Sequence record: PQ595991.1
Source of the DNA: Escherichia phage Psq-1
DNA: 44,183 nucleotides
Direction: 5' to 3' (one strand)
Shown here: positions 1-44,183 of the stretch, one piece after another
Numbering within the stretch: the stretch's first letter is position 1
How the letters are laid out: each line of letters starts with the position of its first letter
Position numbers and translations under genes: made by a program
Notes under the pieces: model-generated
Seen by the model: the letters and a program-made list of their open reading frames with translations, nothing else
What the model was told of the DNA's origin: nothing
Databases searched by the model: none

Positions 1-555
1 ATGAAATTACTATTCCGCCGCAAGCATGACGGGTGCATCCTTAAGCCAATACAGACCCTGGATTCATACGTCCGCTTACAAAACGCGGCGGGCAATCGCG
101 TCTGGTGGGCGAAGAAAGACAAGCTGCCGGAAAACTTCGACGTACTCACACACGATATCGAGCGCGGCGATGTGCTGCGTGATATTCGCGACGGGCAACT
201 GTGGGTCGTGGAGCACACCCACCAGCACGGCTTGCGGTTGAAGTCCGGCATCTTGTTGAAGGGAATGACTTACTTCGGGCTAATCCACTACGAGCGCGTG
301 GGGCGCAAGTACAGCCTCCGAGATCGCCAGCAGCATGAGCGCGTTGAGTTCCGCAAGTCACAGCCAGCCTATGCCACCTACGACGTGAGCAAAGTTATGG
401 ACCCGATCCGCCAGGCGACGCATGAGATTATTAATCGCTTCGATGCCGTGACGAACGCACAGCGCCAGGCGCGGGAATACGGCGTGGGATTCATCCGTGT
501 CGAACCAGACGGCAGCATGAACGCCATTGACCCGCGCTCGGTGATTCTGAAATGA
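1..555 (+). CDS. hypothetical early protein (184 aa)
   Basis: Track ORF opening with ATG at window position 1; no motif I recognise. The ORF running off the window end (43918..) would stop in an ATGA overlap with this ATG if the genome is circular. Confidence 0.4.
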   Translation: MKLLFRRKHDGCILKPIQTLDSYVRLQNAAGNRVWWAKKDKLPENFDVLTHDIERGDVLRDIRDGQLWVVEHTHQHGLRLKSGILLKGMTYFGLIHYERVGRKYSLRDRQQHERVEFRKSQPAYATYDVSKVMDPIRQATHEIINRFDAVTNAQRQAREYGVGFIRVEPDGSMNAIDPRSVILK

Positions 556-676
556 GTGCGGCTATCCGTGATATGCTGATGCACAACCGCTTTGAGATAG
601 GCGGTAGGGTATTTCGCAATTACTTCGTGGCGCGTGCATGGGCGCGCCATATTGGCAAACCGGAAGGGGCAATACG

Positions 677-964
677 ATGCTACACGATGTGATTTATCGG
701 TTTGGTTTGATCTGCGGGCTGTGCCTGCTTACCGCGGTGCTGTTGGGCGTCCTGATGTTCGTAGTATGGCCTGCCGTGGAAGCCGCCAGTATTACCCGCA
801 TGACGTTCGAGATCTACAAGCGCCGTGGAATCACGGAGCACCCGACCAGGTTGCGCATGTGGTGGCTGTGGTATCGGGATATGATAGGCGGTCGAACATT
901 CGAAGCCGTCCGATCATCCGGGTGGGAGTGGAAAGGCGTCGGCAAGTGGTCCATTTTCGATTAA
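677..964 (+). CDS. small membrane protein (95 aa)
   Basis: Internal ATG of track ORF 638..964, preceded by GGAAGGGG; hydrophobic stretch FGLICGLCLLTAVLLGVLMFVVW predicts one TM helix. Confidence 0.35.
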   Translation: MLHDVIYRFGLICGLCLLTAVLLGVLMFVVWPAVEAASITRMTFEIYKRRGITEHPTRLRMWWLWYRDMIGGRTFEAVRSSGWEWKGVGKWSIFD

Positions 965-981
965 TTATGCAAGCGTGATAT

Positions 982-1016
982 AGTCCCAGTGAGATAAAAC
1001 TTACTGGGACTTTTTT
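982..1016 (+). terminator. rho-independent terminator
   Basis: Perfect 9-bp stem AGTCCCAGT / ACTGGGACT (982-990, 1003-1011) followed by TTTTTT (1011-1016). Confidence 0.6.
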
Positions 1017-1307
1017 ATGGATAAGCTAAACGAGTGGTTATTCGCCCTGGCATGTCTGGCGGGTGGCTTCGTAGGCGCACGCATTCATGGTGAGGCTACG
1101 AAGGGGCCACTAAACTTCGTTTTGTATGTTGTAGTTGGCTTCTTGTGTGCCATATTTGGCGCACCGGCTATCGCTGAGTGGGCTGGTTTGTCGGGTGAGC
1201 GCACTGTCGCCGGTTTGGGCTTCGTAACCGCAATCTTCTGGATGCCAATCGCCGACCGGATCAGGGAGACTATTGCGTCGTTCCGACTTCCGGGGGGTGC
1301 AAAATGA
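1017..1307 (+). CDS. putative holin (96 aa)
   Basis: Small protein with hydrophobic TM segments (LFALACLAGGFVGA, FVLYVVVGFLCAIFGAPAI, GLGFVTAIFWMPI) just upstream of the lysozyme gene. No Shine-Dalgarno; ATG directly follows the terminator T-run. Confidence 0.5.
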   Translation: MDKLNEWLFALACLAGGFVGARIHGEATKGPLNFVLYVVVGFLCAIFGAPAIAEWAGLSGERTVAGLGFVTAIFWMPIADRIRETIASFRLPGGAK

Positions 1308-1549
1308 TTATCTCCGTCCTGTTGTTTGTTATCATCGGGGCTTCGTCCCTGTTTAACGTGTATGCGCCGTCCGTCCGGGATGGCATTTTCGGTCGGGTGC
1401 TGTATCTGCTAACGGCAATGATCTGTATTATCGGACTGTTGCAAACAGGAGACGTATCCGATACCACCTGGACCGCGTTAATCTGGCTGTTTGCATTGCG
1501 CACCCTGCGTAATGCTGTTTTGAATGGGGTAAAACATGCGATTCAGTGA
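1304..1549 (+). CDS. small membrane protein, possible second holin/antiholin component (81 aa)
   Basis: Two hydrophobic helices (ISVLLFVIIGASSLF, LYLLTAMICIIGLL); sits between holin and endolysin with overlapping stop/start. Confidence 0.4.
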   Translation: MIISVLLFVIIGASSLFNVYAPSVRDGIFGRVLYLLTAMICIIGLLQTGDVSDTTWTALIWLFALRTLRNAVLNGVKHAIQ

Positions 1550-2027
1550 CAACGGTCTACGATTTACGGCAGCATGGGAGGCTTTCAGCCCGGTGCCGTA
1601 TTTCGCGACCAAGAAAGAGCAGGCCCGCGGCCTGTACACCTGGGGTTATGGTCATACAGGCACTAATCCGCCTCGAAGCATTACCCGCGAGGAAGCGCTG
1701 GCACTGCTCAAGCGCGATGTGGCGTATGCCGAGGATTGGGTGAACAAATACGCGCATAAGAGCATTAACCAGGCGCAATTCGACGCGCTGGTGGATCTGG
1801 TAATCAATGCCGGTCCGGGTCCGATCGTACCGGATGATGTTGCGAATGATTTCGATGACGCGGTGCGGTTGGGTGACTGGGCGAAGGTCCGTGCTACTCT
1901 GCCGCAGTTCCGAAAACAAGGCGGTGAAGTGCTTAAGGGTCTGGTACGCCGTGCAATCGGCAGACAGGCGTTGTTTGATGGTAAGCAGTGGGACGTTGCC
2001 GAGCGAATCGGTCGTAACGCTGCATAA
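1536..2027 (+). CDS. endolysin, phage lysozyme (GH24-like)
   Basis: Motifs matching P22/T4-type lysozymes as I remember them: catalytic-region WEAF, TWGYGHTG (cf. TIGVGHTG), NQAQFDALVDLVINAG (cf. NQYDALCSLIFNIG), GRQALF. Confidence 0.85.
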   Translation: MRFSDNGLRFTAAWEAFSPVPYFATKKEQARGLYTWGYGHTGTNPPRSITREEALALLKRDVAYAEDWVNKYAHKSINQAQFDALVDLVINAGPGPIVPDDVANDFDDAVRLGDWAKVRATLPQFRKQGGEVLKGLVRRAIGRQALFDGKQWDVAERIGRNAA

Positions 2028-2043
2028 TACGAGGTGACACAAA

Positions 2044-2445
2044 ATGTTAGATTCGATCTTGCGACGTAAAGAACGCATTATCAAGACTCTGCCCGCAGTG
2101 CAGAACCCAGAAGCGCGCCGCATCCTGGCGGGGGATATGAATGTATCAGGCGTCTTCGACAAGGCCGTGCCTGAAGGGACGCCGGTGGCGAGCGCTACCG
2201 TTACCATCACGCCAGCTACCGCCGCAGTTGGTGAGACAGCCGCCGCGACTGTTGCCATCCTGCCATCCGGCGCGACCAACAAGGCCGGGTCGTGGGTGTC
2301 GGCTAACCCTAACCGCGCCTCAATCAATCCGACTACCGGCGAAATCACAGCGAAAGCAGCGGGTAACGTCCGCATCGTTTGGGTGGCGTCCGACGGTAGC
2401 GGGGTGCAGGCTGACGCAGGCTTCACAGTAACGGCAGCAGAGTAA
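2044..2445 (+). CDS. Ig-like (Big_2-type) domain protein (133 aa)
   Basis: C-terminal ~80 aa has the Big_2 pattern (VTITPATAAV...SWVSANPNRASINPTTGEITAKAAGNVRIVWVASDGSGVQADAGFTV). Confidence 0.45.
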   Translation: MLDSILRRKERIIKTLPAVQNPEARRILAGDMNVSGVFDKAVPEGTPVASATVTITPATAAVGETAAATVAILPSGATNKAGSWVSANPNRASINPTTGEITAKAAGNVRIVWVASDGSGVQADAGFTVTAAE

Positions 2446-2451
2446 ACCAAC

Positions 2452-2479
2452 AAGCCTGGTTAATTCCGGGCTTTTTATT
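2452..2479 (+). terminator. rho-independent terminator
   Basis: Stem AAGCCTGG / CCGGGCTT (one G-U pair), loop TTAATT, then TTTTTATT. Confidence 0.45.
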
Positions 2480-2682
2480 GCTTGACTTGCAACCAACATA
2501 GAGGCCATACTGCAACCAACCAATAAGAGGAGTAATCAAGATGGCACGTAACGATATTTGGGTATTAGCGATCTGGACCACCGCGGCTTTTATCGGCATG
2601 GTTATTTGCGAATTGATATAACCCGCCGCCATACGGACCGTGATATATTGTCCACGGTCCACTAATCAGGAATTAATTAAAT

Positions 2683-3825
2683 ATGCACCCGCAAACTAAA
2701 ATTACCGACGAGCAATTGACCGCAGAAATTCAGGCAGGGACTACGGTTAAAGAGATTGCGAAGGAATACGGCATTGCACTTCGTAACGTCTACATGCGCA
2801 AAGCCCGCCTGTCGAAAAAGGGGATTGGTCACGGCAATGATGCCGTGATCCGTAAGCGCGTTGCCGATGGTTTTGGGGTTAAGCGCGTATCGGCCCTGGT
2901 GCGCGGCAATGGCGAAGAGGTCATGTCGTGGGTCATCACTGAGCAGGACAAGGAGCGCCAACTCGAAGCCATGCGCGCTGTTGTCGAGGGTATGAACAGC
3001 GAAATCACACCGGCAGCGCCAGTAAACGCCCCGCCAGTCCCGATCCAGGCGCTCGACTTGCTCAACCTGTACACAGTGTCCGACTTCCACTTGGGAATGC
3101 TGGCATGGGGCGAGGAGACTGGCGAAGATTGGGATATGGCGATTGCTGAAGACCTGTTCTACCGCTGGTTTGTCGAAGCCTTCGCCCGCGCACCGGACGC
3201 AGGCACTGCCGTTATCAATATCCTCGGAGATATGGCCCACTTTGACAGCCTCGACGCCGTCACACCCGCCAGCGGTCACGTACTGGACGCGGATACCCGC
3301 TACCAGAAACTGGTCCGCTATATGATTCGCATGGTGCGCAACGTGGTTGACCTGGCGCTGCAAAAACACCACAAAGTAAAACTGCTAATCGTTCAGGGTA
3401 ATCATGACGAATCGGGTATGATTTGGCTTGCTGAGATGTTCAATACCCTGTATGAGAACGAGCCGCGCGTCGATGTGGACACGTCCCCGGACGTCTACAA
3501 AATGGTGCAGCACGGTAAGACCACGCTATTTTTCCACCACGGGCACAAAGCGCGATTCGATGTTATCGAGCAGGTTATGATCTCTAAATTCAGACAGGCG
3601 TTCGGGTCGAGCGAATACAGCTACGCGCACGTAGGCCATTTGCACCACCAGAAGATTGTCGAGTCTCGCAACATGATTGTTGAACAGCACCGGACGCTCG
3701 CAGCGAAAGACGCCTACGCCAGTCGTGGCGGTTGGATGTCCGGTCGCAGCGCCAACGTCATTACCTACAGCGCCAACTACGGCGAAGTAGCGCGCTTAAC
3801 CATTAGCCCGGAAATGTTGAAATGA
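2683..3825 (+). CDS. HTH domain fused to calcineurin-like metallophosphoesterase (380 aa)
   Basis: N-terminal ~110 aa with HTH-like TVKEIAKEYGIALRNVYMRKARL. C-terminal domain has all five metallophosphoesterase motifs: DFHLG (DxH), ILGDMAHFD (GDxxD), VQGNHDE (GNHD/E), FFHHGH, HVGHLHH (GHxH). Confidence 0.6.
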   Translation: MHPQTKITDEQLTAEIQAGTTVKEIAKEYGIALRNVYMRKARLSKKGIGHGNDAVIRKRVADGFGVKRVSALVRGNGEEVMSWVITEQDKERQLEAMRAVVEGMNSEITPAAPVNAPPVPIQALDLLNLYTVSDFHLGMLAWGEETGEDWDMAIAEDLFYRWFVEAFARAPDAGTAVINILGDMAHFDSLDAVTPASGHVLDADTRYQKLVRYMIRMVRNVVDLALQKHHKVKLLIVQGNHDESGMIWLAEMFNTLYENEPRVDVDTSPDVYKMVQHGKTTLFFHHGHKARFDVIEQVMISKFRQAFGSSEYSYAHVGHLHHQKIVESRNMIVEQHRTLAAKDAYASRGGWMSGRSANVITYSANYGEVARLTISPEMLK

Positions 3826-4034
3826 TCAGACAAGTATTCATGAGCACGCAGGCCACCCGCCTGGAAGAGCTACGCAAGCAACTAGAAGGCTTGCGCCGAT
3901 TTGAACGAACGGCAGCGGCAGTCGGAATGTCGATGGACGAGAGGATCGAAATACTGTCGCAAATACGCTACACAGAAGGAGCGATAAGAGAAGTACAAAG
4001 CATGTTAACCCGATACTACGGGCGCGACGTTTAA
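3822..4034 (+). CDS. hypothetical protein (70 aa)
   Basis: Track ORF with ATGA overlap to the upstream gene; helical composition, no motif recognised. Confidence 0.35.
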   Translation: MIRQVFMSTQATRLEELRKQLEGLRRFERTAAAVGMSMDERIEILSQIRYTEGAIREVQSMLTRYYGRDV

Positions 4035-4052
4035 ACCGCATAGCCTGCCGAT

Positions 4053-4081
4053 TTGGTGGGCTTTTTTGTGCCTGTTATAAT
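4053..4081 (+). promoter_or_regulatory. candidate sigma70 promoter with extended -10 (TGtTATAAT)
   Basis: TATAAT at 4076-4081 preceded by TGT; weak -35 TTGGTG at 4053-4058 with 17-bp spacer; upstream of the packaging genes. Confidence 0.35.
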
Positions 4082-4130
4082 CCCCCTTAGATGGCAGGGC
4101 CGTCTCCTATGTTGCCGATGGTCGGCGCAT

Positions 4131-4703
4131 ATGAACAAAAGGGCTTATATCATGGCAGAAATCAAAGTTAAGGGCCGACGCGCCAAACTGGACGGGCGAG
4201 TAGCAGTAACCCCGCGTCGTAAACCAGGCGAGCAAACAGAGCATACCAATCTCGGACCGGAAATCGAATACGGAAAGCGCCGTAAAGGCGGCAAATGTGG
4301 ACGACCTACTGACTACCGATCCGTTTACTGCGACCAGCTTCGCCGCTATTTTGCCGACGCCGACGCATGGCAGGTCAACTACTCCGATAAAGGCGCTGCG
4401 CAAGTAATCCCTCGCAACAAAATGCCGACCTTCGGTCGATTTGCCGCTGAAATCGGCGTAGGCGTAGCTTGCCTGTATCGCTGGGCGCGTGCGCATGAGG
4501 AGTTTGCCGAGGCGATGGCGGACGCAATGGAACTGCAGAAAACTTTCCTGATGGAAGCCGGTGGTGTGACCATCGCGGCAGGCTTCGCTACATTCCTGCT
4601 TAAAGCAAACCACGGCGTCCGCGACGATGTACCGCTGGATGACGACGAAGATGATAACGGCGACGTAGTTGTCGAACCTTCCGGCAAAGGCCAGGGTGAA
4701 TAA
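4131..4703 (+). CDS. terminase small subunit (putative)
   Basis: Position immediately upstream of TerL with TAATG overlap; HTH-like PTFGRFAAEIGVGVACLYRWARAHEEFAEA; acidic C-terminus. Start chosen at internal ATG 4131; track ORF opens at 4053. Confidence 0.6.
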   Translation: MNKRAYIMAEIKVKGRRAKLDGRVAVTPRRKPGEQTEHTNLGPEIEYGKRRKGGKCGRPTDYRSVYCDQLRRYFADADAWQVNYSDKGAAQVIPRNKMPTFGRFAAEIGVGVACLYRWARAHEEFAEAMADAMELQKTFLMEAGGVTIAAGFATFLLKANHGVRDDVPLDDDEDDNGDVVVEPSGKGQGE

Positions 4704-6088
4704 TGCGTAACTATGCGGCAGAACACCGCGCACTGGAACGCGCGATCGCAAAGCGCAACAGACCACCACGCCCGACACGCGTTGCGCAGGCGGTGCGTCT
4801 TTACCAGCCTGATTGCTTGCCGCACCAGGTTGAACTATTGCGCGACACAAAGACTAAAATCCTCGGCCTGTGCTCTGGCTTCGGCGGCGGCAAGTCATGG
4901 GTCGCAGCCCGTAAGGTAATCCAGCTTTTAACCCTGAACCCTGGTCATGATGGCATCGTTACAGAGCCGACTATTCCACTCCTGGTTAAGATCATGTACC
5001 CGGAACTGGAGAAGGCATTCGACGAGGCTGGCTTCCGGTGGAAGTTCAATAAGCAGGACAAGATCTACAATGTGCTGGTGAAAGGCAAATGGACTCGCGT
5101 TATCTGTGAGTCAATGGAGAACTATACCCGCCTGATCGGTATCAACGCCGCGTGGATTGTTGCCGACGAGTTCGACACCACGAAGCAAGACGTCGCAATG
5201 GCGGCATACCACAAACTTCTCGGTCGTCTGCGTGCAGGCGTAGTCCGCCAGTTTGTCATAGTGTCCACGCCGGAAGGATTCCGGGCGATGTATCAAATTT
5301 TCGAGGTGGAGAAAGATAGCCAGAAACGCTTGATCCGGGCGAAGACCACGGACAACCACCATTTACCGGCAGACTTTATAGACACGCTTCGCAGTCAGTA
5401 CCCGGCTAACCTGATTGATGCGTACCTGAACGGCATGTTTGTTAACCTTACGTCGGGCGCGGTGTACAAGATGTTCAACCGCGAGGAGAACGCCAGCACC
5501 GAAGAAGTGCAGCCGGACGACACGCTGATTATCGGTATGGACTTTAACGTCACGAAAATGGCGGCGGTCGTGTATGTAAGACGGCAGCGTACCACCGAGA
5601 ACAAGGAGTTCCGCGACGAGATTCACGCGGTGGATGAATTTGTGGACCTGTTTGACACCCCGGCTATGATTGAGGCGATCGAGGAGCGCTACCCAGAACA
5701 TTGCGCCGCCGGTCGTGTTGTCGTTTACCCGGATAGCAGCGGCAAATCACGCAAGACGGTCAACGCGTCGTCGTCCGATATCGCACAACTGGAAGACGCG
5801 GGCTTCGATGTGGAATATGACAGCGTTAACCCGCCAGTGAAAGACCGATTGATCGCGATGAATACGATGATGTGCAACTCGAAGGGCGTTCGCCAGTATT
5901 TTGTCAACCTGGATAAATGCCCTACACTAGCGAAATGTCTGGAACAGCAGGTTTACGACCTGAAGAAAGGCGAGCCGGATAAAACCGCCGGTGTAGACCA
6001 CATGAACGATGCCGCGGGCTACCCTATTGCGCACTTGTTCCCTGTGATTCGTCCGATCGCCGTTGTTCCAACTGTAGACTTCTACTAA
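4703..6088 (+). CDS. terminase large subunit
   Basis: Walker A GFGGGKS, Walker B-like WIVADEFD, C-terminal nuclease-like region; 461 aa. Confidence 0.85.
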   Translation: MRNYAAEHRALERAIAKRNRPPRPTRVAQAVRLYQPDCLPHQVELLRDTKTKILGLCSGFGGGKSWVAARKVIQLLTLNPGHDGIVTEPTIPLLVKIMYPELEKAFDEAGFRWKFNKQDKIYNVLVKGKWTRVICESMENYTRLIGINAAWIVADEFDTTKQDVAMAAYHKLLGRLRAGVVRQFVIVSTPEGFRAMYQIFEVEKDSQKRLIRAKTTDNHHLPADFIDTLRSQYPANLIDAYLNGMFVNLTSGAVYKMFNREENASTEEVQPDDTLIIGMDFNVTKMAAVVYVRRQRTTENKEFRDEIHAVDEFVDLFDTPAMIEAIEERYPEHCAAGRVVVYPDSSGKSRKTVNASSSDIAQLEDAGFDVEYDSVNPPVKDRLIAMNTMMCNSKGVRQYFVNLDKCPTLAKCLEQQVYDLKKGEPDKTAGVDHMNDAAGYPIAHLFPVIRPIAVVPTVDFY

Positions 6089-6099
6089 GGAAACCGACC

Positions 6100-7620
6100 A
6101 TGACCGTTAACGTTGACAACCAGCACCCGCTCTATGCGCGCATCGCGCCAGAGTGGAAAATGATCCGTGACTGCGTAGCAGGGGAGCGCGCCGTGAAGGC
6201 GTGCGGGCCATTGTACCTGCCGCACCCCGCAAGCGGCGACACCACCGACCCGAAATCACGGGCACGCTATAAGGCATATAAGCAACGTGCTGTCTTCCTG
6301 AACGCCACCGCCCGCACACTGAATGCACTGTTAGGCGTCGCCTTCGCCAAACCGGTGAGTATGGACCTTTCCGGGGCAATGGCTGACCTGATCGAAGACG
6401 TAGACGGCAGCGGGATGCCCCTGGCACAACTCCTGCGCGGCGCTATGTCGGAAGTGCTGCAATCAGGCCGTGCCGGGTTTATGGTCGACTACGACCGCCA
6501 GGCGCATTTTGACGAACTAGGTAACGTAGTACCGCAGACCGCCGCTGAGATGGCAGCACACCGCCCGCTTATCCGCCTGTATACGGCTGAACAGATCATC
6601 AACTGGCGGCAGACCCACGGCGTCGATACGCTAATAGTGCTGAAGGAGACGGACGAAATCAGCACCGAAGACCCGGACGACTTCGCAAACCACGAAGTAA
6701 CGATCTGGACCGAGCTTCGCATGATTGCAGGTAAGGCCCACGCCCGCCGCTGGTTTTACAACGCTGACACGTCCGAGGTGCAGATGGACTTGCCGCGAGG
6801 CTTCACCCGCACCGACCTAGTACCATTGGTGGATGCCTCCGGTAATGCGCTAACTCAACTGCCATTTTGCTGGTGTGGCGCGGTGGACAACAACGCGACA
6901 CCGGACGCCGCACCGCTGGCGGATATTGCGTCCATCAACATTAAGCACTACAACGCCGAAGCGGACGTCGCCGAGATTGCGCACATCGTGGGGCAACCTA
7001 CCCTCATTGCGACTGGTCTTACCCAATCATGGGCTGATAAAAACCTGAAGGGCGGCATCGCACTAGGCGCTACTAAGGGCGTTATCCTGGGCCAGAACAT
7101 GGACGCCAAACTGCTTCAGGCGGAGGAGCGCAACTTGTCTGTTGCGCTGTGTGAGCGACGCGAGTTGCAAATGGCTAAACTGGGCGCGGCCCTGGTCGAG
7201 AAGGGGACCGCACCTAAGACGGCAACCGAAGCGGCCTACGATGCGCAGACTGATAACAGTATCCTGTCACTGATTGCCGGTAACGTCGAGAAGGCTTTCA
7301 ACCGGGCGCTGCAAATCGTCAAGCTGTTCACGGGCGACACCGCAGATCAACGCGTAACGCTGAATAAGTTCTACACCGAAATCACGGTTGACGCACAGCT
7401 TATGACCGCAATGATGGCGGGTGTGCAGACCGGTACGGTCCGGCTGGCGGACTTTATCAAGTGGATGATGGCCCAGGGCGTCATTGATGACTCGCAAACC
7501 GTCGAGCAGGTGGAAGACGAACTGCGAAATCAGAATCCATTGCCTCAAATGTCCCCTGATGCGGTAGAATCTACCGAAGAAGACCCGGACAAGGTAGCTG
7601 ACAATGGCGAAGACAATTAA
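6100..7620 (+). CDS. portal protein (506 aa)
   Basis: Size and position between TerL and the head-morphogenesis gene; acidic C-terminus. No specific motif verified. Confidence 0.7.
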   Translation: MTVNVDNQHPLYARIAPEWKMIRDCVAGERAVKACGPLYLPHPASGDTTDPKSRARYKAYKQRAVFLNATARTLNALLGVAFAKPVSMDLSGAMADLIEDVDGSGMPLAQLLRGAMSEVLQSGRAGFMVDYDRQAHFDELGNVVPQTAAEMAAHRPLIRLYTAEQIINWRQTHGVDTLIVLKETDEISTEDPDDFANHEVTIWTELRMIAGKAHARRWFYNADTSEVQMDLPRGFTRTDLVPLVDASGNALTQLPFCWCGAVDNNATPDAAPLADIASINIKHYNAEADVAEIAHIVGQPTLIATGLTQSWADKNLKGGIALGATKGVILGQNMDAKLLQAEERNLSVALCERRELQMAKLGAALVEKGTAPKTATEAAYDAQTDNSILSLIAGNVEKAFNRALQIVKLFTGDTADQRVTLNKFYTEITVDAQLMTAMMAGVQTGTVRLADFIKWMMAQGVIDDSQTVEQVEDELRNQNPLPQMSPDAVESTEEDPDKVADNGEDN

Positions 7621-8707
7621 TCAATATATGGCGGATCGAATGATTCGCCGTCACATATTCACCCAGCGCCTGAGCAATGACCAGGCGCGGAGGGTGCTGG
7701 CTATGTGGGAGAAGTTCCGCCCCTCGTTACTTGGTAAGCTGACCGAGTTACTTGATGGCAAAAAGTCCATGAATAACAAGGCACTGTCCACGCTGTTGAC
7801 GCAACTCGACAAGACAGTTAAAGCAGAATTGCGCACCGAGTTTAAGGCGTTGGCTGAAAGCCTTCAGGAGTTTGCCGACACGGAGGCTGATTATCTCGCC
7901 GACACATTAACGGCAGCGATCCAGCCGGTGGTCGCCGTACGTGCGGTTGAGGTGGTTGGCGTAGTGACCGGTGCGCAGATCGCAGCGACGGCTATGAAAA
8001 ACCCGTTCCAGGGTAATACGATGATGCAATGGCCTGACTCACTTTCTGAGTGGACCAGAACGCAGATCGGCAATCAGGTGCGCGCCGGATTCATCCAGGG
8101 CAAGCCGACTATGGAAATTATAGCGGACGTGAGGCGCGCGCTCGGCGGTCGTAGTGCGCAAGCTATCTCAAGCGTTGTTAAGTCGGCAGTCAACCACTAT
8201 GCGGCTACCGCCCGCGAACTAATGGTAAAAGCAAATGACGATATTCTCGAAGGTCGCCAATGGTTATCTACATTGGACACGCATACTTCTCCCATGTGCC
8301 AGCTACGCGATCGCCTGTTTTATCCGGTTGATGTTACTCCCGACACCAAAGGAAAGCGCGGCGGGGAAGTGGTGGCTGGGTCACAATATGGCGCTGGTCC
8401 GGGCAAGTTGCATTATTGTTGCCGGTCGACGGAGACGTGGAAGGTTAAAGGCATGGAAGATTGGCCCAGTGGTAAGCGTCCGGCACTGAAGGCTGACGCG
8501 GGTCGATTGCTGAGTGAGCAGGTCGACGCGCAGACTGATTTCTTCTCATGGGTGCAGCGCCAGCCGCGCCATATCCTGGAAGAATTATATGGGGTGCAGC
8601 GCGCCGACCAGATTATGCGCGGCGTGAAAGTGCCGAAGATGTTCACCGATTCAGGTGAACTGATGACTATCGCACAGCTTAAAAACCGGGGGTTATGGCG
8701 TGATTAA
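7604..8707 (+). CDS. head morphogenesis protein (MuF / SPP1 gp7-like)
   Basis: 367-aa ORF overlapping the portal stop, in the position of MuF-like minor head proteins. Confidence 0.55.
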   Translation: MAKTINQYMADRMIRRHIFTQRLSNDQARRVLAMWEKFRPSLLGKLTELLDGKKSMNNKALSTLLTQLDKTVKAELRTEFKALAESLQEFADTEADYLADTLTAAIQPVVAVRAVEVVGVVTGAQIAATAMKNPFQGNTMMQWPDSLSEWTRTQIGNQVRAGFIQGKPTMEIIADVRRALGGRSAQAISSVVKSAVNHYAATARELMVKANDDILEGRQWLSTLDTHTSPMCQLRDRLFYPVDVTPDTKGKRGGEVVAGSQYGAGPGKLHYCCRSTETWKVKGMEDWPSGKRPALKADAGRLLSEQVDAQTDFFSWVQRQPRHILEELYGVQRADQIMRGVKVPKMFTDSGELMTIAQLKNRGLWRD

Positions 8708-9029
8708 GTATGCAGCGATTGGACTGGTTATCGGTCTGGCGGTAGGATTCTGGTTAGGCGACTCCTATCGCGCTGGCGTAGTGGCGGAGGCGGCGCAAGA
8801 AGCGCAAGCCGAAGCCCAACGGCAGCAAACTAAAGTAATTGAGCGCTCCGTGCAGGCAGAACAAGCCCGCGACGTGGAATACCGGACTATCACAAAAGAG
8901 GTTGTTAAATATGTTACGCGCCCTAACCGCCCTGATTGTAGTTTTGATGCTGAGCGCGTGCGGATCAAGCAACGCGCCGTTGATGCCGCTAACGGAGTCG
9001 GCACTGCGACCGCCGTGCAAGTTCGATAG
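8700..9029 (+). CDS. i-spanin (Rz-like)
   Basis: N-terminal TM anchor IKYAAIGLVIGLAVGFWLG followed by an A/E/Q-rich coiled-coil segment; the o-spanin-like ORF is embedded in the +1 frame. Confidence 0.5.
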   Translation: MIKYAAIGLVIGLAVGFWLGDSYRAGVVAEAAQEAQAEAQRQQTKVIERSVQAEQARDVEYRTITKEVVKYVTRPNRPDCSFDAERVRIKQRAVDAANGVGTATAVQVR

Positions 9030-9141
9030 CCCGTCCGCAGACCCCGACGAGGATTTGATGATTGACGTGAAAAATATGGAATGCGGGGCGAAGCTAAGGG
9101 CGCAGGTGCTGGAGTTGCAGCAAATAATTAAGGGGCCGTAA
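8911..9141 (+). CDS. o-spanin (Rz1-like outer-membrane lipoprotein)
   Basis: ATG 8911 preceded by AAGAGG; signal peptide MLRALTALIVVLMLSAC with lipobox LSAC; Pro-rich mature part with extra Cys; overlaps and extends past the i-spanin frame. Confidence 0.55.
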   Translation: MLRALTALIVVLMLSACGSSNAPLMPLTESALRPPCKFDSPSADPDEDLMIDVKNMECGAKLRAQVLELQQIIKGP

Positions 9142-9153
9142 TGGCCCCTTTTT
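9131..9153. terminator. bidirectional rho-independent terminator between convergent genes
   Basis: AGGGGCC-GTAAT-GGCCCCT hairpin with TTTTT on the plus side and A-run on the other. Confidence 0.6.
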
Positions 9154-9155
9154 CG

Positions 9156-9920
9156 TTAGCGAGGAATGCCGCAAATCTCGTTGAGTGTTTTCACGTCCAG
9201 CGCCACTGCCGTGGATTTGGGCTTGTCCGTGTATGGGATGAATTGCTCGACTTCAGGCCATGCCTTAATCAGCTTCTTGTCTGTATTGTGCAGGTCCAGT
9301 ACACCGGTAACGGTGAGTTTGAACGCATCATACTTCGCGCGCAACTCGCGACGGGCTTTGTCGTTGCGGTCCAGGCGTTTGCAGAAATAATGATCTGCCG
9401 GGTAGTCTACGCGACCGCGAGGAAGATATATCGGCAACGCTTTCCCGTCCTCGTCCACTTCGCACACTGACGCTAACATAATTTCCTCATACCCAGGTAC
9501 GATATCACCGAGATCGGGCGAGAGATTATTCATATATTTCTCTTCCCAGTACCCGCGATGTATGCGGTGTTGGCGACCGTCGCCGCTCAATGACAAGGTG
9601 CGAACATTGCCGCCTGCGTTGATTTCAAAGGTGGCGTTATAGACGCTGCCGATACCCTTCGGGCGGTCGGAGTTATAACTATACGTCGCCTTGTTGGTGT
9701 ATACGCTGACGCCGTACATCTGCGACTGGTCATCGCGGATTAACAGGATATGCTCGCGTAGCGCGGCGAATGTGCGAATGCCGTCCGGCATACAGTCCAG
9801 CGTGATTGCGTACGCCAGGTCGCGAGAGTCCATCATGATTTGTTTGGCTTCGGTTGCGATTTCGTGGTCGCGCAGGATGTTAGCTAGGATCTGATTTTTA
9901 ATGTCTTTTGTCAGTCTCAT
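9156..9920 (-). CDS. hypothetical protein encoded antisense to the head module (254 aa)
   Basis: Start set at internal ATG 9920 with GAGGA 8 nt upstream; own upstream region with ATTGGTTGCA boxes and own terminator; no motif recognised. Confidence 0.5.
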   Translation of the reverse strand: MRLTKDIKNQILANILRDHEIATEAKQIMMDSRDLAYAITLDCMPDGIRTFAALREHILLIRDDQSQMYGVSVYTNKATYSYNSDRPKGIGSVYNATFEINAGGNVRTLSLSGDGRQHRIHRGYWEEKYMNNLSPDLGDIVPGYEEIMLASVCEVDEDGKALPIYLPRGRVDYPADHYFCKRLDRNDKARRELRAKYDAFKLTVTGVLDLHNTDKKLIKAWPEVEQFIPYTDKPKSTAVALDVKTLNEICGIPR

Positions 9921-10069
9921 TTTTGTGTCCTCATTGTTGGTGTGCAACCAATATAGCGCAACCAAGACAAGGATTGCAAGCTAATTTTGCGATTATTTTT
10001 ATCGCTGATAATATTAGAAGCGTGAAGTCGAGCGGGTGGCCTGCTCTGCCACAATCCCAGGGGGATAGC

Positions 10070-10774
10070 ATGAAACTTACTAAAGCAGAATATGACGCGT
10101 TGCCGGAAGGTATGAAGGCGCTTTTTGTTGCCGATGGTGACGGGTATAAATCAACGTTCATGACCGCCGAAGAAGTACAGGCGGAGATCAAGGGTCTGAA
10201 AGACAACAACGCGAAGCTGGTTAGCGAGAAGAAAGCAGAAGCCGAACGCCGCGCCGAAGCCGAGCGCCTTGCGAAAGAGAAAGAGGAAGCCGCCGCGCGC
10301 AAAAATGGCGACCTCGAAGCGATCGACAAGTCCTGGAAAGATAAGTTTGCAAAACACGAAGCAGACACATCGGGAAAAATCGAAGCCTACCGCAAGCAGA
10401 TCCACGATCTAACCATCGGCAGCGCTGCCAAAGATCTGGCGTCGAAGCTGTTCGGTAAGAATGCCGGAATCATGCAACGCCACGTTATGGACCGCCTCAC
10501 GCTGGAAGACGGCGAAGACGGCAGCTTAAAAGTGCGTGTCTTGCAGGATGGCAAACCGTCCGCGCTGACTATGGAAGAGCTTGAAAAAGAGTTCCGTAAT
10601 AACGCCGATTTTGCATCCGTCCTGGCTGGCACTCCAGCAGGCGGCGCTCCTAGCAAACCGACGCAGGTTGTCGAAGATGTGAAGTCAAAAATCACTATGG
10701 GCCATAGCTTCGGTATCACTGACTTGACGAAACAGGCCGGGGATATCATCGCTAAAATGGGCGACGACGAGTAA
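10070..10774 (+). CDS. head scaffolding protein (putative)
   Basis: ATG 10070 preceded by AGGGGGA; charged K/E/A-rich coiled-coil composition; immediately upstream of the major capsid gene. Confidence 0.6.
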   Translation: MKLTKAEYDALPEGMKALFVADGDGYKSTFMTAEEVQAEIKGLKDNNAKLVSEKKAEAERRAEAERLAKEKEEAAARKNGDLEAIDKSWKDKFAKHEADTSGKIEAYRKQIHDLTIGSAAKDLASKLFGKNAGIMQRHVMDRLTLEDGEDGSLKVRVLQDGKPSALTMEELEKEFRNNADFASVLAGTPAGGAPSKPTQVVEDVKSKITMGHSFGITDLTKQAGDIIAKMGDDE

Positions 10775-10778
10775 GCAG

Positions 10779-10804
10779 ATCGCCCGCGAAAGCGGGCGAT
10801 TTTG
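10779..10804 (+). terminator. weak terminator or RNA-stability hairpin
   Basis: Stem ATCGCCCGC / GCGGGCGAT with GAAA loop, followed by only TTTG. Confidence 0.35.
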
Positions 10805-10871
10805 CGAGCGCGTAAATCTAAGGTAACATTAACGACACTGAGCGAATGCTCACAACTCAAAGGATTCTAAT

Positions 10872-11972
10872 ATGTCTTTAACAGTGTTCCAGCGTAAACT
10901 CGTCACCGCGGTTACGCAAATGATCCCCGATAACCTGAACGTGTTCAACGCTGCCGCTAACGGCGCTGTTGTTCTCGGCACGGGTGAAGTGCTGAAGGAC
11001 GTTGTAGAAAAAATGTCCGTAGGCTTGATCGCCAACCTCGTTACCGACCGTAACGCATACGCCCCTGTCGGTACTCCAGCGACCGCAAAAGTGCTGGCGC
11101 GTATGCTGACCAACTCGGTTAACCTTTCCGCGAAAGTGGGTCCGGTAGCAATCACTAAGGCCATGATGGCTAAGATCGAAACCAACGTTAACAGCGTTGC
11201 GGCTGAGATTGCGGCACAGGCTACTCAAGCGATTATGCTGCATTACCTCAAAGCTGGTATCGGTGCGGGCAAAGCCGCTATTGAAAGCAACACAGCGGCA
11301 AACTACACCCAACCGGCGCGCGTTGACGGCGTTGGCGGTCGTACCTTCCCGACCCTGGCAGACTTCCCGCTGGCAGCTTCCAAGTTCGGCGATCAGGCGT
11401 CTTTGATTAAATCCTGGTTTATGGACGGCGTTACCTGGGCAAACTTCATCGCATACCAGGCGCTCCCATCTGCCGAGCAGGTATTCGCGATCGGCGATCT
11501 GCAGGTAATGGGCGACGGCCTGGGTCGCCGTTTCATTATCTCCGATGCCGCGGCTGACGCGATGGGCGCGGGTAAAATGCTGGGCCTGGTCCCTGGCGCG
11601 GTTGCAGTTACCACCAACGGCCTTGATATGCTGGCGCAGGAAAAAGGCGGTAACGAGAACATTGAGCGCTGGTGGCAGGGCGAGTTCGACTTCAACGTGG
11701 CTGTTAAAGGCTATCGACTGAAGGCGTCCGCTCGCACCCAGATCGAAGGTGTACGCTCGTTCAAACTGGACGATATCACCACTAAGGATAACTGGGAACT
11801 GGACCAGGGCCAGGTAGACAACGCACCGGCAACCGTTCAAGATGTTGGCGCGGTTGGTGACGGCGATACTAAAGGCCGTCGTAAAACCCAGGCTGCGCAG
11901 GCAGTGCCTACCCGTCACATCAAGGAAACGGCGGGCGTACTGGTTACGCTGACTGCGACTACCGCGTCTTAA
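10872..11972 (+). CDS. major capsid protein (putative)
   Basis: 366-aa ORF after the scaffold gene, followed by a strong terminator; call is by synteny. Confidence 0.7.
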   Translation: MSLTVFQRKLVTAVTQMIPDNLNVFNAAANGAVVLGTGEVLKDVVEKMSVGLIANLVTDRNAYAPVGTPATAKVLARMLTNSVNLSAKVGPVAITKAMMAKIETNVNSVAAEIAAQATQAIMLHYLKAGIGAGKAAIESNTAANYTQPARVDGVGGRTFPTLADFPLAASKFGDQASLIKSWFMDGVTWANFIAYQALPSAEQVFAIGDLQVMGDGLGRRFIISDAAADAMGAGKMLGLVPGAVAVTTNGLDMLAQEKGGNENIERWWQGEFDFNVAVKGYRLKASARTQIEGVRSFKLDDITTKDNWELDQGQVDNAPATVQDVGAVGDGDTKGRRKTQAAQAVPTRHIKETAGVLVTLTATTAS

Positions 11973-11991
11973 CGGGCGCACATCCCAAATG

Positions 11992-12016
11992 GGCGGGCTT
12001 ATGCCCGCCTTTTTTA
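11992..12016 (+). terminator. rho-independent terminator
   Basis: GGGCGGGC-TTAT-GCCCGCC hairpin followed by TTTTTT. Confidence 0.6.
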
Positions 12017-12030
12017 TAGGAGTGAATGAA

Positions 12031-12531
12031 ATGTATGGCGACCCGCAAACATTTGTCGATTATGCCGCGGCGCGAGGCGTTGAAGTCACGCTGAGCGATG
12101 CAACGCGACACCTTACCGTAGTTAATGACTTCCTTAACGGCATCAACTGGATCGGAGAACCCGCAGACCAGACCGGAATCGACGCATGGCCCCGCATAAA
12201 TTACCCATCGGACGGTAAGCCGGTGCGCGACACGCTCACTGAAGTTGTGGCAGTAGTGCCTGCAGGGCAGATCGTAGATTTTGCATCAATCCCCATTGCC
12301 GTCGAGCAAGCCGTTTACAGGTTGGCGATGTTGGTGGCGGACGAGGTCGATATTTCTCCTGTTGGCAGTGGTAAGGAGACTATCCGCGAAACTGTTGGCC
12401 CGATCACGATGGAATATGACCCTGCGACGATTGGTAGCGGTGTCTCGTTCCCGTGGTGGGATGGCTTGCTGGGCCACTGGATTGACTCCAACGGCAACGC
12501 AGCGGGTAATTTTGACGTATTCCGGGGGTGA
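12031..12531 (+). CDS. head-tail adaptor or head completion protein (putative)
   Basis: ATG 12031 preceded by AGGAGTG; position after the capsid gene. Product by synteny only. Confidence 0.4.
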   Translation: MYGDPQTFVDYAAARGVEVTLSDATRHLTVVNDFLNGINWIGEPADQTGIDAWPRINYPSDGKPVRDTLTEVVAVVPAGQIVDFASIPIAVEQAVYRLAMLVADEVDISPVGSGKETIRETVGPITMEYDPATIGSGVSFPWWDGLLGHWIDSNGNAAGNFDVFRG

Positions 12532-12629
12532 TATGAATCCTGCATTACTGGCGGCTATTATCGCCGCAAATACTAAACGCCAACCAGAACCGGAGCCAGC
12601 ACCAGAACCAGAACCACCGGTACCGGAGG

Positions 12630-12989
12630 ATGATAATGGCGGGCTTTAATTACGCAGGATTAAAGCGGAAAGTGAATCCGCTGATTAAAAAATTCGGCAT
12701 GACCGTTACGGTTACGCGTCCGGGGTCGGTTGACCGCGTAGACGGCGACGAAGTGGTAATCCCGCCAACGTCGTTCGACGTCATAGGTCTTCGCGAGGAG
12801 TACAAGCCTAGCGAGATCGACGGAACGCGTATCGTTGCTGGTGATGTGAAGTTTTTATGTCGGGCGGTTGAGCAATTGCGGGTGGGCGACATTGTTAGCC
12901 TGAACGGCACTGACTACCGGGTCGTCAACCCTAACCCACTGCAACCGGCTGGGACGACCATGCTGTTTCAACTACAGCTAAGGGGCTAA
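12630..12989 (+). CDS. head-tail joining protein (putative, 119 aa)
   Basis: Position in the connector gene block. Confidence 0.4.
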   Translation: MIMAGFNYAGLKRKVNPLIKKFGMTVTVTRPGSVDRVDGDEVVIPPTSFDVIGLREEYKPSEIDGTRIVAGDVKFLCRAVEQLRVGDIVSLNGTDYRVVNPNPLQPAGTTMLFQLQLRG

Positions 12990-12990
12990 C

Positions 12991-13584
12991 GTGGCTGAAG
13001 TCTACTCATTCGCCGCCACTATTGCTACGTGGGTGGATAAGACGAAGGAGAACAACGATAAGGCGGTGCGGGCGTACGGAATGCAAATACTCGGACGCCT
13101 TATTGAGATCTCCCCGGTGGGCGACCCTCGCCGGTGGAAAATTAACAGGGCTTACGCGCTGGCCCGCCAGCACGCGAACAAGGTGAACGCCGCGCAGCGT
13201 CGCAAGAATGGCGGCAAACTGAAGCGCGGGCAGAAAAAGCACGCCAGCGTGCTGGTATCATTCAAGACTAAAAACGGCAACGTCACGTTCCGCCAGCGTG
13301 GCTGGGCTGCGAAGAATTACACCGGCGGACGCTTCCGGGGAAACTGGCAGGTTACGTTCGACCGACCGGCGGTTGGCGCTATCGACCGCGTGGACAAGGC
13401 CGGAACGGCAACATTAGCCGCTGGGCGTGAAGTGCTGGCGCATTACGATTCCGGTGAATACGGGTCGATCTGGTTTACTAACAACGTGCCATACGCGCAG
13501 CGACTTGAGTATGGCTGGAGTAAACAAGCGCCTGCGGGGATTGTTCGCGTCGTAGCGGCAGAAATTAATTCTAAGGTGAAATAA
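12991..13584 (+). CDS. neck/tail component (HK97 gp10-like position)
   Basis: GTG start after AAGGGGC; 197 aa; synteny. Confidence 0.4.
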   Translation: MAEVYSFAATIATWVDKTKENNDKAVRAYGMQILGRLIEISPVGDPRRWKINRAYALARQHANKVNAAQRRKNGGKLKRGQKKHASVLVSFKTKNGNVTFRQRGWAAKNYTGGRFRGNWQVTFDRPAVGAIDRVDKAGTATLAAGREVLAHYDSGEYGSIWFTNNVPYAQRLEYGWSKQAPAGIVRVVAAEINSKVK

Positions 13585-14006
13585 TGAGCAATACTCTAAT
13601 CCGCAAGGCGCTTAACCGCGTGGTTGAAGAATTAGCGGTTAGCCTGAGCACTAGCCAGCGTCCGATCCAGGTTAACTGGGAGAACGTGAGCGGCGACCAC
13701 GCTAACGGCAATGGTGTATACCTGGAGCCGTACTTGCTACCGGCCCCGACCCAGTTTGTTGGCTTTCAGCAGAAAGGCCGGATCTATGCAGGCGTTTATC
13801 AGGTTGCAGTAGTGTTTCCCGCGGGCACGGGGACACAGTACGCGAGCGAACTGGCGGACTCCATCGCCACGTCGGATAAGTGGCAGGCAGTCAAGATCGC
13901 TGGCGCAGCGTTCCAGCTTCAGGACGCGCCATACACCAGTTCCGTGATTGAGGATGTAGACCGCGCACGCATCGTGGTTACAGTCCCCTACACATGTTGC
14001 GCCTGA
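13584..14006 (+). CDS. tail completion protein (putative, 140 aa)
   Basis: ATGA-overlapped ORF immediately before the major tail gene. Confidence 0.4.
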   Translation: MSNTLIRKALNRVVEELAVSLSTSQRPIQVNWENVSGDHANGNGVYLEPYLLPAPTQFVGFQQKGRIYAGVYQVAVVFPAGTGTQYASELADSIATSDKWQAVKIAGAAFQLQDAPYTSSVIEDVDRARIVVTVPYTCCA

Positions 14007-14067
14007 TTTGGCGCTATTCTGCGCGTGCTGTATCATTGAACCGTATATCTAAACAGGAGCGTTCATT

Positions 14068-14793
14068 ATGGGTTATCAACTTCCTAACGGGTCCAGCGTC
14101 CAGATTGGGTCCGTACTGGGCAACGGTATCGCTGTTACGGCAGCTACCAACGCCGCCGCGTCGATCTCTGATCTTACGAAAGGGTGCGTTATCACCTGCG
14201 CGGCTTCTCATGGCTTGAAAGTTGGCGACGTGGTTATGTTCACTAAAACCCCGTGGGTCCGTGCGCTGAACCGCGCGTTCATCGTGGGTAAAGTGGCGAC
14301 TAACGACGTTACACTGGCGCGCTTCGATACTCAAGACGTCACCAAATATCCTGCCGGTGCTTTTGGGGCGGGAACCCCAGGCGAAGTGGTGAAAGTGTCG
14401 AATTTTATCGACTTCCCGTATATCACTAACGTTGCCGTGTCGGGTGGCGACCAGCAGACCACCACCTTCCAGCCGTTGCAGGTGAATACCGCGATCAGTC
14501 TGAACACCACGAAAAACCCGTTGGTACAGACCTACACATTCACCCACGACGAAGAAGACCCGATCCGCCCGATTCTGGAAGACCTGGACGACACACAGAA
14601 AACCACTGTGATTAAGTTCACTAACCCGGCAGCGGCAAGCGGCAAAGGTGAGATCCGCATTTACCCGGCTAAGGTGTCTTTCCAGAAGATTCCATCTGCT
14701 GAAGTAAACAACGTGGAGACAGTGGAGTCCACTCTGACCATGCAATCCGATATGGTTATTTACCGTAAGGACCTGGTTGAAGCGCTGTCGTAA
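14068..14793 (+). CDS. major tail protein
   Basis: 241-aa ORF with strong RBS (CAGGAG), directly upstream of the G/GT chaperone pair and followed by a terminator. Confidence 0.65.
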   Translation: MGYQLPNGSSVQIGSVLGNGIAVTAATNAAASISDLTKGCVITCAASHGLKVGDVVMFTKTPWVRALNRAFIVGKVATNDVTLARFDTQDVTKYPAGAFGAGTPGEVVKVSNFIDFPYITNVAVSGGDQQTTTFQPLQVNTAISLNTTKNPLVQTYTFTHDEEDPIRPILEDLDDTQKTTVIKFTNPAAASGKGEIRIYPAKVSFQKIPSAEVNNVETVESTLTMQSDMVIYRKDLVEALS

Positions 14794-14823
14794 TTTGGTC
14801 GCTTAAATAGCGGGTGTTAATAT

Positions 14824-14846
14824 GGGGCCAGTACGGCCCCTTTTTT
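14824..14846 (+). terminator. rho-independent terminator
   Basis: GGGGCC-AGTA-CGGCCCC hairpin then TTTTTT. Confidence 0.6.
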
Positions 14847-14862
14847 ATTGGAGAATACTACA

Positions 14863-15225
14863 ATGGCAAAAGCACCACTCTTCACACTTGACCCTAAGCC
14901 GACCTTTAAGCTGCCGATTGAGATCCCGCGCCCCGGTGAAAACGAACCGGGGAAAATGACGTTTACCGTGCGCCACCGCCCGATCGACGAATTTTCGCAG
15001 ACCATGCAGGATACTGAGCGCAAGTTGTCGGAGTATGACGACAATGACCCTGACGGCTTTAACGTTATGGTCGAGGCCATCATGCACGTCGCAGAAGGCT
15101 GGAATCTACCAGACGAATTTAACGCGGAGAACGTCCGCCGCCTGGTGGTCAACTATCCGCGCGCGTTCGGCGTGTTCCACACTTCGTACTATCTCGAACT
15201 GATGGGATTGCGTGAAAAAAACTAA
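14863..15225 (+). CDS. tail assembly chaperone (lambda G-like)
   Basis: 121-aa ORF between the major tail and tape-measure genes, ending in the slippery heptamer A_AAA_AAC. Start at ATG 14863 (GGAG upstream). Confidence 0.65.
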   Translation: MAKAPLFTLDPKPTFKLPIEIPRPGENEPGKMTFTVRHRPIDEFSQTMQDTERKLSEYDDNDPDGFNVMVEAIMHVAEGWNLPDEFNAENVRRLVVNYPRAFGVFHTSYYLELMGLREKN

Positions 15226-15539
15226 TTGAGGCGGCGCGACGCTTTTATGGCCCGCCGCCACCATCCGAAGATTTAGCCGCGAGTTTATGGGGCGCGACCC
15301 CTGAAGACGTTTGCCCTCCGGTTGCACTATGGCCTGACAATGCGAAGGTAGTCGCAGTCTTCACAGATTGCTCCACGCAATGGCGTACCGGATTCGGTGG
15401 CGCATACGGCATCGACTACGGCGTACTGGAATGGTTATTTAATATGCACGGCATCGAAAACGCGCAACGTGCGTTTAAAGATATCAAGCTAATGGAACGC
15501 GTTGCGCTGGATGAAATGGCGCGGCAGAACCCCGCATAA
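14863..15539 (+). CDS. tail assembly chaperone frameshift product (lambda GT-like), -1 shift at 15216-15222
   Basis: The -1 frame is open, without an ATG, from the slippery site to TAA 15537-15539 and encodes ...AYGIDYGVLEWLFNMHGIENAQRAFKDIKLMERVALDEMARQNPA. A 7-bp GC stem (15230-15236 / 15253-15259) lies 7 nt downstream of the heptamer. Confidence 0.55.
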
Positions 15540-15540
15540 C

Positions 15541-15870
15541 GGAGCGGGACAGGCGGGACGTCCCGTTTTGTCACGCACCTCTAAAACTGCATATTTACTC
15601 ACCACAATTGCATAAACTAAAAGCGGGACAGGCGGGACGTCCCGTTTTGTCCCACCCCCAAAATGTGAATGTCTATTCAGTTTTAGTGCATAAAGTAAGC
15701 GGGACAAAAAGCGGGACAAACCAGGGGCGGGACAAAGTGGGACAGCACCCCCGTCCCCGTCAGTGCTGCCGCGGGTTTTAGCCGATCGGGACAGGCGGGA
15801 CAAACCCCAGTCTTTCAGACTAGACGGGGGTCAGTTGGCCCCCTCGTCTGAGACTGAATAAGGTTTGTTT
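15541..15870. repeat. iteron-like repeat element, copy A
   Basis: About 12 GCGGGACA/GGGACA boxes, two 30-bp direct repeats (15543-15572, 15622-15651) each holding the palindrome CGGGACGTCCCG, TGCATAAA boxes, and a GC-rich inverted repeat (15808-15856). Segment 15687-15861 recurs at 43050-43222. Confidence 0.6.
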
Positions 15871-15924
15871 TAAATTCGCTGATACAATGACCGACGGCAA
15901 CTGCATAAAAAGGGGGACTGCATA

Positions 15925-18567
15925 ATGGCAGATCAGGCAGCGGGCATCACGCTCAAGGCGGACGTCGCGCAAATTAAAACGGCTAATACTGTGCTGGACA
16001 CATTTGCGCAGAAATCCGAGAACACAGAACAGAAAGTAAAGAAATTAAACGACACACTCGGCAAGTCGAAAAAGGTTACTGGCGACGCCGCTGGCGGAAT
16101 GGAAAAGTTAGCGACTGAATCGCAGCGCGCCGCCGACGGCATGACGAAACAGGAGCGACTCGCCAGCCGATTAGGCATGTCGACCAAAAACCTGGGATTT
16201 GCATCGCGTAACGCCGCATTCCAGTTACAGGATATCGCGGTTACGCTTGAGATGGGTATGCCGGTGCACCGCGTCATGCTTCAGCAGCTACCACAGCTAA
16301 CCGGCGCATTTGGCGGACTGGGTAACACGCTGCGTTATGTTGCAGGATTCCTCGGCCCAGTAGGGATCGGACTTGCTGCCGTAACGGCGACGTTAGGCGT
16401 GGGCGTGGCAATTACGTCACGGGCAGAGAACCAGGTAGCCGCGCTTAATAAGACGCTGGCGCTGTCCGGTAATATCTCCGGCCTCACAGCTAACCAGATC
16501 CTGGTGCTGTCCGAGAACGCTGAGCGAATGGGCGGGTCATTTCGCAAGACGCGTGACACAATCCAGGCGCTGGCGGCGGCGGGTGTGAAAGCGGGTGGTG
16601 ACTTCGGCGCATTGGCTAAGGTAGTTAATGACTTTGCGAAGGTGTCCAGCCAGCCGATCGAGGATGTGGTGGCGGCGGTGGCGAAGCTGTCAACCGACCC
16701 CGTTGGCGGACTGCGTGCGCTGGCGGATAAGTATCACGTCGTAAACGAAGCGCAGATCCAGCAGGTACAGTCGCTCGTTGATGCGGGTCGTGAGACAGAC
16801 GCAGTTGCGCTGGCTAACAAAACAGCCGCTGCGTCGTTCACCAGCATGACCAATGAGATCAAGGCGAACATGGGTACGCTTGAGCGATCTATGAACGTCG
16901 TCACATCGGCAGCCAAATCAATGTGGGATGCCATCCTGGATGTGGGCCGCGCGCAGTCCTCCAATGAATCCGAGATGAAAGCGCGCGAATCACTGCAGCG
17001 GCTGACCACAGCTTACTATGCCGAGATGAAAGCGGTAAACGCTGCCGGTGGGGTAATGACTGAAGCGCAGAAAGCACGTATTAACATGCTTTACAGCGAA
17101 CTGGTCGCCCAGGAAAAAGTGGTGGCGTCGCTCACCCTTCGTAACCGTGCTGAGCGAGACAACGCCCGCGCCGCAGACGAATCCGCAAAGGCGAACGAGG
17201 AGGCCAACCGCACTGCCCGTGACCGCGCCGCGTTCGAGAAGGAATACGCCACCAACGCTAAGAAGCGCGCCGACGAGATCGCCCGCCTCAATTTGCTGAA
17301 TAAGCGTGGTGTTATTGACGAGAAAGAGCTTGCCGAGGCGGTGAAGCAGGTAAACGAGCGTTACAAAGACCCCGCCCCGAAGAAGGCCGCGGCTGTTCGC
17401 GTGGATGCCGGTATGAAAATGCTGGAAGTCGCACGGAGCGAACTGGCCCAGCTTCGAGAATCCGGCAAGCAGATCGAAGCCAACGCGTCTACGCAGACCC
17501 GCACGCAACGCGCTCAAGCGGCCTTAAACAAGCTGATCGCCGATAATGAGCAGTTAATCGCTGCGAGCAAAGAAAGAGCGCTAACGGCAGCAGAAAAGCA
17601 GCAATTAGTTGAGTTCGGGCGCGTGAAGGAAGTCCGCGAGCAGATCGTCGAAGAAGCCAAATTGCTGGATGCGAAAGAGCAGCAGGTTAAGGCGCACGCG
17701 CAGATCGATGCCTTCGTTAAGAACCAGAACGCCGAACTAAAAGCCACCGCCGCGGGGTATGCGCTTTCCACTCGCGAAGCGGCAAACCTGCGCGAAGAAT
17801 TGCAGCTAATTGACCGCCTGAAGCGGGTTGGCGCTAACGATACCGATATTGACAAGGCGGTGTCTAAGCTGCGAGAAGTGCAGGAAGCACAGACCGGCGC
17901 TAACGCCTCGTTATGGGATGGATTCAGTCGCGGGCTTAAGGATAGCGTGGATGAGATGGGTAACGGATATACGCAGATGGCGTCTCTCACGAAATTCACA
18001 TTCAGCGCTATGCAGGACACGATGAACGAGTTTTTCGAGACTGGCAAGCTGAACGCAAAGGATATGGTTAAGTCCATCCTGCGCGAATTAATCAAGCTGG
18101 CTACCTCGCAGGCGTTCAAGTCCATCGTTAGCGCTTTCGGTGGTGACGGCGGCAAAAACGGATTGTTCGGCGCTATCTTCTCTGGCCTTACTAAGAATGC
18201 GGACGGCGGAGCGTACGCAGGAGGCAATCTCGCGGCCTATTCGGGGAAAGTGGTAAGCCAGCCTACCTTTTTCAGTTATGGCGTCCAGGCGTTCGCTAAG
18301 GGCGCTGGGTTGATGGGTGAGGCTGGACCCGAGGCCATCATGCCACTGAAGCGCGGGCCGGACGGGAAACTGGGCGTTGCCGCGTCTGGCGCAGGCGGTG
18401 GTATGGTCGTGACGACTAACGTTTACACGGGGACCGGTAAGACGGATACCAGTGTGAGCGGACCGGACCCACGCACCGCGCAGGCGTTCGGAAAGCAAAT
18501 CACCGAGTCGGTCAAGGCCGAGATTGTGAAGGCGACGAAACCGGGTGGTGTACTTTACAAACGATGA
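15925..18567 (+). CDS. tail tape measure protein (880 aa)
   Basis: Long alpha-helical, A/E/K/Q-rich ORF with Gly-rich C-terminal region, downstream of the G/GT chaperone. Confidence 0.85.
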   Translation: MADQAAGITLKADVAQIKTANTVLDTFAQKSENTEQKVKKLNDTLGKSKKVTGDAAGGMEKLATESQRAADGMTKQERLASRLGMSTKNLGFASRNAAFQLQDIAVTLEMGMPVHRVMLQQLPQLTGAFGGLGNTLRYVAGFLGPVGIGLAAVTATLGVGVAITSRAENQVAALNKTLALSGNISGLTANQILVLSENAERMGGSFRKTRDTIQALAAAGVKAGGDFGALAKVVNDFAKVSSQPIEDVVAAVAKLSTDPVGGLRALADKYHVVNEAQIQQVQSLVDAGRETDAVALANKTAAASFTSMTNEIKANMGTLERSMNVVTSAAKSMWDAILDVGRAQSSNESEMKARESLQRLTTAYYAEMKAVNAAGGVMTEAQKARINMLYSELVAQEKVVASLTLRNRAERDNARAADESAKANEEANRTARDRAAFEKEYATNAKKRADEIARLNLLNKRGVIDEKELAEAVKQVNERYKDPAPKKAAAVRVDAGMKMLEVARSELAQLRESGKQIEANASTQTRTQRAQAALNKLIADNEQLIAASKERALTAAEKQQLVEFGRVKEVREQIVEEAKLLDAKEQQVKAHAQIDAFVKNQNAELKATAAGYALSTREAANLREELQLIDRLKRVGANDTDIDKAVSKLREVQEAQTGANASLWDGFSRGLKDSVDEMGNGYTQMASLTKFTFSAMQDTMNEFFETGKLNAKDMVKSILRELIKLATSQAFKSIVSAFGGDGGKNGLFGAIFSGLTKNADGGAYAGGNLAAYSGKVVSQPTFFSYGVQAFAKGAGLMGEAGPEAIMPLKRGPDGKLGVAASGAGGGMVVTTNVYTGTGKTDTSVSGPDPRTAQAFGKQITESVKAEIVKATKPGGVLYKR

Positions 18568-18575
18568 TAAAATGG

Positions 18576-18602
18576 CCCTCACTACAACGTGGGGGCTTTT
18601 TT
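18576..18602 (+). terminator. rho-independent terminator or attenuator
   Basis: CCCTCAC-TACAAC-GTGGGGG hairpin (one G-U pair) followed by CTTTTTT; abuts the next start codon. Confidence 0.45.
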
Positions 18603-19202
18603 ATGTCACAAGGCACAATCACTCTAACGAACGGAAGTAAGACCGTCACGGGCGCGGGAACGGCGTTCCTGAGCGAGATCGGGAAGGTCCGCGTATTTAC
18701 CCGCATCGACGGCAACGACTACACCGGAAAAATTGCGGCATTCAACTCTGACACTGTCATCACCCTGGCTGATAACTGGGCAGGCCCGACAAAAGCCGGT
18801 GCGGCTTATGAGCTAATCGAAGCGCACGACCCGCGGTCAAGCGAATGGCCTTATTACTGGCACATGCAATTGCAAGGCGGCGGAGACGTGCAGTTGGCTT
18901 TCCGGTCCGAGGAATTGCAGTTTGGTAACGGTTACGGTCAGAACATCGCGGACGGCCCGAACGCCGAAACGAAACAGTTCCCCGTGCAATTCGTCGGGCT
19001 GACTACTGACAAATGGTGCGACCCTAAGCTGGTTTACAACTTCCTTCGCGGGCACTTTGTAAAACCGTTCATCGTCACCGCGCCGGATGGCGAGACAGGT
19101 TTATTCGTGGTCGAGCGTTCGAGCTTGTCGTACACTGACAACGGGCACTACACGGCAACGGTATCCGCCACCCTTAAAACAGCTATTGGATTCGTAAGAT
19201 GA
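18603..19202 (+). CDS. minor tail protein (lambda M position, 199 aa)
   Basis: First gene after the tape measure. N-terminus MSQGTITLTNGSKTVTGAGTAF resembles the N-terminus of the tail fibre at 26079. Confidence 0.5.
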   Translation: MSQGTITLTNGSKTVTGAGTAFLSEIGKVRVFTRIDGNDYTGKIAAFNSDTVITLADNWAGPTKAGAAYELIEAHDPRSSEWPYYWHMQLQGGGDVQLAFRSEELQFGNGYGQNIADGPNAETKQFPVQFVGLTTDKWCDPKLVYNFLRGHFVKPFIVTAPDGETGLFVVERSSLSYTDNGHYTATVSATLKTAIGFVR

Positions 19203-19987
19203 ATAAACTTTATCGCGAGGCGACACGCTTCGACCCATCGGGCCGCGTTCGCCTGATTCACATTGACGCGCAGGACGTGGAACCGGGCGACGGCGCGATC
19301 GGCGCGGGCCACCACTATTTTCACTATTGCTTTATTCCGCACACTGCCGAGGATATTGCCGCGGCTGGTGGTGACGAGGACAAGCTAAAACCTAAATCCA
19401 TCTTCTTCGGCGGGCAGGAGTTCGAATTTTGGCCCTTCGATTTGTCCGGCCTTAACTTCTCCACATCAACGGCAGCAGAACCGCAGCTGACCATCGTCGA
19501 TATTGGTGGCATTATCACCAGGCTATCGCTGAATCATGACCAGCTACTGGGCGCGAAGGTTGAAATAATCGACACGTTTGCTAAGTTCCTGGATAACGGG
19601 GCGGATCCAGACCCGACGCAAAAACGTGTCCAGGAGTATTACATCGACTCACAGGTCGGGCGCAATCCCGGCAAGCAAATAACCTTCGCGCTATCCTCCC
19701 CCGCGGATATGGAGGGGCAAGTAGTTCCACGCCGCCAGATCATGAACATGTGCGAATGGGCGCTCAATGGGAAGTATGCCAGCGGTGACGGTTGCACATG
19801 GAACCTTGCGCAGCCCGGAATCAAGTATTACGACGAGCGCGGAAATGAAGTCATCTCGATGAATATGGACCGATGCGGCGGATGCTTGTCGGACTGCTAT
19901 CTTCGTTTTGGACAAGGTCTTGCGGACCCAAAAGCGGCGGTGCTGGACTTCGGCGGTTTTCCAGGGTCCAAATTAATTAAGGGGTAG
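19199..19987 (+). CDS. minor tail protein (lambda L-like)
   Basis: 262 aa with C-terminal Cys cluster (CEWALNGKYASGDGCTWN...DRCGGCLSDC), as in gpL-type proteins; synteny. Confidence 0.7.
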   Translation: MNKLYREATRFDPSGRVRLIHIDAQDVEPGDGAIGAGHHYFHYCFIPHTAEDIAAAGGDEDKLKPKSIFFGGQEFEFWPFDLSGLNFSTSTAAEPQLTIVDIGGIITRLSLNHDQLLGAKVEIIDTFAKFLDNGADPDPTQKRVQEYYIDSQVGRNPGKQITFALSSPADMEGQVVPRRQIMNMCEWALNGKYASGDGCTWNLAQPGIKYYDERGNEVISMNMDRCGGCLSDCYLRFGQGLADPKAAVLDFGGFPGSKLIKG

Positions 19988-19989
19988 TC

Positions 19990-20730
19990 ATGTTGACGAA
20001 AAAGGTTAAAAGTGATATCGCCGCACACGTTGCGGCATGTCTGCCGGAAGAAGCCTGCGGCCTGGTTGTCATGGTGGGCCGCAAACAAGTTTTTATCCCG
20101 TGCCTTAACGTGTTCGAAGACCCCACCGGCGCGCGCTCTCGAAAGGACGCGTTTACAATTAGCGATATGGCCTGGATGGATGCCGAGGATATGGGCGACG
20201 TCGTGCGCGTAGTCCACTCGCACCCAGGTCAGCGCGAGTTAACCCCGTCGTTGGGCGACGTTAACGGATGCAACGGCAGCGGCGTCGTCTGGGCCATCAC
20301 TAACGAATATGGCGACTTTATCGAGATCGACCCTGAAGATCCTCCGCTGGTGGGGCGTCGATTTGTTCTCGGAATTACGGATTGTTACGGCCTCGTCATG
20401 GACTGGCACAAAAAGCAGGGAGTAAACCTGCCAGACTTCCGCGTGCCATATAACTGGTGGGAGACAGGCGAGAATCTGTATATGGATAATTGGTACGGCG
20501 CGGGCTTCAGGGAGTGTGAGGAAAATACGCCGGGGGCAATGGTAATTATGAAAATCAGCGCGCCAGTACCTAACCATGCCGGGATATTCCTTCCAGGCAA
20601 CCAACTACTACACCATATCTACGGCAGTCTGTCGAGTGTGATACCCTTCCGGTCAGGATTTTTCCGCGACAATGTGGTTAAATGGGTACGTCATAAAGAC
20701 CTACCGGGGAATATAACAGAATGGCAATGA
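19990..20730 (+). CDS. tail assembly protein (lambda K-like; JAB/MPN plus NlpC/P60)
   Basis: JAB motif VHSHPGQ and NlpC/P60-like Cys in GITDCYGLV. Confidence 0.75.
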   Translation: MLTKKVKSDIAAHVAACLPEEACGLVVMVGRKQVFIPCLNVFEDPTGARSRKDAFTISDMAWMDAEDMGDVVRVVHSHPGQRELTPSLGDVNGCNGSGVVWAITNEYGDFIEIDPEDPPLVGRRFVLGITDCYGLVMDWHKKQGVNLPDFRVPYNWWETGENLYMDNWYGAGFRECEENTPGAMVIMKISAPVPNHAGIFLPGNQLLHHIYGSLSSVIPFRSGFFRDNVVKWVRHKDLPGNITEWQ

Positions 20731-21338
20731 CCACATTTAAATTATACGGCGTTTTAGGACGTCGATTCGGTAAAGTGCATAAGCTGGATTGCTTCACTCC
20801 TGGCGAGGGTATCACCGGCCTGTGCGTGAAGTTACCCGGCTTACAGGACTTTCTAATGTCGGCACACCTGGACAATATAATGTTCAAGGTGCGCAAAGGC
20901 GACCACACGATGACCGGCTATGATGAGTTGGGCGAGTTCCACGGCAACCGCGTAGTTACCATCGCTCCGGTTATGACGGGCGCAAAAAGAGGTCTGGGCC
21001 AATTGCTGGCGGGTGTGGCAATAGTGGTGGCGTCGTTCTATACCGGCGGACTTGCTACCGCCGCTTTTGGGGCTTCGGCTGCAACCGCTGCCGCTATCGG
21101 AACGGCGACGTTTTCGTTCGGGATGTCGATGGCGCTGGGTGGCGTTATGCAATTGCTATCGCCACAGCCGAAAGGATTGCAGACACGGCAGGACGTGGAT
21201 AACAAAGCGTCGTATGCGTTCGGCGGACCGGTAAACACGACCGCACAAGGTACGGCACTTGGTGTATTATGGGGCGAGCGTGAGATCGGCGGCGCTATTA
21301 TTTCAGCCGGAATCGTAACCGAGGACTTGAACGAATGA
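20721..21338 (+). CDS. tail assembly protein (lambda I-like)
   Basis: 205 aa with Gly/Ala-rich hydrophobic core; position between K-like and J-like genes. Confidence 0.65.
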   Translation: MAMTTFKLYGVLGRRFGKVHKLDCFTPGEGITGLCVKLPGLQDFLMSAHLDNIMFKVRKGDHTMTGYDELGEFHGNRVVTIAPVMTGAKRGLGQLLAGVAIVVASFYTGGLATAAFGASAATAAAIGTATFSFGMSMALGGVMQLLSPQPKGLQTRQDVDNKASYAFGGPVNTTAQGTALGVLWGEREIGGAIISAGIVTEDLNE

Positions 21339-24300
21339 CGATTGTATACGACGTCACAGGCCATAAAGGCGGCGGAGGCAAACAGCACACCCCACAGGAG
21401 ACGCCAGATAGCCTGCATTCGCTGGCTAAAATCCGCATCTTGCTGGCGCTGGGTGAAGGGGAATTCGAAAGTATTACCAGCGCCAGCGAATTGCGGCAGC
21501 GTGTATATCTGGACGGAACACCGATCCAGAATGCTGACCTGTCCGAAAACTTCCCCGGCGCTCGTGTGGAGTTCCGCCCCGGAACCCAGCACCAGGATGT
21601 GATCCACGGATTTTCGGCGGTGGAAAGTGAGCAATCCGTAGGTGTAAAACTGGAAAACGGTACGCCGTGGGTGCGCCAGATTAACGACACCAGTCTTGAC
21701 GCCGTGCGCGTTCGCATCGGCATTCCTGCCCTGTACACTAGCGAAGATAATGGCGACCTGGTGGGCGGGCGCATCGACTATAAGATCGTTGTGTATACGG
21801 ATAACGCCGACCCGCGTGAGTTTACCTTCGCTGCCGTTGGTAAAACAATGTCGTTATACGAGCGCGATCACCGCATCGAGCTACCGCCGAACGTTAACAC
21901 CGGCTGGCGCGTGGAGGTGCACCGCATAACGGCAGACTCCACATCGGCAAAAGTGGTTAACGATATCCAGGTGCAATCTATTACTGAGATTATCGACGCC
22001 CGTCTTCGCTACCCGCTAACCGCGCTGTTGTTCGTGGAGTTCGACGCTAAAGCGTTCCAGAATATCCCGCGCGTGTCCATTAAGTGCAAAGGCCGCAAAG
22101 TTCTAATACCGAACAACTATGACCCGATTACTCATACCTATTCGGGGGACTGGGACGGCACGTTTAGACGCGCATGGACGGATAACCCTGCGTGGCACTG
22201 GTACGATATTTGTATTACGGAACGCTTCGGCCTCGGGCGCCGGATCAAACCGCAAATGCTGAACCGATACGCGCTCTACCAGATTGCGCAGCGCTGCGAT
22301 CAACTGGTCAGCGACGGCAACGGTGGTCGAGAAATCCGCTTTAAGAATGATATGTACATTCAGTCACAGACGGATGCCTGGACCGTGCTTAAGGATTTGG
22401 CTGCCATCTTCGCCGGGATGACTTGGTGGGGCAACCAGATGTTGAATATCGTCAGTGACCAACCGGTCGCAGCAGTGTCGCACACTATCACCAACGCCTC
22501 GGTAATTGATGGTAGATTCGACTACGCATCTGGCAGCCAGAAAACGCGGTACTCCACTTTCGCGGTGGCCTACGGCAACCCGAAAAACCACTATGATGAC
22601 GCTATCGCAACGGGCCAGCGCGTCGAACTGGTGCGCCGCCATAAGATTAACCGTCTTGATATCACGGCGATCGGCTGTACGCGCGAGTCAGAAGCGCAAC
22701 GCCGTGGGCACTGGGCGCTAATATCCAACCAGCTTGACCAGCAGGTCAGCTTCAAGGTTGGCATGGAAGGTCTATTCTTCATTCCGGGTAGCGTAGTCGC
22801 GATCGCAGATACTAATATTTCTGGCGGATTCGAGACTCGCGGCGGTCGCCTATTGTCAGACCCTGGCACGCGTACCGTGCTGAACACAGACAGCGAAATC
22901 ACATTCCGCCCTGGTGATAAGTTCCTGGTGCGCACCGATAGCGGAAATGTGGAGACTCGCGAGATCGCCAGCGTCAACGGCAACAAGGTCACGCTAAAAA
23001 CCGCACTGGATGCCGACCCGATTCCAGACCAACCGTTTTGCGTTGATGGCGATGATATCCAGTTGCAAAAATTCCGCATCACCGACCTTGAGTATGACGA
23101 CTCTACCAGCACTTTCTCGGTGCGCGGGATTGAGTACAACGATAGCAAGTATGATGCCGTTGATAATGGCGCTCGCCTTGATCCTGGCATCTTTACGCAA
23201 GTGCCTGACGGCGTAATGAAGGGGCCGGAGTCTGTGACCATCACACCGTCGCAGATCTCATCGCAAGGCCAGCTAATCACCAACGTGGATATTGTTTTCC
23301 CGCCGGTGAAGGATGCCGTGGTGTATGAAATCCAGTGGCGGCGTACAAGCCTGCAGAATATGGCGGTCCAGTGGGGTAACGACTGGGTGAATATCCCCCG
23401 CACGGCATCGAACGGCGCTCACATCCCTAACGTGTTCTCCGGTAACTACCAGGCGCGCGTCCGCGCGATCGGTATGGGCGAGATTTCATCCCCGTGGGTA
23501 TCGTCCGCTATCACGCCGGTGGAAGGTCGCCTCGGCGGGCTTAACGCACCAATCATCACCATCGCGATTTCGGGTCTGCATCAAATTCTATGGAAGTGGA
23601 ACCACAACAACGCCGCTACGGATATTTCTTACACCGAGCTTGAAGTCCGCAAGACGGGCGAAACGGAATGGAAGTTCTTAACAAACGTCCCGTATCCTGG
23701 CGCGGAGTACGCGCAAACGTCGCTGGAGTTCGGAATTTACCAGCAGTTGCGCGCCCGTGTAGCGGATAAAATTGGCAACCTGTCGGACTGGTCGGCCCCG
23801 TTTGAAGGGCAGGTGAGTGACAAAGTTGACGAGTACATGAAGGGGCTTGATGACGAGTTCTTGACTTCCGAGGATGGTAAACACTTCCAGGAAGCAATCG
23901 ACACCATTCCTCAAGGCATTTATGAGTCTATGCTAACGGACGCACAGCAATTGATTAACGCCCGCTCCGAGTATCAAGGGATTTATGCGGAAATCAAGGT
24001 GGCGTATAACGTTGCCACGGACGCCCACAAGGCAGTAGCGCAACTGGAAACGTTGATCGGCACACGACTTGATGATGCGGAGGCGTCAATCCACACGTTG
24101 CAGACAGCGCAAAGCACGCACGAACAAGCGTTCGCCCAGTACCAACAAACTGTCGCCGCTAAGTTTGGGGAACAGGAAGCCGCCATCCAGCAGGTACAAA
24201 CGGCAACGGCAGACGTAGCTGGCGCACTGGCGGAGTACAAGACCCAGGTCGCGGCACAGTTCGGTCAGCAGTCCGCCGCTATTGAGCAGAAGATGACGTC

Positions 24301-24781
24301 CACGTTTAACCATGCGGGTGGTAGCGCCACTTATAGCCTTAAGGCTGGCGTGACGTATAACGGGGCTTACTATGATGCCGGTATGCAGCTTTCAGTTGTT
24401 GCGGAAGGTGGCGCGGTTAAATCCCGCATCGCGTTCAAGGCGGACCAGTTCTACATCATGCACCCATCTAATGGGTCGCTTTCGTCCGCGTTTATCGTTG
24501 ACGGCGGTCAGGTGTACATTGACACCGCACGCATCAAGAACGCGTCTATCAACTTCGCGCAGATCACGGACACGCTGCAGTCGAATAACTGGAATCCAGG
24601 CAACAGTGGCTGGCGTATCGCGAAGGATGGCGGGGCGGAGTTCAACAACGTAACGGTACGAGGCAACTTGTTCGCTACTACTGGTAACTTCGGATTCTCT
24701 GGAGGGTCGGTACAGATCGACGCCACCGGCATTAACGTGCCGTTACCTGGCGGGGGTAGGGTGAAAGTGGGGACGTGGTAA
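21335..24781 (+). CDS. central tail fibre / host specificity protein (lambda J-like, 1148 aa)
   Basis: Size, position after the I-like gene, and N-terminal region typical of J-family tip proteins. Confidence 0.85.
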   Translation: MTIVYDVTGHKGGGGKQHTPQETPDSLHSLAKIRILLALGEGEFESITSASELRQRVYLDGTPIQNADLSENFPGARVEFRPGTQHQDVIHGFSAVESEQSVGVKLENGTPWVRQINDTSLDAVRVRIGIPALYTSEDNGDLVGGRIDYKIVVYTDNADPREFTFAAVGKTMSLYERDHRIELPPNVNTGWRVEVHRITADSTSAKVVNDIQVQSITEIIDARLRYPLTALLFVEFDAKAFQNIPRVSIKCKGRKVLIPNNYDPITHTYSGDWDGTFRRAWTDNPAWHWYDICITERFGLGRRIKPQMLNRYALYQIAQRCDQLVSDGNGGREIRFKNDMYIQSQTDAWTVLKDLAAIFAGMTWWGNQMLNIVSDQPVAAVSHTITNASVIDGRFDYASGSQKTRYSTFAVAYGNPKNHYDDAIATGQRVELVRRHKINRLDITAIGCTRESEAQRRGHWALISNQLDQQVSFKVGMEGLFFIPGSVVAIADTNISGGFETRGGRLLSDPGTRTVLNTDSEITFRPGDKFLVRTDSGNVETREIASVNGNKVTLKTALDADPIPDQPFCVDGDDIQLQKFRITDLEYDDSTSTFSVRGIEYNDSKYDAVDNGARLDPGIFTQVPDGVMKGPESVTITPSQISSQGQLITNVDIVFPPVKDAVVYEIQWRRTSLQNMAVQWGNDWVNIPRTASNGAHIPNVFSGNYQARVRAIGMGEISSPWVSSAITPVEGRLGGLNAPIITIAISGLHQILWKWNHNNAATDISYTELEVRKTGETEWKFLTNVPYPGAEYAQTSLEFGIYQQLRARVADKIGNLSDWSAPFEGQVSDKVDEYMKGLDDEFLTSEDGKHFQEAIDTIPQGIYESMLTDAQQLINARSEYQGIYAEIKVAYNVATDAHKAVAQLETLIGTRLDDAEASIHTLQTAQSTHEQAFAQYQQTVAAKFGEQEAAIQQVQTATADVAGALAEYKTQVAAQFGQQSAAIEQKMTSTFNHAGGSATYSLKAGVTYNGAYYDAGMQLSVVAEGGAVKSRIAFKADQFYIMHPSNGSLSSAFIVDGGQVYIDTARIKNASINFAQITDTLQSNNWNPGNSGWRIAKDGGAEFNNVTVRGNLFATTGNFGFSGGSVQIDATGINVPLPGGGRVKVGTW

Positions 24782-24788
24782 AGGAGAA

Positions 24789-24810
24789 GGGGCCATCCGG
24801 CCCCTTTTTT
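24789..24810. terminator. bidirectional rho-independent terminator
   Basis: GGGGCC-ATCC-GGCCCC hairpin with TTTTTT downstream on plus and an A-run on the other side, between convergent genes. Confidence 0.6.
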
Positions 24811-25774
24811 AATAGATGTTAGGAATTACGAGTAACGGGGTGGGTACTGCAATATTTTTACCCGGCATTTGGAATTGCTGCCGTGAATAGTTGCCGATTA
24901 CCCGGTTTTTGGCAATGCGCACATTACCGCCTGCCATTCGAATCCCGTTCATTCGAACGTGATTGTAGCCGCCGTTGTTCTCAATGAGCGCGCCGGTATA
25001 CGAAAGCTGGACCAGGCTATTGCCTATGTACTGATCGCCGCCGCCGATATAGATAAGGCGGTCATAAACAAATGGCTTATTCACTGTTGAGAACGTGACC
25101 TGACCCTGGTTGTTTGTCATGGTTATGCCGTTTCCAGGGGTGGGTGGCGTATTGTTGAATATAACCAGGTCCATTTCAACGGCAGCGCCTACGTCGTCAA
25201 TCCCACCATAGGACGCATTACGGACGATAATACTTCCGCCATCGAAGCCGACCGACACGTTTCCGTCGTCCCAGCGCGCGAATGGGACACCACCTACAGG
25301 TAACGGCATACTTCCGTTCACCCACACGCGCTGCGCATATTGGCAGGTCATTAGCCTGGATACATTTGATATGGCGGTGAAGTCCGTCGAGTTCGCCACC
25401 AGTAACCCTGCGTTGCGCGAACCCACCGGCAACACTTCCATGATCACCCCGCCCCATGTTGGAAGCCCGCTATATGCGCCATATGCGTCTTCACCTCGCA
25501 AGGTGATTCCGCCATCCCCGTTACGTTGTACTGAGGTGACGTAGAAAGGGTCGGGCAAGACCAGTGTCTGGTCGAATACTTCTATAACTTCAACGGGGCT
25601 TGTGAGCGCGACGACCAGATCTGACCCTGGCGTTAGCTGAGTGTTAATAGTAAGCGTCTTATCAGACTGGCAGCGCTGATAGAATGAGGTACAGAATGAC
25701 GGAGCGCGAAGTCCGGCTGTTATCTCCATCACCGGCCTTCCGTCGTTGTAGTCTATAAGTATTCCAGCGCCCAT
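24809..25774 (-). CDS. hypothetical Gly/Asn-rich protein, possible receptor-binding protein (321 aa)
   Basis: ATG 25774 with GGGAG upstream, overlapping the stop of the lipoprotein gene; beta-rich composition (GGGDQYIGNS, NNGGYNH); antisense between J and the tail fibre. Product assignment is by analogy only. Confidence 0.4.
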   Translation of the reverse strand: MGAGILIDYNDGRPVMEITAGLRAPSFCTSFYQRCQSDKTLTINTQLTPGSDLVVALTSPVEVIEVFDQTLVLPDPFYVTSVQRNGDGGITLRGEDAYGAYSGLPTWGGVIMEVLPVGSRNAGLLVANSTDFTAISNVSRLMTCQYAQRVWVNGSMPLPVGGVPFARWDDGNVSVGFDGGSIIVRNASYGGIDDVGAAVEMDLVIFNNTPPTPGNGITMTNNQGQVTFSTVNKPFVYDRLIYIGGGDQYIGNSLVQLSYTGALIENNGGYNHVRMNGIRMAGGNVRIAKNRVIGNYSRQQFQMPGKNIAVPTPLLVIPNIY

Positions 25775-25776
25775 AA

Positions 25777-25998
25777 TTACCACTCCCGAGATTTAACTGA
25801 TACCGTACCAGAGAAGTTGCCGTCACTATCCGCGGACAGGCCGGTGAAGCGCATGTCGACCTCCCCAGCAGGGACTTTTTGCCCGTCAACGTAGCGCAAC
25901 ATGCAGCTTCCGTAAGCTACCGTAATGCAATCGCCGTTGTTACGCTCTACCGCGCAGCCGGACAGAAGAACCGCACAAATCACAATTAATGTTTTCAT
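25777..25998 (-). CDS. small lipoprotein, Llp/Cor-like superinfection-exclusion candidate (73 aa)
   Basis: ATG 25998 with AGGGGA upstream; signal peptide MKTLIVICAVLLSGC with lipobox LSGC; four further Cys in the mature part. Confidence 0.6.
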   Translation of the reverse strand: MKTLIVICAVLLSGCAVERNNGDCITVAYGSCMLRYVDGQKVPAGEVDMRFTGLSADSDGNFSGTVSVKSREW

Positions 25999-26078
25999 GG
26001 TATCATCCCCTATATTTGGTTGAGTTTTAGTATTGCACCGCTCAACCAAGAATGCAACCAATTTATGAGGATTCAGCT

Positions 26079-27719
26079 ATGGCAGCGGGTACACTATCCG
26101 TAACGAATAACAGCAAGGCGGTTGTCGGGGTAGGCACGACGTTTACCACGTTTACCGCTGGCGACTTCTTAACTCTGGTGGTGGGGCAAGTGCCTTACAC
26201 TGTTGCTATCGCGTCCGTCGAAAGCGACACCGCGATTACGCTTGTGCTTCCGTTCGACGGCCCCACGGCAACCGGCCTCGCGTGGGATGGCGTTAAGCGC
26301 GATACCATGTCGCTGGCAACGATGGGCGTAACAGTACAGGCACAGAAAGCGTTGCGCTTGATGATCGCTGACGAAAACAACTGGCGTGCAATCTTCGGAG
26401 ACGAAGAAGAAGTCACGGTAACGCTGCCGAACGGGCAAGTTATGCAAGGTATGGCATGGGGCTACCTGTCACAATTGATGAGGCAGATCGACCCCGTTGA
26501 AATGCGCAACCTGCAACAACAAGCCGCGGCATCTGAAGCAGCAGCGCAAGGATTTCGCAATGAGGCCGAAGGCTTCAAGACTGAGACGGCGGGGATCCGC
26601 GACGCCACCAACCAGATTAAGGCGGATACGCAGGCTATCCGCGACGCCACCAACCAGATTAAGGCGGATACGCAGGCTATCCACGACGCCACCAATACCA
26701 TCAAGACGCAGACGGCCCAGATTAAGACTGACACCGGCGTTATTCGCGATGAGGCCAATGCCGCGAAGGCTGAAGCGCAATCCGCCCGAGATGCCGCGCT
26801 GGGATATCGGAACGAGGCCGAACAATTCAAGAATGAGATTGACCCGTCTAACTTTCTGGCAAAGGGTGGCAACCTGGCTGGGTTAACTGACTTGTCCGAG
26901 TCGCGGGATAACTTGGGTTTAGGAGCGTTGGCGACTAAAGATTCGGCGGCGCTAAACTCCACAGATACGACCGGTATTCTGCCCTTAGATAAGGGCGGTT
27001 TAGGCGCTGGTACCATCCCTGGCGCACGGGAGACGATGCATATTTATGGTCATGACGCTACGTTCGGGACCATAAATAATATCCTCACATACTTCAACAA
27101 TATTGCGGGTAACGGCGGACTCTTCTCGTTTCGAGATGGTGCCGTTGACGCCACTAACACCTACAAATTCGGCTCAGCAATACTGTTTCGCTCAGCCGAC
27201 ACCTACGGACTGTTAAGTGTTGACCACAACAACGGAAACGTTAGAGCATCCGGTGGTGTAGTTTCTGGTGGGATCGCGGCCACAGCATACATCAACAACC
27301 TGTGGGGTACGCGTAACACCACCGTAGACGGTAACGGGTTTATTAAAACCGCGTCGCCCATCGTCAAGATCTTCAGTGACGGTGCCGCGGAGACTAACGA
27401 CGAGGCCGAAGGCGTTACGGTGACTCGCATATCTGCGGGGGTGTATGTTGTGGAGGGGTGTCTAGGCCTCAACTCAGACCCATCCTGGGGCGGGCCTGAC
27501 GGCGGGATTGAGATTCCGACGGACGTGAACAAGCAGCCTCGTTTATGGGTTGATTATAAAGTGCGCGCTGACGGCTCTGTGGAGGTACGCACATACCACC
27601 GAACACACCCACACGCTCCAGCATTCGCAAGAAATGAGATAGAAGGTGTGGCGGAAGGGGACCCGGTTGATATACCGCGTGGCACGTTCATATCTGTTCG
27701 GGTTAATATGCCTGAGTAA
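26079..27719 (+). CDS. tail fibre protein (546 aa)
   Basis: ATG 26079 with GAGGA upstream; coiled-coil shaft with 14-aa repeats (IRDATNQIKADTQA), Gly-rich C-terminal domain. Confidence 0.7.
   Translation: MAAGTLSVTNNSKAVVGVGTTFTTFTAGDFLTLVVGQVPYTVAIASVESDTAITLVLPFDGPTATGLAWDGVKRDTMSLATMGVTVQAQKALRLMIADENNWRAIFGDEEEVTVTLPNGQVMQGMAWGYLSQLMRQIDPVEMRNLQQQAAASEAAAQGFRNEAEGFKTETAGIRDATNQIKADTQAIRDATNQIKADTQAIHDATNTIKTQTAQIKTDTGVIRDEANAAKAEAQSARDAALGYRNEAEQFKNEIDPSNFLAKGGNLAGLTDLSESRDNLGLGALATKDSAALNSTDTTGILPLDKGGLGAGTIPGARETMHIYGHDATFGTINNILTYFNNIAGNGGLFSFRDGAVDATNTYKFGSAILFRSADTYGLLSVDHNNGNVRASGGVVSGGIAATAYINNLWGTRNTTVDGNGFIKTASPIVKIFSDGAAETNDEAEGVTVTRISAGVYVVEGCLGLNSDPSWGGPDGGIEIPTDVNKQPRLWVDYKVRADGSVEVRTYHRTHPHAPAFARNEIEGVAEGDPVDIPRGTFISVRVNMPE
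26595..26678 (+). repeat. perfect 42-bp tandem duplication inside the tail fibre gene
   Basis: ATCCGCGACGCCACCAACCAGATTAAGGCGGATACGCAGGCT twice (26595-26636, 26637-26678), followed by a degenerate third unit. Confidence 0.85.
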
Positions 27720-27731
27720 AGCATAATGCGA

Positions 27732-27753
27732 AGGGGCCATTCGGCCCCTTTTT
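27732..27753. terminator. bidirectional rho-independent terminator
   Basis: AGGGGCC-ATTC-GGCCCCT hairpin followed by TTTTT, between convergent genes. Confidence 0.6.
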
Positions 27754-28327
27754 AATTTGAGTTTTCCCAGTCCATTTTGCGCCGCACAAGCGGGCTTTCG
27801 TAGTATTCCTTACCTTCCACTTCCACTAAATGCCAGTCATTCACAATCACGTATGGCTCTGCTATATCCTCAATCACGCCGTGCGCGCTATGCTGCCCGA
27901 ACGACACGCCAACCAGAATAACTCCGGCAACCCGACGGGAAAGATACTCGCGGGCACAACGGGCCTCAACCAGACCGCGACGGATGCCGCTGGTGGCTTT
28001 GACCTCATATGTCCAGACGGCATCAATCATGTGCTCTTTGTAGTCGGGACCGGATTTTACCTTGCGCTTGCCGACCATGATAATATCGCCGCGGTCAATG
28101 GTATTGGCGCTAAACAGGCCGGTACGCATGAGCAAGCCTTGAGGGATACAACTGCGCCCGCCTGCTTGCCCTTCCAGGTACATGCCCGCAAACATCTCGC
28201 CCAGCACACCGACCAGTCGGCTTTGCTTGCACGCGTCAGACTTTAAGCGCCATTGGTCAAACTCGATGCTTGCTATCATTGCCGCCAGGTGGAATTGTTT
28301 ACCAGATATTTCATATTCGCCGTACAT
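27752..28327 (-). CDS. hypothetical protein with PD-(D/E)XK-like signature (191 aa)
   Basis: RGDIIMVGKRK...GPDYKEHMIDAVWTYEVK resembles the D...(D/E)xK core seen in the VRR-NUC protein of this genome (PDLIIIINGKIVFVEVK). Weak. Confidence 0.35.
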   Translation of the reverse strand: MYGEYEISGKQFHLAAMIASIEFDQWRLKSDACKQSRLVGVLGEMFAGMYLEGQAGGRSCIPQGLLMRTGLFSANTIDRGDIIMVGKRKVKSGPDYKEHMIDAVWTYEVKATSGIRRGLVEARCAREYLSRRVAGVILVGVSFGQHSAHGVIEDIAEPYVIVNDWHLVEVEGKEYYESPLVRRKMDWENSN

Positions 28328-28369
28328 CGTGCGGTCCTCATTGATGCGGGCCGAAGCCCGCGATTAGAA

Positions 28370-28891
28370 TTATTTCAGTGCGCCAGTCACCAGTGTTTTT
28401 TCCATGTTGCGGAAGTCTTCCGGCGTCATGAGGATTTTGGACCCATCCTCGCCGGTGAGCACGACCATAGGCTGGACGTATTGCTCTGCGATGCCGAAAT
28501 TAGCGGCTTTAACCGTCTTGCCTGCCGATGACGAAGGATGCCACGCCCCCGCGGTGGCGATGGGCCAACCTTTAAGGCTGTCGTATTGCGCTGCCGTTGT
28601 ATCAACCTGAATCTCGTCGTGTACGGTCATGTACGACTCGCCCAGCAAAGCCGCATACGCTACCAGGTCGACGATATTGTCCTCCTGGTGCTTACGGTGC
28701 TGGCGTACCAGCTTCAGGCAGATCAAGAAGGTCCAGGCTTCTTGCTCGGTCAGGTCTCGACCGGTAAGCGCGTTAAACACGGCAGCAATTTGTTTTGCGC
28801 TGCGTTCCTCTTTCGCGTTGTCATAGCCGTTTTCTTTTCCTCGCTGTTCCATAGTGGTGGCGGCGTTTTTGCAGTATTCGTATGCTTTCAT
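28370..28891 (-). CDS. hypothetical protein (173 aa)
   Basis: Track ORF with RBS AAAAAGGA and a sigma70-like promoter upstream; no motif assigned. Confidence 0.45.
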   Translation of the reverse strand: MKAYEYCKNAATTMEQRGKENGYDNAKEERSAKQIAAVFNALTGRDLTEQEAWTFLICLKLVRQHRKHQEDNIVDLVAYAALLGESYMTVHDEIQVDTTAAQYDSLKGWPIATAGAWHPSSSAGKTVKAANFGIAEQYVQPMVVLTGEDGSKILMTPEDFRNMEKTLVTGALK

Positions 28892-28932
28892 TATGTGGTC
28901 CTTTTTAGGGGCAATATTGCCCCGACGCGTTA

Positions 28933-28961
28933 ACTATAGTGCAACCAACTATTGGTTGCAA
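28933..28961 (-). promoter_or_regulatory. sigma70-like promoter overlapping an inverted ATTGGTTGCA pair
   Basis: Minus strand reads TTGCAA (-35), 17-bp spacer, TATAGT (-10). The inverted repeat TGCAACCAA-CTA-TTGGTTGCA (28940-28960) overlaps it. Confidence 0.4.
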
Positions 28962-29419
28962 GTAAATTTTGCAACATTTATTGCGTAAATTTTCGGAACC
29001 AGATCGCTGCACGCCCGACGAATTGCCGCGATGTTCTTCTCGCAATCTTCAATGATGACCAGTTCCGACACGTCTGCGTAGCAGACCATTTTGAACACGG
29101 CGCACGCCTTAAACTCTGGCGGCGGGGTATCGTCCAGCATGTGGCGCATAAACAACCGGCCTGTCGGGAATACTTCCAGTTGCTCGGCGGTAGTCTCCCA
29201 ACATTCGCGCTGCCGGTTGGTCAGATAAGCGATCTCGAAGCCTTGCTCTTTATACATGCGCAACAGCGGCAGCATATCCATGTTCAGATCTTCGCGGACG
29301 TGCGCTTTGTGCCACTTCGCCCAAAAGGTGGATTTTGTTTTTATGCCCGGAACAAGGTCGGCGCGTGCATCACTCGAACCATTAATAACGCCATCAAGAT
29401 CACAAATCAGTAGTTTCAT
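28949..29419 (-). CDS. HAD-superfamily phosphatase (156 aa)
   Basis: HAD motif I CDLDGV near the N-terminus, motif II-like LTNR, motif IV-like IIED. Confidence 0.6.
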   Translation of the reverse strand: MKLLICDLDGVINGSSDARADLVPGIKTKSTFWAKWHKAHVREDLNMDMLPLLRMYKEQGFEIAYLTNRQRECWETTAEQLEVFPTGRLFMRHMLDDTPPPEFKACAVFKMVCYADVSELVIIEDCEKNIAAIRRACSDLVPKIYAINVAKFTCNQ

Positions 29420-29640
29420 TTTAAGCTCTCAATAAGGGTGTGTCGGGCGCTGCGCGCGGTGAAGGAGTTGCATACGAAATGGCAACGCTGAGTCATGACA
29501 AGCCAACCGGTGAGGTCAAGGCCCAGGATGTATTCGGGGCGAGACGCGCGCACCACACGATCGCGGCGTGGGTCAATACCGTAGTCTTTTTGCATTTGGT
29601 ATACTACCGCGGGGTCGCGGTCAACGATTAAGATATTCAA
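29416..29640 (-). CDS. hypothetical protein (74 aa)
   Basis: Track ORF with overlapping stop/start coupling to its neighbours. Confidence 0.35.
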   Translation of the reverse strand: MNILIVDRDPAVVYQMQKDYGIDPRRDRVVRASRPEYILGLDLTGWLVMTQRCHFVCNSFTARSARHTLIESLK

Positions 29641-30106
29641 GGAGTTCTCCTTCGCTCATTATTTCAATTTGTGCGCTGCCGATGGGTGGCGCTTCGTCAA
29701 ATATTATCAATTGCTGGCACTTGTTATTGCTCGGCCCGACTTCGCCGGTGACGGCGTGAATGAATCTAATCCGCCAGTCCAGAAGAATTATCATATTGGC
29801 AGTCTTCCGGGCCAACTTCGCCCACTTCGTCGACGTGTCTTGATTCAGCAGCATGACAGTCCGGCGACCGTGCGCTGCGCATTCCACCCACGGCAGCGGG
29901 TCGGAATACGGCGGATTGCACCACTTCCACCCTTTCAACTCTGCCCAGTCCACATCAAGCGCGCTGTGTTCCGCCGTGAAGTAACGCGGGAGCAGGTGGT
30001 TTGCATCGCTTGCCGCCATATCGTAACGGAATCGGTACTTCCGACGAAGCGGTTTAAATAGAGCTGGCGGCGTGCGCCAGCTATCCTTTTGCTCATTCTT
30101 CGTCAT
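29621..30106 (-). CDS. phage Dam-like DNA N6-adenine methyltransferase (161 aa)
   Basis: Motif WCNPPYSD (NPPY catalytic motif) and overall size typical of small phage Dam-family methylases. Confidence 0.7.
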   Translation of the reverse strand: MTKNEQKDSWRTPPALFKPLRRKYRFRYDMAASDANHLLPRYFTAEHSALDVDWAELKGWKWCNPPYSDPLPWVECAAHGRRTVMLLNQDTSTKWAKLARKTANMIILLDWRIRFIHAVTGEVGPSNNKCQQLIIFDEAPPIGSAQIEIMSEGELLEYLNR

Positions 30107-30545
30107 GGTCGGGGGCTATCGCGTAAAGGGCAATTTTCTTATCACTGTTTAACATGCGTAGTATGCGCTTTGACACCCCGGCGCTAAGCGCATACCGGTG
30201 TAATTCTTCGCGGCCCAGCCACCCTACCGGAACCAGATCTTTCCGGTCGATCTTAGACTGGCGACCTTTGGGGCGCACGTACTCCTCAGCCCGTTTGCAA
30301 TGCTCACGCAGCGCGTCGGCAGTGATGCGGTTTAGTGCAACGCTGGTGGTGTATCCGGTGCGCTGCATAATCCCCATCAATTCGAATAGCAGTTCGAAGC
30401 GCTCCTCTAACTCCTGGCGCACTTTCTTCTCCCCCTCATATAGCGACTGGTTGGCGTCCGCCAACGCGTTCGCACGTTTGGCCTGTTCACGGGCTTCGAG
30501 GCATTGCGCGGCCCAGTAATCTTTTTCTTCTTGTAAAATTTTCAT
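30093..30545 (-). CDS. hypothetical coiled-coil protein (150 aa)
   Basis: ATG 30545 with GGAGA upstream; charged helical composition. Confidence 0.45.
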   Translation of the reverse strand: MKILQEEKDYWAAQCLEAREQAKRANALADANQSLYEGEKKVRQELEERFELLFELMGIMQRTGYTTSVALNRITADALREHCKRAEEYVRPKGRQSKIDRKDLVPVGWLGREELHRYALSAGVSKRILRMLNSDKKIALYAIAPDHDEE

Positions 30546-30562
30546 CGTGTTGTCTCCAGATA

Positions 30563-30590
30563 TTAAAAAGGGCGTCCAACCGGACACCCT
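30563..30590 (-). terminator. rho-independent terminator or attenuator on the minus strand
   Basis: Minus strand reads AGGGTGTCC-GGTT-GGACGCCCT (one G-U pair) then TTTTTAAT; sits between two boxes and the next RBS. Confidence 0.45.
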
Positions 30591-30625
30591 CAATATAATG
30601 CAACCAATCTAGTTACGCAACCAAT

Positions 30626-30949
30626 TTATGCGTAGAAGTTCGGGTCGCGTGCAACGTCTACCAAATAAAGATTGCTCATGCGGTTGCCGTAGTGCCCTGG
30701 TGTGCGCTGGCGGCACACAACGGCGAAGCCGGGAGGGATTATATTGCCCGTCTCAATAATCCACGCTACGCGCGCGCCAGATAGCGTCTTGCCGTTGTAT
30801 TCGATGCGTGTTCCGCCATCGGCAGTGTTAAGGTTGCCAATCTTGCAGCCTGTGGACTTCAGGCGAATGACGCCGGTCTTGCTGTCGTAGGAAAAAAGCT
30901 GATTGGTCATTGCCACTGAAAAGTCGATGGCGTCGAATGCAGTATTCAT
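30626..30949 (-). CDS. HNH_3-like (homing-endonuclease-like) domain protein, possibly degenerate (107 aa)
   Basis: ARVAWIIETGNIIPPGFAVVCRQRTPGHYGNRMSNLYLV resembles the HRLVW...G.IP.G..VDH.NG..DNR..NL pattern, but the usual catalytic His is replaced (VVCRQ). Confidence 0.35.
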   Translation of the reverse strand: MNTAFDAIDFSVAMTNQLFSYDSKTGVIRLKSTGCKIGNLNTADGGTRIEYNGKTLSGARVAWIIETGNIIPPGFAVVCRQRTPGHYGNRMSNLYLVDVARDPNFYA

Positions 30950-31641
30950 TTTAAATTTTCCTCGTTAACCGCTATCGCGAAGCCGCGCGGGGTGAGCGAC
31001 CTGATTAATTTGGTGCGGGCAGATTTGCCTCCGAGGCGACTATACTGCTTCGAGTACCCTTTTTCAACGAAAACAGGTTTCTTCTCTGGCATACGGAAGC
31101 CGTTGCCGGTCCATAAGCAGGTCATCTTCGGATATGAATCGCGGGCGTTGATGTATTCCGGGAAGAGCGGGTGTACGTCATCCTCCGGCAGATATCCGCC
31201 ATACTCCCACGGGTCAAACGAGTGGTCCGGCTTACGCCATTGAGTTGATAGCACGCTGCGCGGATTCTCAATCATATACGGCACTTCAAAGAAATCACCC
31301 AGGTAAGCGGCGATCTTCGCGGTGCGCACCGCCTTAAGCTGGAAGGCAGGGTCGCGGGCGCGTTTGCGCGGGAAAGCTGGCGCACCGCTAACCGCCAGGT
31401 CCGTACACGGCGGGAATGCATAAATGATATCCGGCGTACCGAAATCGCCATTCATCGCGCGGTCTACAAAGTCCAGATCGATAAACTCATTACGATAGCG
31501 GATACCGCGCCCATAAATCCGGTAGTCCAGGTACGACCCGTGATCGGCTTCGGAGTAGTTGAAGCAATAACATTTATGCCCCATCTCGGCAGCACGCTCA
31601 ATCATCAAGCCGCTGCCGTCAAACAATGACCAAATTATCAT
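30946..31641 (-). CDS. compact C5-cytosine DNA methyltransferase-like protein (231 aa)
   Basis: Motif I-like SLFDGSG, PC motif AFPPC, ENV-like IENP, possible motif X GFAIAVNE; far shorter than canonical C5 methylases. Confidence 0.45.
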   Translation of the reverse strand: MIIWSLFDGSGLMIERAAEMGHKCYCFNYSEADHGSYLDYRIYGRGIRYRNEFIDLDFVDRAMNGDFGTPDIIYAFPPCTDLAVSGAPAFPRKRARDPAFQLKAVRTAKIAAYLGDFFEVPYMIENPRSVLSTQWRKPDHSFDPWEYGGYLPEDDVHPLFPEYINARDSYPKMTCLWTGNGFRMPEKKPVFVEKGYSKQYSRLGGKSARTKLIRSLTPRGFAIAVNEENLK

Positions 31642-33062
31642 TTGCGCGCCTTTTTAGCTTTCATGTATTCCATCAGGTCATCCTGTATATCTCGCTTACT
31701 GTCGCGACGCTCTGCGACTAGCTCATCCAGTGTGCCGCGCGCCTGGATAATGTAGACGAATACCGGTCGAGGGTGTCCGGCCTGCATCTGGCGAACCGGC
31801 CCGATACGCTCCACAATCTGCGAAAAATGCTCATAGTTCCAGGTGTCGGAGAAGATGGCAAGGTGGTGTCCGCCGTCCTGCAAGTTAAGGCCGTGGCCTG
31901 CCGATGCCGGGTGTGCAAACATGATGGGGATCTCGCCCCTGTTCCACGCTTCCATATCCTTATTGCCCTGCTTACCCTTACCCAACGAGACGCCGTGGGG
32001 AAATTTCTTCTTAAGACGTGCCAGGTCATGCTTATACTGATACGCAACGAGCAACGGCGCGCCGTTCAACTCCTCCACGATACTTTCCAGCGCGTCCAGT
32101 TTGGCGTCGTGAATCTTCACCCACTCGTCGGTCCGTTCGCCGTCTTCGTCCACCTTATACACAGCGCCGGAAGCAAGCTGAAGGCACTTAATTGTCTTCG
32201 ATGCCGCGTTCGCCGCTTCCACAGTCCCGCTTTCCAGTTCGGCAAATAGCTCGCTTTCAAACTGGTCGTAAATCTTGCGGGCTTTCTTCGGCAGGTCCAC
32301 AACAACCGGCGTATAGATTGGCTTGTCGCACCCGAAGTATTCAGCCGCGTCAACGGTGAGGGATACGTCAGACAGGCGTTGTTGGATCTCCTTCTCGGAG
32401 TTCTTTAGCGGGGCGTGCTGCATAGTGAAGCTGCCAGGCTTAACAGGCTTGCTAATAAACCAGCGGTCTGTGAATGCCTTATAACTACTGCCGAGGCGTT
32501 CGCCACCGTCGACAAACCACGTCTGACCCCATAGGTCTTTCAGTCCGTTTGGTGCGGGTGTGCCGGTAAGGTTAATCCAGCGCTTGACGCGCTTATGTGC
32601 GATCGCCGCCAGGGCGCGGGCGCGCTTACTTCCCTGCTTGCTTCTATATCCTTTCAGCTTAGTGGATTCATCGGCAACAACTACCGTAAAGGGCCACTCG
32701 TCGCCGCAATACTCGACAAGCCACTCAACCACATCATAGTTAACACAAACCACGTTAGCGTCGCTCTCAAGCGCAGCGATGCGGTCCTTCTCCGACCCGG
32801 TGCCGTCTACTACCAGCAGGGCGGGGAAGCGCCATTTTTCTTGTTCCGGGGGCCATGTGCCCGATGCAACGCGCAGCGGGGCAAGCACCAGTACGCGGTC
32901 CTCCTGGTTGGACAGGATGCCGGTCTGGAACATTTTATTCAGCGCCCACATGGTCGCGCCGGTTTTACCCGACCCCATTGTCGCCCATATATTGCATCGC
33001 TTATGCTTGAGGATGAACGCGGTTATCAACTTCTGATATTCGCGACGTCGGAAACGTGCCAT
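31638..33062 (-). CDS. SNF2-family DEAD-like helicase
   Basis: ATG 33062; Walker A ATMGSGKT, DExx box VVVADEST, motif III LTGTPAPN. Confidence 0.8.
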   Translation of the reverse strand: MARFRRREYQKLITAFILKHKRCNIWATMGSGKTGATMWALNKMFQTGILSNQEDRVLVLAPLRVASGTWPPEQEKWRFPALLVVDGTGSEKDRIAALESDANVVCVNYDVVEWLVEYCGDEWPFTVVVADESTKLKGYRSKQGSKRARALAAIAHKRVKRWINLTGTPAPNGLKDLWGQTWFVDGGERLGSSYKAFTDRWFISKPVKPGSFTMQHAPLKNSEKEIQQRLSDVSLTVDAAEYFGCDKPIYTPVVVDLPKKARKIYDQFESELFAELESGTVEAANAASKTIKCLQLASGAVYKVDEDGERTDEWVKIHDAKLDALESIVEELNGAPLLVAYQYKHDLARLKKKFPHGVSLGKGKQGNKDMEAWNRGEIPIMFAHPASAGHGLNLQDGGHHLAIFSDTWNYEHFSQIVERIGPVRQMQAGHPRPVFVYIIQARGTLDELVAERRDSKRDIQDDLMEYMKAKKARK

Positions 33063-33066
33063 ATCT

Positions 33067-33291
33067 TTATTCCGCCTTTTTCCAGACTTCGGTTTCACTG
33101 TTCCAGTTCCTTTTTGTGGCGTCGTAGTTGGTGCGGTGCCCGATGTGCACACCCGTCGCCCGGAAGCTCTTAAATTTTTGCCAGCACACCGTCAACGGCA
33201 GCGGGTACTTCATGCCCGCGATAAACCATACGCGATCGCCTGGTTTGCATTCGCCCAGTGTGGTGAGTCGGTAGCGTTCTTTCATCGTCAT
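33067..33291 (-). CDS. hypothetical protein (74 aa)
   Basis: ATG 33291 with GGGAGA upstream; directly downstream of a minus-strand terminator. Confidence 0.35.
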   Translation of the reverse strand: MTMKERYRLTTLGECKPGDRVWFIAGMKYPLPLTVCWQKFKSFRATGVHIGHRTNYDATKRNWNSETEVWKKAE

Positions 33292-33298
33292 GTCTCCC

Positions 33299-33322
33299 AA
33301 AAAATGGCGGGACAAGCCCGCC
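33299..33322 (-). terminator. rho-independent terminator or attenuator on the minus strand
   Basis: Minus strand reads GGCGGG-CTTGT-CCCGCC then ATTTTTTGG; the stem contains a GCGGGACA box. Confidence 0.4.
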
Positions 33323-33329
33323 GTATTAA

Positions 33330-33503
33330 TTATTTTTGTTCTGCGCGGTAGCGGCGCTGCCGTTCGCGCTCTTTTTTATTGCGGCACGATTTGCACTCTG
33401 CCCGATACCCGTCCGGGCTTCGCGCAGTCTTACCGGTGTATTTGTGGAACTGGGATAGCGGTTTAACGCAGCCGCAATTACTGCAGCGTTTTTCTTCAAT
33501 CAT
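33330..33503 (-). CDS. small zinc-ribbon protein (57 aa)
   Basis: ATG 33503 with GAGGA upstream; CSNCGC ... CKSC four-Cys arrangement, basic C-terminus. Confidence 0.4.
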   Translation of the reverse strand: MIEEKRCSNCGCVKPLSQFHKYTGKTARSPDGYRAECKSCRNKKERERQRRYRAEQK

Positions 33504-33534
33504 TTCTAAAATCCTCGTTAGTGCTAACCTGCTC

Positions 33535-33563
33535 ACTATACTGTTAAGCGACCAATTCAGCAA
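33535..33563 (-). promoter_or_regulatory. candidate sigma70 promoter overlapping an ATTGGTTGC box
   Basis: Minus strand reads TTGCTG (-35, inside TTATTGGTTGCTG), 17-bp spacer, TATAGT (-10). Confidence 0.35.
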
Positions 33564-33822
33564 CCAATAAATCACAGTCGGCTATGTTGTCTATAACGCG
33601 AACGTCCGCACCGCGGCGGGCCATTCGCTCATGTTCTCGTACCTGGTGCGGCTTTGGTTTACCGCCTGGGCGCTTCACTTCGACGAAAACTATCTTGCCG
33701 TTGATGATGATTATCAGGTCGGGCGCTCCTGCGCGCCCCTCCCATGCCACTTTACGGCAGAATCCGCCGACGGCTTTCACCCTCTTCATAAGGTAACTTT
33801 GGATCTTGCCTTCTGGTGTCAT
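33544..33822 (-). CDS. VRR-NUC domain nuclease (92 aa)
   Basis: APDLIIIINGKIVFVEVKRPGGKPKPHQ matches the PD-(D/E)XK core of VRR-NUC proteins. Confidence 0.7.
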   Translation of the reverse strand: MTPEGKIQSYLMKRVKAVGGFCRKVAWEGRAGAPDLIIIINGKIVFVEVKRPGGKPKPHQVREHERMARRGADVRVIDNIADCDLLVAELVA

Positions 33823-36113
33823 TATTTTCTGTACCTGTACATAATGTCGCCTTCCGCGGCAAGCGGGAAGCCTTTCGCCCAAACAGGGAGGTCGCACATC
33901 AGCGCGCACAACTCCTCGGTTGTGTAGTCGTCAGTATCCGGCACTTCGGTTATCAGTTCATCGTGTACGGACAGTACGATCTCATATCCCGCAGATTCAA
34001 CGCCCGGCATGGACCATGCGAGGATATCGCGGCACAGAGCCTGCACGATGTTTTCCGTCAGTTTGCCGCCGTAGGTGTACTGGAATCCCCACTGGCGCGT
34101 CGTCTGATTCTCACCCTGATATTTAATGCGGGTGCTGGTGCGCTTCTTGCCGGTGTCTTCGTCGATCTCGGTCGTGACAGACAGCGCGATGCCCGGATAA
34201 CTCATGATGCGCCCCGACGGCAACTCGATTTTCAACCACCACCCCGCGGCGTTCGGGTCGTCGCGCTCCTCGTCGAAGGTGGGGTCGTGCTTCGCCTTCG
34301 TGCGGACTATCTTGAGCGCTTTCTTGCCATCAGGGCGAACGTTCGCGCCAGCCCAGTACGCTTTGCCCGGATTGCGGATCGCGCAGAGCACCGCGTCTTC
34401 CAGTTCAGCCCAAAATGCTACCGTCTTCGGGTGCGACTCGCGCCACATACGTTTGATCGCATCACACGTCAACCATACGTTTTTCGGCAGTATATAAGTT
34501 GGGCGCTCGTCCTTCTTGCCAGGCTTCGGCGGGCGCTTCGCTTCGTTAATGCGGGCATATTCATAACCACGTTTCGCCGCAGCCCAAATATGATCGGGGA
34601 ATGTACCCTTCATGACGTCCGCCATCGCATACAGGTCTAGACCCAGGTTTTTAGCGAACTGCAAGAACGCCGCAACGCCGCCGCCATAGCCTAGTCCCAA
34701 TTCGCACGCCTTACCGATCTGGCGTAAGTCTTTGCGGTTGGCTTTAATGTATTCCGGGTCGAGGCCAAACATCTTACCGGCAGTTTCACAATAAATATCG
34801 CGACCGGCCTTAAACACCATTAGCGCGGTTTTCTCGCCAGCGACCCAGGCAAGCCCGCGTCCTTCCACGTTGGAATAGTCCGCTACGACAAACTTCTTGC
34901 CCTTCGCCGGAATAATGCACCCGCGAACGGTCGAGGCCGTTAGCTTCGATATGTCATACGCCCAGTGCGCTGTCCCGCGTAACAGGGAATTGATGCCGTT
35001 GGTAAGCATGTGCGACCGGACCCAAAAAGAAACGTCGCTCTCGCCTTCACGGCGTTTAATCTTCCCTTCGTGGTCGTCGCTATACTCGCCGCGTGCCAGG
35101 TTTTGAGGTTGAAAGCCTTTACCGGCCCAGCGTAGCGTGCGCTTTGCCCCACCATACTGAAGACAACCACGGCGGCGACCATCGGCGGACAGGCCATTGA
35201 CAAGCGGATTGTATTTAGTAGATGCCGTTGATGACGCACCGAGGCGCATTTCGATAAGCGCTTTGCCTTCGTCGGGGAAATCCGGGTCTTCCAGCAGGTC
35301 GTTAAGCGTGGATTTCTGCGCGTTGTGGATTGTGAACGCAGGCGCGAGGTCGCGCAGCGCTGGCAGGAAGTCATTGCCGGTCAGCTTACCACCGAAGCGC
35401 TCCCAGGCTTCTTCCTTCAACTCTTCCTTATGCGCCTGCACCGCTTTGATCGCAGCGCGCGCCAGGTCAACGTCCACGTAGAAGCCGCGGTCGTTAATCA
35501 ATTGGTCGATAAGCAGGATTTCGTCTTCCTTCGGCGTATTACCCCAGTCCGGTATGCGCCAATAGACTTCCCTCATCGCGATGATGTCCAGCGCGGCATA
35601 GCGCAGGAATTTAGCCCACTCCTCGGGGTGCGTCTTGCGCGTGTAGCGGCGGATTTTGTAGGTCTTAGGGGTAGGCTTACAGAATCGTTTAATCAGCGCC
35701 TTGCCTGCCTTATCCTTCGCGTGTTCTGCGTCAACACCCAACACCTGGCATTGCATATCGAGGCTACCCGGCAGCGCGTGTCGAAAGGCCATAATCATGG
35801 TATCTTCGATCTGGCACACTGGCAGATCTATACCCCACTTTTCGCGAATAACCAGGCGGTCAAACAGGAGGCCGTTAGCCATCACTATTTTTGCTTTCTT
35901 GCGGGATACACGGCGGAGCGCCTTGCGCAGTTCGCGCGGCATCGTAGGGGATTCGGTGCAATCCCAGGTCTGTACGCGGCCCTCGTCGATGGCGTAGGTG
36001 CAGATCATAATCTCGGTTGTCGGGTGCTCTGCGTAGGCGTATGCGCCAACTTTCTTCAGGTCTACCCCGCTAAATGTCTCGGTATCGAGAAACAGGCGTT
36101 TGAAGTCTTTCAT
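33822..36113 (-). CDS. DNA polymerase I-type (family A) with 3'-5' exonuclease domain
   Basis: ATG 36113 with GAGGA upstream; exo motif FLDTETFS near the N-terminus; 763 aa with a family A polymerase-like C-terminal half. Confidence 0.8.
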   Translation of the reverse strand: MKDFKRLFLDTETFSGVDLKKVGAYAYAEHPTTEIMICTYAIDEGRVQTWDCTESPTMPRELRKALRRVSRKKAKIVMANGLLFDRLVIREKWGIDLPVCQIEDTMIMAFRHALPGSLDMQCQVLGVDAEHAKDKAGKALIKRFCKPTPKTYKIRRYTRKTHPEEWAKFLRYAALDIIAMREVYWRIPDWGNTPKEDEILLIDQLINDRGFYVDVDLARAAIKAVQAHKEELKEEAWERFGGKLTGNDFLPALRDLAPAFTIHNAQKSTLNDLLEDPDFPDEGKALIEMRLGASSTASTKYNPLVNGLSADGRRRGCLQYGGAKRTLRWAGKGFQPQNLARGEYSDDHEGKIKRREGESDVSFWVRSHMLTNGINSLLRGTAHWAYDISKLTASTVRGCIIPAKGKKFVVADYSNVEGRGLAWVAGEKTALMVFKAGRDIYCETAGKMFGLDPEYIKANRKDLRQIGKACELGLGYGGGVAAFLQFAKNLGLDLYAMADVMKGTFPDHIWAAAKRGYEYARINEAKRPPKPGKKDERPTYILPKNVWLTCDAIKRMWRESHPKTVAFWAELEDAVLCAIRNPGKAYWAGANVRPDGKKALKIVRTKAKHDPTFDEERDDPNAAGWWLKIELPSGRIMSYPGIALSVTTEIDEDTGKKRTSTRIKYQGENQTTRQWGFQYTYGGKLTENIVQALCRDILAWSMPGVESAGYEIVLSVHDELITEVPDTDDYTTEELCALMCDLPVWAKGFPLAAEGDIMYRYRK

Positions 36114-36339
36114 TGCTGGATCCTCACTACGGCGTCGGCGCTGCCGATCATGGAGAAGATACCGTCGGAAAGGGTTATCTCCTCGCCGTTGTTGCGAATC
36201 TCGGCAACGGTGAAATATTCCCCCAGTAACTTGGACCATACTCGCATTCCGACTTTTACTTCGCTGGCTTTAATGCGCATTTTTCATTGTCCTATTAAAA
36301 AAGCCCGCATTAAGCGGGCTTGAATAGTGGGCTTTGCCC

Positions 36340-37068
36340 TTAACGGCGGCGACGTTTACGTGGTGCTTCGTCTTCGTCGTCGTCCTCATCTTCGTCATCG
36401 CGTGGCTTACGACGTTTACGAGGTTTCTCGTCTTCATCTTCGTCGTCGTCATCGCGGCGCTTGGATTTTTTGGACTTGCGCGGGCTTTCATCTTCGTCAT
36501 CGTTGTCCAGGTCTTCGTCGGAGCAAGAAGCCCCGCCACCACCGAAGGATTCACCATCATCGCGGAAGCGAAGACCCAGCAGGCCGGCCCCGAGGCCTTT
36601 ACCGTTGGTATTGTTCCATGCCCAAATATCCAGGGACACGTTGCAATAACAACCGGAGTAGATCTCCCGGCCTTCGATCTCGTCGCCTTCTACGGTCAGA
36701 CCTTGTTCCGTCTGCTTCTCGCCGAGTGACGTTTGAATGTTTGGTTGTTTGAACGATTTGGTGTTGATATACAACATGCCTTCGAATTCTTCGGTTACTT
36801 CGTCGCGCTCGTCACCGTCGCGAACAGCGCATTCCTTAGAATCCTGGGCGTAGTGGCGCTCCATCCACTTATCGGCGTTCTTCTCGGATTTCAGCTTATC
36901 GGTGAGCACTGCGCGCGCTGCCGCTTCCACTTTGTCCACCTGCGGATCTTCTTTATCCAGAAGAATCACGGCACGGTATGCCGGTTTCTGGCCATCCTTT
37001 TTAGGGGTATCGCGCTCCCAAATATTAAGGAAACATACACGCACATTTTTCAGGTTGACTTTAGCCAT
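36340..37068 (-). CDS. DUF2815-like ssDNA-binding-type protein with charged low-complexity tail
   Basis: N-terminus MAKVNLKNVRVCF typical of this family; C-terminal 80 aa alternate acidic runs with KRRK/PRKRRRR blocks. Confidence 0.55.
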   Translation of the reverse strand: MAKVNLKNVRVCFLNIWERDTPKKDGQKPAYRAVILLDKEDPQVDKVEAAARAVLTDKLKSEKNADKWMERHYAQDSKECAVRDGDERDEVTEEFEGMLYINTKSFKQPNIQTSLGEKQTEQGLTVEGDEIEGREIYSGCYCNVSLDIWAWNNTNGKGLGAGLLGLRFRDDGESFGGGGASCSDEDLDNDDEDESPRKSKKSKRRDDDDEDEDEKPRKRRKPRDDEDEDDDEDEAPRKRRRR

Positions 37069-37158
37069 TTTCAAATTCCTCATTTTCACATGTATCGGGG
37101 TTATTGTGAGCCACCCCGTTCGGCTTGGTTGCTAATCTACTTGGTTGCGCCTAAGCGG

Positions 37159-37401
37159 TCAAGCACTTTCATTAAAAAGATTTCTGGTCACGTAGTTGGT
37201 GGCGTTCTCGATCCAGCTTAACGGCGGTCGGTCGATGTTCTTCTCCACCAAGTCGACGGCAGCGTCACTATATCCATCGTCCAGCCAGCGGGTCGGATGG
37301 CGAATCATCCAGGCCACCATTAACACGCCTTGCACGCAATGCAGGATAAAGCCCAGCGCGCCGAGCAAAAACATCAATAAGATTGCAAATACTTTATTCA
37401 T
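37159..37401 (-). CDS. small membrane protein (80 aa)
   Basis: Two hydrophobic segments (FAILLMFLLGALGFILHCV, GVLMVAWMI). Confidence 0.4.
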   Translation of the reverse strand: MNKVFAILLMFLLGALGFILHCVQGVLMVAWMIRHPTRWLDDGYSDAAVDLVEKNIDRPPLSWIENATNYVTRNLFNESA

Positions 37402-38824
37402 TGCTTAAGTCCTCGTCAGTAGCTTCAGACCACGTGGGGCGCGGGTCGTCGATTGGTGCTAACACCGGTTTTGCAGGTGCGCGTGTGATTTTAGCACACA
37501 GCTTCGCCCACACTTTCGGTTTTTCGTCCTTCAGCACCTTCTCGGCATCGGTAGGGCTGAGCAATGTTTCTTTGTACATCACATCGCGCTTAATCCGAGC
37601 CTTAGTGAATATTTCAATCACTTCGCTCTCGTCCGCCCACTTACGGATTCCTTCCTTACCGGCAACCATCTTGAGGCCCAGCGATTCGCCATCCCCAGCC
37701 ATTACCGCTTTGAATACCGCGGACTCGATAGCTTTGATGTGCTGGCGCATTGCGTCCAGGCCTTCATAAGCCTTGCGCAGTTCCGCCGCGCTCATAGCTC
37801 CTGGTGTGGATTCCTTCTTGCCTCGTTTAGCACGTCGGGCAGCCTTCCGGGCTTCGCGGGCCATATTGCGATTGTGGTTGGCGCATTCTTCCTCGGTCGC
37901 CACGCTCACGTCGTCGCCCAGGTCTTCGTCGGTTGCCGTTGGCGGGGTCATCGTGTCGATTGCGGCCTTCGCCCGGACGCTGCACTGATCCGCGAAGCGA
38001 CACCACTGGCACGCATCAACGCTCGGTCGGAAGTCGGCGCGGTTGAGTCCCTTTTTGCCGCGTTCGTACGCATCCAGTGCGATGACAGCGCGCTTGGACG
38101 CAAACTTCGCGAATATTTCCAGGGCTTCTACCGAAATATCCCACTCTGACGCCCCGCCGCAATACGGCTGGAAGATGACCAGGCGCACGGTCGTAATGTC
38201 GTACATGGTTTGCAGCTTGCGCAGCAGGCCGAGCGCGTACAACATAAGCTGTTTGTTTTCTTTCGCCTCGACCTTATGTCGACCAGTCTTCAGGTCGCCA
38301 ACAATCAGCATGTACGTGCCGTCGGTCTTCTTCATGACCATGACCATATCGGCAGTGCCGAACGTTTTAACCTTGTTACCGTCGATCTCGACGCCGGGGT
38401 GGAGAACGCGGGTGAGATCGGAGCGCATCTCAAGCTGGACAAACTCCGCCACTTCAAGGAGCGGTCGCCAGTGGTCGATGTACGCATCGCACTGCTTCAC
38501 CATATCGTCGTTGACCAGTACGCCGCCTTTCGGTGCTTTTGGGTGGGCCTTTACCGGTCCCTTGCCTTCGTTCTCGACGTAACATCCTTTATACGTCTTC
38601 GCGGTTATTTTCTTCTCACCGGCGATAATGCGGTTTAGCACCACTTCAGATACTGTGTGCATACTCGTACCGTTAATCGCTGCCTGCCCGGATTCGTTCG
38701 GGATATCTTTTTCTACCACCAGGGCGGCGGGACACCCCATCCATTTTTTAGCACCGGATGGTCCGAGTAATGAGTGCTCCGTATTGCTACCGGATTGCGT
38801 CTTACGTTTTGGTTTAATCGCCAT
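37394..38824 (-). CDS. DUF2800-like PD-(D/E)XK (Cas4-like) nuclease
   Basis: 476 aa; nuclease-core-like LIVGDLKTGRHKVEAK; C-terminal Cys cluster CQWCRFADQC consistent with an Fe-S site. Confidence 0.6.
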   Translation of the reverse strand: MAIKPKRKTQSGSNTEHSLLGPSGAKKWMGCPAALVVEKDIPNESGQAAINGTSMHTVSEVVLNRIIAGEKKITAKTYKGCYVENEGKGPVKAHPKAPKGGVLVNDDMVKQCDAYIDHWRPLLEVAEFVQLEMRSDLTRVLHPGVEIDGNKVKTFGTADMVMVMKKTDGTYMLIVGDLKTGRHKVEAKENKQLMLYALGLLRKLQTMYDITTVRLVIFQPYCGGASEWDISVEALEIFAKFASKRAVIALDAYERGKKGLNRADFRPSVDACQWCRFADQCSVRAKAAIDTMTPPTATDEDLGDDVSVATEEECANHNRNMAREARKAARRAKRGKKESTPGAMSAAELRKAYEGLDAMRQHIKAIESAVFKAVMAGDGESLGLKMVAGKEGIRKWADESEVIEIFTKARIKRDVMYKETLLSPTDAEKVLKDEKPKVWAKLCAKITRAPAKPVLAPIDDPRPTWSEATDEDLSNE

Positions 38825-39012
38825 TATTCCACCCTTGAAAACTGAGCAATGTAATAGTCATGTTTAACACCGGCCCGCTTCGCGGCTTCGTTCATGGTAG
38901 CCGCCAAACCTCTGGCTTGAGTCCAGCAGCAATTCCAGTTCTGATTCATAACGATTTCTGGTTGCTCATCGCCGGTAATACGGCAGCGAAATAAAACGAA
39001 AAATATAGCCAT
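38824..39012 (-). CDS. hypothetical protein (62 aa)
   Basis: Track ORF in an operon gap; low confidence. Confidence 0.3.
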   Translation of the reverse strand: MAIFFVLFRCRITGDEQPEIVMNQNWNCCWTQARGLAATMNEAAKRAGVKHDYYIAQFSRVE

Positions 39013-39264
39013 TTATTTTGTCTCCCAGCGGTCAATTGTTTTTGCTTCGGATGCAACGGCGAAACGAACATATTCCAGATTTGAATCAGCCCAAATATAA
39101 AAGTCGGGATTAGTAAAGGTGGCGCGCTTAATTTGCGCGGGTGTGTTGCGGCGTTTATCAATTACGGCAACGCGCGATTGAAAGCTGCCGATGCGTTCGA
39201 ATAGCCAATAGTACGGGCGCTGGTCGCGGGAATCCACCGCCTCGATTAGCGTGAAGCGTGCCAT
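39013..39264 (-). CDS. hypothetical protein (83 aa)
   Basis: Track ORF with GAGGA-type RBS. Confidence 0.4.
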   Translation of the reverse strand: MARFTLIEAVDSRDQRPYYWLFERIGSFQSRVAVIDKRRNTPAQIKRATFTNPDFYIWADSNLEYVRFAVASEAKTIDRWETK

Positions 39265-39277
39265 TGTCTCGTCCTCT

Positions 39278-39304
39278 AAAAATAGGCCCGCAGATTAGCG
39301 GGCC
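39278..39304 (-). terminator. rho-independent terminator or attenuator on the minus strand
   Basis: Stem GGCCCGC / GCGGGCC with 6-nt loop, followed on the minus strand by TATTTTTA. Confidence 0.4.
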
Positions 39305-39312
39305 GGATAATA

Positions 39313-39822
39313 TTAGTCTTCCAGTTCGAAATAGGTTTCGACGATTTCTTTCAGATCTTTGTGGAAGTCTTCGACGTCGTCATCTTCCAGTTTAGCGATT
39401 GATTTGATCTCGAACGATTCCAGCAGGTCGTCAAATTCGTCGTTGGCGTCGTCGTCATCACCACCGGCGATAATCGCGGCATACTGTTTGATTTCGTCGC
39501 GCATCTCTGCCAGCGGATCGGCATCTTTCTTACCTTTGCCTTTCGCCGTGGCTTTTTTACCTTTCGCCGGTTTTTCGTCTTCGGCTTCATCGTCGTCATC
39601 TTCTACGACTTCTTTTTTGGCCTTACCTTTCGCCGGTGCTTTTTTGGTTTTCGCCGGTGCTTCGTCTTCAGCGTCGTCATCTTCTACGACTTCTTTTTTC
39701 GCCTTAGACGGCTTCTTGTCTTCCTGCGTACCAACGGCAGCGCCAACGGTTTCATAATGTTTAGCGATTGTTTCCAGTGCTACTACGCCGCGAGTAATCA
39801 GGTTTACGATTTGTTCAAACAT
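39313..39822 (-). CDS. highly charged tandem-repeat protein (169 aa)
   Basis: ATG 39822 with GGAGA upstream; two 26-27-aa repeats KKEVVEDDD-EDE-PAK-KKA-AKGK-KK plus acidic D/E runs; nucleotide-level tandem repeat at about 39540-39720. Confidence 0.5.
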   Translation of the reverse strand: MFEQIVNLITRGVVALETIAKHYETVGAAVGTQEDKKPSKAKKEVVEDDDAEDEAPAKTKKAPAKGKAKKEVVEDDDDEAEDEKPAKGKKATAKGKGKKDADPLAEMRDEIKQYAAIIAGGDDDDANDEFDDLLESFEIKSIAKLEDDDVEDFHKDLKEIVETYFELED

Positions 39823-40018
39823 GGTATATCTCCGATTGGTTAAGTTTAGGTGTCGACCATTAACTTCGTCGGTGGCCTTAACATATTGCCAGGTTACGCG
39901 TTCTCCCGTTCGGGTAGTGGACCTGGTTATATAATCACGGTTGGGAATCCTGACACTTCGATCCGGCCCCTGCGTTGCCCCTCTCCAGTTTGCGTCCTGC
40001 ATCCTGTCGACGAGGTGA

Positions 40019-40047
40019 ATATTAGATTGGTTGCATGAGGGAGTCAA
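40019..40047 (-). promoter_or_regulatory. sigma70-like promoter for the minus-strand early/replication operon
   Basis: Minus strand reads TTGACT (-35), 17-bp spacer containing TGCAACCAA, TAATAT (-10). Confidence 0.4.
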
Positions 40048-40059
40048 CAACTAATTTCA

Positions 40060-40115
40060 AAAAAAAAGCGCCGAAGCAAAATGCGACGGCGCTAACCAAT
40101 AAGAGACAATGAGAC
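40060..40115 (-). ncRNA. candidate small RNA (~56 nt)
   Basis: Minus-strand promoter TTGAAA-17-AATAAT (40122-40150) followed about 55 nt later by terminator hairpin GCGCCG...CGGCGC and a 9-U tract (plus 40059-40092); no ORF. Confidence 0.25.
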
Positions 40116-40163
40116 GGGGGTATTATTACACGCGTGCGCGCCCGTTTCAATATTCCAAAGGAG

Positions 40164-40192
40164 TTGACACCCTGCGGTTTTAGGTGTAGTTT
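40164..40192 (+). promoter_or_regulatory. sigma70-like promoter for the HTH and primase genes
   Basis: Perfect -35 TTGACA (40164-40169), 17-bp spacer, weak -10 TAGTTT (40187-40192). Confidence 0.4.
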
Positions 40193-40223
40193 CGTTGGTC
40201 ATTAACCAACCGGAGACAGAACA

Positions 40224-40553
40224 ATGAATATCGACGACGCAATCGAAATGTTAACTAAGACTGTTTGCAGTGAGACTAGCCGGTCTTGGGCATATACAGA
40301 TGCCGTTGGGGCGGTGCTATTTGAAATCGAACGTCTGCGACTTACCGAAAAAGAATTGCGCGCGAAGCTGGAATTACTCAACGGTACGGCAGCCAGCAAG
40401 CTGCAAAAGCACAATGAAGAAATGGAAGAATACAAAAAACAGGTTATCCGTTTGCGCGATGAGGGGAAGTCATGGGCGATGATCGCCGAGTTGACAGGAA
40501 TTAATCAGAGCACCGTGCGCTCCTGGGTACGCAATAACAAAACTTCGAAATAA
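40224..40553 (+). CDS. HTH domain protein, putative regulator (109 aa)
   Basis: C-terminal HTH GKSWAMIAELTGINQSTVRSWVRNNK; coiled-coil middle; first gene of the plus-strand early unit. Confidence 0.5.
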   Translation: MNIDDAIEMLTKTVCSETSRSWAYTDAVGAVLFEIERLRLTEKELRAKLELLNGTAASKLQKHNEEMEEYKKQVIRLRDEGKSWAMIAELTGINQSTVRSWVRNNKTSK

Positions 40554-40723
40554 GGCAACGGCAATGAGCTTAATTAAATTCGCTGTAACAAGACCCTCAT
40601 GGGCGATGATCGCCGAGTTGACAGGAATTAATCAGAGCACCGTGCGCTCCTGGGTACGCAATAACAAAACTTCGAAATAAGGCAACGGCAATGAGCTTAA
40701 TTAAATTCGCTGTAACAAGACCC
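40470..40723. repeat. exact 127-bp tandem duplication (40470-40596 and 40597-40723)
   Basis: Both copies read identically by eye; they span the last 28 codons of the HTH gene and the first 11 codons of the primase gene. Confidence 0.9.
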
Positions 40724-42955
40724 GCTAAAAAAGGCGAAAAAGCCAGGGCGGAAAACTTCCAGATGACAACTGATGAATTTTTCGAATTTATCAATGACGC
40801 GAAAGAAATCTCATCGGTGCACATCAACAAGACCGAGGATAAAGCTGAGTATGCGCGCCGCAAGCGCAAGGCCGATGGCATCGTGGCATATACCAGTGAC
40901 GGCCTACGCCGTAAGACCAGCGCGGTGGACCGCTCGATCCTGTTCTTTGATATTGACCGCACCGACACTCGCACCTTGCGCCGCTGCCGTAAGGCGTTCA
41001 TTGACGCGGGTCTGGAACACGTATTCCACACAACCACCGGCGATCGCCACCCGCTGAAAGGCGGCACGCGTTGCGCCCGTTTCCTTGTGCTCACAGATAA
41101 ACCAGTACCGGCGGAAGACCTGGGCCGCGTCCAGTACGCGCTGTTAGACCAACTTGGTCTGTCAGATGTGGACTTCGACGATTGTACGAAGGACACAAAC
41201 CGTCTTATGTACCTGCCACACCAGCAGTCTGTCATTAAGTGCCACCACGGCAAACGTGCCAATGTGCGGCGTCTGCTACGCCTGGCGGATAAGCTGGGAG
41301 TGGAGAAAGAGGAAGTACGCCGCGAGCTTACCCAGGGCGACGACGCAGTGGCGGACGGGATTCTGGACTGGTGCTTCCAGGCAGGATTCGAGGAGTTATC
41401 TTCCGGTCGCGGTTATGAAGTTCCGTGCCCGAACGAACATCTGCACAGCGGCGAAGGGTCGACGGCTATCATGGTCAAGGATGGCGAGATCCGTTTCAAG
41501 TGTATGCACACCGGCAACGAGTGTTGCTCGGAGCTAAATAGACACCAGCACCTTGCGCTACGTCTCATCGGGATACCGGACCACCTGAACGTCGAGCCGC
41601 ACAACATGTCACGTAAGCAAATCGCCGCCATCCTGCCAGGTCTGGACGACGAGGAAGTCGAATCCTTATATGACCACATTGTTGATGCGGTTGGCGACGG
41701 CGAAGAATATGGCGTGTGCACCGATGCGGATCTTGATAACGAGCCGGTTGCGCTGTTCAGTAAGCACGACCCGATCATCGAGGGGTTGATTAACTTTAAA
41801 TCGACCTGGTACATGGCGGGTGAGTCGAATATCGGTAAGTCTTTCTATGTGCTGGGGCAGATGGGCGCGGTTGCCGCCGGTATTCCGTTTGGCGGTGCGA
41901 AGGTCGTCCAGTCGCATTGCTTCTATTTCGATGCGGAAGGCGGCGAAGCCTCCAACCAGCGCAAAGAAGCATTGCAGATTAAATATGAGCACGACCTGGA
42001 CAAGCTGCACATTATAGACCTGCAGTCACGCGGCTGGGATATCACCAGCAAGTCCGGTTTGCGCGAAGTTATCAGCTTTATCAACCGCACCGCTAACGGC
42101 GAACCGGTTGGCCTGGTGGCGTTCGACTCACTTAACCAGACTGTTGCGCTGCGGTCCGCCGATGCTAAACCGTTTGACGAGAACAACGCCAGCGATATGG
42201 GAGAAGTGGTCAAAGCGCTGAAAGCCATTGCGGAAAATACAGGTGGCAGTGCGGGCGTCATCCACCACCCGGCGAAAGGTGCAAACGGCAGCAGAACCCC
42301 ACGCGGATCCGGCGCACTGCATGGTGCTGTCGATTCAGCTTTCTTCCTGGAACAGCCGGACGACAACCAGCCAGGACAACTCAACCTGTATCACGAAAAA
42401 TCACGTAATGGCATCAAGCAAGCGCCGCGTGGCTTCGTCCTGCTCAAGTGCAAGGTGGAGGTGGATCTCCGCAAGTCAGAAGCGTTCGCGTCGCACCAGT
42501 CCACCAGCACCGGGCCGGACTTCGGAGACGTCGTTGCCGGTTGGGACGTCAAACCAATTGCGTCCACCCCGCGCGACGAGACTCTGTACCTCGTACCAGT
42601 AGCCCTGGCACCGTTCGCTATAGAACAGGCAAAGGCCGCTGGCAAAGCCGCAGTTAAGGAAGAAAACGCCGCCGGTCCGCGCAACGAAAAAGAGAAAGTG
42701 CTTTATGCGGCCCTGGAAAAACTGATGGAAGATAACCCTAACCATACTGGATTCAGTAAATCGGCAATTGTCCGCCAGGCGGGACTCGCGAAGGGTGGTA
42801 CTTCGACGAAAGCAATCGACGATATGGTGGAGCGTGGCGTGATTGGTTTTTATACAGATCCGCACACCGGGGCCATATATGGGTCGTCGAATTTAGTCAT
42901 CAAATCGGATATTCCCATAACGCTTTCGGCGACCGACGACGACCTGAAGGATTAA
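40691..42955 (+). CDS. DNA primase/helicase-type replication protein (754 aa)
   Basis: Zn-binding-like HLHSGEGS...FKCMHTGNECC; P-loop GESNIGKS and Walker B-like LVAFDSLNQ in the C-terminal half. Confidence 0.6.
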   Translation: MSLIKFAVTRPAKKGEKARAENFQMTTDEFFEFINDAKEISSVHINKTEDKAEYARRKRKADGIVAYTSDGLRRKTSAVDRSILFFDIDRTDTRTLRRCRKAFIDAGLEHVFHTTTGDRHPLKGGTRCARFLVLTDKPVPAEDLGRVQYALLDQLGLSDVDFDDCTKDTNRLMYLPHQQSVIKCHHGKRANVRRLLRLADKLGVEKEEVRRELTQGDDAVADGILDWCFQAGFEELSSGRGYEVPCPNEHLHSGEGSTAIMVKDGEIRFKCMHTGNECCSELNRHQHLALRLIGIPDHLNVEPHNMSRKQIAAILPGLDDEEVESLYDHIVDAVGDGEEYGVCTDADLDNEPVALFSKHDPIIEGLINFKSTWYMAGESNIGKSFYVLGQMGAVAAGIPFGGAKVVQSHCFYFDAEGGEASNQRKEALQIKYEHDLDKLHIIDLQSRGWDITSKSGLREVISFINRTANGEPVGLVAFDSLNQTVALRSADAKPFDENNASDMGEVVKALKAIAENTGGSAGVIHHPAKGANGSRTPRGSGALHGAVDSAFFLEQPDDNQPGQLNLYHEKSRNGIKQAPRGFVLLKCKVEVDLRKSEAFASHQSTSTGPDFGDVVAGWDVKPIASTPRDETLYLVPVALAPFAIEQAKAAGKAAVKEENAAGPRNEKEKVLYAALEKLMEDNPNHTGFSKSAIVRQAGLAKGGTSTKAIDDMVERGVIGFYTDPHTGAIYGSSNLVIKSDIPITLSATDDDLKD

Positions 42956-43049
42956 ATTTTGCGCGCATTGGTTGCCATTTTGAGTGTTTTTAGCTGGTCG
43001 CATTGGTTGCCGTGTAGTGTAAAAATATTGAATAGTTATGCAATAAAAC

Positions 43050-43222
43050 TGCATAAAGTAAGCGGGACAAAAAGCGGGACAGACCAGGGGCGGGACAAAG
43101 CGGGACAGCACCCCCGTCCCGCCCCGGATGACGCGGCCTGGCGAGGAGCGGGACAGGCGGGACAACTACCAGTCTTTCAGACTAGACGGGGGTCAACGGC
43201 CCCCCTCGTCTGAGACTGCATA
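43050..43222. repeat. iteron-like repeat element, copy B
   Basis: Six GCGGGACA boxes, a TGCATAAA box, inverted GTCCCGC...GCGGGAC, and the same GC-rich inverted repeat as copy A (43170-43217). AT-rich stretch at 43021-43050. Confidence 0.6.
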
Positions 43223-43370
43223 AAATCCGGGATTGCAAAATACACGGCAGCACATTGTAAATTGCGGTCGTCGCGGAACTAGGCAACCAATGCGGGATGC
43301 AGAACGTGGTGTGAAAAATGCAGTCACAGCAGATAGCGATCAACTTTTTCATACGCGTGATTAATATTGG

Positions 43371-43399
43371 TTGCATTCACCTCGGCGCCTTGCTATATT
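43371..43399 (+). promoter_or_regulatory. sigma70-like promoter built from two ATTGGTTGCA boxes
   Basis: -35 TTGCAT (43371-43376), 17-bp spacer, -10 TATATT (43394-43399). Confidence 0.4.
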
Positions 43400-43426
43400 G
43401 GTTGCACACCAACAGGAGGGCGGAAC

Positions 43427-43606
43427 ATGAAAACCGAAATGGTTGATAAGCACGAAATCAAGATCGGCGATACGGTAGTCCACAACGGGGGGCTTCGCAC
43501 TGTGTGCAAGCGAGCGTTTAGCATCGATGAATTTATGGGACTGCTACTTTGGGGCGACAGCTATCGTTTAGGGTATAAACTGGTTGAGAGGGTTACGGAA
43601 CGATGA
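43427..43606 (+). CDS. hypothetical early protein (59 aa)
   Basis: ATG 43427 preceded by AACAGGAGGG. Confidence 0.45.
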   Translation: MKTEMVDKHEIKIGDTVVHNGGLRTVCKRAFSIDEFMGLLLWGDSYRLGYKLVERVTER

Positions 43607-43908
43607 GAGCACTAATCTGGAATTACACAATGGCGGTGGCAAAGCTGTACGAAGCAAAACACACAAACGGCAACGCAGACGACGCGCGCCAGGTTGTCGT
43701 CCTGGCCCAGCAGGGAATCATGGACGCGTTCGACGATATGTTTGTCCGCCTGGACGAACTTGAACCGCTGCGCGTGGCAATCTGCGAATATGCGATGGCA
43801 TTTGCCCGTGAACGCCTGGCGTATCGCTTCGGGATCGGCGAGACGGCAGTGACAAACGTCGCCCGGATTAAAGCCCAGCGTGAACTATTCGCCCAGCTTG
43901 CGAAATAA
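43603..43908 (+). CDS. hypothetical early protein (101 aa)
   Basis: ATGA overlap with the upstream gene. Confidence 0.45.
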   Translation: MRALIWNYTMAVAKLYEAKHTNGNADDARQVVVLAQQGIMDAFDDMFVRLDELEPLRVAICEYAMAFARERLAYRFGIGETAVTNVARIKAQRELFAQLAK

Positions 43909-43917
43909 GAGGCCAAA

Positions 43918-44183
43918 ATGCGCCGTAGACGAGCCAAACAGCTTTCGTGGCATATTCCACTGCATTGCATACGAATATGGGCTGAGAATGCGACTGAGGG
44001 CGAATCTGTATTCTGGTGCTATCGCGACGACGTAAAGCCGTTGACGCAGACTCGCTACTTGCACCAGTTCGCAGCACAACACGATTTCAGGGTGCGGACT
44101 TCCTTGCAACAAATGGGGATCCGAATTACATTACGCCGGAAGCCCGCAGTCGAGCGGGTAGGCAAACACTGGAGACTGAGCAA
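43918..44183 (+). CDS. hypothetical early protein, open at window end
   Basis: ATG 43918 preceded by AAGAGG; no stop before the window end. Confidence 0.4.
   Translation, partial: MRRRRAKQLSWHIPLHCIRIWAENATEGESVFWCYRDDVKPLTQTRYLHQFAAQHDFRVRTSLQQMGIRITLRRKPAVERVGKHWRLS

Follow-up and report, generated by a model that had tools for sequence, protein, structure and literature searches.

The C1 protein of the temperate phage P1 maintains lysogeny through non-palindromic 17 bp operators, more than a dozen of which are distributed genome-wide, sometimes in pairs. The stoperators bound by gp71 of L5 and Bxb1 are asymmetric 13 bp sites that lie in a single orientation and block elongation within operons; the L5 system, too, is that of a temperate phage. 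In lambda, the 17-bp pseudo-palindromes bound by Cro lie in no more than two operator clusters, and in T4 the MotA boxes are constant in both position (about -30) and orientation. Cluster K actinobacteriophages have start-associated sequences whose distance to the start codon does not vary and which take in the ribosome-binding site; a trans-acting factor for them is unproven.

We analyzed a recurrent 8-mer, TTGGTTGC (the box), in a 44,183-nucleotide stretch of Escherichia phage Psq-1 (PQ595991.1), referred to at its full length as the window, which is a near-complete genome of an E. coli phage of the genus Dhillonvirus. The arrangement resembles that of P1 C1 in pairing one phage protein, here a candidate, with a non-palindromic operator whose copies are scattered at the promoters of many operons. 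It differs in that operator and protein are unrelated in sequence to those of P1 and in that no relatives of the HTH protein were found in bacterial genomes; no integrase, partition or immunity module appears in the annotations of this phage group. Like the L5/Bxb1 stoperators, the box is short and asymmetric (8-10 bp here), present in about 20-30 copies per genome, nearly all in short intergenic gaps, and extremely conserved. Unlike them, it occurs in both orientations and inside promoters, and its mixed orientations and the sixteen non-coding copies at promoter-like hexamers set it apart from L5-type stoperators. Lambda Cro offers a further likeness as a small HTH protein encoded by the first gene beside a divergent early promoter region, with turn-down of early promoters in lytic growth and self-regulation proposed here as well; however, the present sites are asymmetric 8-mers at about 10 promoters, and there is no sequence or fold likeness beyond a generic HTH. 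As in T4 middle promoters, a short phage-specific box replaces or overlaps the -35 while a sigma70 -10 is kept, with many copies per genome. In contrast to MotA boxes, position and orientation vary, three promoters keep TTGACN, and the scans matched no MotA or AsiA homolog; the boxes do not fit this class. The Cluster K repeats are likewise short conserved intergenic motifs of one phage lineage that were found by genome inspection, but the boxes here are tied to promoter hexamers and not to start codons.

An exhaustive scan of both strands of the whole window returned 19 exact copies of TTGGTTGC, whereas dinucleotide shuffles gave 1.80 +/- 1.26 (maximum 5; 19 reached in 0 of 100). Allowing one mismatch yielded 55 sites in total vs 43 expected, an excess made up by the exact copies; one-mismatch variants are thus at background and the motif is sharply defined, with R-TTGGTTGC-V as its consensus in four genomes. 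On a gene map built from homology, in which non-coding DNA amounts to 7.55% of the window, 16 of the 19 copies fall wholly within the non-coding part (binomial p = 9e-16), and an unbiased comparison of non-coding with coding DNA ranked TTGGTTGC first among 8-mers for non-coding enrichment. Two further copies sit at the 3' edges of genes (28952 and 33560), and the only one deep within a gene is that at 20597. These counts sustain the recurrence reported in an earlier note on this DNA, and the frequency within coding regions is not comparable. Eighteen of the 20 positions listed there are exact 8-mers; 26016-26023 and 26042-26049 both carry the variant TTGGTTGA, although only the first had been flagged. 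The statement that every copy found is intergenic or at a gene boundary holds for the 16 non-coding and two 3'-edge copies and missed 20597-20604 inside gene 19990-20730. Both inverted repeats described in the note are real, one at 28940-28960 (9-bp arms, 3-nt loop) and the other at 26016-26049 (arms TTGGTTGAG/CTCAACCAA). A weak but conserved variant at 33548-33555, TTGGTCGC, had also been overlooked in the note.

With the boxes spread across 10 loci, they do not behave as replication-origin iterons, for which tandem clustering at one or two loci would be expected. A different repeat, GCGGGACA, does show iteron-like clustering, at 15544-15795 and 43062-43157. Paired boxes are 11 to 35 bp apart in mixed orientations, an arrangement that a coiled-coil dimer would not usually favor and that points to binding as monomers or to flexible bridging. 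Another abundant 8-mer, ACGGCAGC (30 copies), was rejected as a further signal: an unrelated control phage has it as its top 8-mer too, and most copies are coding, so its abundance is probably compositional or codon-driven.

At syntenic sites of five Dhillonvirus genomes, 135 of 136 box columns are invariant vs 943 of 1359 (69%) other non-coding columns (Fisher p = 4e-19), and the bases between paired boxes vary freely; the boxes are under much stronger purifying selection than their surroundings. The box is unchanged in the phages L124 and L126 (about 71% identical), each of which has 13 copies per 20 kb, where shuffling of L124 predicts 0.73. The Guernseyvirinae control phage vB_SenTO17, which shares a primase-helicase with the window and lacks the HTH protein, contains two copies of TTGGTTGC, the chance level, and no comparable non-coding motif. 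At individual loci, box 1 of P2482 is kept in seven of seven genomes and box 2 in four of five close ones (L001 has the TTGGTCGC variant), both boxes of P30620 are invariant in six of six genomes while the intervening 9 bases vary, and the box and the TTGGTCGC variant of P33563 are each kept in seven of seven. The in-gene box 20597-20604 also occurs in L001, L003, L128 and L129, which says little because its host gene is itself about 97% conserved. A scan of viral contigs for TTGGTTGC-N3-30-TTGGTTGC pairs returned mainly unrelated chance matches and does not delimit the distribution of the box.

Table 1. Box-bearing loci, their predicted promoters (-35, spacer length, -10) and the gene of the candidate binding protein; positions are those of the window.
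Feature	Position	Strand	Promoter elements	Boxes and related sites	Context
Predicted promoter P2482	2482..2519	+	TTGACT-18-CATACT	Both reverse: 2489-2496 in spacer (about -29); 2512-2519 right behind -10 (about -6 to +2)	Heads operon of 26-aa ORF, phosphoesterase, terminase and structural genes; directly after terminator 2452-2473
Predicted promoter P9979	9944..9979	-	TTGCAA-18-TATATT	Forward: 9958-9965 (spacer, -22); 9944-9951 (over -10 and start site, -8)	Moron gene 9156-9920 on minus strand, with Nmad5 domain
Box in tail-assembly gene 19990-20730	20597..20604	-		TTGGTTGCC form	No role assigned
Divergent region with weak predicted promoter P26057	26016..26061	-	-35 TTGCAT	Exact box 26054-26061 supplies -35 of P26057; TTGGTTGA variants 26042-26049 (minus) and 26016-26023 (plus), together a 9-bp inverted repeat	Between lipoprotein gene 25777-25998 (minus) and tail-tip gene 26079 (plus)
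Predicted promoter P28961	28933..28961	-	TTGCAA-17-TATAGT	Inverted pair 28952-28959 (+) and 28941-28948 (-) over -35 and spacer; perfect 9-bp palindrome	Genes 28370-28891, 27752-28327
Predicted promoter P30620	30592..30624	-	TTGCGT-17-TATATT	Forward: 30617-30624 (= -35); 30600-30607 (spacer, -22)	Hairpin and T-run 30568-30591 directly downstream
Predicted promoter P33563	33535..33567	-	TTGCTG-17-TATAGT	Forward: 33560-33567 (= -35); weak variant TTGGTCGC 33548-33555 in spacer	Box within final codons of gene 33544-33822
Predicted promoter P37162	37125..37162	-	TTGACC-17-TAGATT	Reverse on promoter strand: 37141-37148 (spacer, -21); 37125-37132 (-5 to +3)	ssDNA-binding protein gene 36340-37068
Predicted leftward early promoter P40047	40019..40047	-	TTGACT-17-TAATAT	Single reverse box 40027-40034, ends 2 nt ahead of -10	Top-scoring promoter-like site of the window
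Predicted promoter P40164	40164..40209	+	TTGACA-17-TAGTTT	No full box; palindrome TTGGTCATTAACCAA 40195-40209, begins 3 nt past -10	HTH gene
Candidate box-binding HTH protein	40224..40553	+			109 aa; first gene of rightward operon
Origin-like region B	42964..43294			Three boxes of extended 13-mer form CGCATTGGTTGCC: 42964-42976 direct, 42999-43011 direct, 43282-43294 inverted	
Predicted promoter P43371	43367..43412	+	TTGCAT-17-TATATT	Forward: 43367-43374 (= -35); 43398-43405 (over -10 and start site, in palindrome 43398-43412)	Gene 43427-43606 and small genes after it

All sixteen non-coding boxes overlap or adjoin promoter-like hexamers, and eight of the 23 strongest sigma70-like sites of the whole window overlap a box, where roughly 0.5 would be expected from the sequence covered. 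Within the predicted promoters (Table 1), which usually hold two boxes each, box starts fall at -39, -33, -29, -22/-21, -8 and -6/-5 in both orientations; those at 2489/2512, 37125/37141, 40027 and 28952 run against the local direction of transcription. In about five promoters the -35 is furnished by the box; two have it as part of the -10, six have it in the spacer, and in six of nine a box ends 1-2 nt ahead of the -10. Two independent promoter scans recovered the placements at the -35, in the spacer and at the -10 that had been proposed at 43371, 28956, 40027 and 43394. Such positions overlap the RNA polymerase footprint, the zone where repressors typically bind. As consensus matches, the box-bearing promoters score 8-14 bits, with -35 scores inflated by the two TTG triplets of the box, and two box-less promoters 12-13 bits; since the former score as well as the latter, no activator seems needed.

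The palindrome TTGGT-N5-ACCAA occurs three times (0.05 expected), always directly after a -10; the one at 9937-9951 incorporates box 9944-9951 of P9979. At the position aligned with the P40164 palindrome, L124 and L126 have a full box (GCAACCAA), and at P40047 two tandem boxes occupy their entire spacer. In phage WF5505, P43371 lies 41-72 nt from the physical left end, within the 2026-bp terminal repeat. The CGCATTGGTTGCC boxes bracket an A/T-rich stretch and the GCGGGACA repeat array 43059-43165; SO-1 has the syntenic stretch annotated as repeat region B, and the TTGGTTGCC form is likewise found at the origin-like region in L124 and L126. Because no strong promoter accompanies these boxes, they may have a second role.

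Taken as a set, the boxes have what defines operators: a short specific sequence, enriched at promoters and conserved beyond its surroundings. We are confident that the box is a protein-binding cis-regulatory site at promoters. Its occurrence in both orientations and at several positions of ordinary sigma70-like promoters fits an operator and not a new promoter class. Of the two readings offered in the earlier note, that of an operator for a phage-encoded regulator has partial support and agrees with all that was examined; a phage-specific promoter class is not supported, as there is no fixed distance or orientation to the -10, some boxes are reversed and the -35 and -10 elements are already good. 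Neither a phage RNA polymerase nor a complete sigma factor was found among the scanned proteins, in the homology map or in the annotations of relatives. A plain sigma70 element is excluded by the lack of a fixed orientation or distance to a partner hexamer. Sigma54 (GG-N10-GC) is excluded as well, because GG and GC are 3 nt apart in the box and no pair spacing yields the required 12. Hairpins acting in the 5'-UTR at the RNA level fail as a general explanation: some boxes would be transcribed and fold into TTGGT...ACCAA stems, but others are upstream of the -10 or reversed. Rfam has no match in the window.

The best candidate for the binder is the 109-aa HTH protein 40224-40553, whose homologs include gp14 in vB_EcoS_011D5 and gp47 in SO-1. 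It has significant matches to HTH_23 (4.6e-7) and Sigma70_r4_2 (2e-6), and its model shows a short N-terminal helix, a long coiled-coil-like helix (26-79) and a C-terminal tri-helical HTH. The sigma-like match is confined to a region-4-type HTH of about 45 residues and scores 20.8 bits vs the full-sigma cut-off of 42.9; the protein has neither sigma region 2 nor a catalytic domain. Fold comparison of the AlphaFold model assigned it to no family, as the matches (resolvase, IS transposase, LuxR/GerE, sigma r4) were generic HTH ones without exception and each had E > 0.5, and a sequence search of the PDB gave only a designed repeat protein and coiled-coil proteins. The HTH protein is present in every box-bearing genome examined and absent from vB_SenTO17, a pattern seen within a single genus, whose genes mostly co-occur anyway. 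With 84% identity, it surpasses every other small protein in conservation between the window and L124/L126. A divergent 149-aa allele in CHD5UKE2, a phage with 20 boxes, retains the helix core SW..IAE.TGIN.ST.R.W. The recognition helix is kept in all homologs from a 5.8-billion-protein set, viral contigs and GenBank phages; the box is invariant too, so there is no co-variation to compare. Among homologs, residues 47-106 are nearly invariant and residues 1-45 are hypervariable and not alignable; that the DNA-binding half should stay invariant while the N-terminal half varies so much may reflect an arms race. Of the two HTH proteins named in the earlier note as possible binders, 40224-40553 co-occurs with the box. 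The other, 2683-3825, is disfavored: its N-terminal domain has a sub-threshold HTH match only, and no homolog of it was found in the 20 kb each of L124 and L126, syntenic slot included, although both keep boxes.

Our preferred reading, which we put somewhat above even, is that R-TTGGTTGC-V is the operator of a genome-wide regulon bound by 40224-40553, with Cro-like repression by promoter occlusion and weak autoregulation. We infer that this protein is the binder, that its binding represses and that the predicted promoters are real ones. Made from the box-less, near-consensus sigma70 promoter P40164, the protein would then occupy the boxes that nearly all other phage promoters carry in their core. 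Its predicted targets are the leftward replication and recombination units (P40047, P37162, P33563, P30620 and P28961), P43371 in the terminal repeat, P2482 at the head of the late operon and two moron promoters, P9979 and P26057. The boxes lie over the -35, in the spacer immediately ahead of the -10, or across the -10 and start site, so that their occupancy should exclude host RNA polymerase, which would make 40224-40553 a Cro-like protein that turns down phage transcription globally; repression through promoter occlusion is the likeliest mode of action. The weak palindromic site TTGGT-N5-ACCAA at the start point of P40164 may be a weak autoregulatory operator. Boxes also stand at P2482, the late structural operon promoter, which is awkward for a simple early-made repressor.

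The same protein-box pair might instead act positively or in both directions: at the -39 boxes, where TTGCNN stands for TTGACA, the sigma-region-4-like HTH would aid or substitute for sigma70 region 4, and repression would come from the spacer and start-site boxes, giving an early-to-late switch akin to MotA/AsiA-like appropriation or a class II activator. We hold this to be unlikely. Four promoters do carry a forward box at exactly -39 together with non-consensus -35 hexamers (TTGCAT, TTGCGT, TTGCTG, TTGCAT), and in the three near-consensus TTGACN promoters every box is reversed and lies downstream of the -35. The HTH also resembles Sigma70_r4_2 and ECF sigma region 4, though below the curated full-sigma cut-offs, and the boxes at the late-operon promoter suit a switch better than pure repression. 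However, each -39 promoter has a second box, or a weak spacer variant, at an occluding position and still reaches 8-12 bits as a plain sigma70 promoter; moreover, Pfam and PHROG scans of the early proteins revealed no AsiA- or MotA-like partner, and the protein is without sigma region 2. A bolder version, which we regard as quite improbable, would make the 109-aa protein a detached "sigma region 4" module that replaces or competes with sigma70 region 4, activates at -39, blocks at -22 and +1 and so switches host polymerase between phage promoters, its N-terminus meeting polymerase or host defence. If true, this would be a compact one-protein sigma appropriation running the whole temporal programme of a virulent siphovirus, and the protein would also be titrated as genomes, each with about 20 sites, increase in number.

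It is very doubtful that the box is read by an exploited host (enterobacterial) protein with no phage protein involved. A conserved host reader would account for a box that stays invariant despite very different N-termini of the candidate regulator, and some copies extend to GTTGCATT, which we take to resemble the CytR octamer. This extension is found in just three of the 19 copies, though, and no E. coli regulator is known to us that has the invariant TTGGTTGC in its consensus. The box is only at chance level in Salmonella phage vB_SenTO17, whose host is a related enterobacterium, and it strictly accompanies the HTH gene in all genomes examined.

Still less credence is due to the boxes as loading sites for a Q-like antiterminator that would join RNA polymerase and read through the intrinsic terminators of both operons. 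Boxes between the -35 and -10 and just past the -10 do recall the lambda Q-binding element and pause site, terminator-like hairpins are present in both long operons (one directly downstream of P30620), and the depositors of WF5505 annotated about 20 terminators. Yet a lambdoid Q-binding element is not supported, as searches with Pfam, PHROG, NCBIfam or by fold matched no scanned protein to a Q family; box orientation and position vary, at odds with the fixed geometry that Q loading demands; and a fresh promoter follows right after most terminators, so that read-through is not obviously required. We give equally little weight to boxes as non-transcriptional signals for replication, recombination or module exchange, e.g., for a resolvase- or transposase-type HTH protein at module boundaries: the HTH is as similar to resolvase and IS-transposase HTH domains as to those of regulators, three extended boxes bracket the origin-like repeat array, and boxes flank gene-content differences among relatives (the moron slot at 9.9 kb, the gp14 allele), but the protein is 109 aa of helices and HTH with no catalytic domain, sixteen boxes are tied to promoter-like positions and not to module junctions as such, and an 8-bp site is too short for homologous exchange.

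The box is most likely read by a single small DNA-binding protein of the phage. Control of this sort is familiar in phages, but the literature on Dhillonvirus, HK578 and SSL-2009a yielded no description of the box, and a search with the motif string gave only primer sequences. Few E. coli siphoviruses are isolated as often as Dhillonviruses, which also serve in defence-system and phage-therapy work. They belong to the BASEL collection (PMC8594841). Their transcription programme is not described in the papers and database records that we examined, the records annotating only terminators. The box supplies a map of about ten transcription units together with a single candidate master regulator. 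For engineering, it offers promoters that may be switchable by one small candidate protein, as well as sites to avoid for payload insertion.

An exhaustive count found 19 copies of the 8-mer TTGGTTGC (the box) on the two strands of the window, compared with 1.8 +/- 1.3 in dinucleotide shuffles, and none of 100 shuffles reached 19. With one mismatch allowed, 36 more sites appeared where about 41 would be expected; the motif is thus sharp, with no tail of variants. In an unbiased comparison of all 8-mers between non-coding and total sequence, the box ranked first, with 16 of its 19 copies in the roughly 7.5% of the window that is non-coding (p = 9e-16), followed by a separate repeat family, GCGGGACA. 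The recurrence claimed in the earlier note is therefore borne out, as is the non-coding enrichment that it had proposed to check. Its listing by eye was nearly right: 18 of 20 sites carry the exact 8-mer, but those at 26016 and 26042 both read TTGGTTGA, and an exact copy at 20597, within a tail-assembly gene, was overlooked. With flanks, the consensus from four genomes is R-TTGGTTGC-V, T occurring at the preceding base in 1 of 66 copies and at the following base in 4 of 66. Another 8-mer, ACGGCAGC / CGCTGCCG (30 copies, 23 on the plus strand, mostly coding), is the commonest in vB_SenTO17, an unrelated Salmonella phage; codon usage or composition probably explains it, rather than a role as a signal.

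About 160 GenBank phage records match the window at 87-94% identity, and almost all of them come from Escherichia/Shigella phages of the genus Dhillonvirus, including HK578, SSL-2009a, JL1, EP23, SO-1 and relatives. Transfer of the 65 annotated vB_EcoS_011D5 genes by tblastn placed 59, which shows the 44,183-base window to be an essentially complete genome. Box counts are alike across the genus: 19 in vB_EcoS_011D5, 21 in SO-1 (1.9 expected), 20 in CHD5UKE2 and 23, terminal repeat included, in WF5505. When nine box-bearing non-coding regions were aligned from five genomes, 135 of 136 box columns were invariant, compared with 943 of 1359 other non-coding columns (Fisher p = 4e-19), and bases between paired boxes are free to differ, as at the predicted promoters P30620 and P43371 (named by window coordinate). 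The shuffles, the 8-mer ranking and the column conservation together exclude chance or composition as the source of the boxes. Two divergent metagenomic relatives, L124 and L126, were found through homologs of a helix-turn-helix (HTH) protein encoded at 40224-40553; L124 aligns to the window over about 70% of length at about 71% identity, and the replication proteins of both are 65-84% identical to their counterparts. Each carries 13 exact boxes per 20 kb at corresponding promoters (0.73 expected from shuffles of L124). A control Guernseyvirinae phage, whose primase-helicase is 43% identical and which lacks the HTH protein, has two box copies, and its non-coding sequence yielded no comparable motif, only terminator hairpins. 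In the box-bearing phages examined, boxes and HTH protein occur together.

Two independent scans, a consensus tool and our own weight matrix, placed a good sigma70-like predicted promoter at nine of ten box loci; each points toward a gene that has a ribosome-binding site (RBS), and most are preceded by a terminator-like hairpin. Boxes cover about 2% of positions, yet 8 of the window's 23 strongest promoter-like sites overlap one. Box-bearing promoters score 8-14 bits, and two box-less ones, P40164 and P40150, 12-13 bits. Most contain two boxes, spaced 11-35 bp start to start; the earlier note was right about the pairing, and its remark that box position varies relative to the hexamers also holds (Table). 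At -8, the box provides the final two -10 bases and the start region. Because both orientation and position vary, a fixed promoter element is ruled out. Every box position falls within the stretch covered by RNA polymerase, where repressors bind. The only spacer-binding activators known to us are MerR-type and require 19-bp spacers; spacers in the box promoters are 17-18 bp. The boxes were also compared with established element types and fitted none of T7-like or sigma-factor promoters, MotA boxes, iterons and Q-binding elements; the phage-specific promoter class suggested in the earlier note is not supported.

Table. Features of the window and box positions within promoters (-10 hexamer counted as -12 to -7).
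Feature	Position	Strand or orientation	Observation
HTH gene, then primase-helicase, small, lysis and structural genes	40224 to 24781	plus	homology map
Replication/recombination/modification block	39822 down to 27752	minus	homology map
Two short inserts	9156-9920; 24809-25998	minus	homology map
Box start	-39	forward	four promoters; 3' half of box, TTGCNN, is the -35
Box starts	-33 and -29	reverse	
Box start	-22/-21	either	six promoters; box ends 1-2 nt before -10
Box start	-8	forward	two promoters; TATATTGGTTGCA
Box start	-6/-5	reverse	two promoters
Strong box-less promoter	40150-40122	minus	TTGAAA-17-AATAAT with TG; 12.3 bits
GC hairpin and nine T's, gcgccgtcgcattttgcttcggcgc-ttttttttt	within 40060-40150		about 30 nt past the 40150-40122 promoter
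Leader between P40047 and first gene (start 39822)	39823-40018	minus	about 200 nt; unusually long for a compact genome
First leftward-operon gene	39313-39822	minus	PHROG 3127, a family without assigned function; 43-55% identical in divergent relatives
CGTCGTCATC(TTCTACGAC), four copies	39375-39690	coding strand	internal acidic repeat of the preceding gene
P30620 promoter, then terminator	30568-30624	minus	-10 directly followed by 10-bp GC-rich hairpin and T-run (30591-30568); layout also in L124
26-codon ORF, MARNDIWVLAIWTTAAFIGMVICELI	2541-2621		strong RBS; directly downstream of P2482; absent from homology map; start conserved in four relatives
Moron encoding Nmad5 protein (nucleotide modification associated domain 5; E = 1e-58)	9156-9920	minus	within head-gene block; own box-bearing promoter
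Bidirectional terminator of moron	9130-9150		
Repeat regions A and B of the SO-1 record	15544-15795; 43059-43165		(A)AGCGGGACA(A/G) arrays
Counterpart of WF5505 terminal repeat	43327-44183 plus 1 to ~1170		

Speculatively, a transcript from P30620 would begin in the hairpin's 5' arm and avoid termination, while upstream read-through would halt there. The product of the 26-codon ORF is hydrophobic and looks like a single-transmembrane peptide. Cargo at the moron slot differs among relatives; in SO-1 the gene there carries the annotation RusA-like resolvase or Pol III beta.

Scans of 30 proteins from the early and accessory regions against Pfam, PHROG and NCBIfam yielded one clear DNA-binding protein, the 109-aa HTH protein (HTH_23, 4.6e-7; Sigma70_r4_2, 2e-6; HTH_28, 5e-6). 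Depositors have labelled its PHROG family 'transposase', 'resolvase' or 'Gam', evidently from the HTH alone. Its gene opens the rightward operon and adjoins the divergent early promoter region; the first rightward gene beside divergent early promoters is the cro position in lambdoid phages. In the AlphaFold model (mean pLDDT 84), a short N-terminal helix is followed by a 54-residue helix that matches coiled-coil proteins and then by a C-terminal HTH; fold matches are to generic HTH domains only. Across 15 homologs there is almost no variation in residues 47-106, which include the recognition helix STVRSWVRN. Between the window and L124/L126 the C-terminal half is 84% identical, a value that no other small protein reaches and that polymerase and helicase match. 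CHD5UKE2 has a 149-aa replacement allele only 47% identical, in which SW..IAE.TGIN.ST.R.W is kept, as are the boxes. Residues 1-45 (40224-40360) are hypervariable, with several unrelated allele types that cannot be aligned with one another, a pattern that suggests a partner-binding surface under diversifying selection or subject to cassette exchange. Homologs were found only in Dhillonvirus-like phages (GenBank phages, IMG/VR and a 5.8-billion-protein set) and none in 185,579 bacterial genomes, pointing to an absence of prophage relatives. The other HTH candidate of the earlier note, the N-terminus of phosphoesterase 2683-3825, is disfavored: it gave only a sub-threshold LuxR or resolvase-type match (E = 0.0015, isolated domain), and no homolog was found in the 20 kb of sequence from each of L124 and L126, which includes the syntenic slot from lysis genes to terminase.

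P40164 (TTGACA-17-TAGTTT), the predicted promoter of the HTH gene, has no full box. A palindrome, TTGGTCATTAACCAA, begins 3 nt past its -10, and the window holds three copies of its pattern, TTGGT-N5-ACCAA (0.05 expected), each directly downstream of a -10 (P9979, P40164 and P43371). L124 and L126 have a full box at the aligned position, and we infer from these sequences that the P40164 palindrome may be a weaker autoregulatory operator. In the same divergent region, the hairpin within 40060-40150 would end a transcript of about 60-70 nt from the 40150-40122 promoter just upstream of the leftward early promoter; this could be a small RNA or leader, and Rfam gave no match to the element. The hairpin may correspond to the minus-strand terminator that the WF5505 depositors annotated at 41916-41942 in the same intergenic region. 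No ORF of at least 50 aa was assigned in the 39823-40018 leader.

The box is a strongly supported, real cis-regulatory element with a plausible trans factor. Most likely, the HTH protein acts as a global down-regulator in the manner of Cro, through many asymmetric operators that are scattered over the genome and usually paired: it would be expressed from the strong box-less P40164 and would bind boxes in the cores of other predicted promoters, reducing their use. Against a simple down-regulator, the late-operon promoter P2482 is boxed too, pair spacing and orientation are irregular for a coiled-coil dimer, and three boxes lie away from strong promoters. The leading alternative is a dual activator-repressor or sigma-region-4 surrogate, with which the coincidence of the -39 boxes with weak -35 hexamers agrees. 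Less favored is reading of the box by a host factor, and less again the loading of a Q-like antiterminator at the boxes; a DNA signal with no role in transcription ranks last.

The three boxes away from strong promoters have a longer form in common, CGCATTGGTTGCC, with two copies direct and one inverted. Downstream of the primase-helicase, they lie on either side of the GCGGGACA array and an A/T-rich stretch. The SO-1 depositors called this repeat region B, similar to region A upstream of the tape-measure gene, and an additional role of the box at an origin is possible. A second repeat family, (A)AGCGGGACA(A/G), has 15 copies, 13 of them non-coding (p = 2e-13). Twelve form two plus-strand arrays of six, one occupying the 385-bp gap upstream of the tape-measure gene and the other the gap downstream of the primase-helicase, with nested inverted repeats (CGGGACGTCCCG). 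From this iteron-like pattern, the arrays may be one or two replication origins. The deposited WF5505 sequence has a direct terminal repeat of 2026 bp, and the left end of this repeat aligns with window position 43327. If our phage is built likewise, the physical genome end would be 41 nt upstream of the box at 43367, and P43371 would be a terminal promoter present in two copies per virion DNA.

We found no description of the box, or of a function for the HTH regulator, in the searchable literature or in the vB_EcoS_011D5, SO-1, CHD5UKE2 and WF5505 feature tables. Systems in which a phage HTH regulator acts through operators spread over the genome are well known. In mode of action the box system would most resemble two established ones, the C1 repressor of phage P1 with its many scattered asymmetric operators and mycobacteriophage L5 with its stoperators; for the position and proposed role of the HTH gene, the established parallel is lambda Cro. 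The box system has no sequence membership in any of these families, and the boxes lack the single orientation that defines stoperators. Dhillonvirus is used by many laboratories, and interest in its boxes could rise if the HTH protein redirects RNA polymerase and does not merely block it.

Follow-up and report, generated by a model that had tools for sequence, protein, structure and literature searches.

The metallophosphoesterase gene and its cassette

The genome of Escherichia phage Psq-1 (PQ595991.1) is that of a Dhillonvirus, an HK578-like coliphage. In the window, i.e. the whole stretch of 44,183 nucleotides that was analysed, the gene for a helix-turn-helix (HTH) metallophosphoesterase (MPE) is surrounded by the following features, of which the promoter- and terminator-like sites within 2452-4062 are consensus matches only.

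2452..2473, + strand: terminator-like hairpin with T-run, after the Big_2 gene; 8 pairs, 5 of them G-C, tail TTTATTGC
2482..2511, + strand: sigma-70-like match TTGACT-18-CATACT at 9/12 positions, a count that by itself is not above chance
2488-2497 and 2511-2520, + strand: two direct copies of TGCAACCAAC, starts 23 bp apart, overlapping the promoter-like site
2541..2621, + strand: hydrophobic ORF of 26 aa, MARNDIWVLAIWTTAAFIGMVICELI, with GAGGAG upstream; accessory, of variable presence
2638..2650, + strand: extended -10-like element CCGTGATATATTG (TG-n-TATATT), about 33 nt 5' of the ATG
2683..3825, + strand: coding sequence of the HTH-MPE protein, ATG at 2683, TGA at 3823-3825, 380 aa; PHROG 704
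3840..4034, + strand: ORF of 64 aa (HK578 gp60, PHROG 20931), variable among Dhillonviruses
4042..4062, + strand: terminator-like hairpin with T-run that closes the cassette; 9 pairs, tail TTTTTGTG
4131-4703: small terminase gene, downstream of the 4042-4062 hairpin

The gene had been described as standing alone behind its own terminator. The hairpin at 2452-2473 does form the upstream boundary of the cassette and is also found in HK578-type loci, but the gene is not alone: the 26-aa ORF, the MPE gene and the 64-aa ORF share one terminator-bounded unit, 2452-4062. With tblastn the 26-aa ORF was found at 12 loci, all in records or contigs of Dhillonviruses, which partly stem from the same phage; it is absent from L014, L016, L017 and L021 and has no PHROG match. 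The 64-aa ORF is missing from L009, L014, L016 and L017. Several Dhillonviruses thus keep the MPE gene without the 64-aa ORF; on this ground the idea that the latter is an obligatory partner, or an immunity protein, was rejected. Dhillonviruses without the Big_2 gene and both small ORFs retain the MPE gene together with its immediate upstream element, and around this gene only these local flanks differ from one Dhillonvirus to another.

The sigma-70-like site at 2482-2511 is kept only in those Dhillonviruses that have the 26-aa ORF. The block at 2638-2650, on the other hand, is invariant or nearly so in 11 of 11 Dhillonvirus sequences, even where the DNA further upstream is divergent, and is probably the MPE gene's own promoter. 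It sits in the loop formed by an inverted repeat (2635-2642 / 2653-2660) that is imperfectly conserved. The hairpin 2635-2660 was considered as a terminator or operator and rejected, since conservation is confined to its loop, which holds the extended -10-like sequence, and does not include the arms.

A pair of boxes spelled ATTGGTTGCA had also been reported upstream of the gene. The pair exists; its spelling is off by one base (it reads GTTGGTTGCA on the strand opposite to TGCAACCAAC), and it is not specific to this gene. Allowing at most one mismatch, the motif occurs at 11 sites in the window, compared with 3.6 expected, and none of 100 shuffles contained 11 or more. The TGCAACCAA boxes are real and belong to a genome-wide intergenic motif. 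Nothing was found to support binding of the GCAACCAA motif by the HTH of the MPE protein.

Domain architecture of the product

The 380-aa protein is divided as follows.

2707..2817, + strand: three-helix HTH of resolvase / LuxR / sigma-region-4 type, residues 9-45
2872..3000, + strand: family-specific beta-hairpin and helix with invariant W83, residues 64-106
3058..3822, + strand: binuclear MPE core with motifs I-V, residues 126-380
3082-3096, + strand: motif DFHLG, residues 134-138
3226-3246, + strand: motif GDMAHFD, residues 182-188
3397-3411, + strand: motif GNHDE, residues 239-243
3529-3546, + strand: motif FFHHGH, residues 283-288
3634-3648, + strand: motif GHLHH, residues 318-322

The combination of an HTH with a five-motif MPE, as proposed in the original prediction, is confirmed, and the motifs lie at the positions given there. 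They follow the superfamily order DxH / GDxx(D/H) / GNH(D/E) / H / GHxH, and the product has the alpha/beta sandwich of the MPE fold. In an alignment of 37 relatives with 33-80% identity, D134, H136, G182, D183, D188, N240, H241, H286, G287, G318 and H321 are invariant, and for H186, D242, H285, H288 and H319 conservation is 90% or higher; judged from this alignment, the conservation of the five motifs is far beyond chance. The Pfam gathering thresholds are nevertheless missed (Metallophos_2, 23 vs 27 bits; Metallophos, 20.8 vs 21.5), and Metallophos matches at E <0.01 in only 10 of the 37 relatives. The Pfam models do not capture so divergent a family, whose membership among the MPEs rests on motifs and fold. 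Sequence searches of solved structures, with the single protein or with a 37-sequence profile, gave repeat-protein noise and weak GerE-type HTH matches; a Pseudomonas MPE nuclease was matched at motif III only (E 2.5). NCBIfam gave nothing better than noise (matches to the UhpA C-terminus, to ECF sigma region 4 and, at E 0.59, to PdeM). The core also contains a conserved loop specific to the family, VTPASGHVLDADTR (residues 193-206), where the structural model has low confidence. The MPE is complete and probably active.

The N-terminal ~110 aa had been taken for a separate domain with an HTH-like helix pair. The HTH is present, with helices at residues 9-17, 22-29 and 33-45, but it is not the whole of this region, as the N-terminal 125 residues also hold the beta-hairpin and helix. 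Pfam HTH matches are weak in the 380-aa protein (GerE 0.021, HTH_7 0.044) and significant among its relatives (Sigma70_r4_2 1.5e-9, GerE 2.4e-8). For the module of residues 64-106 no structural match was found. The N-terminal domain is a DNA-binding fold of the sequence-specific type.

Distribution of the family and gene neighbourhoods

Both the gene and its family are already catalogued. The PHROG 704 profile ("DNA repair exonuclease", a name that is an annotation by similarity) matches residues 5-380 over positions 2-390 of 390 with E 1.2e-160. In the literature searched, no exonuclease assay on any PHROG 704 member was found, and the only functional mention of a family member is in a preprint on DRT7 (bioRxiv 10.64898/2026.02.16.706125). 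The product is, by similarity, the orthologue of HK578 gp59 and T1 gp16. Nucleotide identity of the gene to HK578 and 011D5 is 94-95%, and the protein is 98% identical to database entries that number in the hundreds. HK578 gp59, T1 gp16/ST16, Bas01_0050 and the "putative phosphoesterase" of Jerseyvirus and Kagunavirus all belong to the same family as the Psq-1 protein. T1 gp16 (377 aa) is likened to it by its PHROG 704 annotation, its length and its setting with terminators on either side.

A DNA-binding fusion of this kind had been called unusual. This did not hold: besides the full-length match to PHROG 704, HTH-MPE relatives are present in 2,075 phage records and 4,657 clusters at 50% identity, and in 142 of 146 family representatives the N-terminal extension is kept, with at least 100 residues preceding motif I. 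HTH plus MPE is the norm in a huge phage family. The original prediction had named beforehand, as the outcome that would speak against it, that profile searches place the N-terminal region within a known nuclease family; in the profile comparison this region belongs to the conserved portion of a family that carries a nuclease annotation.

The description of the gene as moron-like was not supported either. Promoter- and terminator-like sites of its own are there; sporadic presence and atypical composition are not. The protein occurs in 152 phage records at 95-99% identity (megablast with the gene gave 158 records), the GC content of 0.53-0.58 matches that of the neighbours, and dN/dS amounts to 0.02-0.05, i.e. 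strong purifying selection, with the catalytic site under more constraint than the HTH. What varies instead are the flanking small ORFs. The MPE gene is a conserved core gene of Dhillonviruses, more than 150 records of which contain it, and is core in several phage groups.

Its position is a different matter. In T1-likes the gene lies before the lysis genes, in Kagunavirus on the opposite strand within the tail module, and elsewhere in replication modules. A role in packaging, suggested by the adjacent small terminase gene, was rejected for this reason, the gene's place differing between phages. The neighbours are dam, helicase and VRR-NUC in T1-likes, SSB and an RNaseH-like protein in a Vibrio phage, a Holliday-junction resolvase and ligase in a Campylobacter phage, and a DNA methyltransferase and dNMP phosphatase in a Ruegeria phage. 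In Kagunavirus and Jedunavirus a HAD_PNKP phosphatase (PF25109, E 1e-19 to 1e-21) directly follows the MPE gene; only in Kagunavirus is this followed by a P-loop kinase (PHROG 139 "dNMP kinase", E 1e-43). The MPE-HAD_PNKP arrangement recurs in 16 viral-contig loci, all from the group with 73-76% identity (Kagunavirus/Jerseyvirus-like). A "Rad50 ATPase" label in phage SBP was considered as pointing to a Rad50 partner; as the SBP protein is without any Pfam family, the label is not evidence for one. With the HAD_PNKP phosphatase of Kagunavirus and Jedunavirus, the P-loop kinase and the "Rad50-like" protein as queries, tblastn found no homologue in the window. The window genome does encode a recombination module, a family-A-like DNA polymerase and methyltransferases.

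Function and comparison with known systems

Bas01_0050 and the product of 2683-3825 share 43% identity along their full length (E 8e-104). Four Bas1 escapers of DRT7_Ec had Bas01_0050 altered by missense or frameshift mutations; frameshift mutants still plaque, so the gene is dispensable in the laboratory, and co-expression was impossible owing to the protein's toxicity in E. coli (bioRxiv 10.64898/2026.02.16.706125). Among the lambda escapers in the DRT7 screen gam, coding for the RecBCD inhibitor, was mutated (bioRxiv 10.64898/2026.02.16.706125), which points to DNA-end biology. Toxicity, dispensability and the link to DRT7 are carried over from this homologue and would apply to the Psq-1 protein by analogy. 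As circumstantial evidence for an attack on host DNA, PUA-Cal-HAD, which senses the m6-dAMP from phage-induced chromosome degradation, restricts Bas12, a T1-like phage; no report of host DNA degradation by Dhillonviruses was found in the literature searched.

From the observed architecture, conserved metal ligands, family distribution, purifying selection and fold neighbours we infer, with a probability of about one half, an HTH-tethered, Mn/Mg-dependent DNA nuclease for host takeover or DNA-end processing, the DNA substrate and the chemistry being the inferred part. A nuclease of Mre11/SbcD type was among the options of the original prediction and is favoured by the fold search; its statement that function is undecidable from sequence alone is upheld. 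The enzyme would use two metals (Mn2+/Mg2+) and belong, as a phosphodiesterase that cleaves DNA, to the Mre11/SbcD/PolD-DP1-like branch of the metallophosphoesterase superfamily; a flexible linker would tether it to its N-terminal resolvase/LuxR-type HTH. Probably expressed from its own extended -10 promoter, with a timing that we can only presume, it would in its likely role, host takeover, attack or degrade the host chromosome, the presumed target, and feed nucleotide salvage; relatedly, it may make or process DNA ends. By analogy with Bas01_0050 the gene would be dispensable for laboratory plaques, yet it is strongly selected in nature, and the activity of the enzyme would harm E. coli and be what DRT7/UG10 responds to.

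A DNA nuclease is consistent with the canonical ligands (unchanged, or conserved to 90% or more, in the 37 relatives), with the Mre11-like spelling of the motifs and the absence of PPP signatures, with the DNA-binding fold in 142 of 146 representatives and with neighbours in other phages that belong to DNA and nucleotide metabolism. The toxicity of Bas01_0050 and its DRT7 escapers point the same way, and T5 A1 provides a precedent. However, a Rad50/SbcC-like partner is missing from the HK578 annotation and from beside the gene, the Mre11 capping domain is lacking, T5 A1 is not detectably related beyond motif III, and the salvage and repair neighbours of other lineages are absent from the window.

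A tentative second reading, which we hold to be distinctly less probable than even, is a repair or recombination nuclease, i.e. a stand-alone Mre11-like enzyme that would trim or open ends or replication intermediates of phage DNA, not attack that of the host, and would support recombination-dependent replication together with the exonuclease (HK578 gp41) and the annealing protein (gp40). It draws on the same fold evidence, on the public annotation "DNA repair exonuclease" and on the recombination module of the window; the resolvase and ligase or SSB and RNaseH-like protein beside the gene in other phages also speak for it, and the co-selection of lambda gam among the DRT7 escapers suggests DNA-end metabolism. 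Yet a Rad50-like ATPase is missing from the HK578 annotation and from beside the gene, the homologue's frameshift mutants still plaque, toxicity on sole expression better fits an aggressive nuclease, and an HTH of sequence-specific type is unexpected in an end-processing enzyme.

It is improbable that the MPE is an end-healing phosphoesterase, the MPE component in a split repair set of Pnkp type, which removes 2',3'-cyclic or 3'-phosphates or trims damaged termini so that breaks from host nucleases can be religated. In the bacterial Pnkp of Clostridium thermocellum an MPE domain performs end healing; the HAD_PNKP phosphatase next to the gene in Kagunavirus and Jedunavirus, the P-loop kinase that comes after it in Kagunavirus and the 16 contig loci of like arrangement also speak for this reading. 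However, neither neighbour has a homologue in the window, the match to "dNMP kinase" suits nucleotide salvage equally, and the gene has no linked ligase; moreover, a healing enzyme should not be toxic, and with an RNA substrate the HTH would be unexplained.

That the protein is an anti-defence phosphodiesterase which destroys immune signals (cyclic oligonucleotides, cCMP/cUMP or ADPR-derived), as had been suggested, found no support and seems quite unlikely. Dispensability in a defence-poor laboratory host is typical of anti-defence genes, but the homologue is instead what DRT7 responds to: it is toxic and triggers a defence rather than inhibiting one. The DNA-binding HTH is retained in nearly all members, the gene is core across several phage groups instead of sporadic, and neither PADLOC nor a known anti-defence family gave a match. 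In PADLOC the profiles, including those of calcineurin-type effectors, did not match up to E 0.1; this weighs little here, because PADLOC holds defence and not anti-defence proteins.

A transcription regulator with enzymatic output, whose HTH binds phage promoters, for instance at the TGCAACCAA boxes, while the MPE modulates or executes, is very unlikely. The HTH belongs to a class that transcription factors use; upstream of the cassette there are two TGCAACCAAC boxes, and many promoter-like intergenic regions of the genome carry the motif. Yet the motif is absent from Kaguna- and Jersey-type loci, where the proteins are 73-81% identical (51-66% in the N-terminal 125 residues); some Dhillonviruses lack the upstream boxes with the gene unchanged; the catalytic site is more constrained than the HTH; and nothing ties the motif to the MPE protein over other phage DNA-binding proteins. 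Finally, a calcineurin/lambda-PPase-like phosphatase of host phosphoproteins, for which the superfamily name and the sub-threshold Pfam matches to "calcineurin-like phosphoesterase" might speak, can hardly be meant, as the PPP signatures GDxHG, GDxVDRG and GNHE are not in the sequence and an HTH is present. PPP phosphatases have the superfamily fold and its binuclear-metal chemistry in common with the product.

The preferred DNA nuclease has its nearest counterparts in Mre11, SbcD and T4 gp47. The motifs of Mre11 are spelled DxHLG and GDxxH, and the Psq-1 protein agrees with this group in the order of its metal motifs and in this spelling. Phage Mre11-type enzymes such as T4 gp46/47 act in host DNA breakdown and recombination. 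The identity to Mre11/SbcD, however, is only 13-17% over 180-190 aligned residues, and the Mre11 capping domain is missing, the protein ending with its MPE core at residue 380. The annotation of the collinear HK578 genome lists no Rad50/SbcC partner, and none lies beside the gene in the window. Conversely, the HTH and hairpin module and the VTPxSGHxLDAD loop occur in this family and not in Mre11/SbcD. Archaeal PolD DP1, a 3'-5' proofreading exonuclease, differs in its OB-fold and N-terminal domains, which are absent here, and there is no such polymerase partner.

T5 A1 (PHROG 1745, pre-early) resembles the product in having an N-terminal DNA-binding region and C-terminal MPE-type motifs, and HTH Pfam matches are found in its relatives. 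It is described as an N-terminal DNA-binding domain plus a C-terminal endonuclease domain and triggers retron Eco2, a reverse-transcriptase-based defence (PMC12916289); a predicted metallophosphatase, it is toxic and both necessary and sufficient for host DNA degradation (bioRxiv 10.64898/2026.04.02.716235). In contrast to the 380-aa product, whose homologue tolerates frameshifts, T5 A1 has 556 aa, is essential and is encoded on the first-step-transfer DNA. Homology was considered and rejected: with the single sequence and with a 26-sequence profile the probability was 20-22%, the 22% being that of hhalign between the family alignment and the T5 A1 alignment, with 56 columns around motif III only, and in the PHROG search T5 A1 matched only PHROG 1745, which the product does not match. 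As no relation is detectable beyond motif III, the likeness is analogy and not homology.

A bolder extension of the DNA-nuclease reading, rather unlikely in our estimate, is that the family is a general, hitherto unrecognised nuclease with which siphoviruses of the T1-like, Dhillon-, Jersey- and Kaguna-types attack the host genome, and so a functional counterpart of T5 A1. The HTH would guide the enzyme to host DNA; phage DNA would be spared, for example by phage methyltransferases, which lie near the gene in T1-like and Ruegeria phages and are also encoded by Psq-1; and the DNA products would be the signal for reverse-transcriptase defences such as DRT7/UG10. Of the phage enzymes with no tested function, this family, which includes a member from the classic phage T1, is one of the most widespread. 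An HTH-guided host-DNA nuclease would account for host takeover in several groups of therapeutic phages and would provide a defined trigger for the poorly understood DRT7/UG10 defence. It would then represent, beside T5 A1, a second and independent example of the design in which a DNA-binding domain is combined with a metallophosphoesterase.

Family membership and conservation

The 1.7-kb region around the metallophosphoesterase (MPE) gene shares 94-95% DNA identity with the Escherichia phages HK578 and vB_EcoS_011D5 and with more than 100 further Dhillonvirus records, and the whole window is collinear with the HK578 gene map. The window is thus a complete or near-complete Dhillonvirus genome. 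With blastn, no counterpart of HK578 gp06, gp23, gp24, gp37, gp42, gp45 or gp51 was found in it, and the HK578 tail-fibre gene gp25 matched over its first 447 nt only; mosaic replacement regions lie at about 9029-10069, 24686-26078, 26526-27751 and 39626-40940 and include the receptor-binding end of the fibre. Over the MPE region, the record OQ221563.1 ('Acinetobacter phage NJ01', with A. baumannii as host) shares 94% identity with E. coli Dhillonviruses, and its host label looks doubtful.

The MPE gene is the orthologue of HK578 gp59, an ORF annotated, depending on the record, as 'DNA repair exonuclease', 'putative phosphoesterase' or 'hypothetical protein'. Its product is a full-length match to PHROG 704 (profile positions 2-390 of 390, E = 1.2e-160) and is 98% identical to a database cluster with 510 member sequences. 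Judged by sequence, the gene is thus already known, a near-identical copy of catalogued proteins with a named PHROG. Relatives were found by tblastn in 2,075 of 50,697 phage records, 1,681 of them with a query coverage of at least 80%, and include Dhillonvirus, Jerseyvirus, Kagunavirus, T1-like Drexlerviridae, Klebsiella Webervirus-type, Vibrio, Rhizobium and Ruegeria phages. When 1.84 billion cluster representatives were scanned exhaustively with HMMER, 4,657 matched at E<=1e-3 and 1,133 at E<=1e-30, mostly proteins of 370-420 aa. The classic phage T1 has a family member as well (gp16/ST16), likewise flanked by terminators.

Compared with 13 Dhillonvirus orthologues, dN/dS was 0.02-0.05 over the whole gene; the N-terminal 125 residues gave 0.03-0.13 and the catalytic part 0.01-0.035. 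The GC content is that of the neighbouring genes. Together with the wide distribution across records, this speaks against the original prediction that the gene is moron-like. Nor is the DNA-binding fusion unusual, contrary to what had been proposed: the PHROG match is full-length, and 142 of the 146 representatives with a locatable motif I have at least 100 residues before it (median 142).

Domain architecture and active site

All five MPE motifs are present in canonical order:

Residues 134-138: motif I, DFHLG
Residues 182-188: motif II, GDMAHFD
Residues 239-243: motif III, GNHDE
Residues 283-288: motif IV, FFHHGH
Residues 318-322: motif V, GHLHH

Conservation was scored on a MAFFT alignment of 37 relatives with 33-80% identity. 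D134, H136, G182, D183, D188, N240, H241, H286, G287, G318 and H321 were invariant, and H186, D242, H285, H288 and H319 were at least 90% conserved. With the Pfam MPE models the protein scored slightly below the curated thresholds. The AlphaFold2 model built from the 37-relative alignment was confident (mean pLDDT 85, pTM 0.73) and can be superposed on many solved MPE structures.

Within the first 45 residues there are three helices (9-17, 22-29 and 33-45), which a low-confidence linker (residues 48-55) connects to the remainder of the model. HTH models matched the window protein weakly (GerE 0.021, HTH_7 0.044) and its relatives significantly (Sigma70_r4_2 1.5e-9, GerE 2.4e-8; HTH_8, HTH_28 and HTH_23 too). 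The order of the motifs, the conserved ligands, the helices and the matches in relatives thus bear out the proposed combination of a five-motif MPE with an N-terminal HTH. Residues 64-106 form a conserved beta-hairpin and helix with an invariant W83; a structural match to this element was sought and none was found. The loop VTPASGHVLDADTR (residues 193-206, nt 3259-3300) ranks with the best-conserved parts of this family (T194 is invariant, and conservation is at least 90% at L201, D202 and R206), yet its pLDDT in the model is below 50. Possibly it acts as a substrate-binding lid and becomes ordered only on substrate.

Transcription unit and intergenic boxes

Between two terminator-like hairpins lies a unit of three ORFs:

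2452-2473: terminator-like hairpin
2482-2511: sigma-70-like match
2541-2621: ORF, 26 aa, hydrophobic (MARNDIWVLAIWTTAAFIGMVICELI); its ribosome-binding site, GAGGAG, is strong
2683-3825, plus strand: MPE gene, 380 aa (ATG at 2683, stop codon at 3823-3825)
3840-4034: ORF, 64 aa (HK578 gp60, PHROG 20931), product probably a coiled coil
4042-4062: terminator-like hairpin

The 26-aa ORF is about 96% identical among the Dhillonvirus loci that have it, is missing from others and matched no PHROG. The 64-aa ORF is missing from several Dhillonviruses (loci L009, L014, L016 and L017). Phages of the L014 type have neither of these ORFs nor the Big_2 gene, a variable gene upstream of the first hairpin, and their MPE gene is still 98% identical. 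In an alignment of 11 Dhillonvirus upstream regions, the stretch between the terminator and the 26-aa ORF is swapped in several, and the DNA upstream of 2638-2650 is mosaic. The block CCGTGRTATATTG at 2638-2650 shows little or no variation in any of the 11. It holds an extended -10-like element, CCGTGATATATTG (TG-n-TATATT), about 33 nt 5' of the MPE start codon, and this form and position suggest that the block is the gene's own promoter.

A pair of boxes, called TGCAACCAA, had also been noted upstream of the MPE gene. Two copies are indeed there, reading TGCAACCAAC, at 2488 and 2511, but they are not gene-specific. With one mismatch allowed, the window holds 11 sites against 3.6 expected, a number reached by none of 100 shuffles, and 10 of the 11 fall within intergenic regions or on their borders. 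Of the 8-mer core GCAACCAA the genome has 19 copies, against about 1.3 expected when a random 8-mer is counted on both strands, and nearly all copies are intergenic (2488, 2511, 9943, 9958, 26053, 28940/28951, 30599, 30617, 37125, 37141, 40026, 42968, 43003, 43366 and 43397; both strands). The core usually reads TGCAACCAAY, with ATA or CTA after it. Copies often form direct pairs 14-35 bp apart; one pair is palindromic (28940-28960), and one copy, near 40026, is within the divergent early promoter region. HK578 also has 19 core copies, many in corresponding places, and T1 has 8; the motif was absent from the fetched Kaguna-, Jersey-type and T1-like swan01 loci. This pattern points to a genus-wide regulatory motif, probably an operator or promoter element of a putative Dhillonvirus regulator.

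Predicted function and known systems

The best-supported reading, to which we assign a probability of roughly one half, is that the window protein is an HTH-tethered, two-metal DNA nuclease. DxHLG and GDxxH are the Mre11 spelling of motifs I and II, and the window protein shares both; the signatures of the PPP phosphatases, in contrast, are absent from it. The fold search favours a nuclease, by a small margin, and thus does not prove it. The AlphaFold2 model has no capping domain, and no Rad50/SbcC-type partner is present among the annotated genes of the collinear HK578 genome or beside the MPE gene. No PDB entry is related to the protein at the sequence level, and PADLOC profiles gave no match.

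The neighbourhoods in other lineages all belong to DNA or deoxynucleotide metabolism:

T1-like phages: helicase, VRR-NUC and dam upstream, lysis genes downstream
Vibrio phage: SSB and an RNaseH-like gene upstream
Campylobacter phage (HTH-less version): Holliday-junction resolvase and ligase upstream
Ruegeria phage: DNA methyltransferase and dNMP phosphatase downstream
Kagunavirus and Jedunavirus: HAD_PNKP-type phosphatase (PF25109) directly downstream, followed in Kagunavirus by a P-loop kinase matching PHROG 139 'dNMP kinase'

The Kagunavirus arrangement was found in 16 fetched viral-contig loci, all from the 73-76%-identity group (IMG/VR, e.g. L022 and L037). In Kagunavirus, as in Raoultella phage RP180 (L004, 4995-7161) and these 16 loci, the MPE gene is the first of a three-gene cassette with phosphatase and kinase, inserted within the tail-gene module in opposite orientation. 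The window holds no homologues of this phosphatase and kinase.

The data show the architecture, the conserved active site, the family membership, the selection and the fold neighbours. Substrate, chemistry, target and timing of the predicted nuclease are what we infer, and attack on or degradation of host DNA is the role that we prefer for it. The main alternative is that it processes phage DNA ends. The neighbourhoods fit DNA degradation with salvage and end repair alike and do not distinguish between the two.

A phenotype is available for Bas01_0050, the homologue in phage Bas1 (MZ501051), which also belongs to PHROG 704 and shares 43% full-length identity with the window protein (E = 8e-104). 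Four spontaneous Bas1 escapers of DRT7_Ec had missense mutations or frameshifts in it; the DRT7/UG10 preprint terms it 'a nucleic acid-targeting phosphoesterase' and reports that its toxicity in E. coli made co-expression with the defence system impossible, and gam was the gene mutated in lambda escapers in the same screen (10.64898/2026.02.16.706125). Hence there is a PHROG 704 member that the phage can do without in the laboratory, that harms the cell and that a defence system needs in order to act. For the window protein, toxicity, dispensability and the link to DRT7 are read across from this homologue. The function of PHROG 704, a large family that includes T1 and has acquired a phenotype only now, is the remaining point of interest.

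That T1-like phages, which carry PHROG 704 members, degrade host DNA is suggested by circumstantial evidence: PUA-Cal-HAD senses m6-dAMP from phage-induced chromosome degradation and restricts the T1-like phage Bas12. For host DNA degradation by T5, the predicted metallophosphatase A1 is necessary and sufficient, and it is toxic alone (10.64898/2026.04.02.716235). A1, a trigger of retron Eco2, has been described as an N-terminal DNA-binding domain with a C-terminal endonuclease domain (PMC12916289). Its relatives (proteins P0343-P0385; A1 itself lies at 1706-3376 of the T5 locus L008) have precomputed Pfam matches to HTH_23, HTH_38, HTH_7 and the CENP-B N-terminal domain, and GDxH, NHH, SNHD, HGH and GHTH are invariant in an alignment of 26 of them. 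These matches and motifs mark A1 as a second, separate HTH+MPE phage family. As a candidate relative of the present family, A1 reached a profile-profile probability of 22%, over 56 columns around motif III only. T5 A1 is thus best regarded as an architectural analogue of the window protein rather than as a relative.

Follow-up and report, generated by a model that had tools for sequence, protein, structure and literature searches.

A probable overlapped two-component spanin in the head-gene block of a Dhillonvirus genome, at an apparently inherited site apart from the holin and endolysin genes

Two overlapping reading frames that follow the head-morphogenesis gene of Escherichia phage Psq-1 raise the questions of whether they encode the spanins of this phage and why they are placed 6.7 kb from the end of the endolysin gene. 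The window, the whole stretch of 44,183 nt that was analyzed (PQ595991.1), is a complete Dhillonvirus genome. The pair at 8700-9141 is very probably an overlapped two-component spanin of the "Jersey" family, EP23/HK578 subfamily, that occupies a stable, inherited site in the head-gene block (Table 1). Both the pair and its detached position are already known from a curated catalogue, from GenBank, and from the genome announcement of a related phage. The function is assigned from the anatomy, homology, and context of the pair, because literature searches for an experimental paper on the "Jersey"-type spanin family returned none and no experimentally tested family member was found.

Table 1. Spanin genes, lysis cassette, and putative expression signals in the window
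Feature	Position	Strand	Details
Extended -10-like element TGATATAGT	976-984	+	conserved; overlaps the 5' arm of the 982-1011 hairpin
Hairpin with T-run adjoining the holin ATG	982-1011	+	-19.8 kcal/mol, z -6.1; conserved
Holin	1017-1307	+	PHROG match (lysis cassette: phrog_2359, phrog_2508, phrog_7)
Second holin or antiholin	1304-1549	+	PHROG match
Lysozyme-type endolysin	1536-2027	+	Pfam Phage_lysozyme, E=5.8e-21
Terminator-like hairpin 3' of the lysis cassette and Ig-like gene	2452-2473	+	folding
Terminator-like hairpin just upstream of terS	4042-4062	+	folding; conserved across loci
Extended -10 element TGTTATAAT	4073-4081	+	sole perfect match in the window; after the 4042-4062 hairpin
Head-morphogenesis gene (SPP1 gp7/Mu F-like)	7604-8707	+	phrog_241, E=1.3e-116; directly upstream of the i-spanin gene
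Head-morphogenesis/i-spanin junction	8688-8707	+	GGGGG Shine-Dalgarno 8688-8692, GTG 8700, upstream stop 8705-8707
i-spanin gene	8700-9029	+	GTG start, 109 aa; ORF and phrog_2536 match
o-spanin ribosome-binding site and start	8896-8913	+	AAGAGG 8896-8901, ATG 8911-8913
o-spanin gene	8911-9141	+	ATG start, +1 frame, 76-aa prolipoprotein; lipobox scan and PHROG matches
Dual-coding overlap of both spanin genes	8911-9029	+	119 nt
Bidirectional intrinsic-terminator-like hairpin	9130-9150	.	-15.4/-15.9 kcal/mol, z -3.2/-3.6

The two proteins were compared with the properties by which two-component spanins are recognized in Summer et al. 2007 and Kongari et al. 2018 (PMC6139136). For the i-spanin, one transmembrane domain is predicted, at the N-terminus (N-in, C-out), followed by a periplasmic domain that is predicted to be mostly helical. 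Its sole hydrophobic stretch comprises residues 5-19 (AAIGLVIGLAVGFWL, Kyte-Doolittle(15) 2.33) with Lys3 on the N side, and the short periplasmic domain of 88 aa harbors one conserved cysteine, Cys80. The o-spanin starts with a signal peptide and lipobox (MLRALTALIVVLMLSA/CGSS, LSA/C, Cys17) that pass a PROSITE-style lipobox rule, which bears out the LSAC lipoprotein proposed for this frame in the first-pass annotation. Its +2 residue is Gly and not Asp, which is consistent with sorting of the predicted lipoprotein to the outer membrane, and the mature protein of 60 aa starts with CGSS, is Pro-rich, and carries the conserved Cys36 and Cys58. Both subunits thereby contain periplasmic cysteines for homotypic intermolecular disulfides, which are themselves predicted. 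The genes are arranged in the overlapped manner, in the +1 frame.

One detail of the first-pass description is wrong and another is unsupported. The o-spanin gene was called embedded, but it begins within the i-spanin frame and runs 112 nt past its end. The i-spanin was termed a coiled-coil protein, but a heptad a/d test finds no preferred register (best 6/15 hydrophobic), and supplementary file 4 of Kongari et al. 2018, taken as the coiled-coil table, gives 0 segments for the 109-aa i-spanin of EP23; the same supplement puts the helix content of the periplasmic domain of EP23 at 49% (PMC6139136). A single-sequence AF2 model of low confidence (pLDDT 61.6, pTM 0.23) places a helix at 5-72, a linker, and a helix at 84-97, which is read as a weak hint at secondary structure only.

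The i-spanin matches phrog_2536 ("Rz-like spanin," E=3.2e-36) and the o-spanin matches phrog_5672 (likewise "Rz-like spanin," E=4e-26) and phrog_1267 (E=7e-12). These PHROGs correspond to the "Jersey" family, so both subunits are significantly similar to its members. A Pfam-A scan at E<=0.1 yields only a sub-threshold DUF7904 match for the i-spanin and none for the o-spanin, and an NCBIfam scan of both proteins yields nothing meaningful. Pfam has families for both lambda proteins (Rz lysis protein and Rz1 lipoprotein), and neither window protein matches the lambda Rz/Rz1 sequence families above the gathering score. The pair thus appears to be a functional analogue of lambda Rz/Rz1 that lacks detectable sequence kinship. 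A PDB sequence search with the i-spanin returns chance-level matches only (E>=0.15). When 8700-9141 is compared by megablast with complete E. coli genomes, no match results, so that collection contains no close prophage copy.

The strong PHROG matches, an indel-free length, and the substitution patterns make the pair more than a chance coincidence. All 18 distinct Dhillonvirus versions are exactly 442 nt long. In the single-coding parts, about 60% of the substitutions are synonymous (21-25% expected), and in the overlap changes that hit both frames are rarer than expected (9/39 observed vs 165/348 possible, 47%), which indicates purifying selection on both reading frames. V68, K70, Y71, P75, C80, A93, and A97 of the i-spanin are invariant in nine diverse homologues. 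The lipobox reads L[ST]AC in all Dhillonvirus copies and is also kept in the homologues from Kagunavirus, TS6, L025, and Klebsiella phage 2b; Cys36 (PPC) and Cys58 (EC) are kept in these, in SETP7, and in L023, and equivalents are missing from the most distant o-spanin homologue, L027. With coordinates, frame, PHROG matches, and selection all in agreement, the overlapped Rz/Rz1-like pair of the first-pass annotation holds as a gene model.

The closest relatives are catalogued. The spanins of EP23, HK578, JL1, and SSL-2009a belong to the "Jersey" overlapped family of Kongari et al. 2018, and the EP23 and HK578 models there (109 and 76 aa, 119-nt overlap, +1 frame) are identical to those of the window (PMC6139136). 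EP23p05/p06 and HK578_005/006, of the second "Jersey" subfamily, are orthologous to the window pair (94-99% protein identity to EP23), follow the head-morphogenesis gene with the same GGGGG Shine-Dalgarno, and differ from it by point substitutions only. GenBank has the same gene models for a BASEL phage (Bas18), and the record of BASEL phage Oekolampad (MZ501095) names the two genes of this locus i-spanin and o-spanin. Many GenBank and RefSeq records start the o-spanin at an internal ATG (52 aa, e.g., EP23 4908-5066). With this call the signal peptide and the lipobox are lost, whereas the start at 8911 keeps both.

The holin and lysozyme at 1017-2027 are confirmed by PHROG and Pfam matches, and the physical distance to the spanins is as the first-pass annotation described it. 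The usual, though not defining, context of spanins, the end of a holin-endolysin cassette, is not found here. A six-frame lipobox scan of the window gives no second spanin candidate, so the pair after the head-morphogenesis gene remains the only one. The only other credible lipoprotein of the window, 25998-25777(-), was rejected as an o- or u-spanin: it is encoded in the tail-fibre region, its matches are to phrog_4281 and weakly to Cor, and the spanin-pair scan did not return it. Beside the endolysin gene, ORF 2044-2445 was considered as a second spanin or u-spanin and encodes an Ig-like (Big_2) domain protein; ORF 2141-2431, which is embedded in it, has no lipobox. A unimolecular spanin of the T1 gp11 type was also rejected, as the o-spanin has no hydrophobic window past its signal peptide, and no other lipobox ORF with a C-terminal transmembrane domain was seen in the window scan.

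The gene order around the pair is terS-terL-portal-head morphogenesis-(Hoc-like)-i/o-spanin-scaffold-major capsid, and the holin-holin-endolysin group precedes terS by a few kb. At least 136 Dhillonvirus-type phage records carry the spanin locus in this place, as does each of the 15 Dhillonvirus-like IMG/VR contigs found (L008-L022). The order is common to Dhillonvirus, Kagunavirus K1ind2, and Jerseyvirus SETP7. As the flanking proteins are only 25-50% identical between these genera, the arrangement must be considered old and stable, and the detached placement appears to be an inherited, stable synteny.

The Guernseyvirinae spanins (K1ind2 gp06/gp07, SETP7 gp08/gp09, Schulenberg QEG06797/QEG06798) are overlapped members of the same family with 36-48% identity, and those of Jerseyvirus SeF1 are assigned to the same two PHROGs as the window pair. 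In Kagunavirus and Jerseyvirus, the spanins also lie between the head-morphogenesis and scaffold genes, and the homologous holin-holin-endolysin cassette is found before terS, at a distance of kilobases; in K1ind2, it precedes the spanins by about 7.7 kb. The Guernseyvirinae differ in their longer i-spanins with polyQ stretches (128 aa vs 109 aa in the window), in a Hoc-like decoration gene between the head-morphogenesis gene and the spanins, in a separate Shine-Dalgarno without the 8-nt coupling overlap, and in having neither a convergent Nmad5 gene nor a terminator after the pair.

The general statement that lysis genes are usually clustered, which made the separation seem unusual, is weaker than first put. 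The separation of spanins from holin and endolysin is stated in print for phage Schulenberg (PMC6763661), and in the virulent phage T4 the spanin genes PseT.3/PseT.2 are not near the holin (t) or endolysin (e) genes (Kongari et al. 2018, PMC6139136). The T4 proteins are similarly small (117 and 83 aa), but their genes are of the separated type and not homologous to the window pair. Furthermore, all lysis genes of T4 are scattered, whereas the window has a tight holin-endolysin cassette from which only the spanins are apart.

In Dhillonvirus, the i-spanin appears to be translationally coupled to the head-morphogenesis gene. Its Shine-Dalgarno and GTG lie inside the 3' end of that gene, the two genes overlap by 8 nt, and this junction with its Shine-Dalgarno is kept in 21/21 Dhillonvirus copies. 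The GGGGG Shine-Dalgarno of the i-spanin is also recorded in the Kongari et al. 2018 supplement (PMC6139136). The ribosome-binding site and ATG of the o-spanin are encoded within the best-conserved i-spanin motif, K-E-V-V-K-Y-V, and the ATG falls on the K-Y-V codons in Dhillonvirus, L023, L025, Klebsiella 2b, and L027. Part of the "protein" conservation of EVVKY may reflect these translational signals.

The coupling, together with signals further upstream, bears on the possibility that the separate position serves a distinct regulation. The spanins would be expressed with the packaging and head genes from a promoter upstream of terS, while the holin-endolysin cassette would be insulated and have its own promoter. 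Spanin dosage or timing would then be linked to virion assembly and set independently of the holin clock, which would add to the inherited placement as the best explanation; this addition is tentative and on balance doubtful. Between endolysin and spanins lie the hairpins at 2452-2473 and 4042-4062, and a third precedes the holin. Their positions are conserved across Dhillonvirus even where the sequence is not: hairpins of different sequence occupy the 2452-2473 position in L012 and L021, and the divergent L021 has a different hairpin plus TGATATAAT at the equivalent of 4042-4081. The two extended -10 elements, each found with a hairpin, are likewise retained in L021 despite altered flanks. 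The transcription unit that the spanins close may begin at 4042-4081. The hairpin at 9130-9150 holds the o-spanin stop codon in its loop and marks the end of the convergent Nmad5 gene as well as of the terS-to-spanin block. It is present in 11/11 Dhillonvirus loci examined and shows a compensatory A-U to G-C change. Taken together, these four conserved terminator-like hairpins and the pair of conserved extended -10 elements hint at one transcription unit for the lysis cassette and another for the terminase-to-spanin block.

On the other side, all of these elements are consensus matches. Perfect TGNTATAAT occurs once in the window vs 0.98 expected by chance, and a generic sigma-70 promoter scan of the window is not enriched over shuffles, so the promoter assignment draws on position and conservation only. 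The hairpins may leak or be antiterminated in late transcription, and both units belong to the late region and share a strand, so their timing may be equal. A literature search on Dhillonvirus transcriptomics returned no phage transcript map among its titles and abstracts. Lastly, spanins are inert until murein is degraded and do not require independent control. That the tethering to the head operon is a selected design in which spanin dosage scales with virion production, independent of the holin clock, is a good deal less likely still; translational coupling, conserved terminators, and separate extended -10 promoters could form the tether of such a design.

A module boundary created by recombination, as offered in the first-pass annotation, would mean that a recent illegitimate or homologous exchange moved the pair out of a contiguous lysis cassette. 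Homologues with 35-60% identity do sit in canonical lysis cassettes, with the order holin-holin-endolysin-i/o-spanin in L025 and Q-S-lysozyme-spanin in Klebsiella phage 2b LV-2017, so a translocation or a cassette split must have occurred at some point. The slot directly 3' of the o-spanin is variable and contains Nmad5, RusA, or nothing. Within the genus, two spanin alleles exist (109-aa and 102-aa i-spanins), whose identity falls to 70-75% in 9000-9099 compared to 90-97% in most flanking bins. The variable slot and the alleles would fit an exchange, but the divergence profile is a soft local dip without a sharp breakpoint, and the tight 8-nt overlap with its conserved Shine-Dalgarno leaves no scar in any Dhillonvirus copy. 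The same position between head-morphogenesis and scaffold genes in three genera places any relocation before their divergence. A recent event appears largely refuted by this cross-genus synteny and is very improbable.

A role outside lysis, such as superinfection exclusion or an accessory function in head assembly, would explain the site among morphogenesis genes and would accommodate a family with no Pfam or NCBIfam match, but it is the most improbable reading of all, as the distant homologues end holin-endolysin cassettes in other phages and thereby support a lysis role, no other spanin candidate is found in the genome of this phage with a Gram-negative host, spanins are defined by a transmembrane protein paired with a +1-frame lipoprotein and by conserved Cys in the periplasmic parts, and a separate Cor-like lipoprotein is present at 25998-25777(-).

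For a spanin with an inherited place in the head-gene block, a mechanism can be proposed by analogy with the lambda Rz/Rz1 paradigm. The N-terminal helix would anchor the 109-aa i-spanin to the inner membrane, and the mature 60-aa o-spanin, which lacks Asp at +2 and would therefore be sorted by Lol, would have its lipid anchor in the outer membrane, on the inner leaflet. Joined via their periplasmic ends, the two would form a bridge threaded through the peptidoglycan, which is probably stabilized by homotypic disulfides (i-spanin Cys80; o-spanin Cys36 and Cys58). The complex would build up harmlessly in late infection. Once the holin triggers and the endolysin clears the murein mesh, the freed complex would fuse or destroy the outer membrane. 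Co-regulation with the holin would be unnecessary, because intact murein restrains spanin activity. In the lineage of Dhillonvirus, Kagunavirus, and Jerseyvirus, the spanin genes conclude the terminase-portal-head-morphogenesis block; those of Dhillonvirus appear to be translationally coupled to the head-morphogenesis gene and end at the putative bidirectional terminator.

The likeness to lambda lies in a type II inner-membrane protein and a +1-frame outer-membrane lipoprotein encoded by the same DNA, in periplasmic Cys, and in a Pro-rich o-spanin; a shared mechanism is presumed. The differences are that Rz1 is fully embedded in Rz whereas the window genes overlap, that Rz has 153 aa with predicted coiled coils whereas none were detected in the 109-aa window i-spanin, and that Rz/Rz1 close the S-R-Rz/Rz1 cassette whereas the window pair lies in the head operon.

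The importance of the locus beyond annotation hygiene is small. Many Dhillonvirus and Jerseyvirus records, as well as the PHROG 5672 profile, contain an N-terminally truncated o-spanin without lipobox, and automatic pipelines can consequently under-call the o-spanin or label the i-spanin "hypothetical." In phage engineering and in checks of lysis-module completeness, the head-gene block should be inspected and not the endolysin neighborhood alone. For the little-studied Dhillonvirus, the conserved layout of terminators and promoters offers a modest lead on late transcription.

The two overlapping genes that follow the head-morphogenesis gene of Psq-1 encode an inner-membrane-type i-spanin and a predicted lipoprotein, the o-spanin (see table). 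The only hydrophobic segment of the i-spanin spans residues 5-19; it precedes an 88-aa domain that is rich in Ala, Val, Arg, Gln, and Glu, with the sole Cys at position 80. Its low-confidence AF2 model consists of a helix (5-72), a linker (73-83) containing Cys80, and a second helix (84-97). The coiled-coil label of the first-pass annotation found support neither in a heptad test nor in the supplement of Kongari et al. (2018, PMC6139136). The o-spanin, which begins with MLRALTALIVVLMLSACGSS..., carries typical n- and h-regions and, as had been proposed, a lipobox (LSA-C) with Gly at +2; the mature 60-aa protein is Pro-rich and contains Cys36 and Cys58. Their genes share 119 nt, after which the o-spanin frame runs on for 112 nt past the i-spanin stop; the architecture is therefore overlapped, not embedded as part of the first description had it. 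The head-morphogenesis gene (7604-8707) overlaps the i-spanin GTG by 8 nt at its end. This GTG is preceded by a GGGGG Shine-Dalgarno sequence, and AAGAGG lies upstream of the o-spanin ATG at a spacing of 9 nt. A six-frame lipobox scan gave no further spanin candidate in the window, in agreement with the pair having been called the only one; apart from the o-spanin, just one ORF convincingly encodes a lipoprotein, and it is weakly Cor-like and lies in the tail-fibre region.

Coordinates of the lysis genes, terminator-like hairpins, and other genes discussed
Feature	Position	Strand	Details
Hairpin	982-1011	+	T-run; ends 5 nt before holin ATG (1017); -19.8 kcal/mol, z -6.1
Holin	1017-1307	+	first in gene order
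Second holin or antiholin	1304-1549	+	
Lysozyme-type endolysin	1536-2027	+	
Ig-like ORF, variable	2044-2445	+	133 aa; Big_2 domain E=6.6e-10; phrog_215 "structural protein with Ig domain"
Hairpin	2452-2473	+	downstream of lysis cassette
DNA-repair exonuclease	2683-3825	+	380 aa; phrog_704
Hairpin	4042-4062	+	upstream of terS
i-spanin	8700-9029	+	GTG start, 109 aa; ORF list
o-spanin	8911-9141	+	ATG start, +1 frame, 76 aa; ORF list and translation
Hairpin	9130-9150	bidirectional	shared with convergent Nmad5 gene; loop holds o-spanin stop codon
Nmad5 protein	9156-9920	-	254 aa; PF18757 (nucleotide modification associated domain 5) E=1.3e-58; phrog_1965
Membrane protein	24809-25783	-	324 aa; phrog_1265; adjoins lipoprotein
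Lipoprotein MKTLIVICAVLLSG-C (lipobox Cys)	25777-25998	-	73 aa; phrog_4281; weak Cor superinfection-exclusion match E=5e-4

Judged from sequence comparison, the pair is more than a product of chance. The i-spanin matches phrog_2536 ("Rz-like spanin", E=3.2e-36) and the o-spanin matches phrog_5672 (E=4e-26) and phrog_1267 (E=7e-12). The 442-nt segment is free of indels among 18 distinct Dhillonvirus versions. In its single-coding parts ~60% of the observed substitutions are synonymous versus 21-25% of the possible ones, and in the dual-coding overlap 9/39 observed changes alter both proteins versus 165/348 possible ones. The motif TITKEVVKYV..P.R..C.FD.ERV..KQRAVDAAN is retained in homologs down to 33-40% identity, along with the lipobox and all three periplasmic cysteines. 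The Rz/Rz1-like spanin call is sound. Neither protein has a Pfam or NCBIfam match, so no sequence relationship of the pair to lambda Rz/Rz1 is detectable, and a PDB sequence search with the i-spanin returned no related solved structure.

The o-spanin Shine-Dalgarno sequence and ATG (8896-8913) are encoded by codons of the most conserved i-spanin motif, K-E/D-V-V-K-Y-V, with the ATG spanning the Y and V codons. The same nesting occurs in the homologous loci L023, L025, L027, and L030, and the o-spanin start has an identical position in Dhillonvirus, in metagenomic relatives, and in a lambdoid Klebsiella phage. Conservation of the motif may partly be owed to these translation signals. In the homologous pair of Salmonella phage TS6 (MK214385, 3974-4562; Guernseyvirinae), the o-spanin start lies just 8 nt upstream of the i-spanin stop; one spanin family therefore holds both overlapped and almost separated architectures.

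The pair has been catalogued before, and its odd position is a documented, conserved trait of the phage lineage. Kongari et al. place EP23, HK578, JL1, and SSL-2009a in the "Jersey" family, whose two-component spanins are overlapped; its EP23-to-SO-1 members make up a subfamily of shorter proteins that have two helices plus a linker with one predicted β-strand motif (PMC6139136). The supplementary tables list exactly the gene models of the window (109-aa i-spanin, 76-aa o-spanin, 119-nt overlap, +1 frame, GGGGG Shine-Dalgarno; PMC6139136). BASEL phage Oekolampad (Bas18, MZ501095) is annotated with "i-spanin" and "o-spanin" at this locus, both genes are named "Rz-like spanin" in RefSeq records, and a recent Dhillonvirus paper lists, but does not comment on, a spanin seven genes away from the endolysin and holins. 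The i-spanin is still a "hypothetical protein" in several records. In many GenBank/RefSeq records the annotated o-spanin begins at an internal ATG (8983-9141 in the window), which yields 47-52 aa and loses the signal peptide and lipobox (EP23, NC_016566 4908-5066; StarDew, OL615010 4944-5102; SETP7, NC_022754 6291-6434). The phrog_5672 profile has just 47 positions and matches only residues 32-76, so this truncation has spread into the family model.

The separation from the holin and endolysin, whose positions were borne out, is real. The exonuclease gene is followed by terS, terL, portal, head morphogenesis, the spanin pair, convergent Nmad5 (-), scaffold, and major capsid. Segment 7600-10000 shares 92-95% identity with at least 100 Dhillonvirus phages of Escherichia, Shigella, and Salmonella, including Sponge, SSL-2009a, EP23, and YD-2008.s, and at least 136 records cover at least 80% of it; the 44,183-bp length of the window agrees with the size of these phage genomes. 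In Kagunavirus K1ind2 and Jerseyvirus SETP7, spanin homologs (36-48% identity) occupy the same slot, with the head-morphogenesis and scaffold genes on either side. Upstream of terS these phages have homologs of the holin-holin-endolysin cassette; those of K1ind2 are 46-51% identical and, on the circular map, ~7.7 kb away from the spanins. The portal, head-morphogenesis, and scaffold proteins are only 25-35% identical to those of Kagunavirus/Jerseyvirus, so the arrangement is old.

A module boundary created by recombination is unsupported as a recent event, given the same synteny across genera with divergent flanks; by this comparison the separation characterizes the clade as a whole and is no recent scar. 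Two alleles of the segment, with 109-aa and 102-aa i-spanins, occur in Dhillonvirus, and both spanins diverge jointly in the same genomes. Inter-allele identity falls to 70-75% in 9000-9099, with most flanking bins at 90-97%, which looks like the soft dip typical of fast-evolving, co-evolving partners and not like a sharp breakpoint. More distant homologs reside in canonical cassettes, namely holin-holin-endolysin-i/o-spanin in one run (IMG/VR contig L025) and Q-S-lysozyme-spanin (Klebsiella phage 2b LV-2017). This supports a lysis function and shows that a relocation or cassette split predates the Dhillonvirus-Guernseyvirinae divergence. For the related phage Schulenberg the separation has been stated in print (PMC6763661), and the spanin genes of T4 likewise lie apart from holin and endolysin (Kongari et al. 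2018, PMC6139136).

Nmad5 had no tblastn match in the Dhillonviruses L009, L016, L018, and L019, and EP23 has an additional RusA-like gene in this slot, so the spanin-scaffold gap is a variable moron site. The Ig-like ORF, directly 3′ of the endolysin within the terminator-bounded lysis unit, is 41-96% identical across Dhillonviruses or without match. Exonuclease homologs in Jerseyvirus/Kagunavirus records (L004, 12921-13274 (-); L006, 1418-2548 (-)) follow the tail genes on the opposite strand, whereas that of the window lies between lysis cassette and terS. Because of this differing location and an identity (K1ind2 75%; SETP7 93%, partial match) far above that of neighboring structural genes (25-50%), a recent horizontal exchange between genera is suggested. 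The Cor-like lipoprotein and its adjoining membrane protein, which lie between a 1148-aa ORF (21335-24781) and the gene for the tail fibre (26052-27719), probably form an exclusion module that blocks a receptor.

In all 11 Dhillonvirus loci having enough upstream sequence, four hairpins with T-runs occur at conserved positions; compensatory changes are seen, and the loci L012 and L021 have hairpins of differing sequence at equivalent positions. The extended -10 element TGTTATAAT (4073-4081), just past hairpin 4042-4062, is the sole perfect match in the window. A conserved extended -10-like element, TGATATAGT (976-984), overlaps the 5′ arm of hairpin 982-1011, and the divergent locus L021 keeps both elements despite changed flanks. 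A transcript starting at TGATATAGT would be without this arm, so the hairpin could block upstream transcription while sparing the holin's own mRNA. A possible holin Shine-Dalgarno sequence (GGGA) lies in its 3′ arm. The layout fits an insulated holin-endolysin unit and a terS-to-spanin unit ending at the bidirectional terminator, with substantial reservations: chance predicts one perfect extended -10 motif genome-wide, a generic promoter scan was not enriched, and terminators can be read through. A literature search returned no Dhillonvirus transcript map.

Anatomy and homology to cassette-resident relatives indicate that the most likely mode of action is that of Rz/Rz1: the pair would be held in check by peptidoglycan and, once the murein is degraded, would remove the outer membrane. 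In the established lambda model, spanins stay inactive as long as the endolysin has not removed the murein, so co-regulation with holin and endolysin is not required. The tentative proposal of separate timing or transcriptional control now comes with concrete, checkable elements.

Follow-up and report, generated by a model that had tools for sequence, protein, structure and literature searches.

The antisense nmad5 gene of a Dhillonvirus genome: an accessory unit at a variable locus within the head-gene region

The nmad5 gene and its expression signals

The window analysed here, the whole 44,183-nucleotide sequence of Escherichia phage Psq-1 (PQ595991.1), is a complete Dhillonvirus genome. On its minus strand, a gene of 254 codons plus stop (9156-9920) lies between the spanin genes on one side (i-spanin, 8700-9029; o-spanin, ending at 9141) and the scaffold gene (10070-10774) on the other, as described in the initial annotation. 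The mechanically called reading frame reaches upstream to a TTG at 9965. However, the consensus of the protein family to which the product belongs starts with M-R-L-T, and we therefore place the start at the ATG at 9920. The initial annotation had recognised no motif in the product, a view overturned by the profile search, which gave a full-length match to the Pfam family PF18757, Nmad5 (198.9 bits, curated gathering cutoff 27, E=1.3e-58; residues 1-253 on model positions 1-206 of 206). The product corresponds to PHROG 1965 and is 94-97% identical to proteins of Dhillonvirus phages, and the records of H119 and H131 already annotate an Nmad5-domain protein. The open reading frame is thus almost certainly the Dhillonvirus nmad5 gene, with the anatomy given here. 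A dN/dS of 0.09-0.13 in comparisons with three relatives demonstrates purifying selection, and nmad5 is a real gene encoding a full-length member of the family. A recent horizontal acquisition, considered on the basis of GC content, was rejected in view of the similar values of gene (52.5%) and genome (54.5%). Rfam gave zero matches across the whole window.

Seven nucleotides upstream of the ATG, a Shine-Dalgarno sequence, GAGGA (9932-9928, minus strand), can be read directly in the sequence; it had been noted initially and is kept in relatives. Further upstream lies a predicted sigma-70-type promoter (9950-9979, minus strand) with the -35 element TTGCAA (9979-9974), an 18-nt spacer and the -10 element TATATT (9955-9950). 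Transcription is predicted to start near position 9943, leaving a short 5' leader (9921-9943). A scan with the sigma-70 consensus returned 1 match against 1.8 expected, so the promoter by itself is within chance. In the phages Sponge, SSL-2009a, EP23 and Teewinot, however, the element is kept ahead of the first leftward gene, and its 23-nt core, GCTATATTGGTTGCACACCAACA, is duplicated at 43392-43414 on the plus strand. The remaining divergent intergenic region (9980-10069), upstream of the plus-strand scaffold gene, contains a weak candidate rightward promoter (TTGCGA at 9987-9992, 16 nt, TAATAT at 10009-10014) that was found by eye and falls below the scan threshold.

At its other end, the gene is bordered by a hairpin (9130-9150) of the form GGGGCC-loop-GGCCCC that was rated terminator-like for both strands, with folding energies of -15.5 and -15.9 kcal/mol (z = -2.7 and -3.3). 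The plus strand provides a good T-tract and the minus strand a weak one (AATTATTT). The hairpin had been proposed to be a dedicated bidirectional terminator; it is bidirectional but not dedicated, since the convergent spanin operon on the plus strand uses the same structure as nmad5 on the minus strand. Comparison with three relatives (EP23, SSL-2009a and Sponge) showed both the promoter and the hairpin to be conserved. Together, promoter, two TTGGTTGC boxes, ribosome-binding site, coding sequence and hairpin form a compact leftward unit set against the head-gene operon. At the sequence level, the opposed orientation and the unit's own promoter, ribosome-binding site and terminator support the earlier proposal that nmad5 is expressed independently of the late structural operon; a literature search for Dhillonvirus transcript or timing data found none.

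A recurrent box motif and a variable gene slot

As initially noted, the divergent region upstream of nmad5 contains two boxes, and the exact 8-mer TTGGTTGC is present in both. The proximal box (9944-9951, minus strand) is the only one of the two with the full form ATTGGTTGCA (9943-9952), and it overlaps both the -10 hexamer, at its 3' end, and the predicted start of transcription. The distal box (9958-9965, minus strand) has the form CTTGGTTGCG and lies within the promoter spacer. The window contains 19 copies of the exact 8-mer compared to 1.80 +/- 1.26 in shuffled sequences (maximum 5). Most copies are intergenic (15 of 19), and across the genome most boxes accompany promoters that lie outside the block of structural genes, including those of p26, the ligase-like/MTase operon, the Lar-like gene and SSB; others are located in the divergent early region and beyond the primase gene. 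In EP23, 17 copies occupy homologous sites. This distribution suggests that nmad5 is probably co-regulated with these non-structural genes, but the boxes could equally signal late shut-off. A 109-aa HTH protein encoded at 40224-40553, or a host factor, may be what binds them. The motif offers a testable handle on the timing of gene expression in these therapeutically used coliphages. A literature search with the box sequence returned primers only. The box resembles what we take to be the E. coli CytR octamer, GTTGCATT, a likeness on which we base no claim.

The locus is a hot spot at which relatives gain, exchange or lose leftward accessory genes. About 90% of Dhillonvirus records contain an intact nmad5 (145 records at a coverage of at least 80%; 140 out of 166 in another count). 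The gene is internally deleted in Teewinot, truncated after residue 177 in SM_S24 and replaced by an unrelated 140-aa gene in HK578, while SO-1 lacks it and carries only a DnaN-fragment gene at the locus. In other relatives, a gene has been added beside nmad5 in a promoter-proximal slot: orf8 (109 aa) in SSL-2009a and a 170-aa gene for a DnaN (beta-clamp) fragment in EP23. The extra gene comes with a GGGGC-GAAA-GCCCC hairpin. In the window, this slot corresponds to the short 5' leader and is empty. The RefSeq label 'RusA-like resolvase' for the EP23 neighbour is unsupported, as the protein is a DnaN fragment; in the SO-1 record, the neighbouring gp7 is labelled 'possible moron'. The presence of the locus in relatives, a point that the initial annotation had marked for checking, is therefore variable rather than universal, and nmad5 is an accessory and not a core gene.

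At the sequence level the unit is moron-like, with its own promoter and terminator between late genes and a cargo that varies among relatives. Lambdoid morons are likewise compact promoter-gene-terminator units between conserved structural genes, with variable presence and cargo. A classic moron is expressed in the prophage state, to the advantage of the lysogen, whereas Dhillonviruses are virulent phages. Unlike classic morons, the nmad5 unit carries the phage's genome-wide boxes, which suggests that it is integrated into the lytic programme. In nature, genes are inserted, replaced and deleted in the slot between spanin and scaffold genes, and this tolerance makes the slot useful for phage engineering.

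Conservation, predicted structure and family context of Nmad5

Conservation within the family was derived from an alignment of 82 sequences (A1). The only invariant positions are L217 and W221, followed by G104, P222, L246 and N247, which are conserved at 90% or more. The conserved polar residues are R2, T213, E223 and N247; D176 and H177 are conserved at only 51%, and no catalytic-type conservation was seen in the alignment. The protein encoded in the window holds all family-wide positions, namely R-L-T, G104, T213, L217, W221-P222-E223, L246-N247 and the C-terminal G-L/I-P. Residue K216 is part of its T-D-K-K-L-x3-W-P-E motif, where it adjoins the invariant L217 and lies near W221.

The AlphaFold model, although of high confidence (pLDDT 90.5), had no match among solved structures, and no solved enzyme fold was similar. 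A Foldseek search against BFVD yielded phage proteins as top matches (E=8.5e-29 to 4.5e-5), the named ones being Nmad5 proteins, with TM-scores of 0.41-0.77 (query- or target-normalised) indicating the same predicted fold as family members. Sequence and profile searches against the PDB returned nothing, and NCBIfam gave no match. The profile and structure searches recommended in the initial annotation thus identify Pfam Nmad5 and structural similarity to phage proteins only. The missing structural match and the scarcity of conserved polar positions may also be compatible with a new kind of enzyme.

The family was reportedly defined by Iyer et al. in 2013, and its name presumably rests on a gene-neighbourhood association with nucleotide- or DNA-modification genes. 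Such a neighbourhood holds only in the M6/CN1/L014 lineage, where the Nmad5 gene is tightly embedded in a thymidine-hypermodification cassette, which argues for some role linked to modified DNA in that lineage. The Nmad5 proteins of M6/YuA, CN1 and SN1 belong to the same Pfam family (M6 ORF056, E=2e-33) and share the C-terminal T-x-K-K-L-x3-W-P-E ... L-N-x3-G-L-P with the window protein. However, the M6-type protein is shorter (186 aa), without the insertion of ~45 residues at positions 120-165 of the window protein, and is flanked by genes for 5-HMUDK, aGPT-Pplase, radical-SAM, PLP and dUMP-hydroxymethylase proteins, none of which occur in the window. When the cassette proteins of M6 and L014 (HMUDK, aGPT-Pplase/ADDT, rSAM, PLP enzyme and ThyA-like hydroxymethylase) were searched against the window with tblastn, only chance-level fragments were obtained (E of at least 0.2), Nmad5 excepted. 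Hence, the enzymes that define a thymidine-hypermodification system (dUMP hydroxymethylase, 5-HMUDK kinase and aGPT-Pplase-type transferases) were not found in the window, where nmad5 has spanin and scaffold genes as neighbours; the annotation of the close relative EP23 likewise lists no thymidine-hypermodification genes. The 'DNA-modification' label of Nmad5 has no support in this genome.

To place the family more widely, we surveyed the neighbourhoods on contigs encoding seven diverse members. In 6 of 7 metagenomic contigs, including the hypermodification-cassette contig L014, the 5 kb flanking the Nmad5 gene contain a DNA_pol_A gene, an association that is partly trivial because early genes cluster. 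In Stx phages, the Nmad5 gene directly follows N in the pL operon, and these lambdoid genes (SH2026Stx1 gp17, mEp235) give the best Pfam Nmad5 match (E=3e-71). Such a place in an early operon, away from any modification genes, favours a role that is early and unrelated to modification. The Stx-phage protein has 207 aa and is about 33% identical to the window protein over the C-terminal third only; its gene belongs to the pL operon of a temperate phage, whereas nmad5 of the window is a unit of its own. In Bas95 and Vibrio D456, the gene lies within arrays of small early genes, and one HK97-like phage carries it inserted in antisense within the head module, much as in the case described here.

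Interpretation of the nmad5 unit

The gene is already known, as a member of a named Pfam family that has been named and studied in Dhillonvirus, and our analysis therefore reveals no new element. New here are the genome-wide box motif, the slot polymorphism, the predicted structure of the protein, the missing modification partners and the survey of other phages; the promoter with its box regulon, the polymorphism of the slot and the structural work do not appear in the parts consulted of Yamashita et al. (2025, Commun Biol, PMC11846954). In that study, nmad5 lies 'near the capsid gene' in PhiSMA8 and PhiSMS22, can be deleted and is toxic to clone. Dhillonvirus phages with the K216E substitution escape the Tmn defence, and deletion of nmad5 leaves Tmn sensitivity unchanged. 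PhiSMA8 and PhiSMS22 carry the same gene in the same place (254 aa, K216); the window also has the wild-type K216 allele, with no extra gene between promoter and nmad5. Tmn is a membrane NTPase. A separate anti-Tmn gene, ORF35, has been described elsewhere in these phages.

Yamashita et al. regard Nmad5 as a DNA-modification enzyme because of its family name, an example of a widely propagated 'nucleotide modification' label being taken for function. As modification partners are absent and no enzyme-like signature was detected, experiments on Tmn sensing of these phages should be redirected. In phage T2, the trigger of Tmn is RIIB, which is described as early-to-middle and replisome-associated (PMC13001434). 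Both RIIB and nmad5 are non-structural genes with Tmn-escape mutations, and both have a link to replication, which for nmad5 consists of its replication-class promoter and its replication-module setting in other phages. However, RIIB alone activates Tmn and its loss through nonsense mutations gives escape (PMC13001434), whereas deletion of nmad5 does not, so Nmad5 is not the sole Tmn trigger.

The best explanation as a whole, to which we assign a probability of about 0.55, is that nmad5 is a replication-phase unit encoding a non-enzymatic binder; for the mechanism taken separately, a binder rather than an enzyme acting in the replication phase, we see roughly even odds. Nmad5 most likely serves as an accessory protein of the early or middle phase and lacks enzymatic activity. 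Because the boxes recur at replication and other non-structural promoters, nmad5 would be switched on with the early or middle class, alongside replication and host-takeover genes, and not with the late head genes; the hairpin at 9130-9150 would insulate the two programmes. The protein, with an alpha/beta fold confined to phages, would be a binder or adaptor, probably directed at the DNA-replication or host-takeover machinery as a replisome-associated factor or one acting on host DNA metabolism, and a base-modifying role would be unlikely. Its functional interface may be the conserved C-terminal surface T213-x-K-K216-L217-x3-W221-P-E223 ... L246-N247-x3-G-L/I-P, and the Tmn-escape substitution K216E falls exactly within this surface. 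Given that deletion gives no escape, K216E would act through a gained or changed interaction. The chance-level promoter scan counts against this early, binder-type reading. We know of no binding partner of Nmad5 and of no reported phenotype of the nmad5 deletion.

Several other explanations were weighed against the replication-phase binder. If Nmad5 were an enzyme that modifies DNA or nucleotides, or an indispensable subunit of such an enzyme, with Tmn sensing the modified DNA as Yamashita et al. read it, this would fit the M6, CN1 and L014 cassettes with their HMUDK, aGPT-Pplase/ADDT and ThyA-like genes, the small DNA methyltransferase encoded elsewhere in the window genome and the mapping of the escape mutation to nmad5. 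We regard this as improbable, as the window contains zero homologues of the cassette enzymes, most family contexts lack them, and neither a conserved catalytic constellation nor similarity to solved enzyme folds was found. Persistence of Tmn sensitivity without nmad5 is also hard to square with sensing of a mark made by Nmad5, and Dhillonviruses do not stand out for resistance to restriction systems, not being among the RM-resistant BASEL phages, unlike the deazaguanine-modified Queuovirinae (PMC8594841). The initial annotation had suggested host-interaction or defence/anti-defence cargo. The cargo part stands, the gene being accessory, located in a variable slot and experimentally deletable, but the unchanged Tmn sensitivity of the deletion speaks against the wild-type protein as a defence or anti-defence factor. 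A dedicated effector against another immune system, retargeted or broadened to Tmn by K216E, would accord with the patchy loss of nmad5, the binder-like architecture and the escape allele that behaves as a gain of function in a gene toxic to the host. Lambdoid phages often keep host-interaction genes just after N, the place of the Stx-phage gene. Such an effector is unlikely, given that wild-type Nmad5 is not known to inhibit any defence system, the real anti-Tmn gene is ORF35, and a dN/dS of about 0.1 carries no arms-race signature; moreover, a family spanning very diverse phages and hosts, mostly in replication modules, fits a housekeeping-like accessory role better.

The location between head-morphogenesis/spanin and scaffold/capsid genes, together with Nmad5 members inside structural modules in two other phages, might indicate a head-assembly or virion protein that is merely encoded on the opposite strand. 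This is largely refuted and very improbable considering the opposite orientation, the gene's own promoter of replication-gene type, its dispensability in nature and in experiments, and the prevalence of replication or early regions as the family's setting. Lysate proteomics of Dhillonvirus EE09 detected 24 proteins, including 16 of the 17 annotated structural ones and no 254-aa protein, although EE09 may lack nmad5 (PMC10673088). A chance or decaying reading frame without function, to which the truncated or deleted alleles in a few relatives and fragments in metagenomes could point, is refuted by the purifying selection, the full-length Pfam match, the intact 254-aa form in about 145 phage records and the phenotype of K216E. 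Identity with Ksap1, the Dhillonvirus protein sensed by KpAvs2, was considered and ruled out, because Ksap1 has 74 aa and is encoded between methyltransferase and phosphatase genes, in the window at about 29419-29640 on the minus strand.

A more far-reaching version of the replication-phase binder is tentative and, in our estimate, has the odds against it. Here, Nmad5 would found a widespread phage-only fold and serve as a non-enzymatic effector on the phage or host replisome or clamp within a Dhillonvirus-wide TTGGTTGC-box regulon; its W-P-E surface would be part of a complex monitored by Tmn, with K216E hiding the true trigger. If this were the case, the co-transcription of nmad5 with a captured fragment of the host beta sliding clamp in some relatives would be functional and not accidental.

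Genome layout and anatomy of the nmad5 locus

A 2.3-kb query around nmad5 matched 158 phage records (80-95% identity), almost exclusively Escherichia or Shigella phages of the genus Dhillonvirus (HK578, EP23, SSL-2009a and relatives), with vB_EcoS_Sponge as the closest record (95.4% identity). Mapping of the EP23 proteins placed 55 of 57 annotated EP23 genes on the window, which is a complete, circularly permuted Dhillonvirus genome. Lysis genes (1017-2024) are followed by a DNA-repair exonuclease gene, the terminase (4131-6088), the portal and head morphogenesis genes (ending at 8707), the spanins (8700-9141), the antisense gene nmad5, the scaffold (10070-10774), the major capsid gene (10872-11972) and the tail genes, which reach ~27 kb. 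The replication block (27.7-39.5 kb) is oriented leftward, and an HTH gene and the helicase-primase gene (40.2-43.0 kb) rightward.

As described in the initial annotation, nmad5 is a minus-strand ORF between the spanins and the scaffold gene (9156-9920; 254 aa plus stop, ATG at 9920). It is preceded by its own GAGGA ribosome-binding site (9932-9928, 7 nt 5' of the ATG), also claimed there, and by a minus-strand promoter predicted by consensus scan (-35 TTGCAA at 9979-9974, 18 nt, -10 TATATT at 9955-9950). Two upstream boxes had been proposed as well: the 8-mer TTGGTTGC is present twice (9944-9951 and 9958-9965), but the full form ATTGGTTGCA occurs only in the proximal copy. The hairpin at 9130-9150 is terminator-like on both strands (folding energy -15.5 and -15.9 kcal/mol; z = -2.7 and -3.3) and is kept in EP23, SSL-2009a and Sponge; it can be called bidirectional, but it is common to the spanin operon and not dedicated to nmad5. 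The observation of an antisense gene with its own signals was thus correct, with amendments concerning the terminator and the signature of the protein.

The protein, in which no motif had been recognized, aligned over its full length with Pfam PF18757 ("Nucleotide modification associated domain 5"; E=1.3e-58, 198.9 bits; cutoff 27) and also matched PHROG 1965, a function-unknown group. Some GenBank records, e.g., BF9 and UDS3lw, already carry the Nmad5 annotation. According to Yamashita et al. 2025 (PMC11846954), Dhillonvirus mutants that escape Tmn, a bacterial membrane NTPase defence system, bear Nmad5 K216E (K296E in the longer annotated form). Reversion restored sensitivity and engineering of K216E conferred escape, while deletion of nmad5 was viable without Tmn escape and cloning failed with apparent toxicity. 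The window encodes K216 in the context H-N-T-D-K-K216-L-I-K-A-W-P-E. The earlier view, that of accessory cargo expressed on its own and hinting at host interaction, was right in part, but the gene is already named and experimentally studied in this genus, and the finding is not new. What is added here is a box regulon that would place nmad5 in the non-structural programme, natural polymorphism of its slot by insertion, replacement and deletion, and evidence against a functional reading of the "nucleotide modification" label in Dhillonvirus.

A box repeat at promoters across the genome

TTGGTTGC occurs 19 times in the window, compared to 1.80 +/- 1.26 copies (maximum 5) in dinucleotide-preserving shuffles, and 15 of the 19 copies are intergenic. 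The boxes are mostly paired, direct or inverted, at 11-35 nt start to start, and overlap sigma-70-like promoters. Pairs precede p26 (28941/28952, forming a palindrome), the ligase-like/methyltransferase operon (30600/30617) and SSB (37125/37141), and a single box precedes the Lar-like gene (33560). Further copies are found at 40027, in the divergent early region, at 42968/43003, past the primase gene, and at 43283-43405 (starts at 43283, 43367 and 43398); another pair is at 2489/2512. Within the 23-kb structural block, the sole intergenic box besides the nmad5 pair (9944/9958) is at 26054, in the divergent receptor-binding/tail-fibre locus; the copy at 20597 falls inside a tail gene. In EP23, 17 copies are found at the corresponding homologous positions. 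Since boxes mark replication and non-structural promoters genome-wide, nmad5 is probably tied to that control and regulated together with these genes rather than with the surrounding late head genes.

The nmad5 promoter and the promoter at 43392-43414 have an exact 23-nt core, GCTATATTGGTTGCACACCAACA, in common, and in both one box covers the -10/+1 region. Given this position and the orientation-independence at 2489/2512, the boxes resemble operator sites bound by a regulator more than an element recognized by polymerase. An obvious candidate binder is a 109-aa protein (40224-40553, plus strand) that matches HTH_23/Sigma70_r4_2, is labelled "transposase" in EP23 and is encoded just upstream of the helicase-primase gene. 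No description of a TTGGTTGC(A) box regulon was found in the literature searched.

Other elements were observed elsewhere in the window. Directly 3' of a box-flanked promoter, and preceding the DNA-repair exonuclease gene, a ~26-codon ORF (2536-2616, plus strand) with a strong RBS encodes the hydrophobic peptide MARNDIWVLAIWTTAAFIGMVICELI; it has no counterpart in the EP23 gene table. The divergent control region at 25950-26100, which separates a short minus-strand gene (start near 25998) from the tail-fibre/receptor-binding gene (26079), carries one exact box plus degenerate copies as an inverted repeat (TTGGTTGAG ... CTCAACCAA); at this locus the EP23 tail-fibre protein is only 64% identical to the window over about half its length. 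Two clusters with six GCGGGACA iterons each, one in a ~700-bp, partly non-coding gap between the tape-measure chaperone and tape-measure genes (15540-15920) and one after the helicase-primase gene (43040-43260), have a near-identical segment of ~180 bp in common (15684-15862 and 43046-43225) that contains the long hairpin CAGTCTTTCAGACTAGACGGGGGTCA...CCCCCTCGTCTGAGACTG. These may represent a duplication of origin-like or protein-binding elements.

Natural variation of the nmad5 slot

The promoter abuts nmad5 directly in the window and in Sponge. A 109-aa gene of PHROG 24635 (function-unknown) separates the two in SSL-2009a and occupies the slot in ~21 of 57 informative records from a 60-record spread sample; a 170-aa gene does so in EP23, WF5505, rolling and CHD5UKE2. 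Whichever gene is inserted, it follows the same box-bearing promoter, and nmad5 is preceded by a GGGGC-GAAA-GCCCC hairpin. In HK578 an unrelated 140-aa gene takes the place of nmad5, and SO-1 has only the 170-aa gene. In Teewinot the body of nmad5 is deleted, leaving the promoter, ~35 codons and the 3' end, and in SM_S24 the gene is truncated after residue 177, without the conserved C-terminus. Matches spanning 80% or more of the protein were found in ~145 phage records. In agreement with the experimental deletion, these natural absences and truncations indicate that nmad5 is a common but dispensable accessory gene.

The 170-aa slot gene, missing from the window, is present in EP23 (p08; L001 2902-3414) and SO-1 (gp7; L020 760-1278), and in some relatives it would be transcribed together with nmad5, from a position upstream of it. 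It corresponds to part of the bacterial beta sliding clamp DnaN, comprising domain II and a C-terminal MPMRL (E=4.5e-8 to E. coli-type clamps in the PDB). The label "RusA-like resolvase" (RefSeq, PHROG) appears wrong. Its product may be a clamp mimic or decoy.

Family contexts and a possible role in the replication phase

The name "nucleotide modification" derives from one lineage. In phages M6, CN1 and SN1 and one metagenomic contig, nmad5 lies between HMUDK/aGPT-Pplase-type genes and a ThyA-like hydroxymethylase, whereas homologues of these cassette enzymes are absent from the window. The BASEL study sets RM-resistant, deazaguanine-modified Queuovirinae against Dhillonvirus (PMC8594841). Elsewhere, the family gene comes directly after N in the Stx-phage pL operon, is one of an array of small early genes in both Bas95 and Vibrio D456, and lies within the tail module of one Vibrio phage. 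A DNA_pol_A gene is at most 5 kb away in six of seven metagenomic contigs, including one with the hypermodification cassette (L014). An unrelated HK97-like metagenomic contig (L012) encodes a distant homologue antisense between major-capsid and head-tail connector genes (5001-5663), a striking and independent case of the arrangement seen in Dhillonvirus. What these contexts share is the early/replication phase, not base modification, and the label should not be taken to describe function in Dhillonvirus.

An exhaustive HMMER search of 1.84 billion representatives returned only 96 Nmad5 matches at E<=1e-3, all of 45-250 aa (full-length, 170-250 aa) and none embedded as a domain in a longer protein; conservation is highest in the C-terminal third. 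Only two positions, L217 and W221, are invariant in an alignment of 82 sequences. G104, P222, L246 and N247 are at least 90% conserved, T213 and E223 reach 89%, the D-H pair 176-177 just 51%, and K216 is the majority residue (57%). Residues ~120-165 are a lineage-specific insertion, and the pI ranges from 5.0 to 9.8. The AlphaFold2 model from this alignment was confident (pLDDT 90.5, pTM 0.83), predicting a helix of 32 residues (178-209) alongside three N-terminal helices and a beta-sheet subdomain, with the conserved motifs on short helices at the C-terminus. No solved relative of the predicted fold was found, nor any resemblance to a nucleotide- or cofactor-binding enzyme.

That the ORF is a non-gene is firmly excluded; it evolves under purifying selection (dN/dS 0.09-0.13 against three relatives). 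A virion protein is also largely excluded: the gene is dispensable and opposite in orientation to the head genes, and lysate proteomics of the Dhillonvirus EE09, which may or may not carry nmad5, detected 16 of 17 annotated structural proteins but listed no 254-aa protein (PMC10673088). Less firmly excluded, though unlikely, are a modification enzyme, as the family name would have it, and a dedicated anti-defence effector. Together, these results show nmad5 to be a conserved, dispensable Nmad5-family gene, autonomous by its sequence signals, with a predicted promoter of the replication-gene class.

We infer that its product would be a non-enzymatic binding or adaptor protein that acts during replication and host takeover and whose putative interface is the conserved C-terminal motif. 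The K216E site is one residue from the invariant L217, and because deletion does not phenocopy K216E, the substitution appears to alter an interaction and not simply to remove a function. RIIB of T2, described as an early-to-middle replisome-associated protein, activates Tmn directly (2026 preprint, PMC13001434). By analogy, it is plausible that Tmn also reads a replication-phase complex in Dhillonvirus, which Nmad5(K216E) would perturb or mask.

A further gene related to host defence was seen in the replication block. Ksap1, a 74-aa Dhillonvirus protein, is a direct activator of the defence protein KpAvs2 (PMC11564622). The homologue in the window (29419-29640, minus strand) is only 61% identical to the EP23 allele and, given this divergence, may be a natural variant that escapes recognition.

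Follow-up and report, generated by a model that had tools for sequence, protein, structure and literature searches.

The window, that is, the whole stretch of 44,183 nt that was analysed (Escherichia phage Psq-1, PQ595991.1), is a Dhillonvirus, an HK578-like E. coli siphophage. Its positions 14000-16200 match 158 phage records at 80-97% identity; nearly all of these are Dhillonvirus, E. coli siphophages of the HK578 / SSL-2009a / EP23 / JL1 group, with phiEco273 as the best match (97.3%). Within this region, a major tail protein gene (14068-14793) is followed by a G-like chaperone gene, by a T-like reading frame that ends at 15539 and by the gene for an 880-aa tape measure protein (15925-18567). 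The order of the genes agrees with the annotations of relatives, and the G/T pair is flanked by the major tail and tape measure protein genes, the position expected for the G/GT class. The features of the locus are collected in Table 1.

Table 1. Features of the G/T locus, in positions of the window.
Feature	Position	Strand	Basis
Terminator-like hairpin GGGGCC-AGTAC-GGCCCC plus T6, between the major tail gene and the chaperone gene	14824..14846	+	Consensus scan
G-like tail assembly chaperone ORF, zero frame, 120 aa	14863..15225	+	Pfam, PHROG, annotated relatives
−1-frame TGA directly 5' of the heptamer	15213..15215	+	Frame reading
Slippery heptamer A_AAA_AAC (gaA AAA AAC)	15216..15222	+	Sequence reading; conserved in register
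T-like extension, −1 frame, 105 aa plus TAA	15222..15539	+	PF08809 DUF1799, PHROGs, codon-position bias
Zero-frame TAA abutting the heptamer; candidate 'shifty stop' contributor	15223..15225	+	Family-wide TGA/TAA only
Hairpin, putative frameshift stimulator	15230..15259	+	MFE, synonymous-site suppression, analogous hairpins in relatives
Terminator-like palindrome CGGGAC/GTCCCG plus T-run, just 3' of the T stop	15554..15571	+	Read from sequence

The hairpin upstream of G probably attenuates transcription into this gene, and comparable terminators are annotated at the equivalent place in HK639 and Stevie. The palindrome downstream of T is a candidate for the element that ends the G/GT unit; at the equivalent position in HK578, a rho-independent terminator is annotated. 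No tRNA genes that could alter decoding are encoded in the window.

A GGAG (14850-14853) is found 9 nt upstream of the G start codon. The G product belongs to PF08748 (Phage_TAC_4), above the curated gathering threshold, scoring 83.9 bits (cut-off 21.1; E=1.4e-23) with residues 1-120 aligned to model positions 1-124 of 124. It also matches phrog_569 (E=1e-40), and the 363-nt G CDS is annotated in all public relatives inspected. The −1 frame comprises 107 codons, from 15216 to the TAA at 15537-15539, and its product belongs to PF08809 (DUF1799) by the same standard, with 75.2 bits (cut-off 26; E=4.9e-21) and −1-frame residues 25-101 aligned to model positions 1-80 of 80. The T half matches phrog_680, and a further profile, phrog_17368, spans the whole predicted fusion (query 1-223, profile 1-212 of 213). 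This predicted GT product, join(14863..15222,15222..15539), would be 225 aa long, and the −1-frame peptides predicted from it include NLIEAAR and FYGPPPPSEDLAASLWGATPEDVCPPVALWPDNAK. Sequence and profile searches of solved structures yielded no meaningful match. An earlier note, made from the letters of the DNA, had proposed a tail assembly chaperone gene at this place and a −1 frame open as far as the TAA given above. Both proposals hold, the former through the Phage_TAC_4 match and the location of the gene between the major tail and tape measure genes.

The −1 frame bears the marks of a coding sequence. Among 19 unique Dhillonvirus sequences, the variable sites of the T region are distributed over codon positions 1/2/3 of the −1 frame as 23/10/73, which indicates that this frame is translated and under purifying selection; the G region, in its own frame, gives 10/6/76. 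Homologues of T are widespread, with about 790 phage records and, in an exhaustive HMMER search with the T domain, 1,126 cluster representatives. All of the best 150 of these 1,126 homologues are 38-150 aa long, with no natural in-frame fusion of G and T among them, and the split-frame state therefore appears to be maintained. A word-indexed search for in-frame G-T fusions returned two G-only proteins and no fusion.

How T is reached by ribosomes is constrained by its lack of start codons. The first 76 codons of the −1 frame contain no ATG, GTG or TTG, the first start-like codon being codon 77, and the internal ATGs at 15444, 15492 and 15516 lie inside or after the DUF1799 domain; none of them could yield this domain. 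The statement in the earlier note that the −1 frame has no ATG is therefore right for the first 76 codons and wrong for the remainder. T might nonetheless be made as a separate small protein, without any fusion, by termination-reinitiation or by non-canonical initiation, for example at the ATT (15225-15227) that overlaps the G stop. Indeed, HK578 gp16 is annotated as a stand-alone CDS from ATT, short T-frame ORFs are called in many records, and gene callers give sizes of 38-150 aa for T homologues. We nevertheless regard this explanation as very unlikely. Apart from the 76 start-less codons at the beginning of the frame, no SD precedes the ATT, and the position is not kept start-like in relatives, which have ATT, ATC, ATA, AAA, AGG or GAG there. 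The called short ORFs begin at arbitrary internal positions and truncate DUF1799 (e.g. to 31 or 38 aa), and separate synthesis of T would leave the invariant in-register slippery heptamer without a reason.

This heptamer stands at the very end of the G ORF, which reads CGT GAA AAA AAC TAA, in the canonical X_XXY_YYZ register. The zero and −1 frames share no more than 10 nt, made up of heptamer and stop codon, because a −1-frame TGA directly precedes the heptamer. A productive −1 shift is therefore confined to 15216-15222, the sole position of an in-register heptamer, and the same 10-nt overlap is common to 21/21 Dhillonvirus loci. In the window's long open frames, in-frame XXXYYYZ heptamers account for 0.23% of codons, and AAAAAAC is under-represented, with 3 copies in 44 kb vs 7.6 expected. 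Together with the recurrence of heptamer and stop in 95 of 97 loci described below, these figures establish that the heptamer at the end of G is more than a chance occurrence.

For the comparison across relatives, we used 97 loci with T homologues: the window, 52 IMG/VR viral contigs, 16 GenBank phage regions (including T1, Stevie, HK639, eiAU-183, K50, HK578 and Ralstonia, Pseudomonas and Stenotrophomonas phages) and 28 prophage loci from Gamma-, Beta- and Alphaproteobacteria and other lineages. In 97/97 loci, T occupies the −1 frame with respect to a G-like ORF, which is about 105-140 codons long. Globally, the heptamer was present in register and directly before the G stop in 95/97 loci, as AAAAAAC-TGA (56 loci), AAAAAAC-TAA (34 loci) or GGGAAAC-TGA (5 loci), so that A_AAA_AAC is in register in 90/97 loci and G_GGA_AAC replaces it in 5 more. 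The abutting stop is thus TGA in 61 loci and TAA in 34, and TAG was found in 0/95. The two exceptions, Pectobacterium phage Koroua and phiEB49, carry an A_AAG tetramer near the stop instead. The signal is kept among related loci whose T identity is as low as 29%, and in proteobacterial prophages this identity is about 29-45%.

The same comparison bears on the possibility that the shift is made by RNA polymerase rather than by the ribosome. If the polymerase stuttered on the uninterrupted A7 run at 15215-15221 and added one extra A, exactly the right frame would be obtained, with the junction ...REKKLIEAA, and two relatives have an A8 run. However, the length of the run is not what is conserved: it is A6 in 52 of the 90 loci of the AAAAAAC class, A7 in 36 and A8 in 2, and the five GGGAAAC variants have only A3 at the equivalent position. 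The codon register of the heptamer stays constant while the length of the A-run varies. Two of the loci read AGA AAA AAC TGA. What is conserved is therefore a codon-register pattern and not a homopolymer, which argues for ribosomal over transcriptional slippage. Productive transcriptional slippage in bacteria usually needs runs of 9 or more. Moreover, neither a hairpin at ribosomal spacing nor an abutting stop codon has a role in polymerase slippage, and we consider this origin of the T product highly improbable.

Downstream of the heptamer, the RNA is predicted to fold into a hairpin with a 7-bp GC stem, formed by GGCGGCG (15230-15236) and its exact reverse complement CGCCGCC (15253-15259), and with a 16-nt loop that includes about 4 extra inner pairs. 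The spacer between heptamer and stem is 7 nt (15223-15229), within the 5-9 nt at which a stem-loop is expected 3' of a heptamer of the dnaX type. The earlier note had read the register of the heptamer, the stem and this spacing in the same way, and all three proved correct. The hairpin is the MFE structure (−17.1 kcal/mol) and, among the 42-nt windows of its own locus, belongs to the top 2%; considered by itself, it surpasses dinucleotide shuffles by only a narrow margin (z=−1.6 for 53 nt; z=−1.86, p=0.027 for 42 nt). Its sequence is nevertheless constrained within Dhillonvirus: among the 19 unique sequences, 0/5 synonymous sites in the stem arms vary vs 70/93 elsewhere in T (p=0.0014), and from the G stop to the 3' arm 3/12 third-position sites vary vs 70/93 in the rest of T (Fisher p=0.001). 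By this measure, the synonymous sites of the hairpin are frozen within the genus.

Similar hairpins recur across the family. We grouped the loci into 44 lineage clusters, which are not fully independent, so that the p-values over them are indicative only. In 22/44 clusters, the 42-nt segment that follows the stop is more stably folded than 95% of windows from the same locus (binomial 2e-17), and in 17/44 it surpasses 95% of the dinucleotide shuffles made from it (binomial 1e-11; Wilcoxon on z-scores 1.7e-6). Roughly 40-50% of the 44 lineages thus have a comparable hairpin, with arms of another sequence, and in most of the lineages that bear one the stem begins 6-8 nt after the heptamer. The arms vary between lineages along with the amino acids that they encode: GAG GCG GCG … CCG CCG CC in the window (Ala-Ala / Pro-Pro), GAG GCC GCC … GGC GGC GG in metagenomic relatives (Ala-Ala / Gly-Gly), GCG GTT T … AAA CCG CC in T1 (Ala-Val / Lys-Pro), and GCCGCGCGC … GCGCGCGGC in many prophages. 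In a fixed-column covariation test on a 40-sequence gapless alignment, controls slid by −1 and +3 scored equal to the proposed pairing; the arms are (GGC)n/(GCC)n triplet repeats, and the register of the 3' arm differs between lineages. The case for the hairpin is accordingly built on folding per lineage, against local windows and dinucleotide shuffles, and on the suppression of synonymous variation. A convincing hairpin is absent from about one third of the 44 lineages, including Rtp-like IME253, Pseudomonas and Stenotrophomonas phages and several prophages, and it is therefore best seen as a common stimulator, not an obligatory one.

Other stimulators were searched for around the heptamer. 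An upstream SD-like element of the dnaX type is not supported, neither in the window, where the anti-SD duplex of −3.7 kcal/mol is at the 28th percentile of the locus, nor family-wide, where 3/43 clusters fall below the 5th percentile (p=0.36). In a metagenomic subgroup, GGGAG sits 7 nt upstream. Rfam gave nothing overlapping 15216-15259 at E≤5. A single calculation of pseudoknot potential yielded a loop-to-downstream duplex of −10.6 kcal/mol.

One could suppose that the −1 frame is a decaying gene fragment, and that a GC-rich coding region has produced the heptamer and the stem by chance. The marginal significance of the window's hairpin on its own would fit this. The third-position bias in the −1 frame, a Pfam match far above threshold, the many homologues (in about 790 phage records, and 1,126 as cluster representatives) and a signal in 95/97 loci all speak against it; coincidence or a gene remnant is effectively refuted by the comparative data, and its probability is close to nil.

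We therefore interpret the locus as a site of programmed −1 frameshifting that yields a short G protein and a longer G-T fusion, a reading to which we assign a probability of roughly 90%. It is supported by the 10-nt overlap of the frames, the protein families of both products, the order of the genes, the start-less −1 frame and the conserved signal. Most ribosomes would terminate at the TAA that abuts the heptamer and release the 120-aa G-like protein, whereas a minority would slip back by one nucleotide on A_AAA_AAC and read the −1 frame to its own TAA. The product of the slip would be the 225-aa fusion, whose C-terminal half is the DUF1799 domain. The GC hairpin 7 nt downstream probably promotes the slip, and slow decoding of the abutting stop possibly helps it. 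The sequence of the junction would depend on the moment of slippage: tandem slippage, or a slip of the P-site tRNA-Asn with the stop in the A site, would give …LREKN-LIEAARR…, whereas a slip before the decoding of Asn would give …LREKK-LIEAARR….

Judged by analogy to lambda gpG/gpGT, the G part, which both proteins contain, may coat the tape measure protein, the rare T part may recruit the major tail protein, and a fixed G:GT ratio would support correct tail assembly. In the lambda system, this ratio is roughly 30:1 (PMC5009743). In E. coli, A_AAA_AAC shifts far less readily than A_AAA_AAG (PMC5009743), and the efficiency at the Dhillonvirus site may therefore be low. Low efficiency is what a system of the lambda type would need, and a weak heptamer combined with a hairpin, and perhaps with the abutting stop, would be consistent with a ratio like that of lambda.

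The stop codon could also contribute more than this. As an alternative to a shift driven mainly by heptamer and hairpin, the site may act as a 'shifty stop', at which the P-site tRNA-Asn (or the E/P pair) re-pairs on AAA while a slow stop codon occupies the A site. In that case, stimulation would come mainly from the stop, the G:GT ratio would be tuned by the levels of release factors, and the hairpin would play a secondary part or not be needed at all. An adjacent stop codon reportedly enhances slippage in E. coli (Weiss et al., in 1987). The stop immediately abuts the heptamer in 95/95 heptamer loci, as TGA or TAA and never as TAG. The next T-frame codon varies (Ile, Lys, Arg), so it is the stop or the Leu codon that is conserved and not the peptide. 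Furthermore, about a third of the lineages keep heptamer and stop without a significant hairpin. On the other hand, the strong family-wide enrichment of hairpins at 6-8 nt and their frozen synonymous sites in Dhillonvirus speak for a role of the hairpin, and the full X_XXY_YYZ motif is kept, beyond the A_AAC tetramer that a single-tRNA slip in the P site needs. We regard a stop-driven mechanism as a minority possibility.

A generalization to the whole TAC_4/DUF1799 family can be put forward tentatively. These loci might share a rigid cassette, consisting of the heptamer, an abutting UGA or UAA (never UAG) and usually a GC hairpin 6-8 nt further on, in which the stop would be an integral stimulator and the availability of release factors would set the G:GT ratio. 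The N-terminus of T (K-K/N-L-I-E-A-A) would then be dictated by the RNA signal and not by protein function. We consider this proposal speculative and rather doubtful as a whole; if true, it would define a distinct, deeply conserved class of −1 sites, a 'heptamer plus shifty stop', on a heptamer that is weak in E. coli. Whatever the mechanism, the invariance of heptamer and abutting stop across such a broad family offers a natural series for studying how stop codon and hairpin cooperate in bacterial −1 frameshifting.

In its general form, the event is an ordinary instance of a very well known kind of recoding, and the orthologue in T1-like phages is already annotated. Among Dhillonvirus, we looked at nine records (phiEco273, SSL-2009a, KarlBarth, JLBYU37, HK578, Pandora71 and Opt212, with StarDew and EP23 by their feature lists) and found the G and T ORFs joined in 0/9, the RefSeq entries of HK578 and SSL-2009a included. 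In these nine, T is absent, reduced to a fragment of 31-38 aa or given as a CDS with an ATT start (HK578 gp16). The product names in 60 of the 158 matching records likewise showed no sign of a joined product, and both halves carry the PHROG-derived label 'tail length tape measure protein', which is misleading. Our search for Dhillonvirus-specific literature on a G/GT frameshift or on G:GT products found none. The main value of the present reading thus lies in annotation: a CDS of the form join(14863..15222,15222..15539) would correct the annotation of this structural gene across the genus.

Several known systems can be compared with the locus. The signals of E. coli dnaX and of IS elements share with it the use of bacterial ribosomes, an A-rich heptamer and a downstream hairpin at similar spacing. 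In IS1, the motif is A6C. The dnaX signal consists of A_AAA_AAG, an upstream SD-like element and a downstream hairpin; the window's heptamer ends in C and not in G, a dnaX-type upstream stimulator is missing from the window, and the products are unrelated to those of dnaX or IS elements. That IS1 uses a frameshift has been described (PMC5009743).

The resemblance to lambda gpG/gpGT is one of architecture. Both systems lie between the major tail and tape measure genes and consist of a short chaperone ORF and a −1 extension lacking its own start, with an X_XXY_YYZ heptamer near the end of G; by the same analogy, low-level slippage would be expected to set the G:GT ratio. The lambda frameshift is reportedly the subject of work by Levin, Hendrix and Casjens (1993) and by Xu, Hendrix and Duda (2004, 2013 and 2014). 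The two differ in that the lambda heptamer, G_GGA_AAG, is placed five codons before the G stop whereas A_AAA_AAC abuts it in the window, and in that lambda T overlaps H whereas a terminator and a long gap come after T in the window. Profile comparison with hhalign detected no homology between the T family and lambda gpT (probability 1.05%) or between the G family and lambda gpG (probability 0.19%). The pair is therefore an analogue of the lambda pair, and the mechanism at the level of the proteins rests on analogy. The earlier note had invoked the conserved G/GT frameshift of tailed phages and a T-domain product. This is borne out for architecture, position, a signal in 95/97 loci and a homologue in Stevie, and for the −1 product in the form of a DUF1799 domain; it does not extend to sequence homology with lambda gpG and gpT or to membership in the gpT family. 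Every testable defining feature of the G/GT class is present at the locus, by architecture and position and not by sequence.

The closest counterpart is found in T1-like phages (Drexlerviridae; Citrobacter phage Stevie CPT_Stevie15/16 and coliphage T1), which are of a different genus and family from Dhillonvirus. They have homologous Phage_TAC_4 and DUF1799 proteins, with T 35-38% identical, and share with the window the gene order and an A_AAA_AAC directly before TAA. T1, Stevie and K50 combine the same heptamer and the same abutting stop with an analogous hairpin. In the T1-like phages, this hairpin, again 7 nt downstream, has the arms GGCGGTTT/AAACCGCC, whereas those of the window are GGCGGCG/CGCCGCC. 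The gap between T and the tape measure gene differs as well, being 385 nt, repeat-filled and with terminators in Dhillonvirus and about 40 nt in T1-like phages. A G-T-type fusion has been hypothesised for Rogue1 (PMC3496638). In the Stevie record, the two frames are joined in a single CDS annotated as a frameshifted "tape measure chaperone", and this gene pair has been described as a conserved translational frameshift (PMC4319613).

The best-conserved part of the T-frame N-terminus in the T-family alignment (A2) was its first ∼8 residues, K-K/N-L-[IKR]-E/R-A-A, which map exactly onto the heptamer, the stop codon and the 5′ stem arm of the frameshift signal (window 15216-15240). Because of this coincidence, the conservation may reflect constraint at the level of the RNA rather than protein function. 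Among the 97 loci with T homologues, only two lacked an X_XXY_YYZ heptamer with a stop codon, namely those of Pectobacterium phage Koroua (L062) and phiEB49 (L064). Since an A_AAG tetramer replaces the heptamer in both, their sequences suggest a changeover to single-tRNA-Lys slippage in these lineages.

Mis-annotation of the chaperone ORFs was systematic in public records. The families phrog_569, phrog_680 and phrog_17368 all bear the label 'tail length tape measure protein', a name that has spread to the chaperone ORFs of many genomes, both in RefSeq and among those annotated with Pharokka. The T part appears as fragments of 31-38 aa or with an ATT start (HK578 gp16). The match lists for the window region and the T homologues also contained records under the name 'Acinetobacter phage NJ01', as well as several labelled 'Campylobacter phage', that were at least 93% identical to coliphage Dhillonvirus or carried T1-like chaperone genes. 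The host assignments of these records look doubtful, perhaps owing to contamination or mislabelling.

Terminator-like structures were present on both sides of the chaperone genes (see table). The upstream hairpin is likely an attenuator, by which the downstream tail genes would be expressed below the major tail protein. Downstream, the first copy of the palindrome AGCGGGACAGGCGGGACGTCCCGTTTTGTC is annotated as a rho-independent terminator in the record of the Dhillonvirus phage HK578. Chaperone and tape measure genes normally abut in siphophage tail modules; a terminator and a long gap between G/GT and the tape measure gene form an unusual layout.

Features around the chaperone genes, and the two loci lacking heptamer and stop
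Feature	Position	Details
Strong terminator-like hairpin	14824-14846	GGGGCC…GGCCCC + T6; between major tail and chaperone genes
AGCGGGACAGGCGGGACGTCCCGTTTTGTC, copy 1	15543-15572	terminator-like palindrome + T-run; directly downstream of T
AGCGGGACAGGCGGGACGTCCCGTTTTGTC, copy 2	15622-15651	as copy 1
T stop-to-tape measure gap	15540-15924	385 nt; 7 CGGGACA copies, + strand
Second intergenic region with CGGGACA	43050-43226	6 further copies
Koroua	L062, 670-720	CAA AAG TAA (A_AAG)
phiEB49	L064, 650-700	GCA AAG GTC TAA (A_AAG)

CGGGACA occurred 16 times in the window (6.4±2.4 expected), a count that none of 100 shuffles reached. The two intergenic regions share a module of ∼175 nt (15686-15861 and 43050-43226; 86% identity), in which a long GC hairpin (…CAGACTAGACGGGGG…CCCCCTCGTCTGAGACTG) comes after the CGGGACA array. 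These modules are possibly promoters or regulator-binding sites. Intergenic repeats without explanation are mentioned for T1-like phages in the paper on the Citrobacter phage Stevie (PMC4319613).
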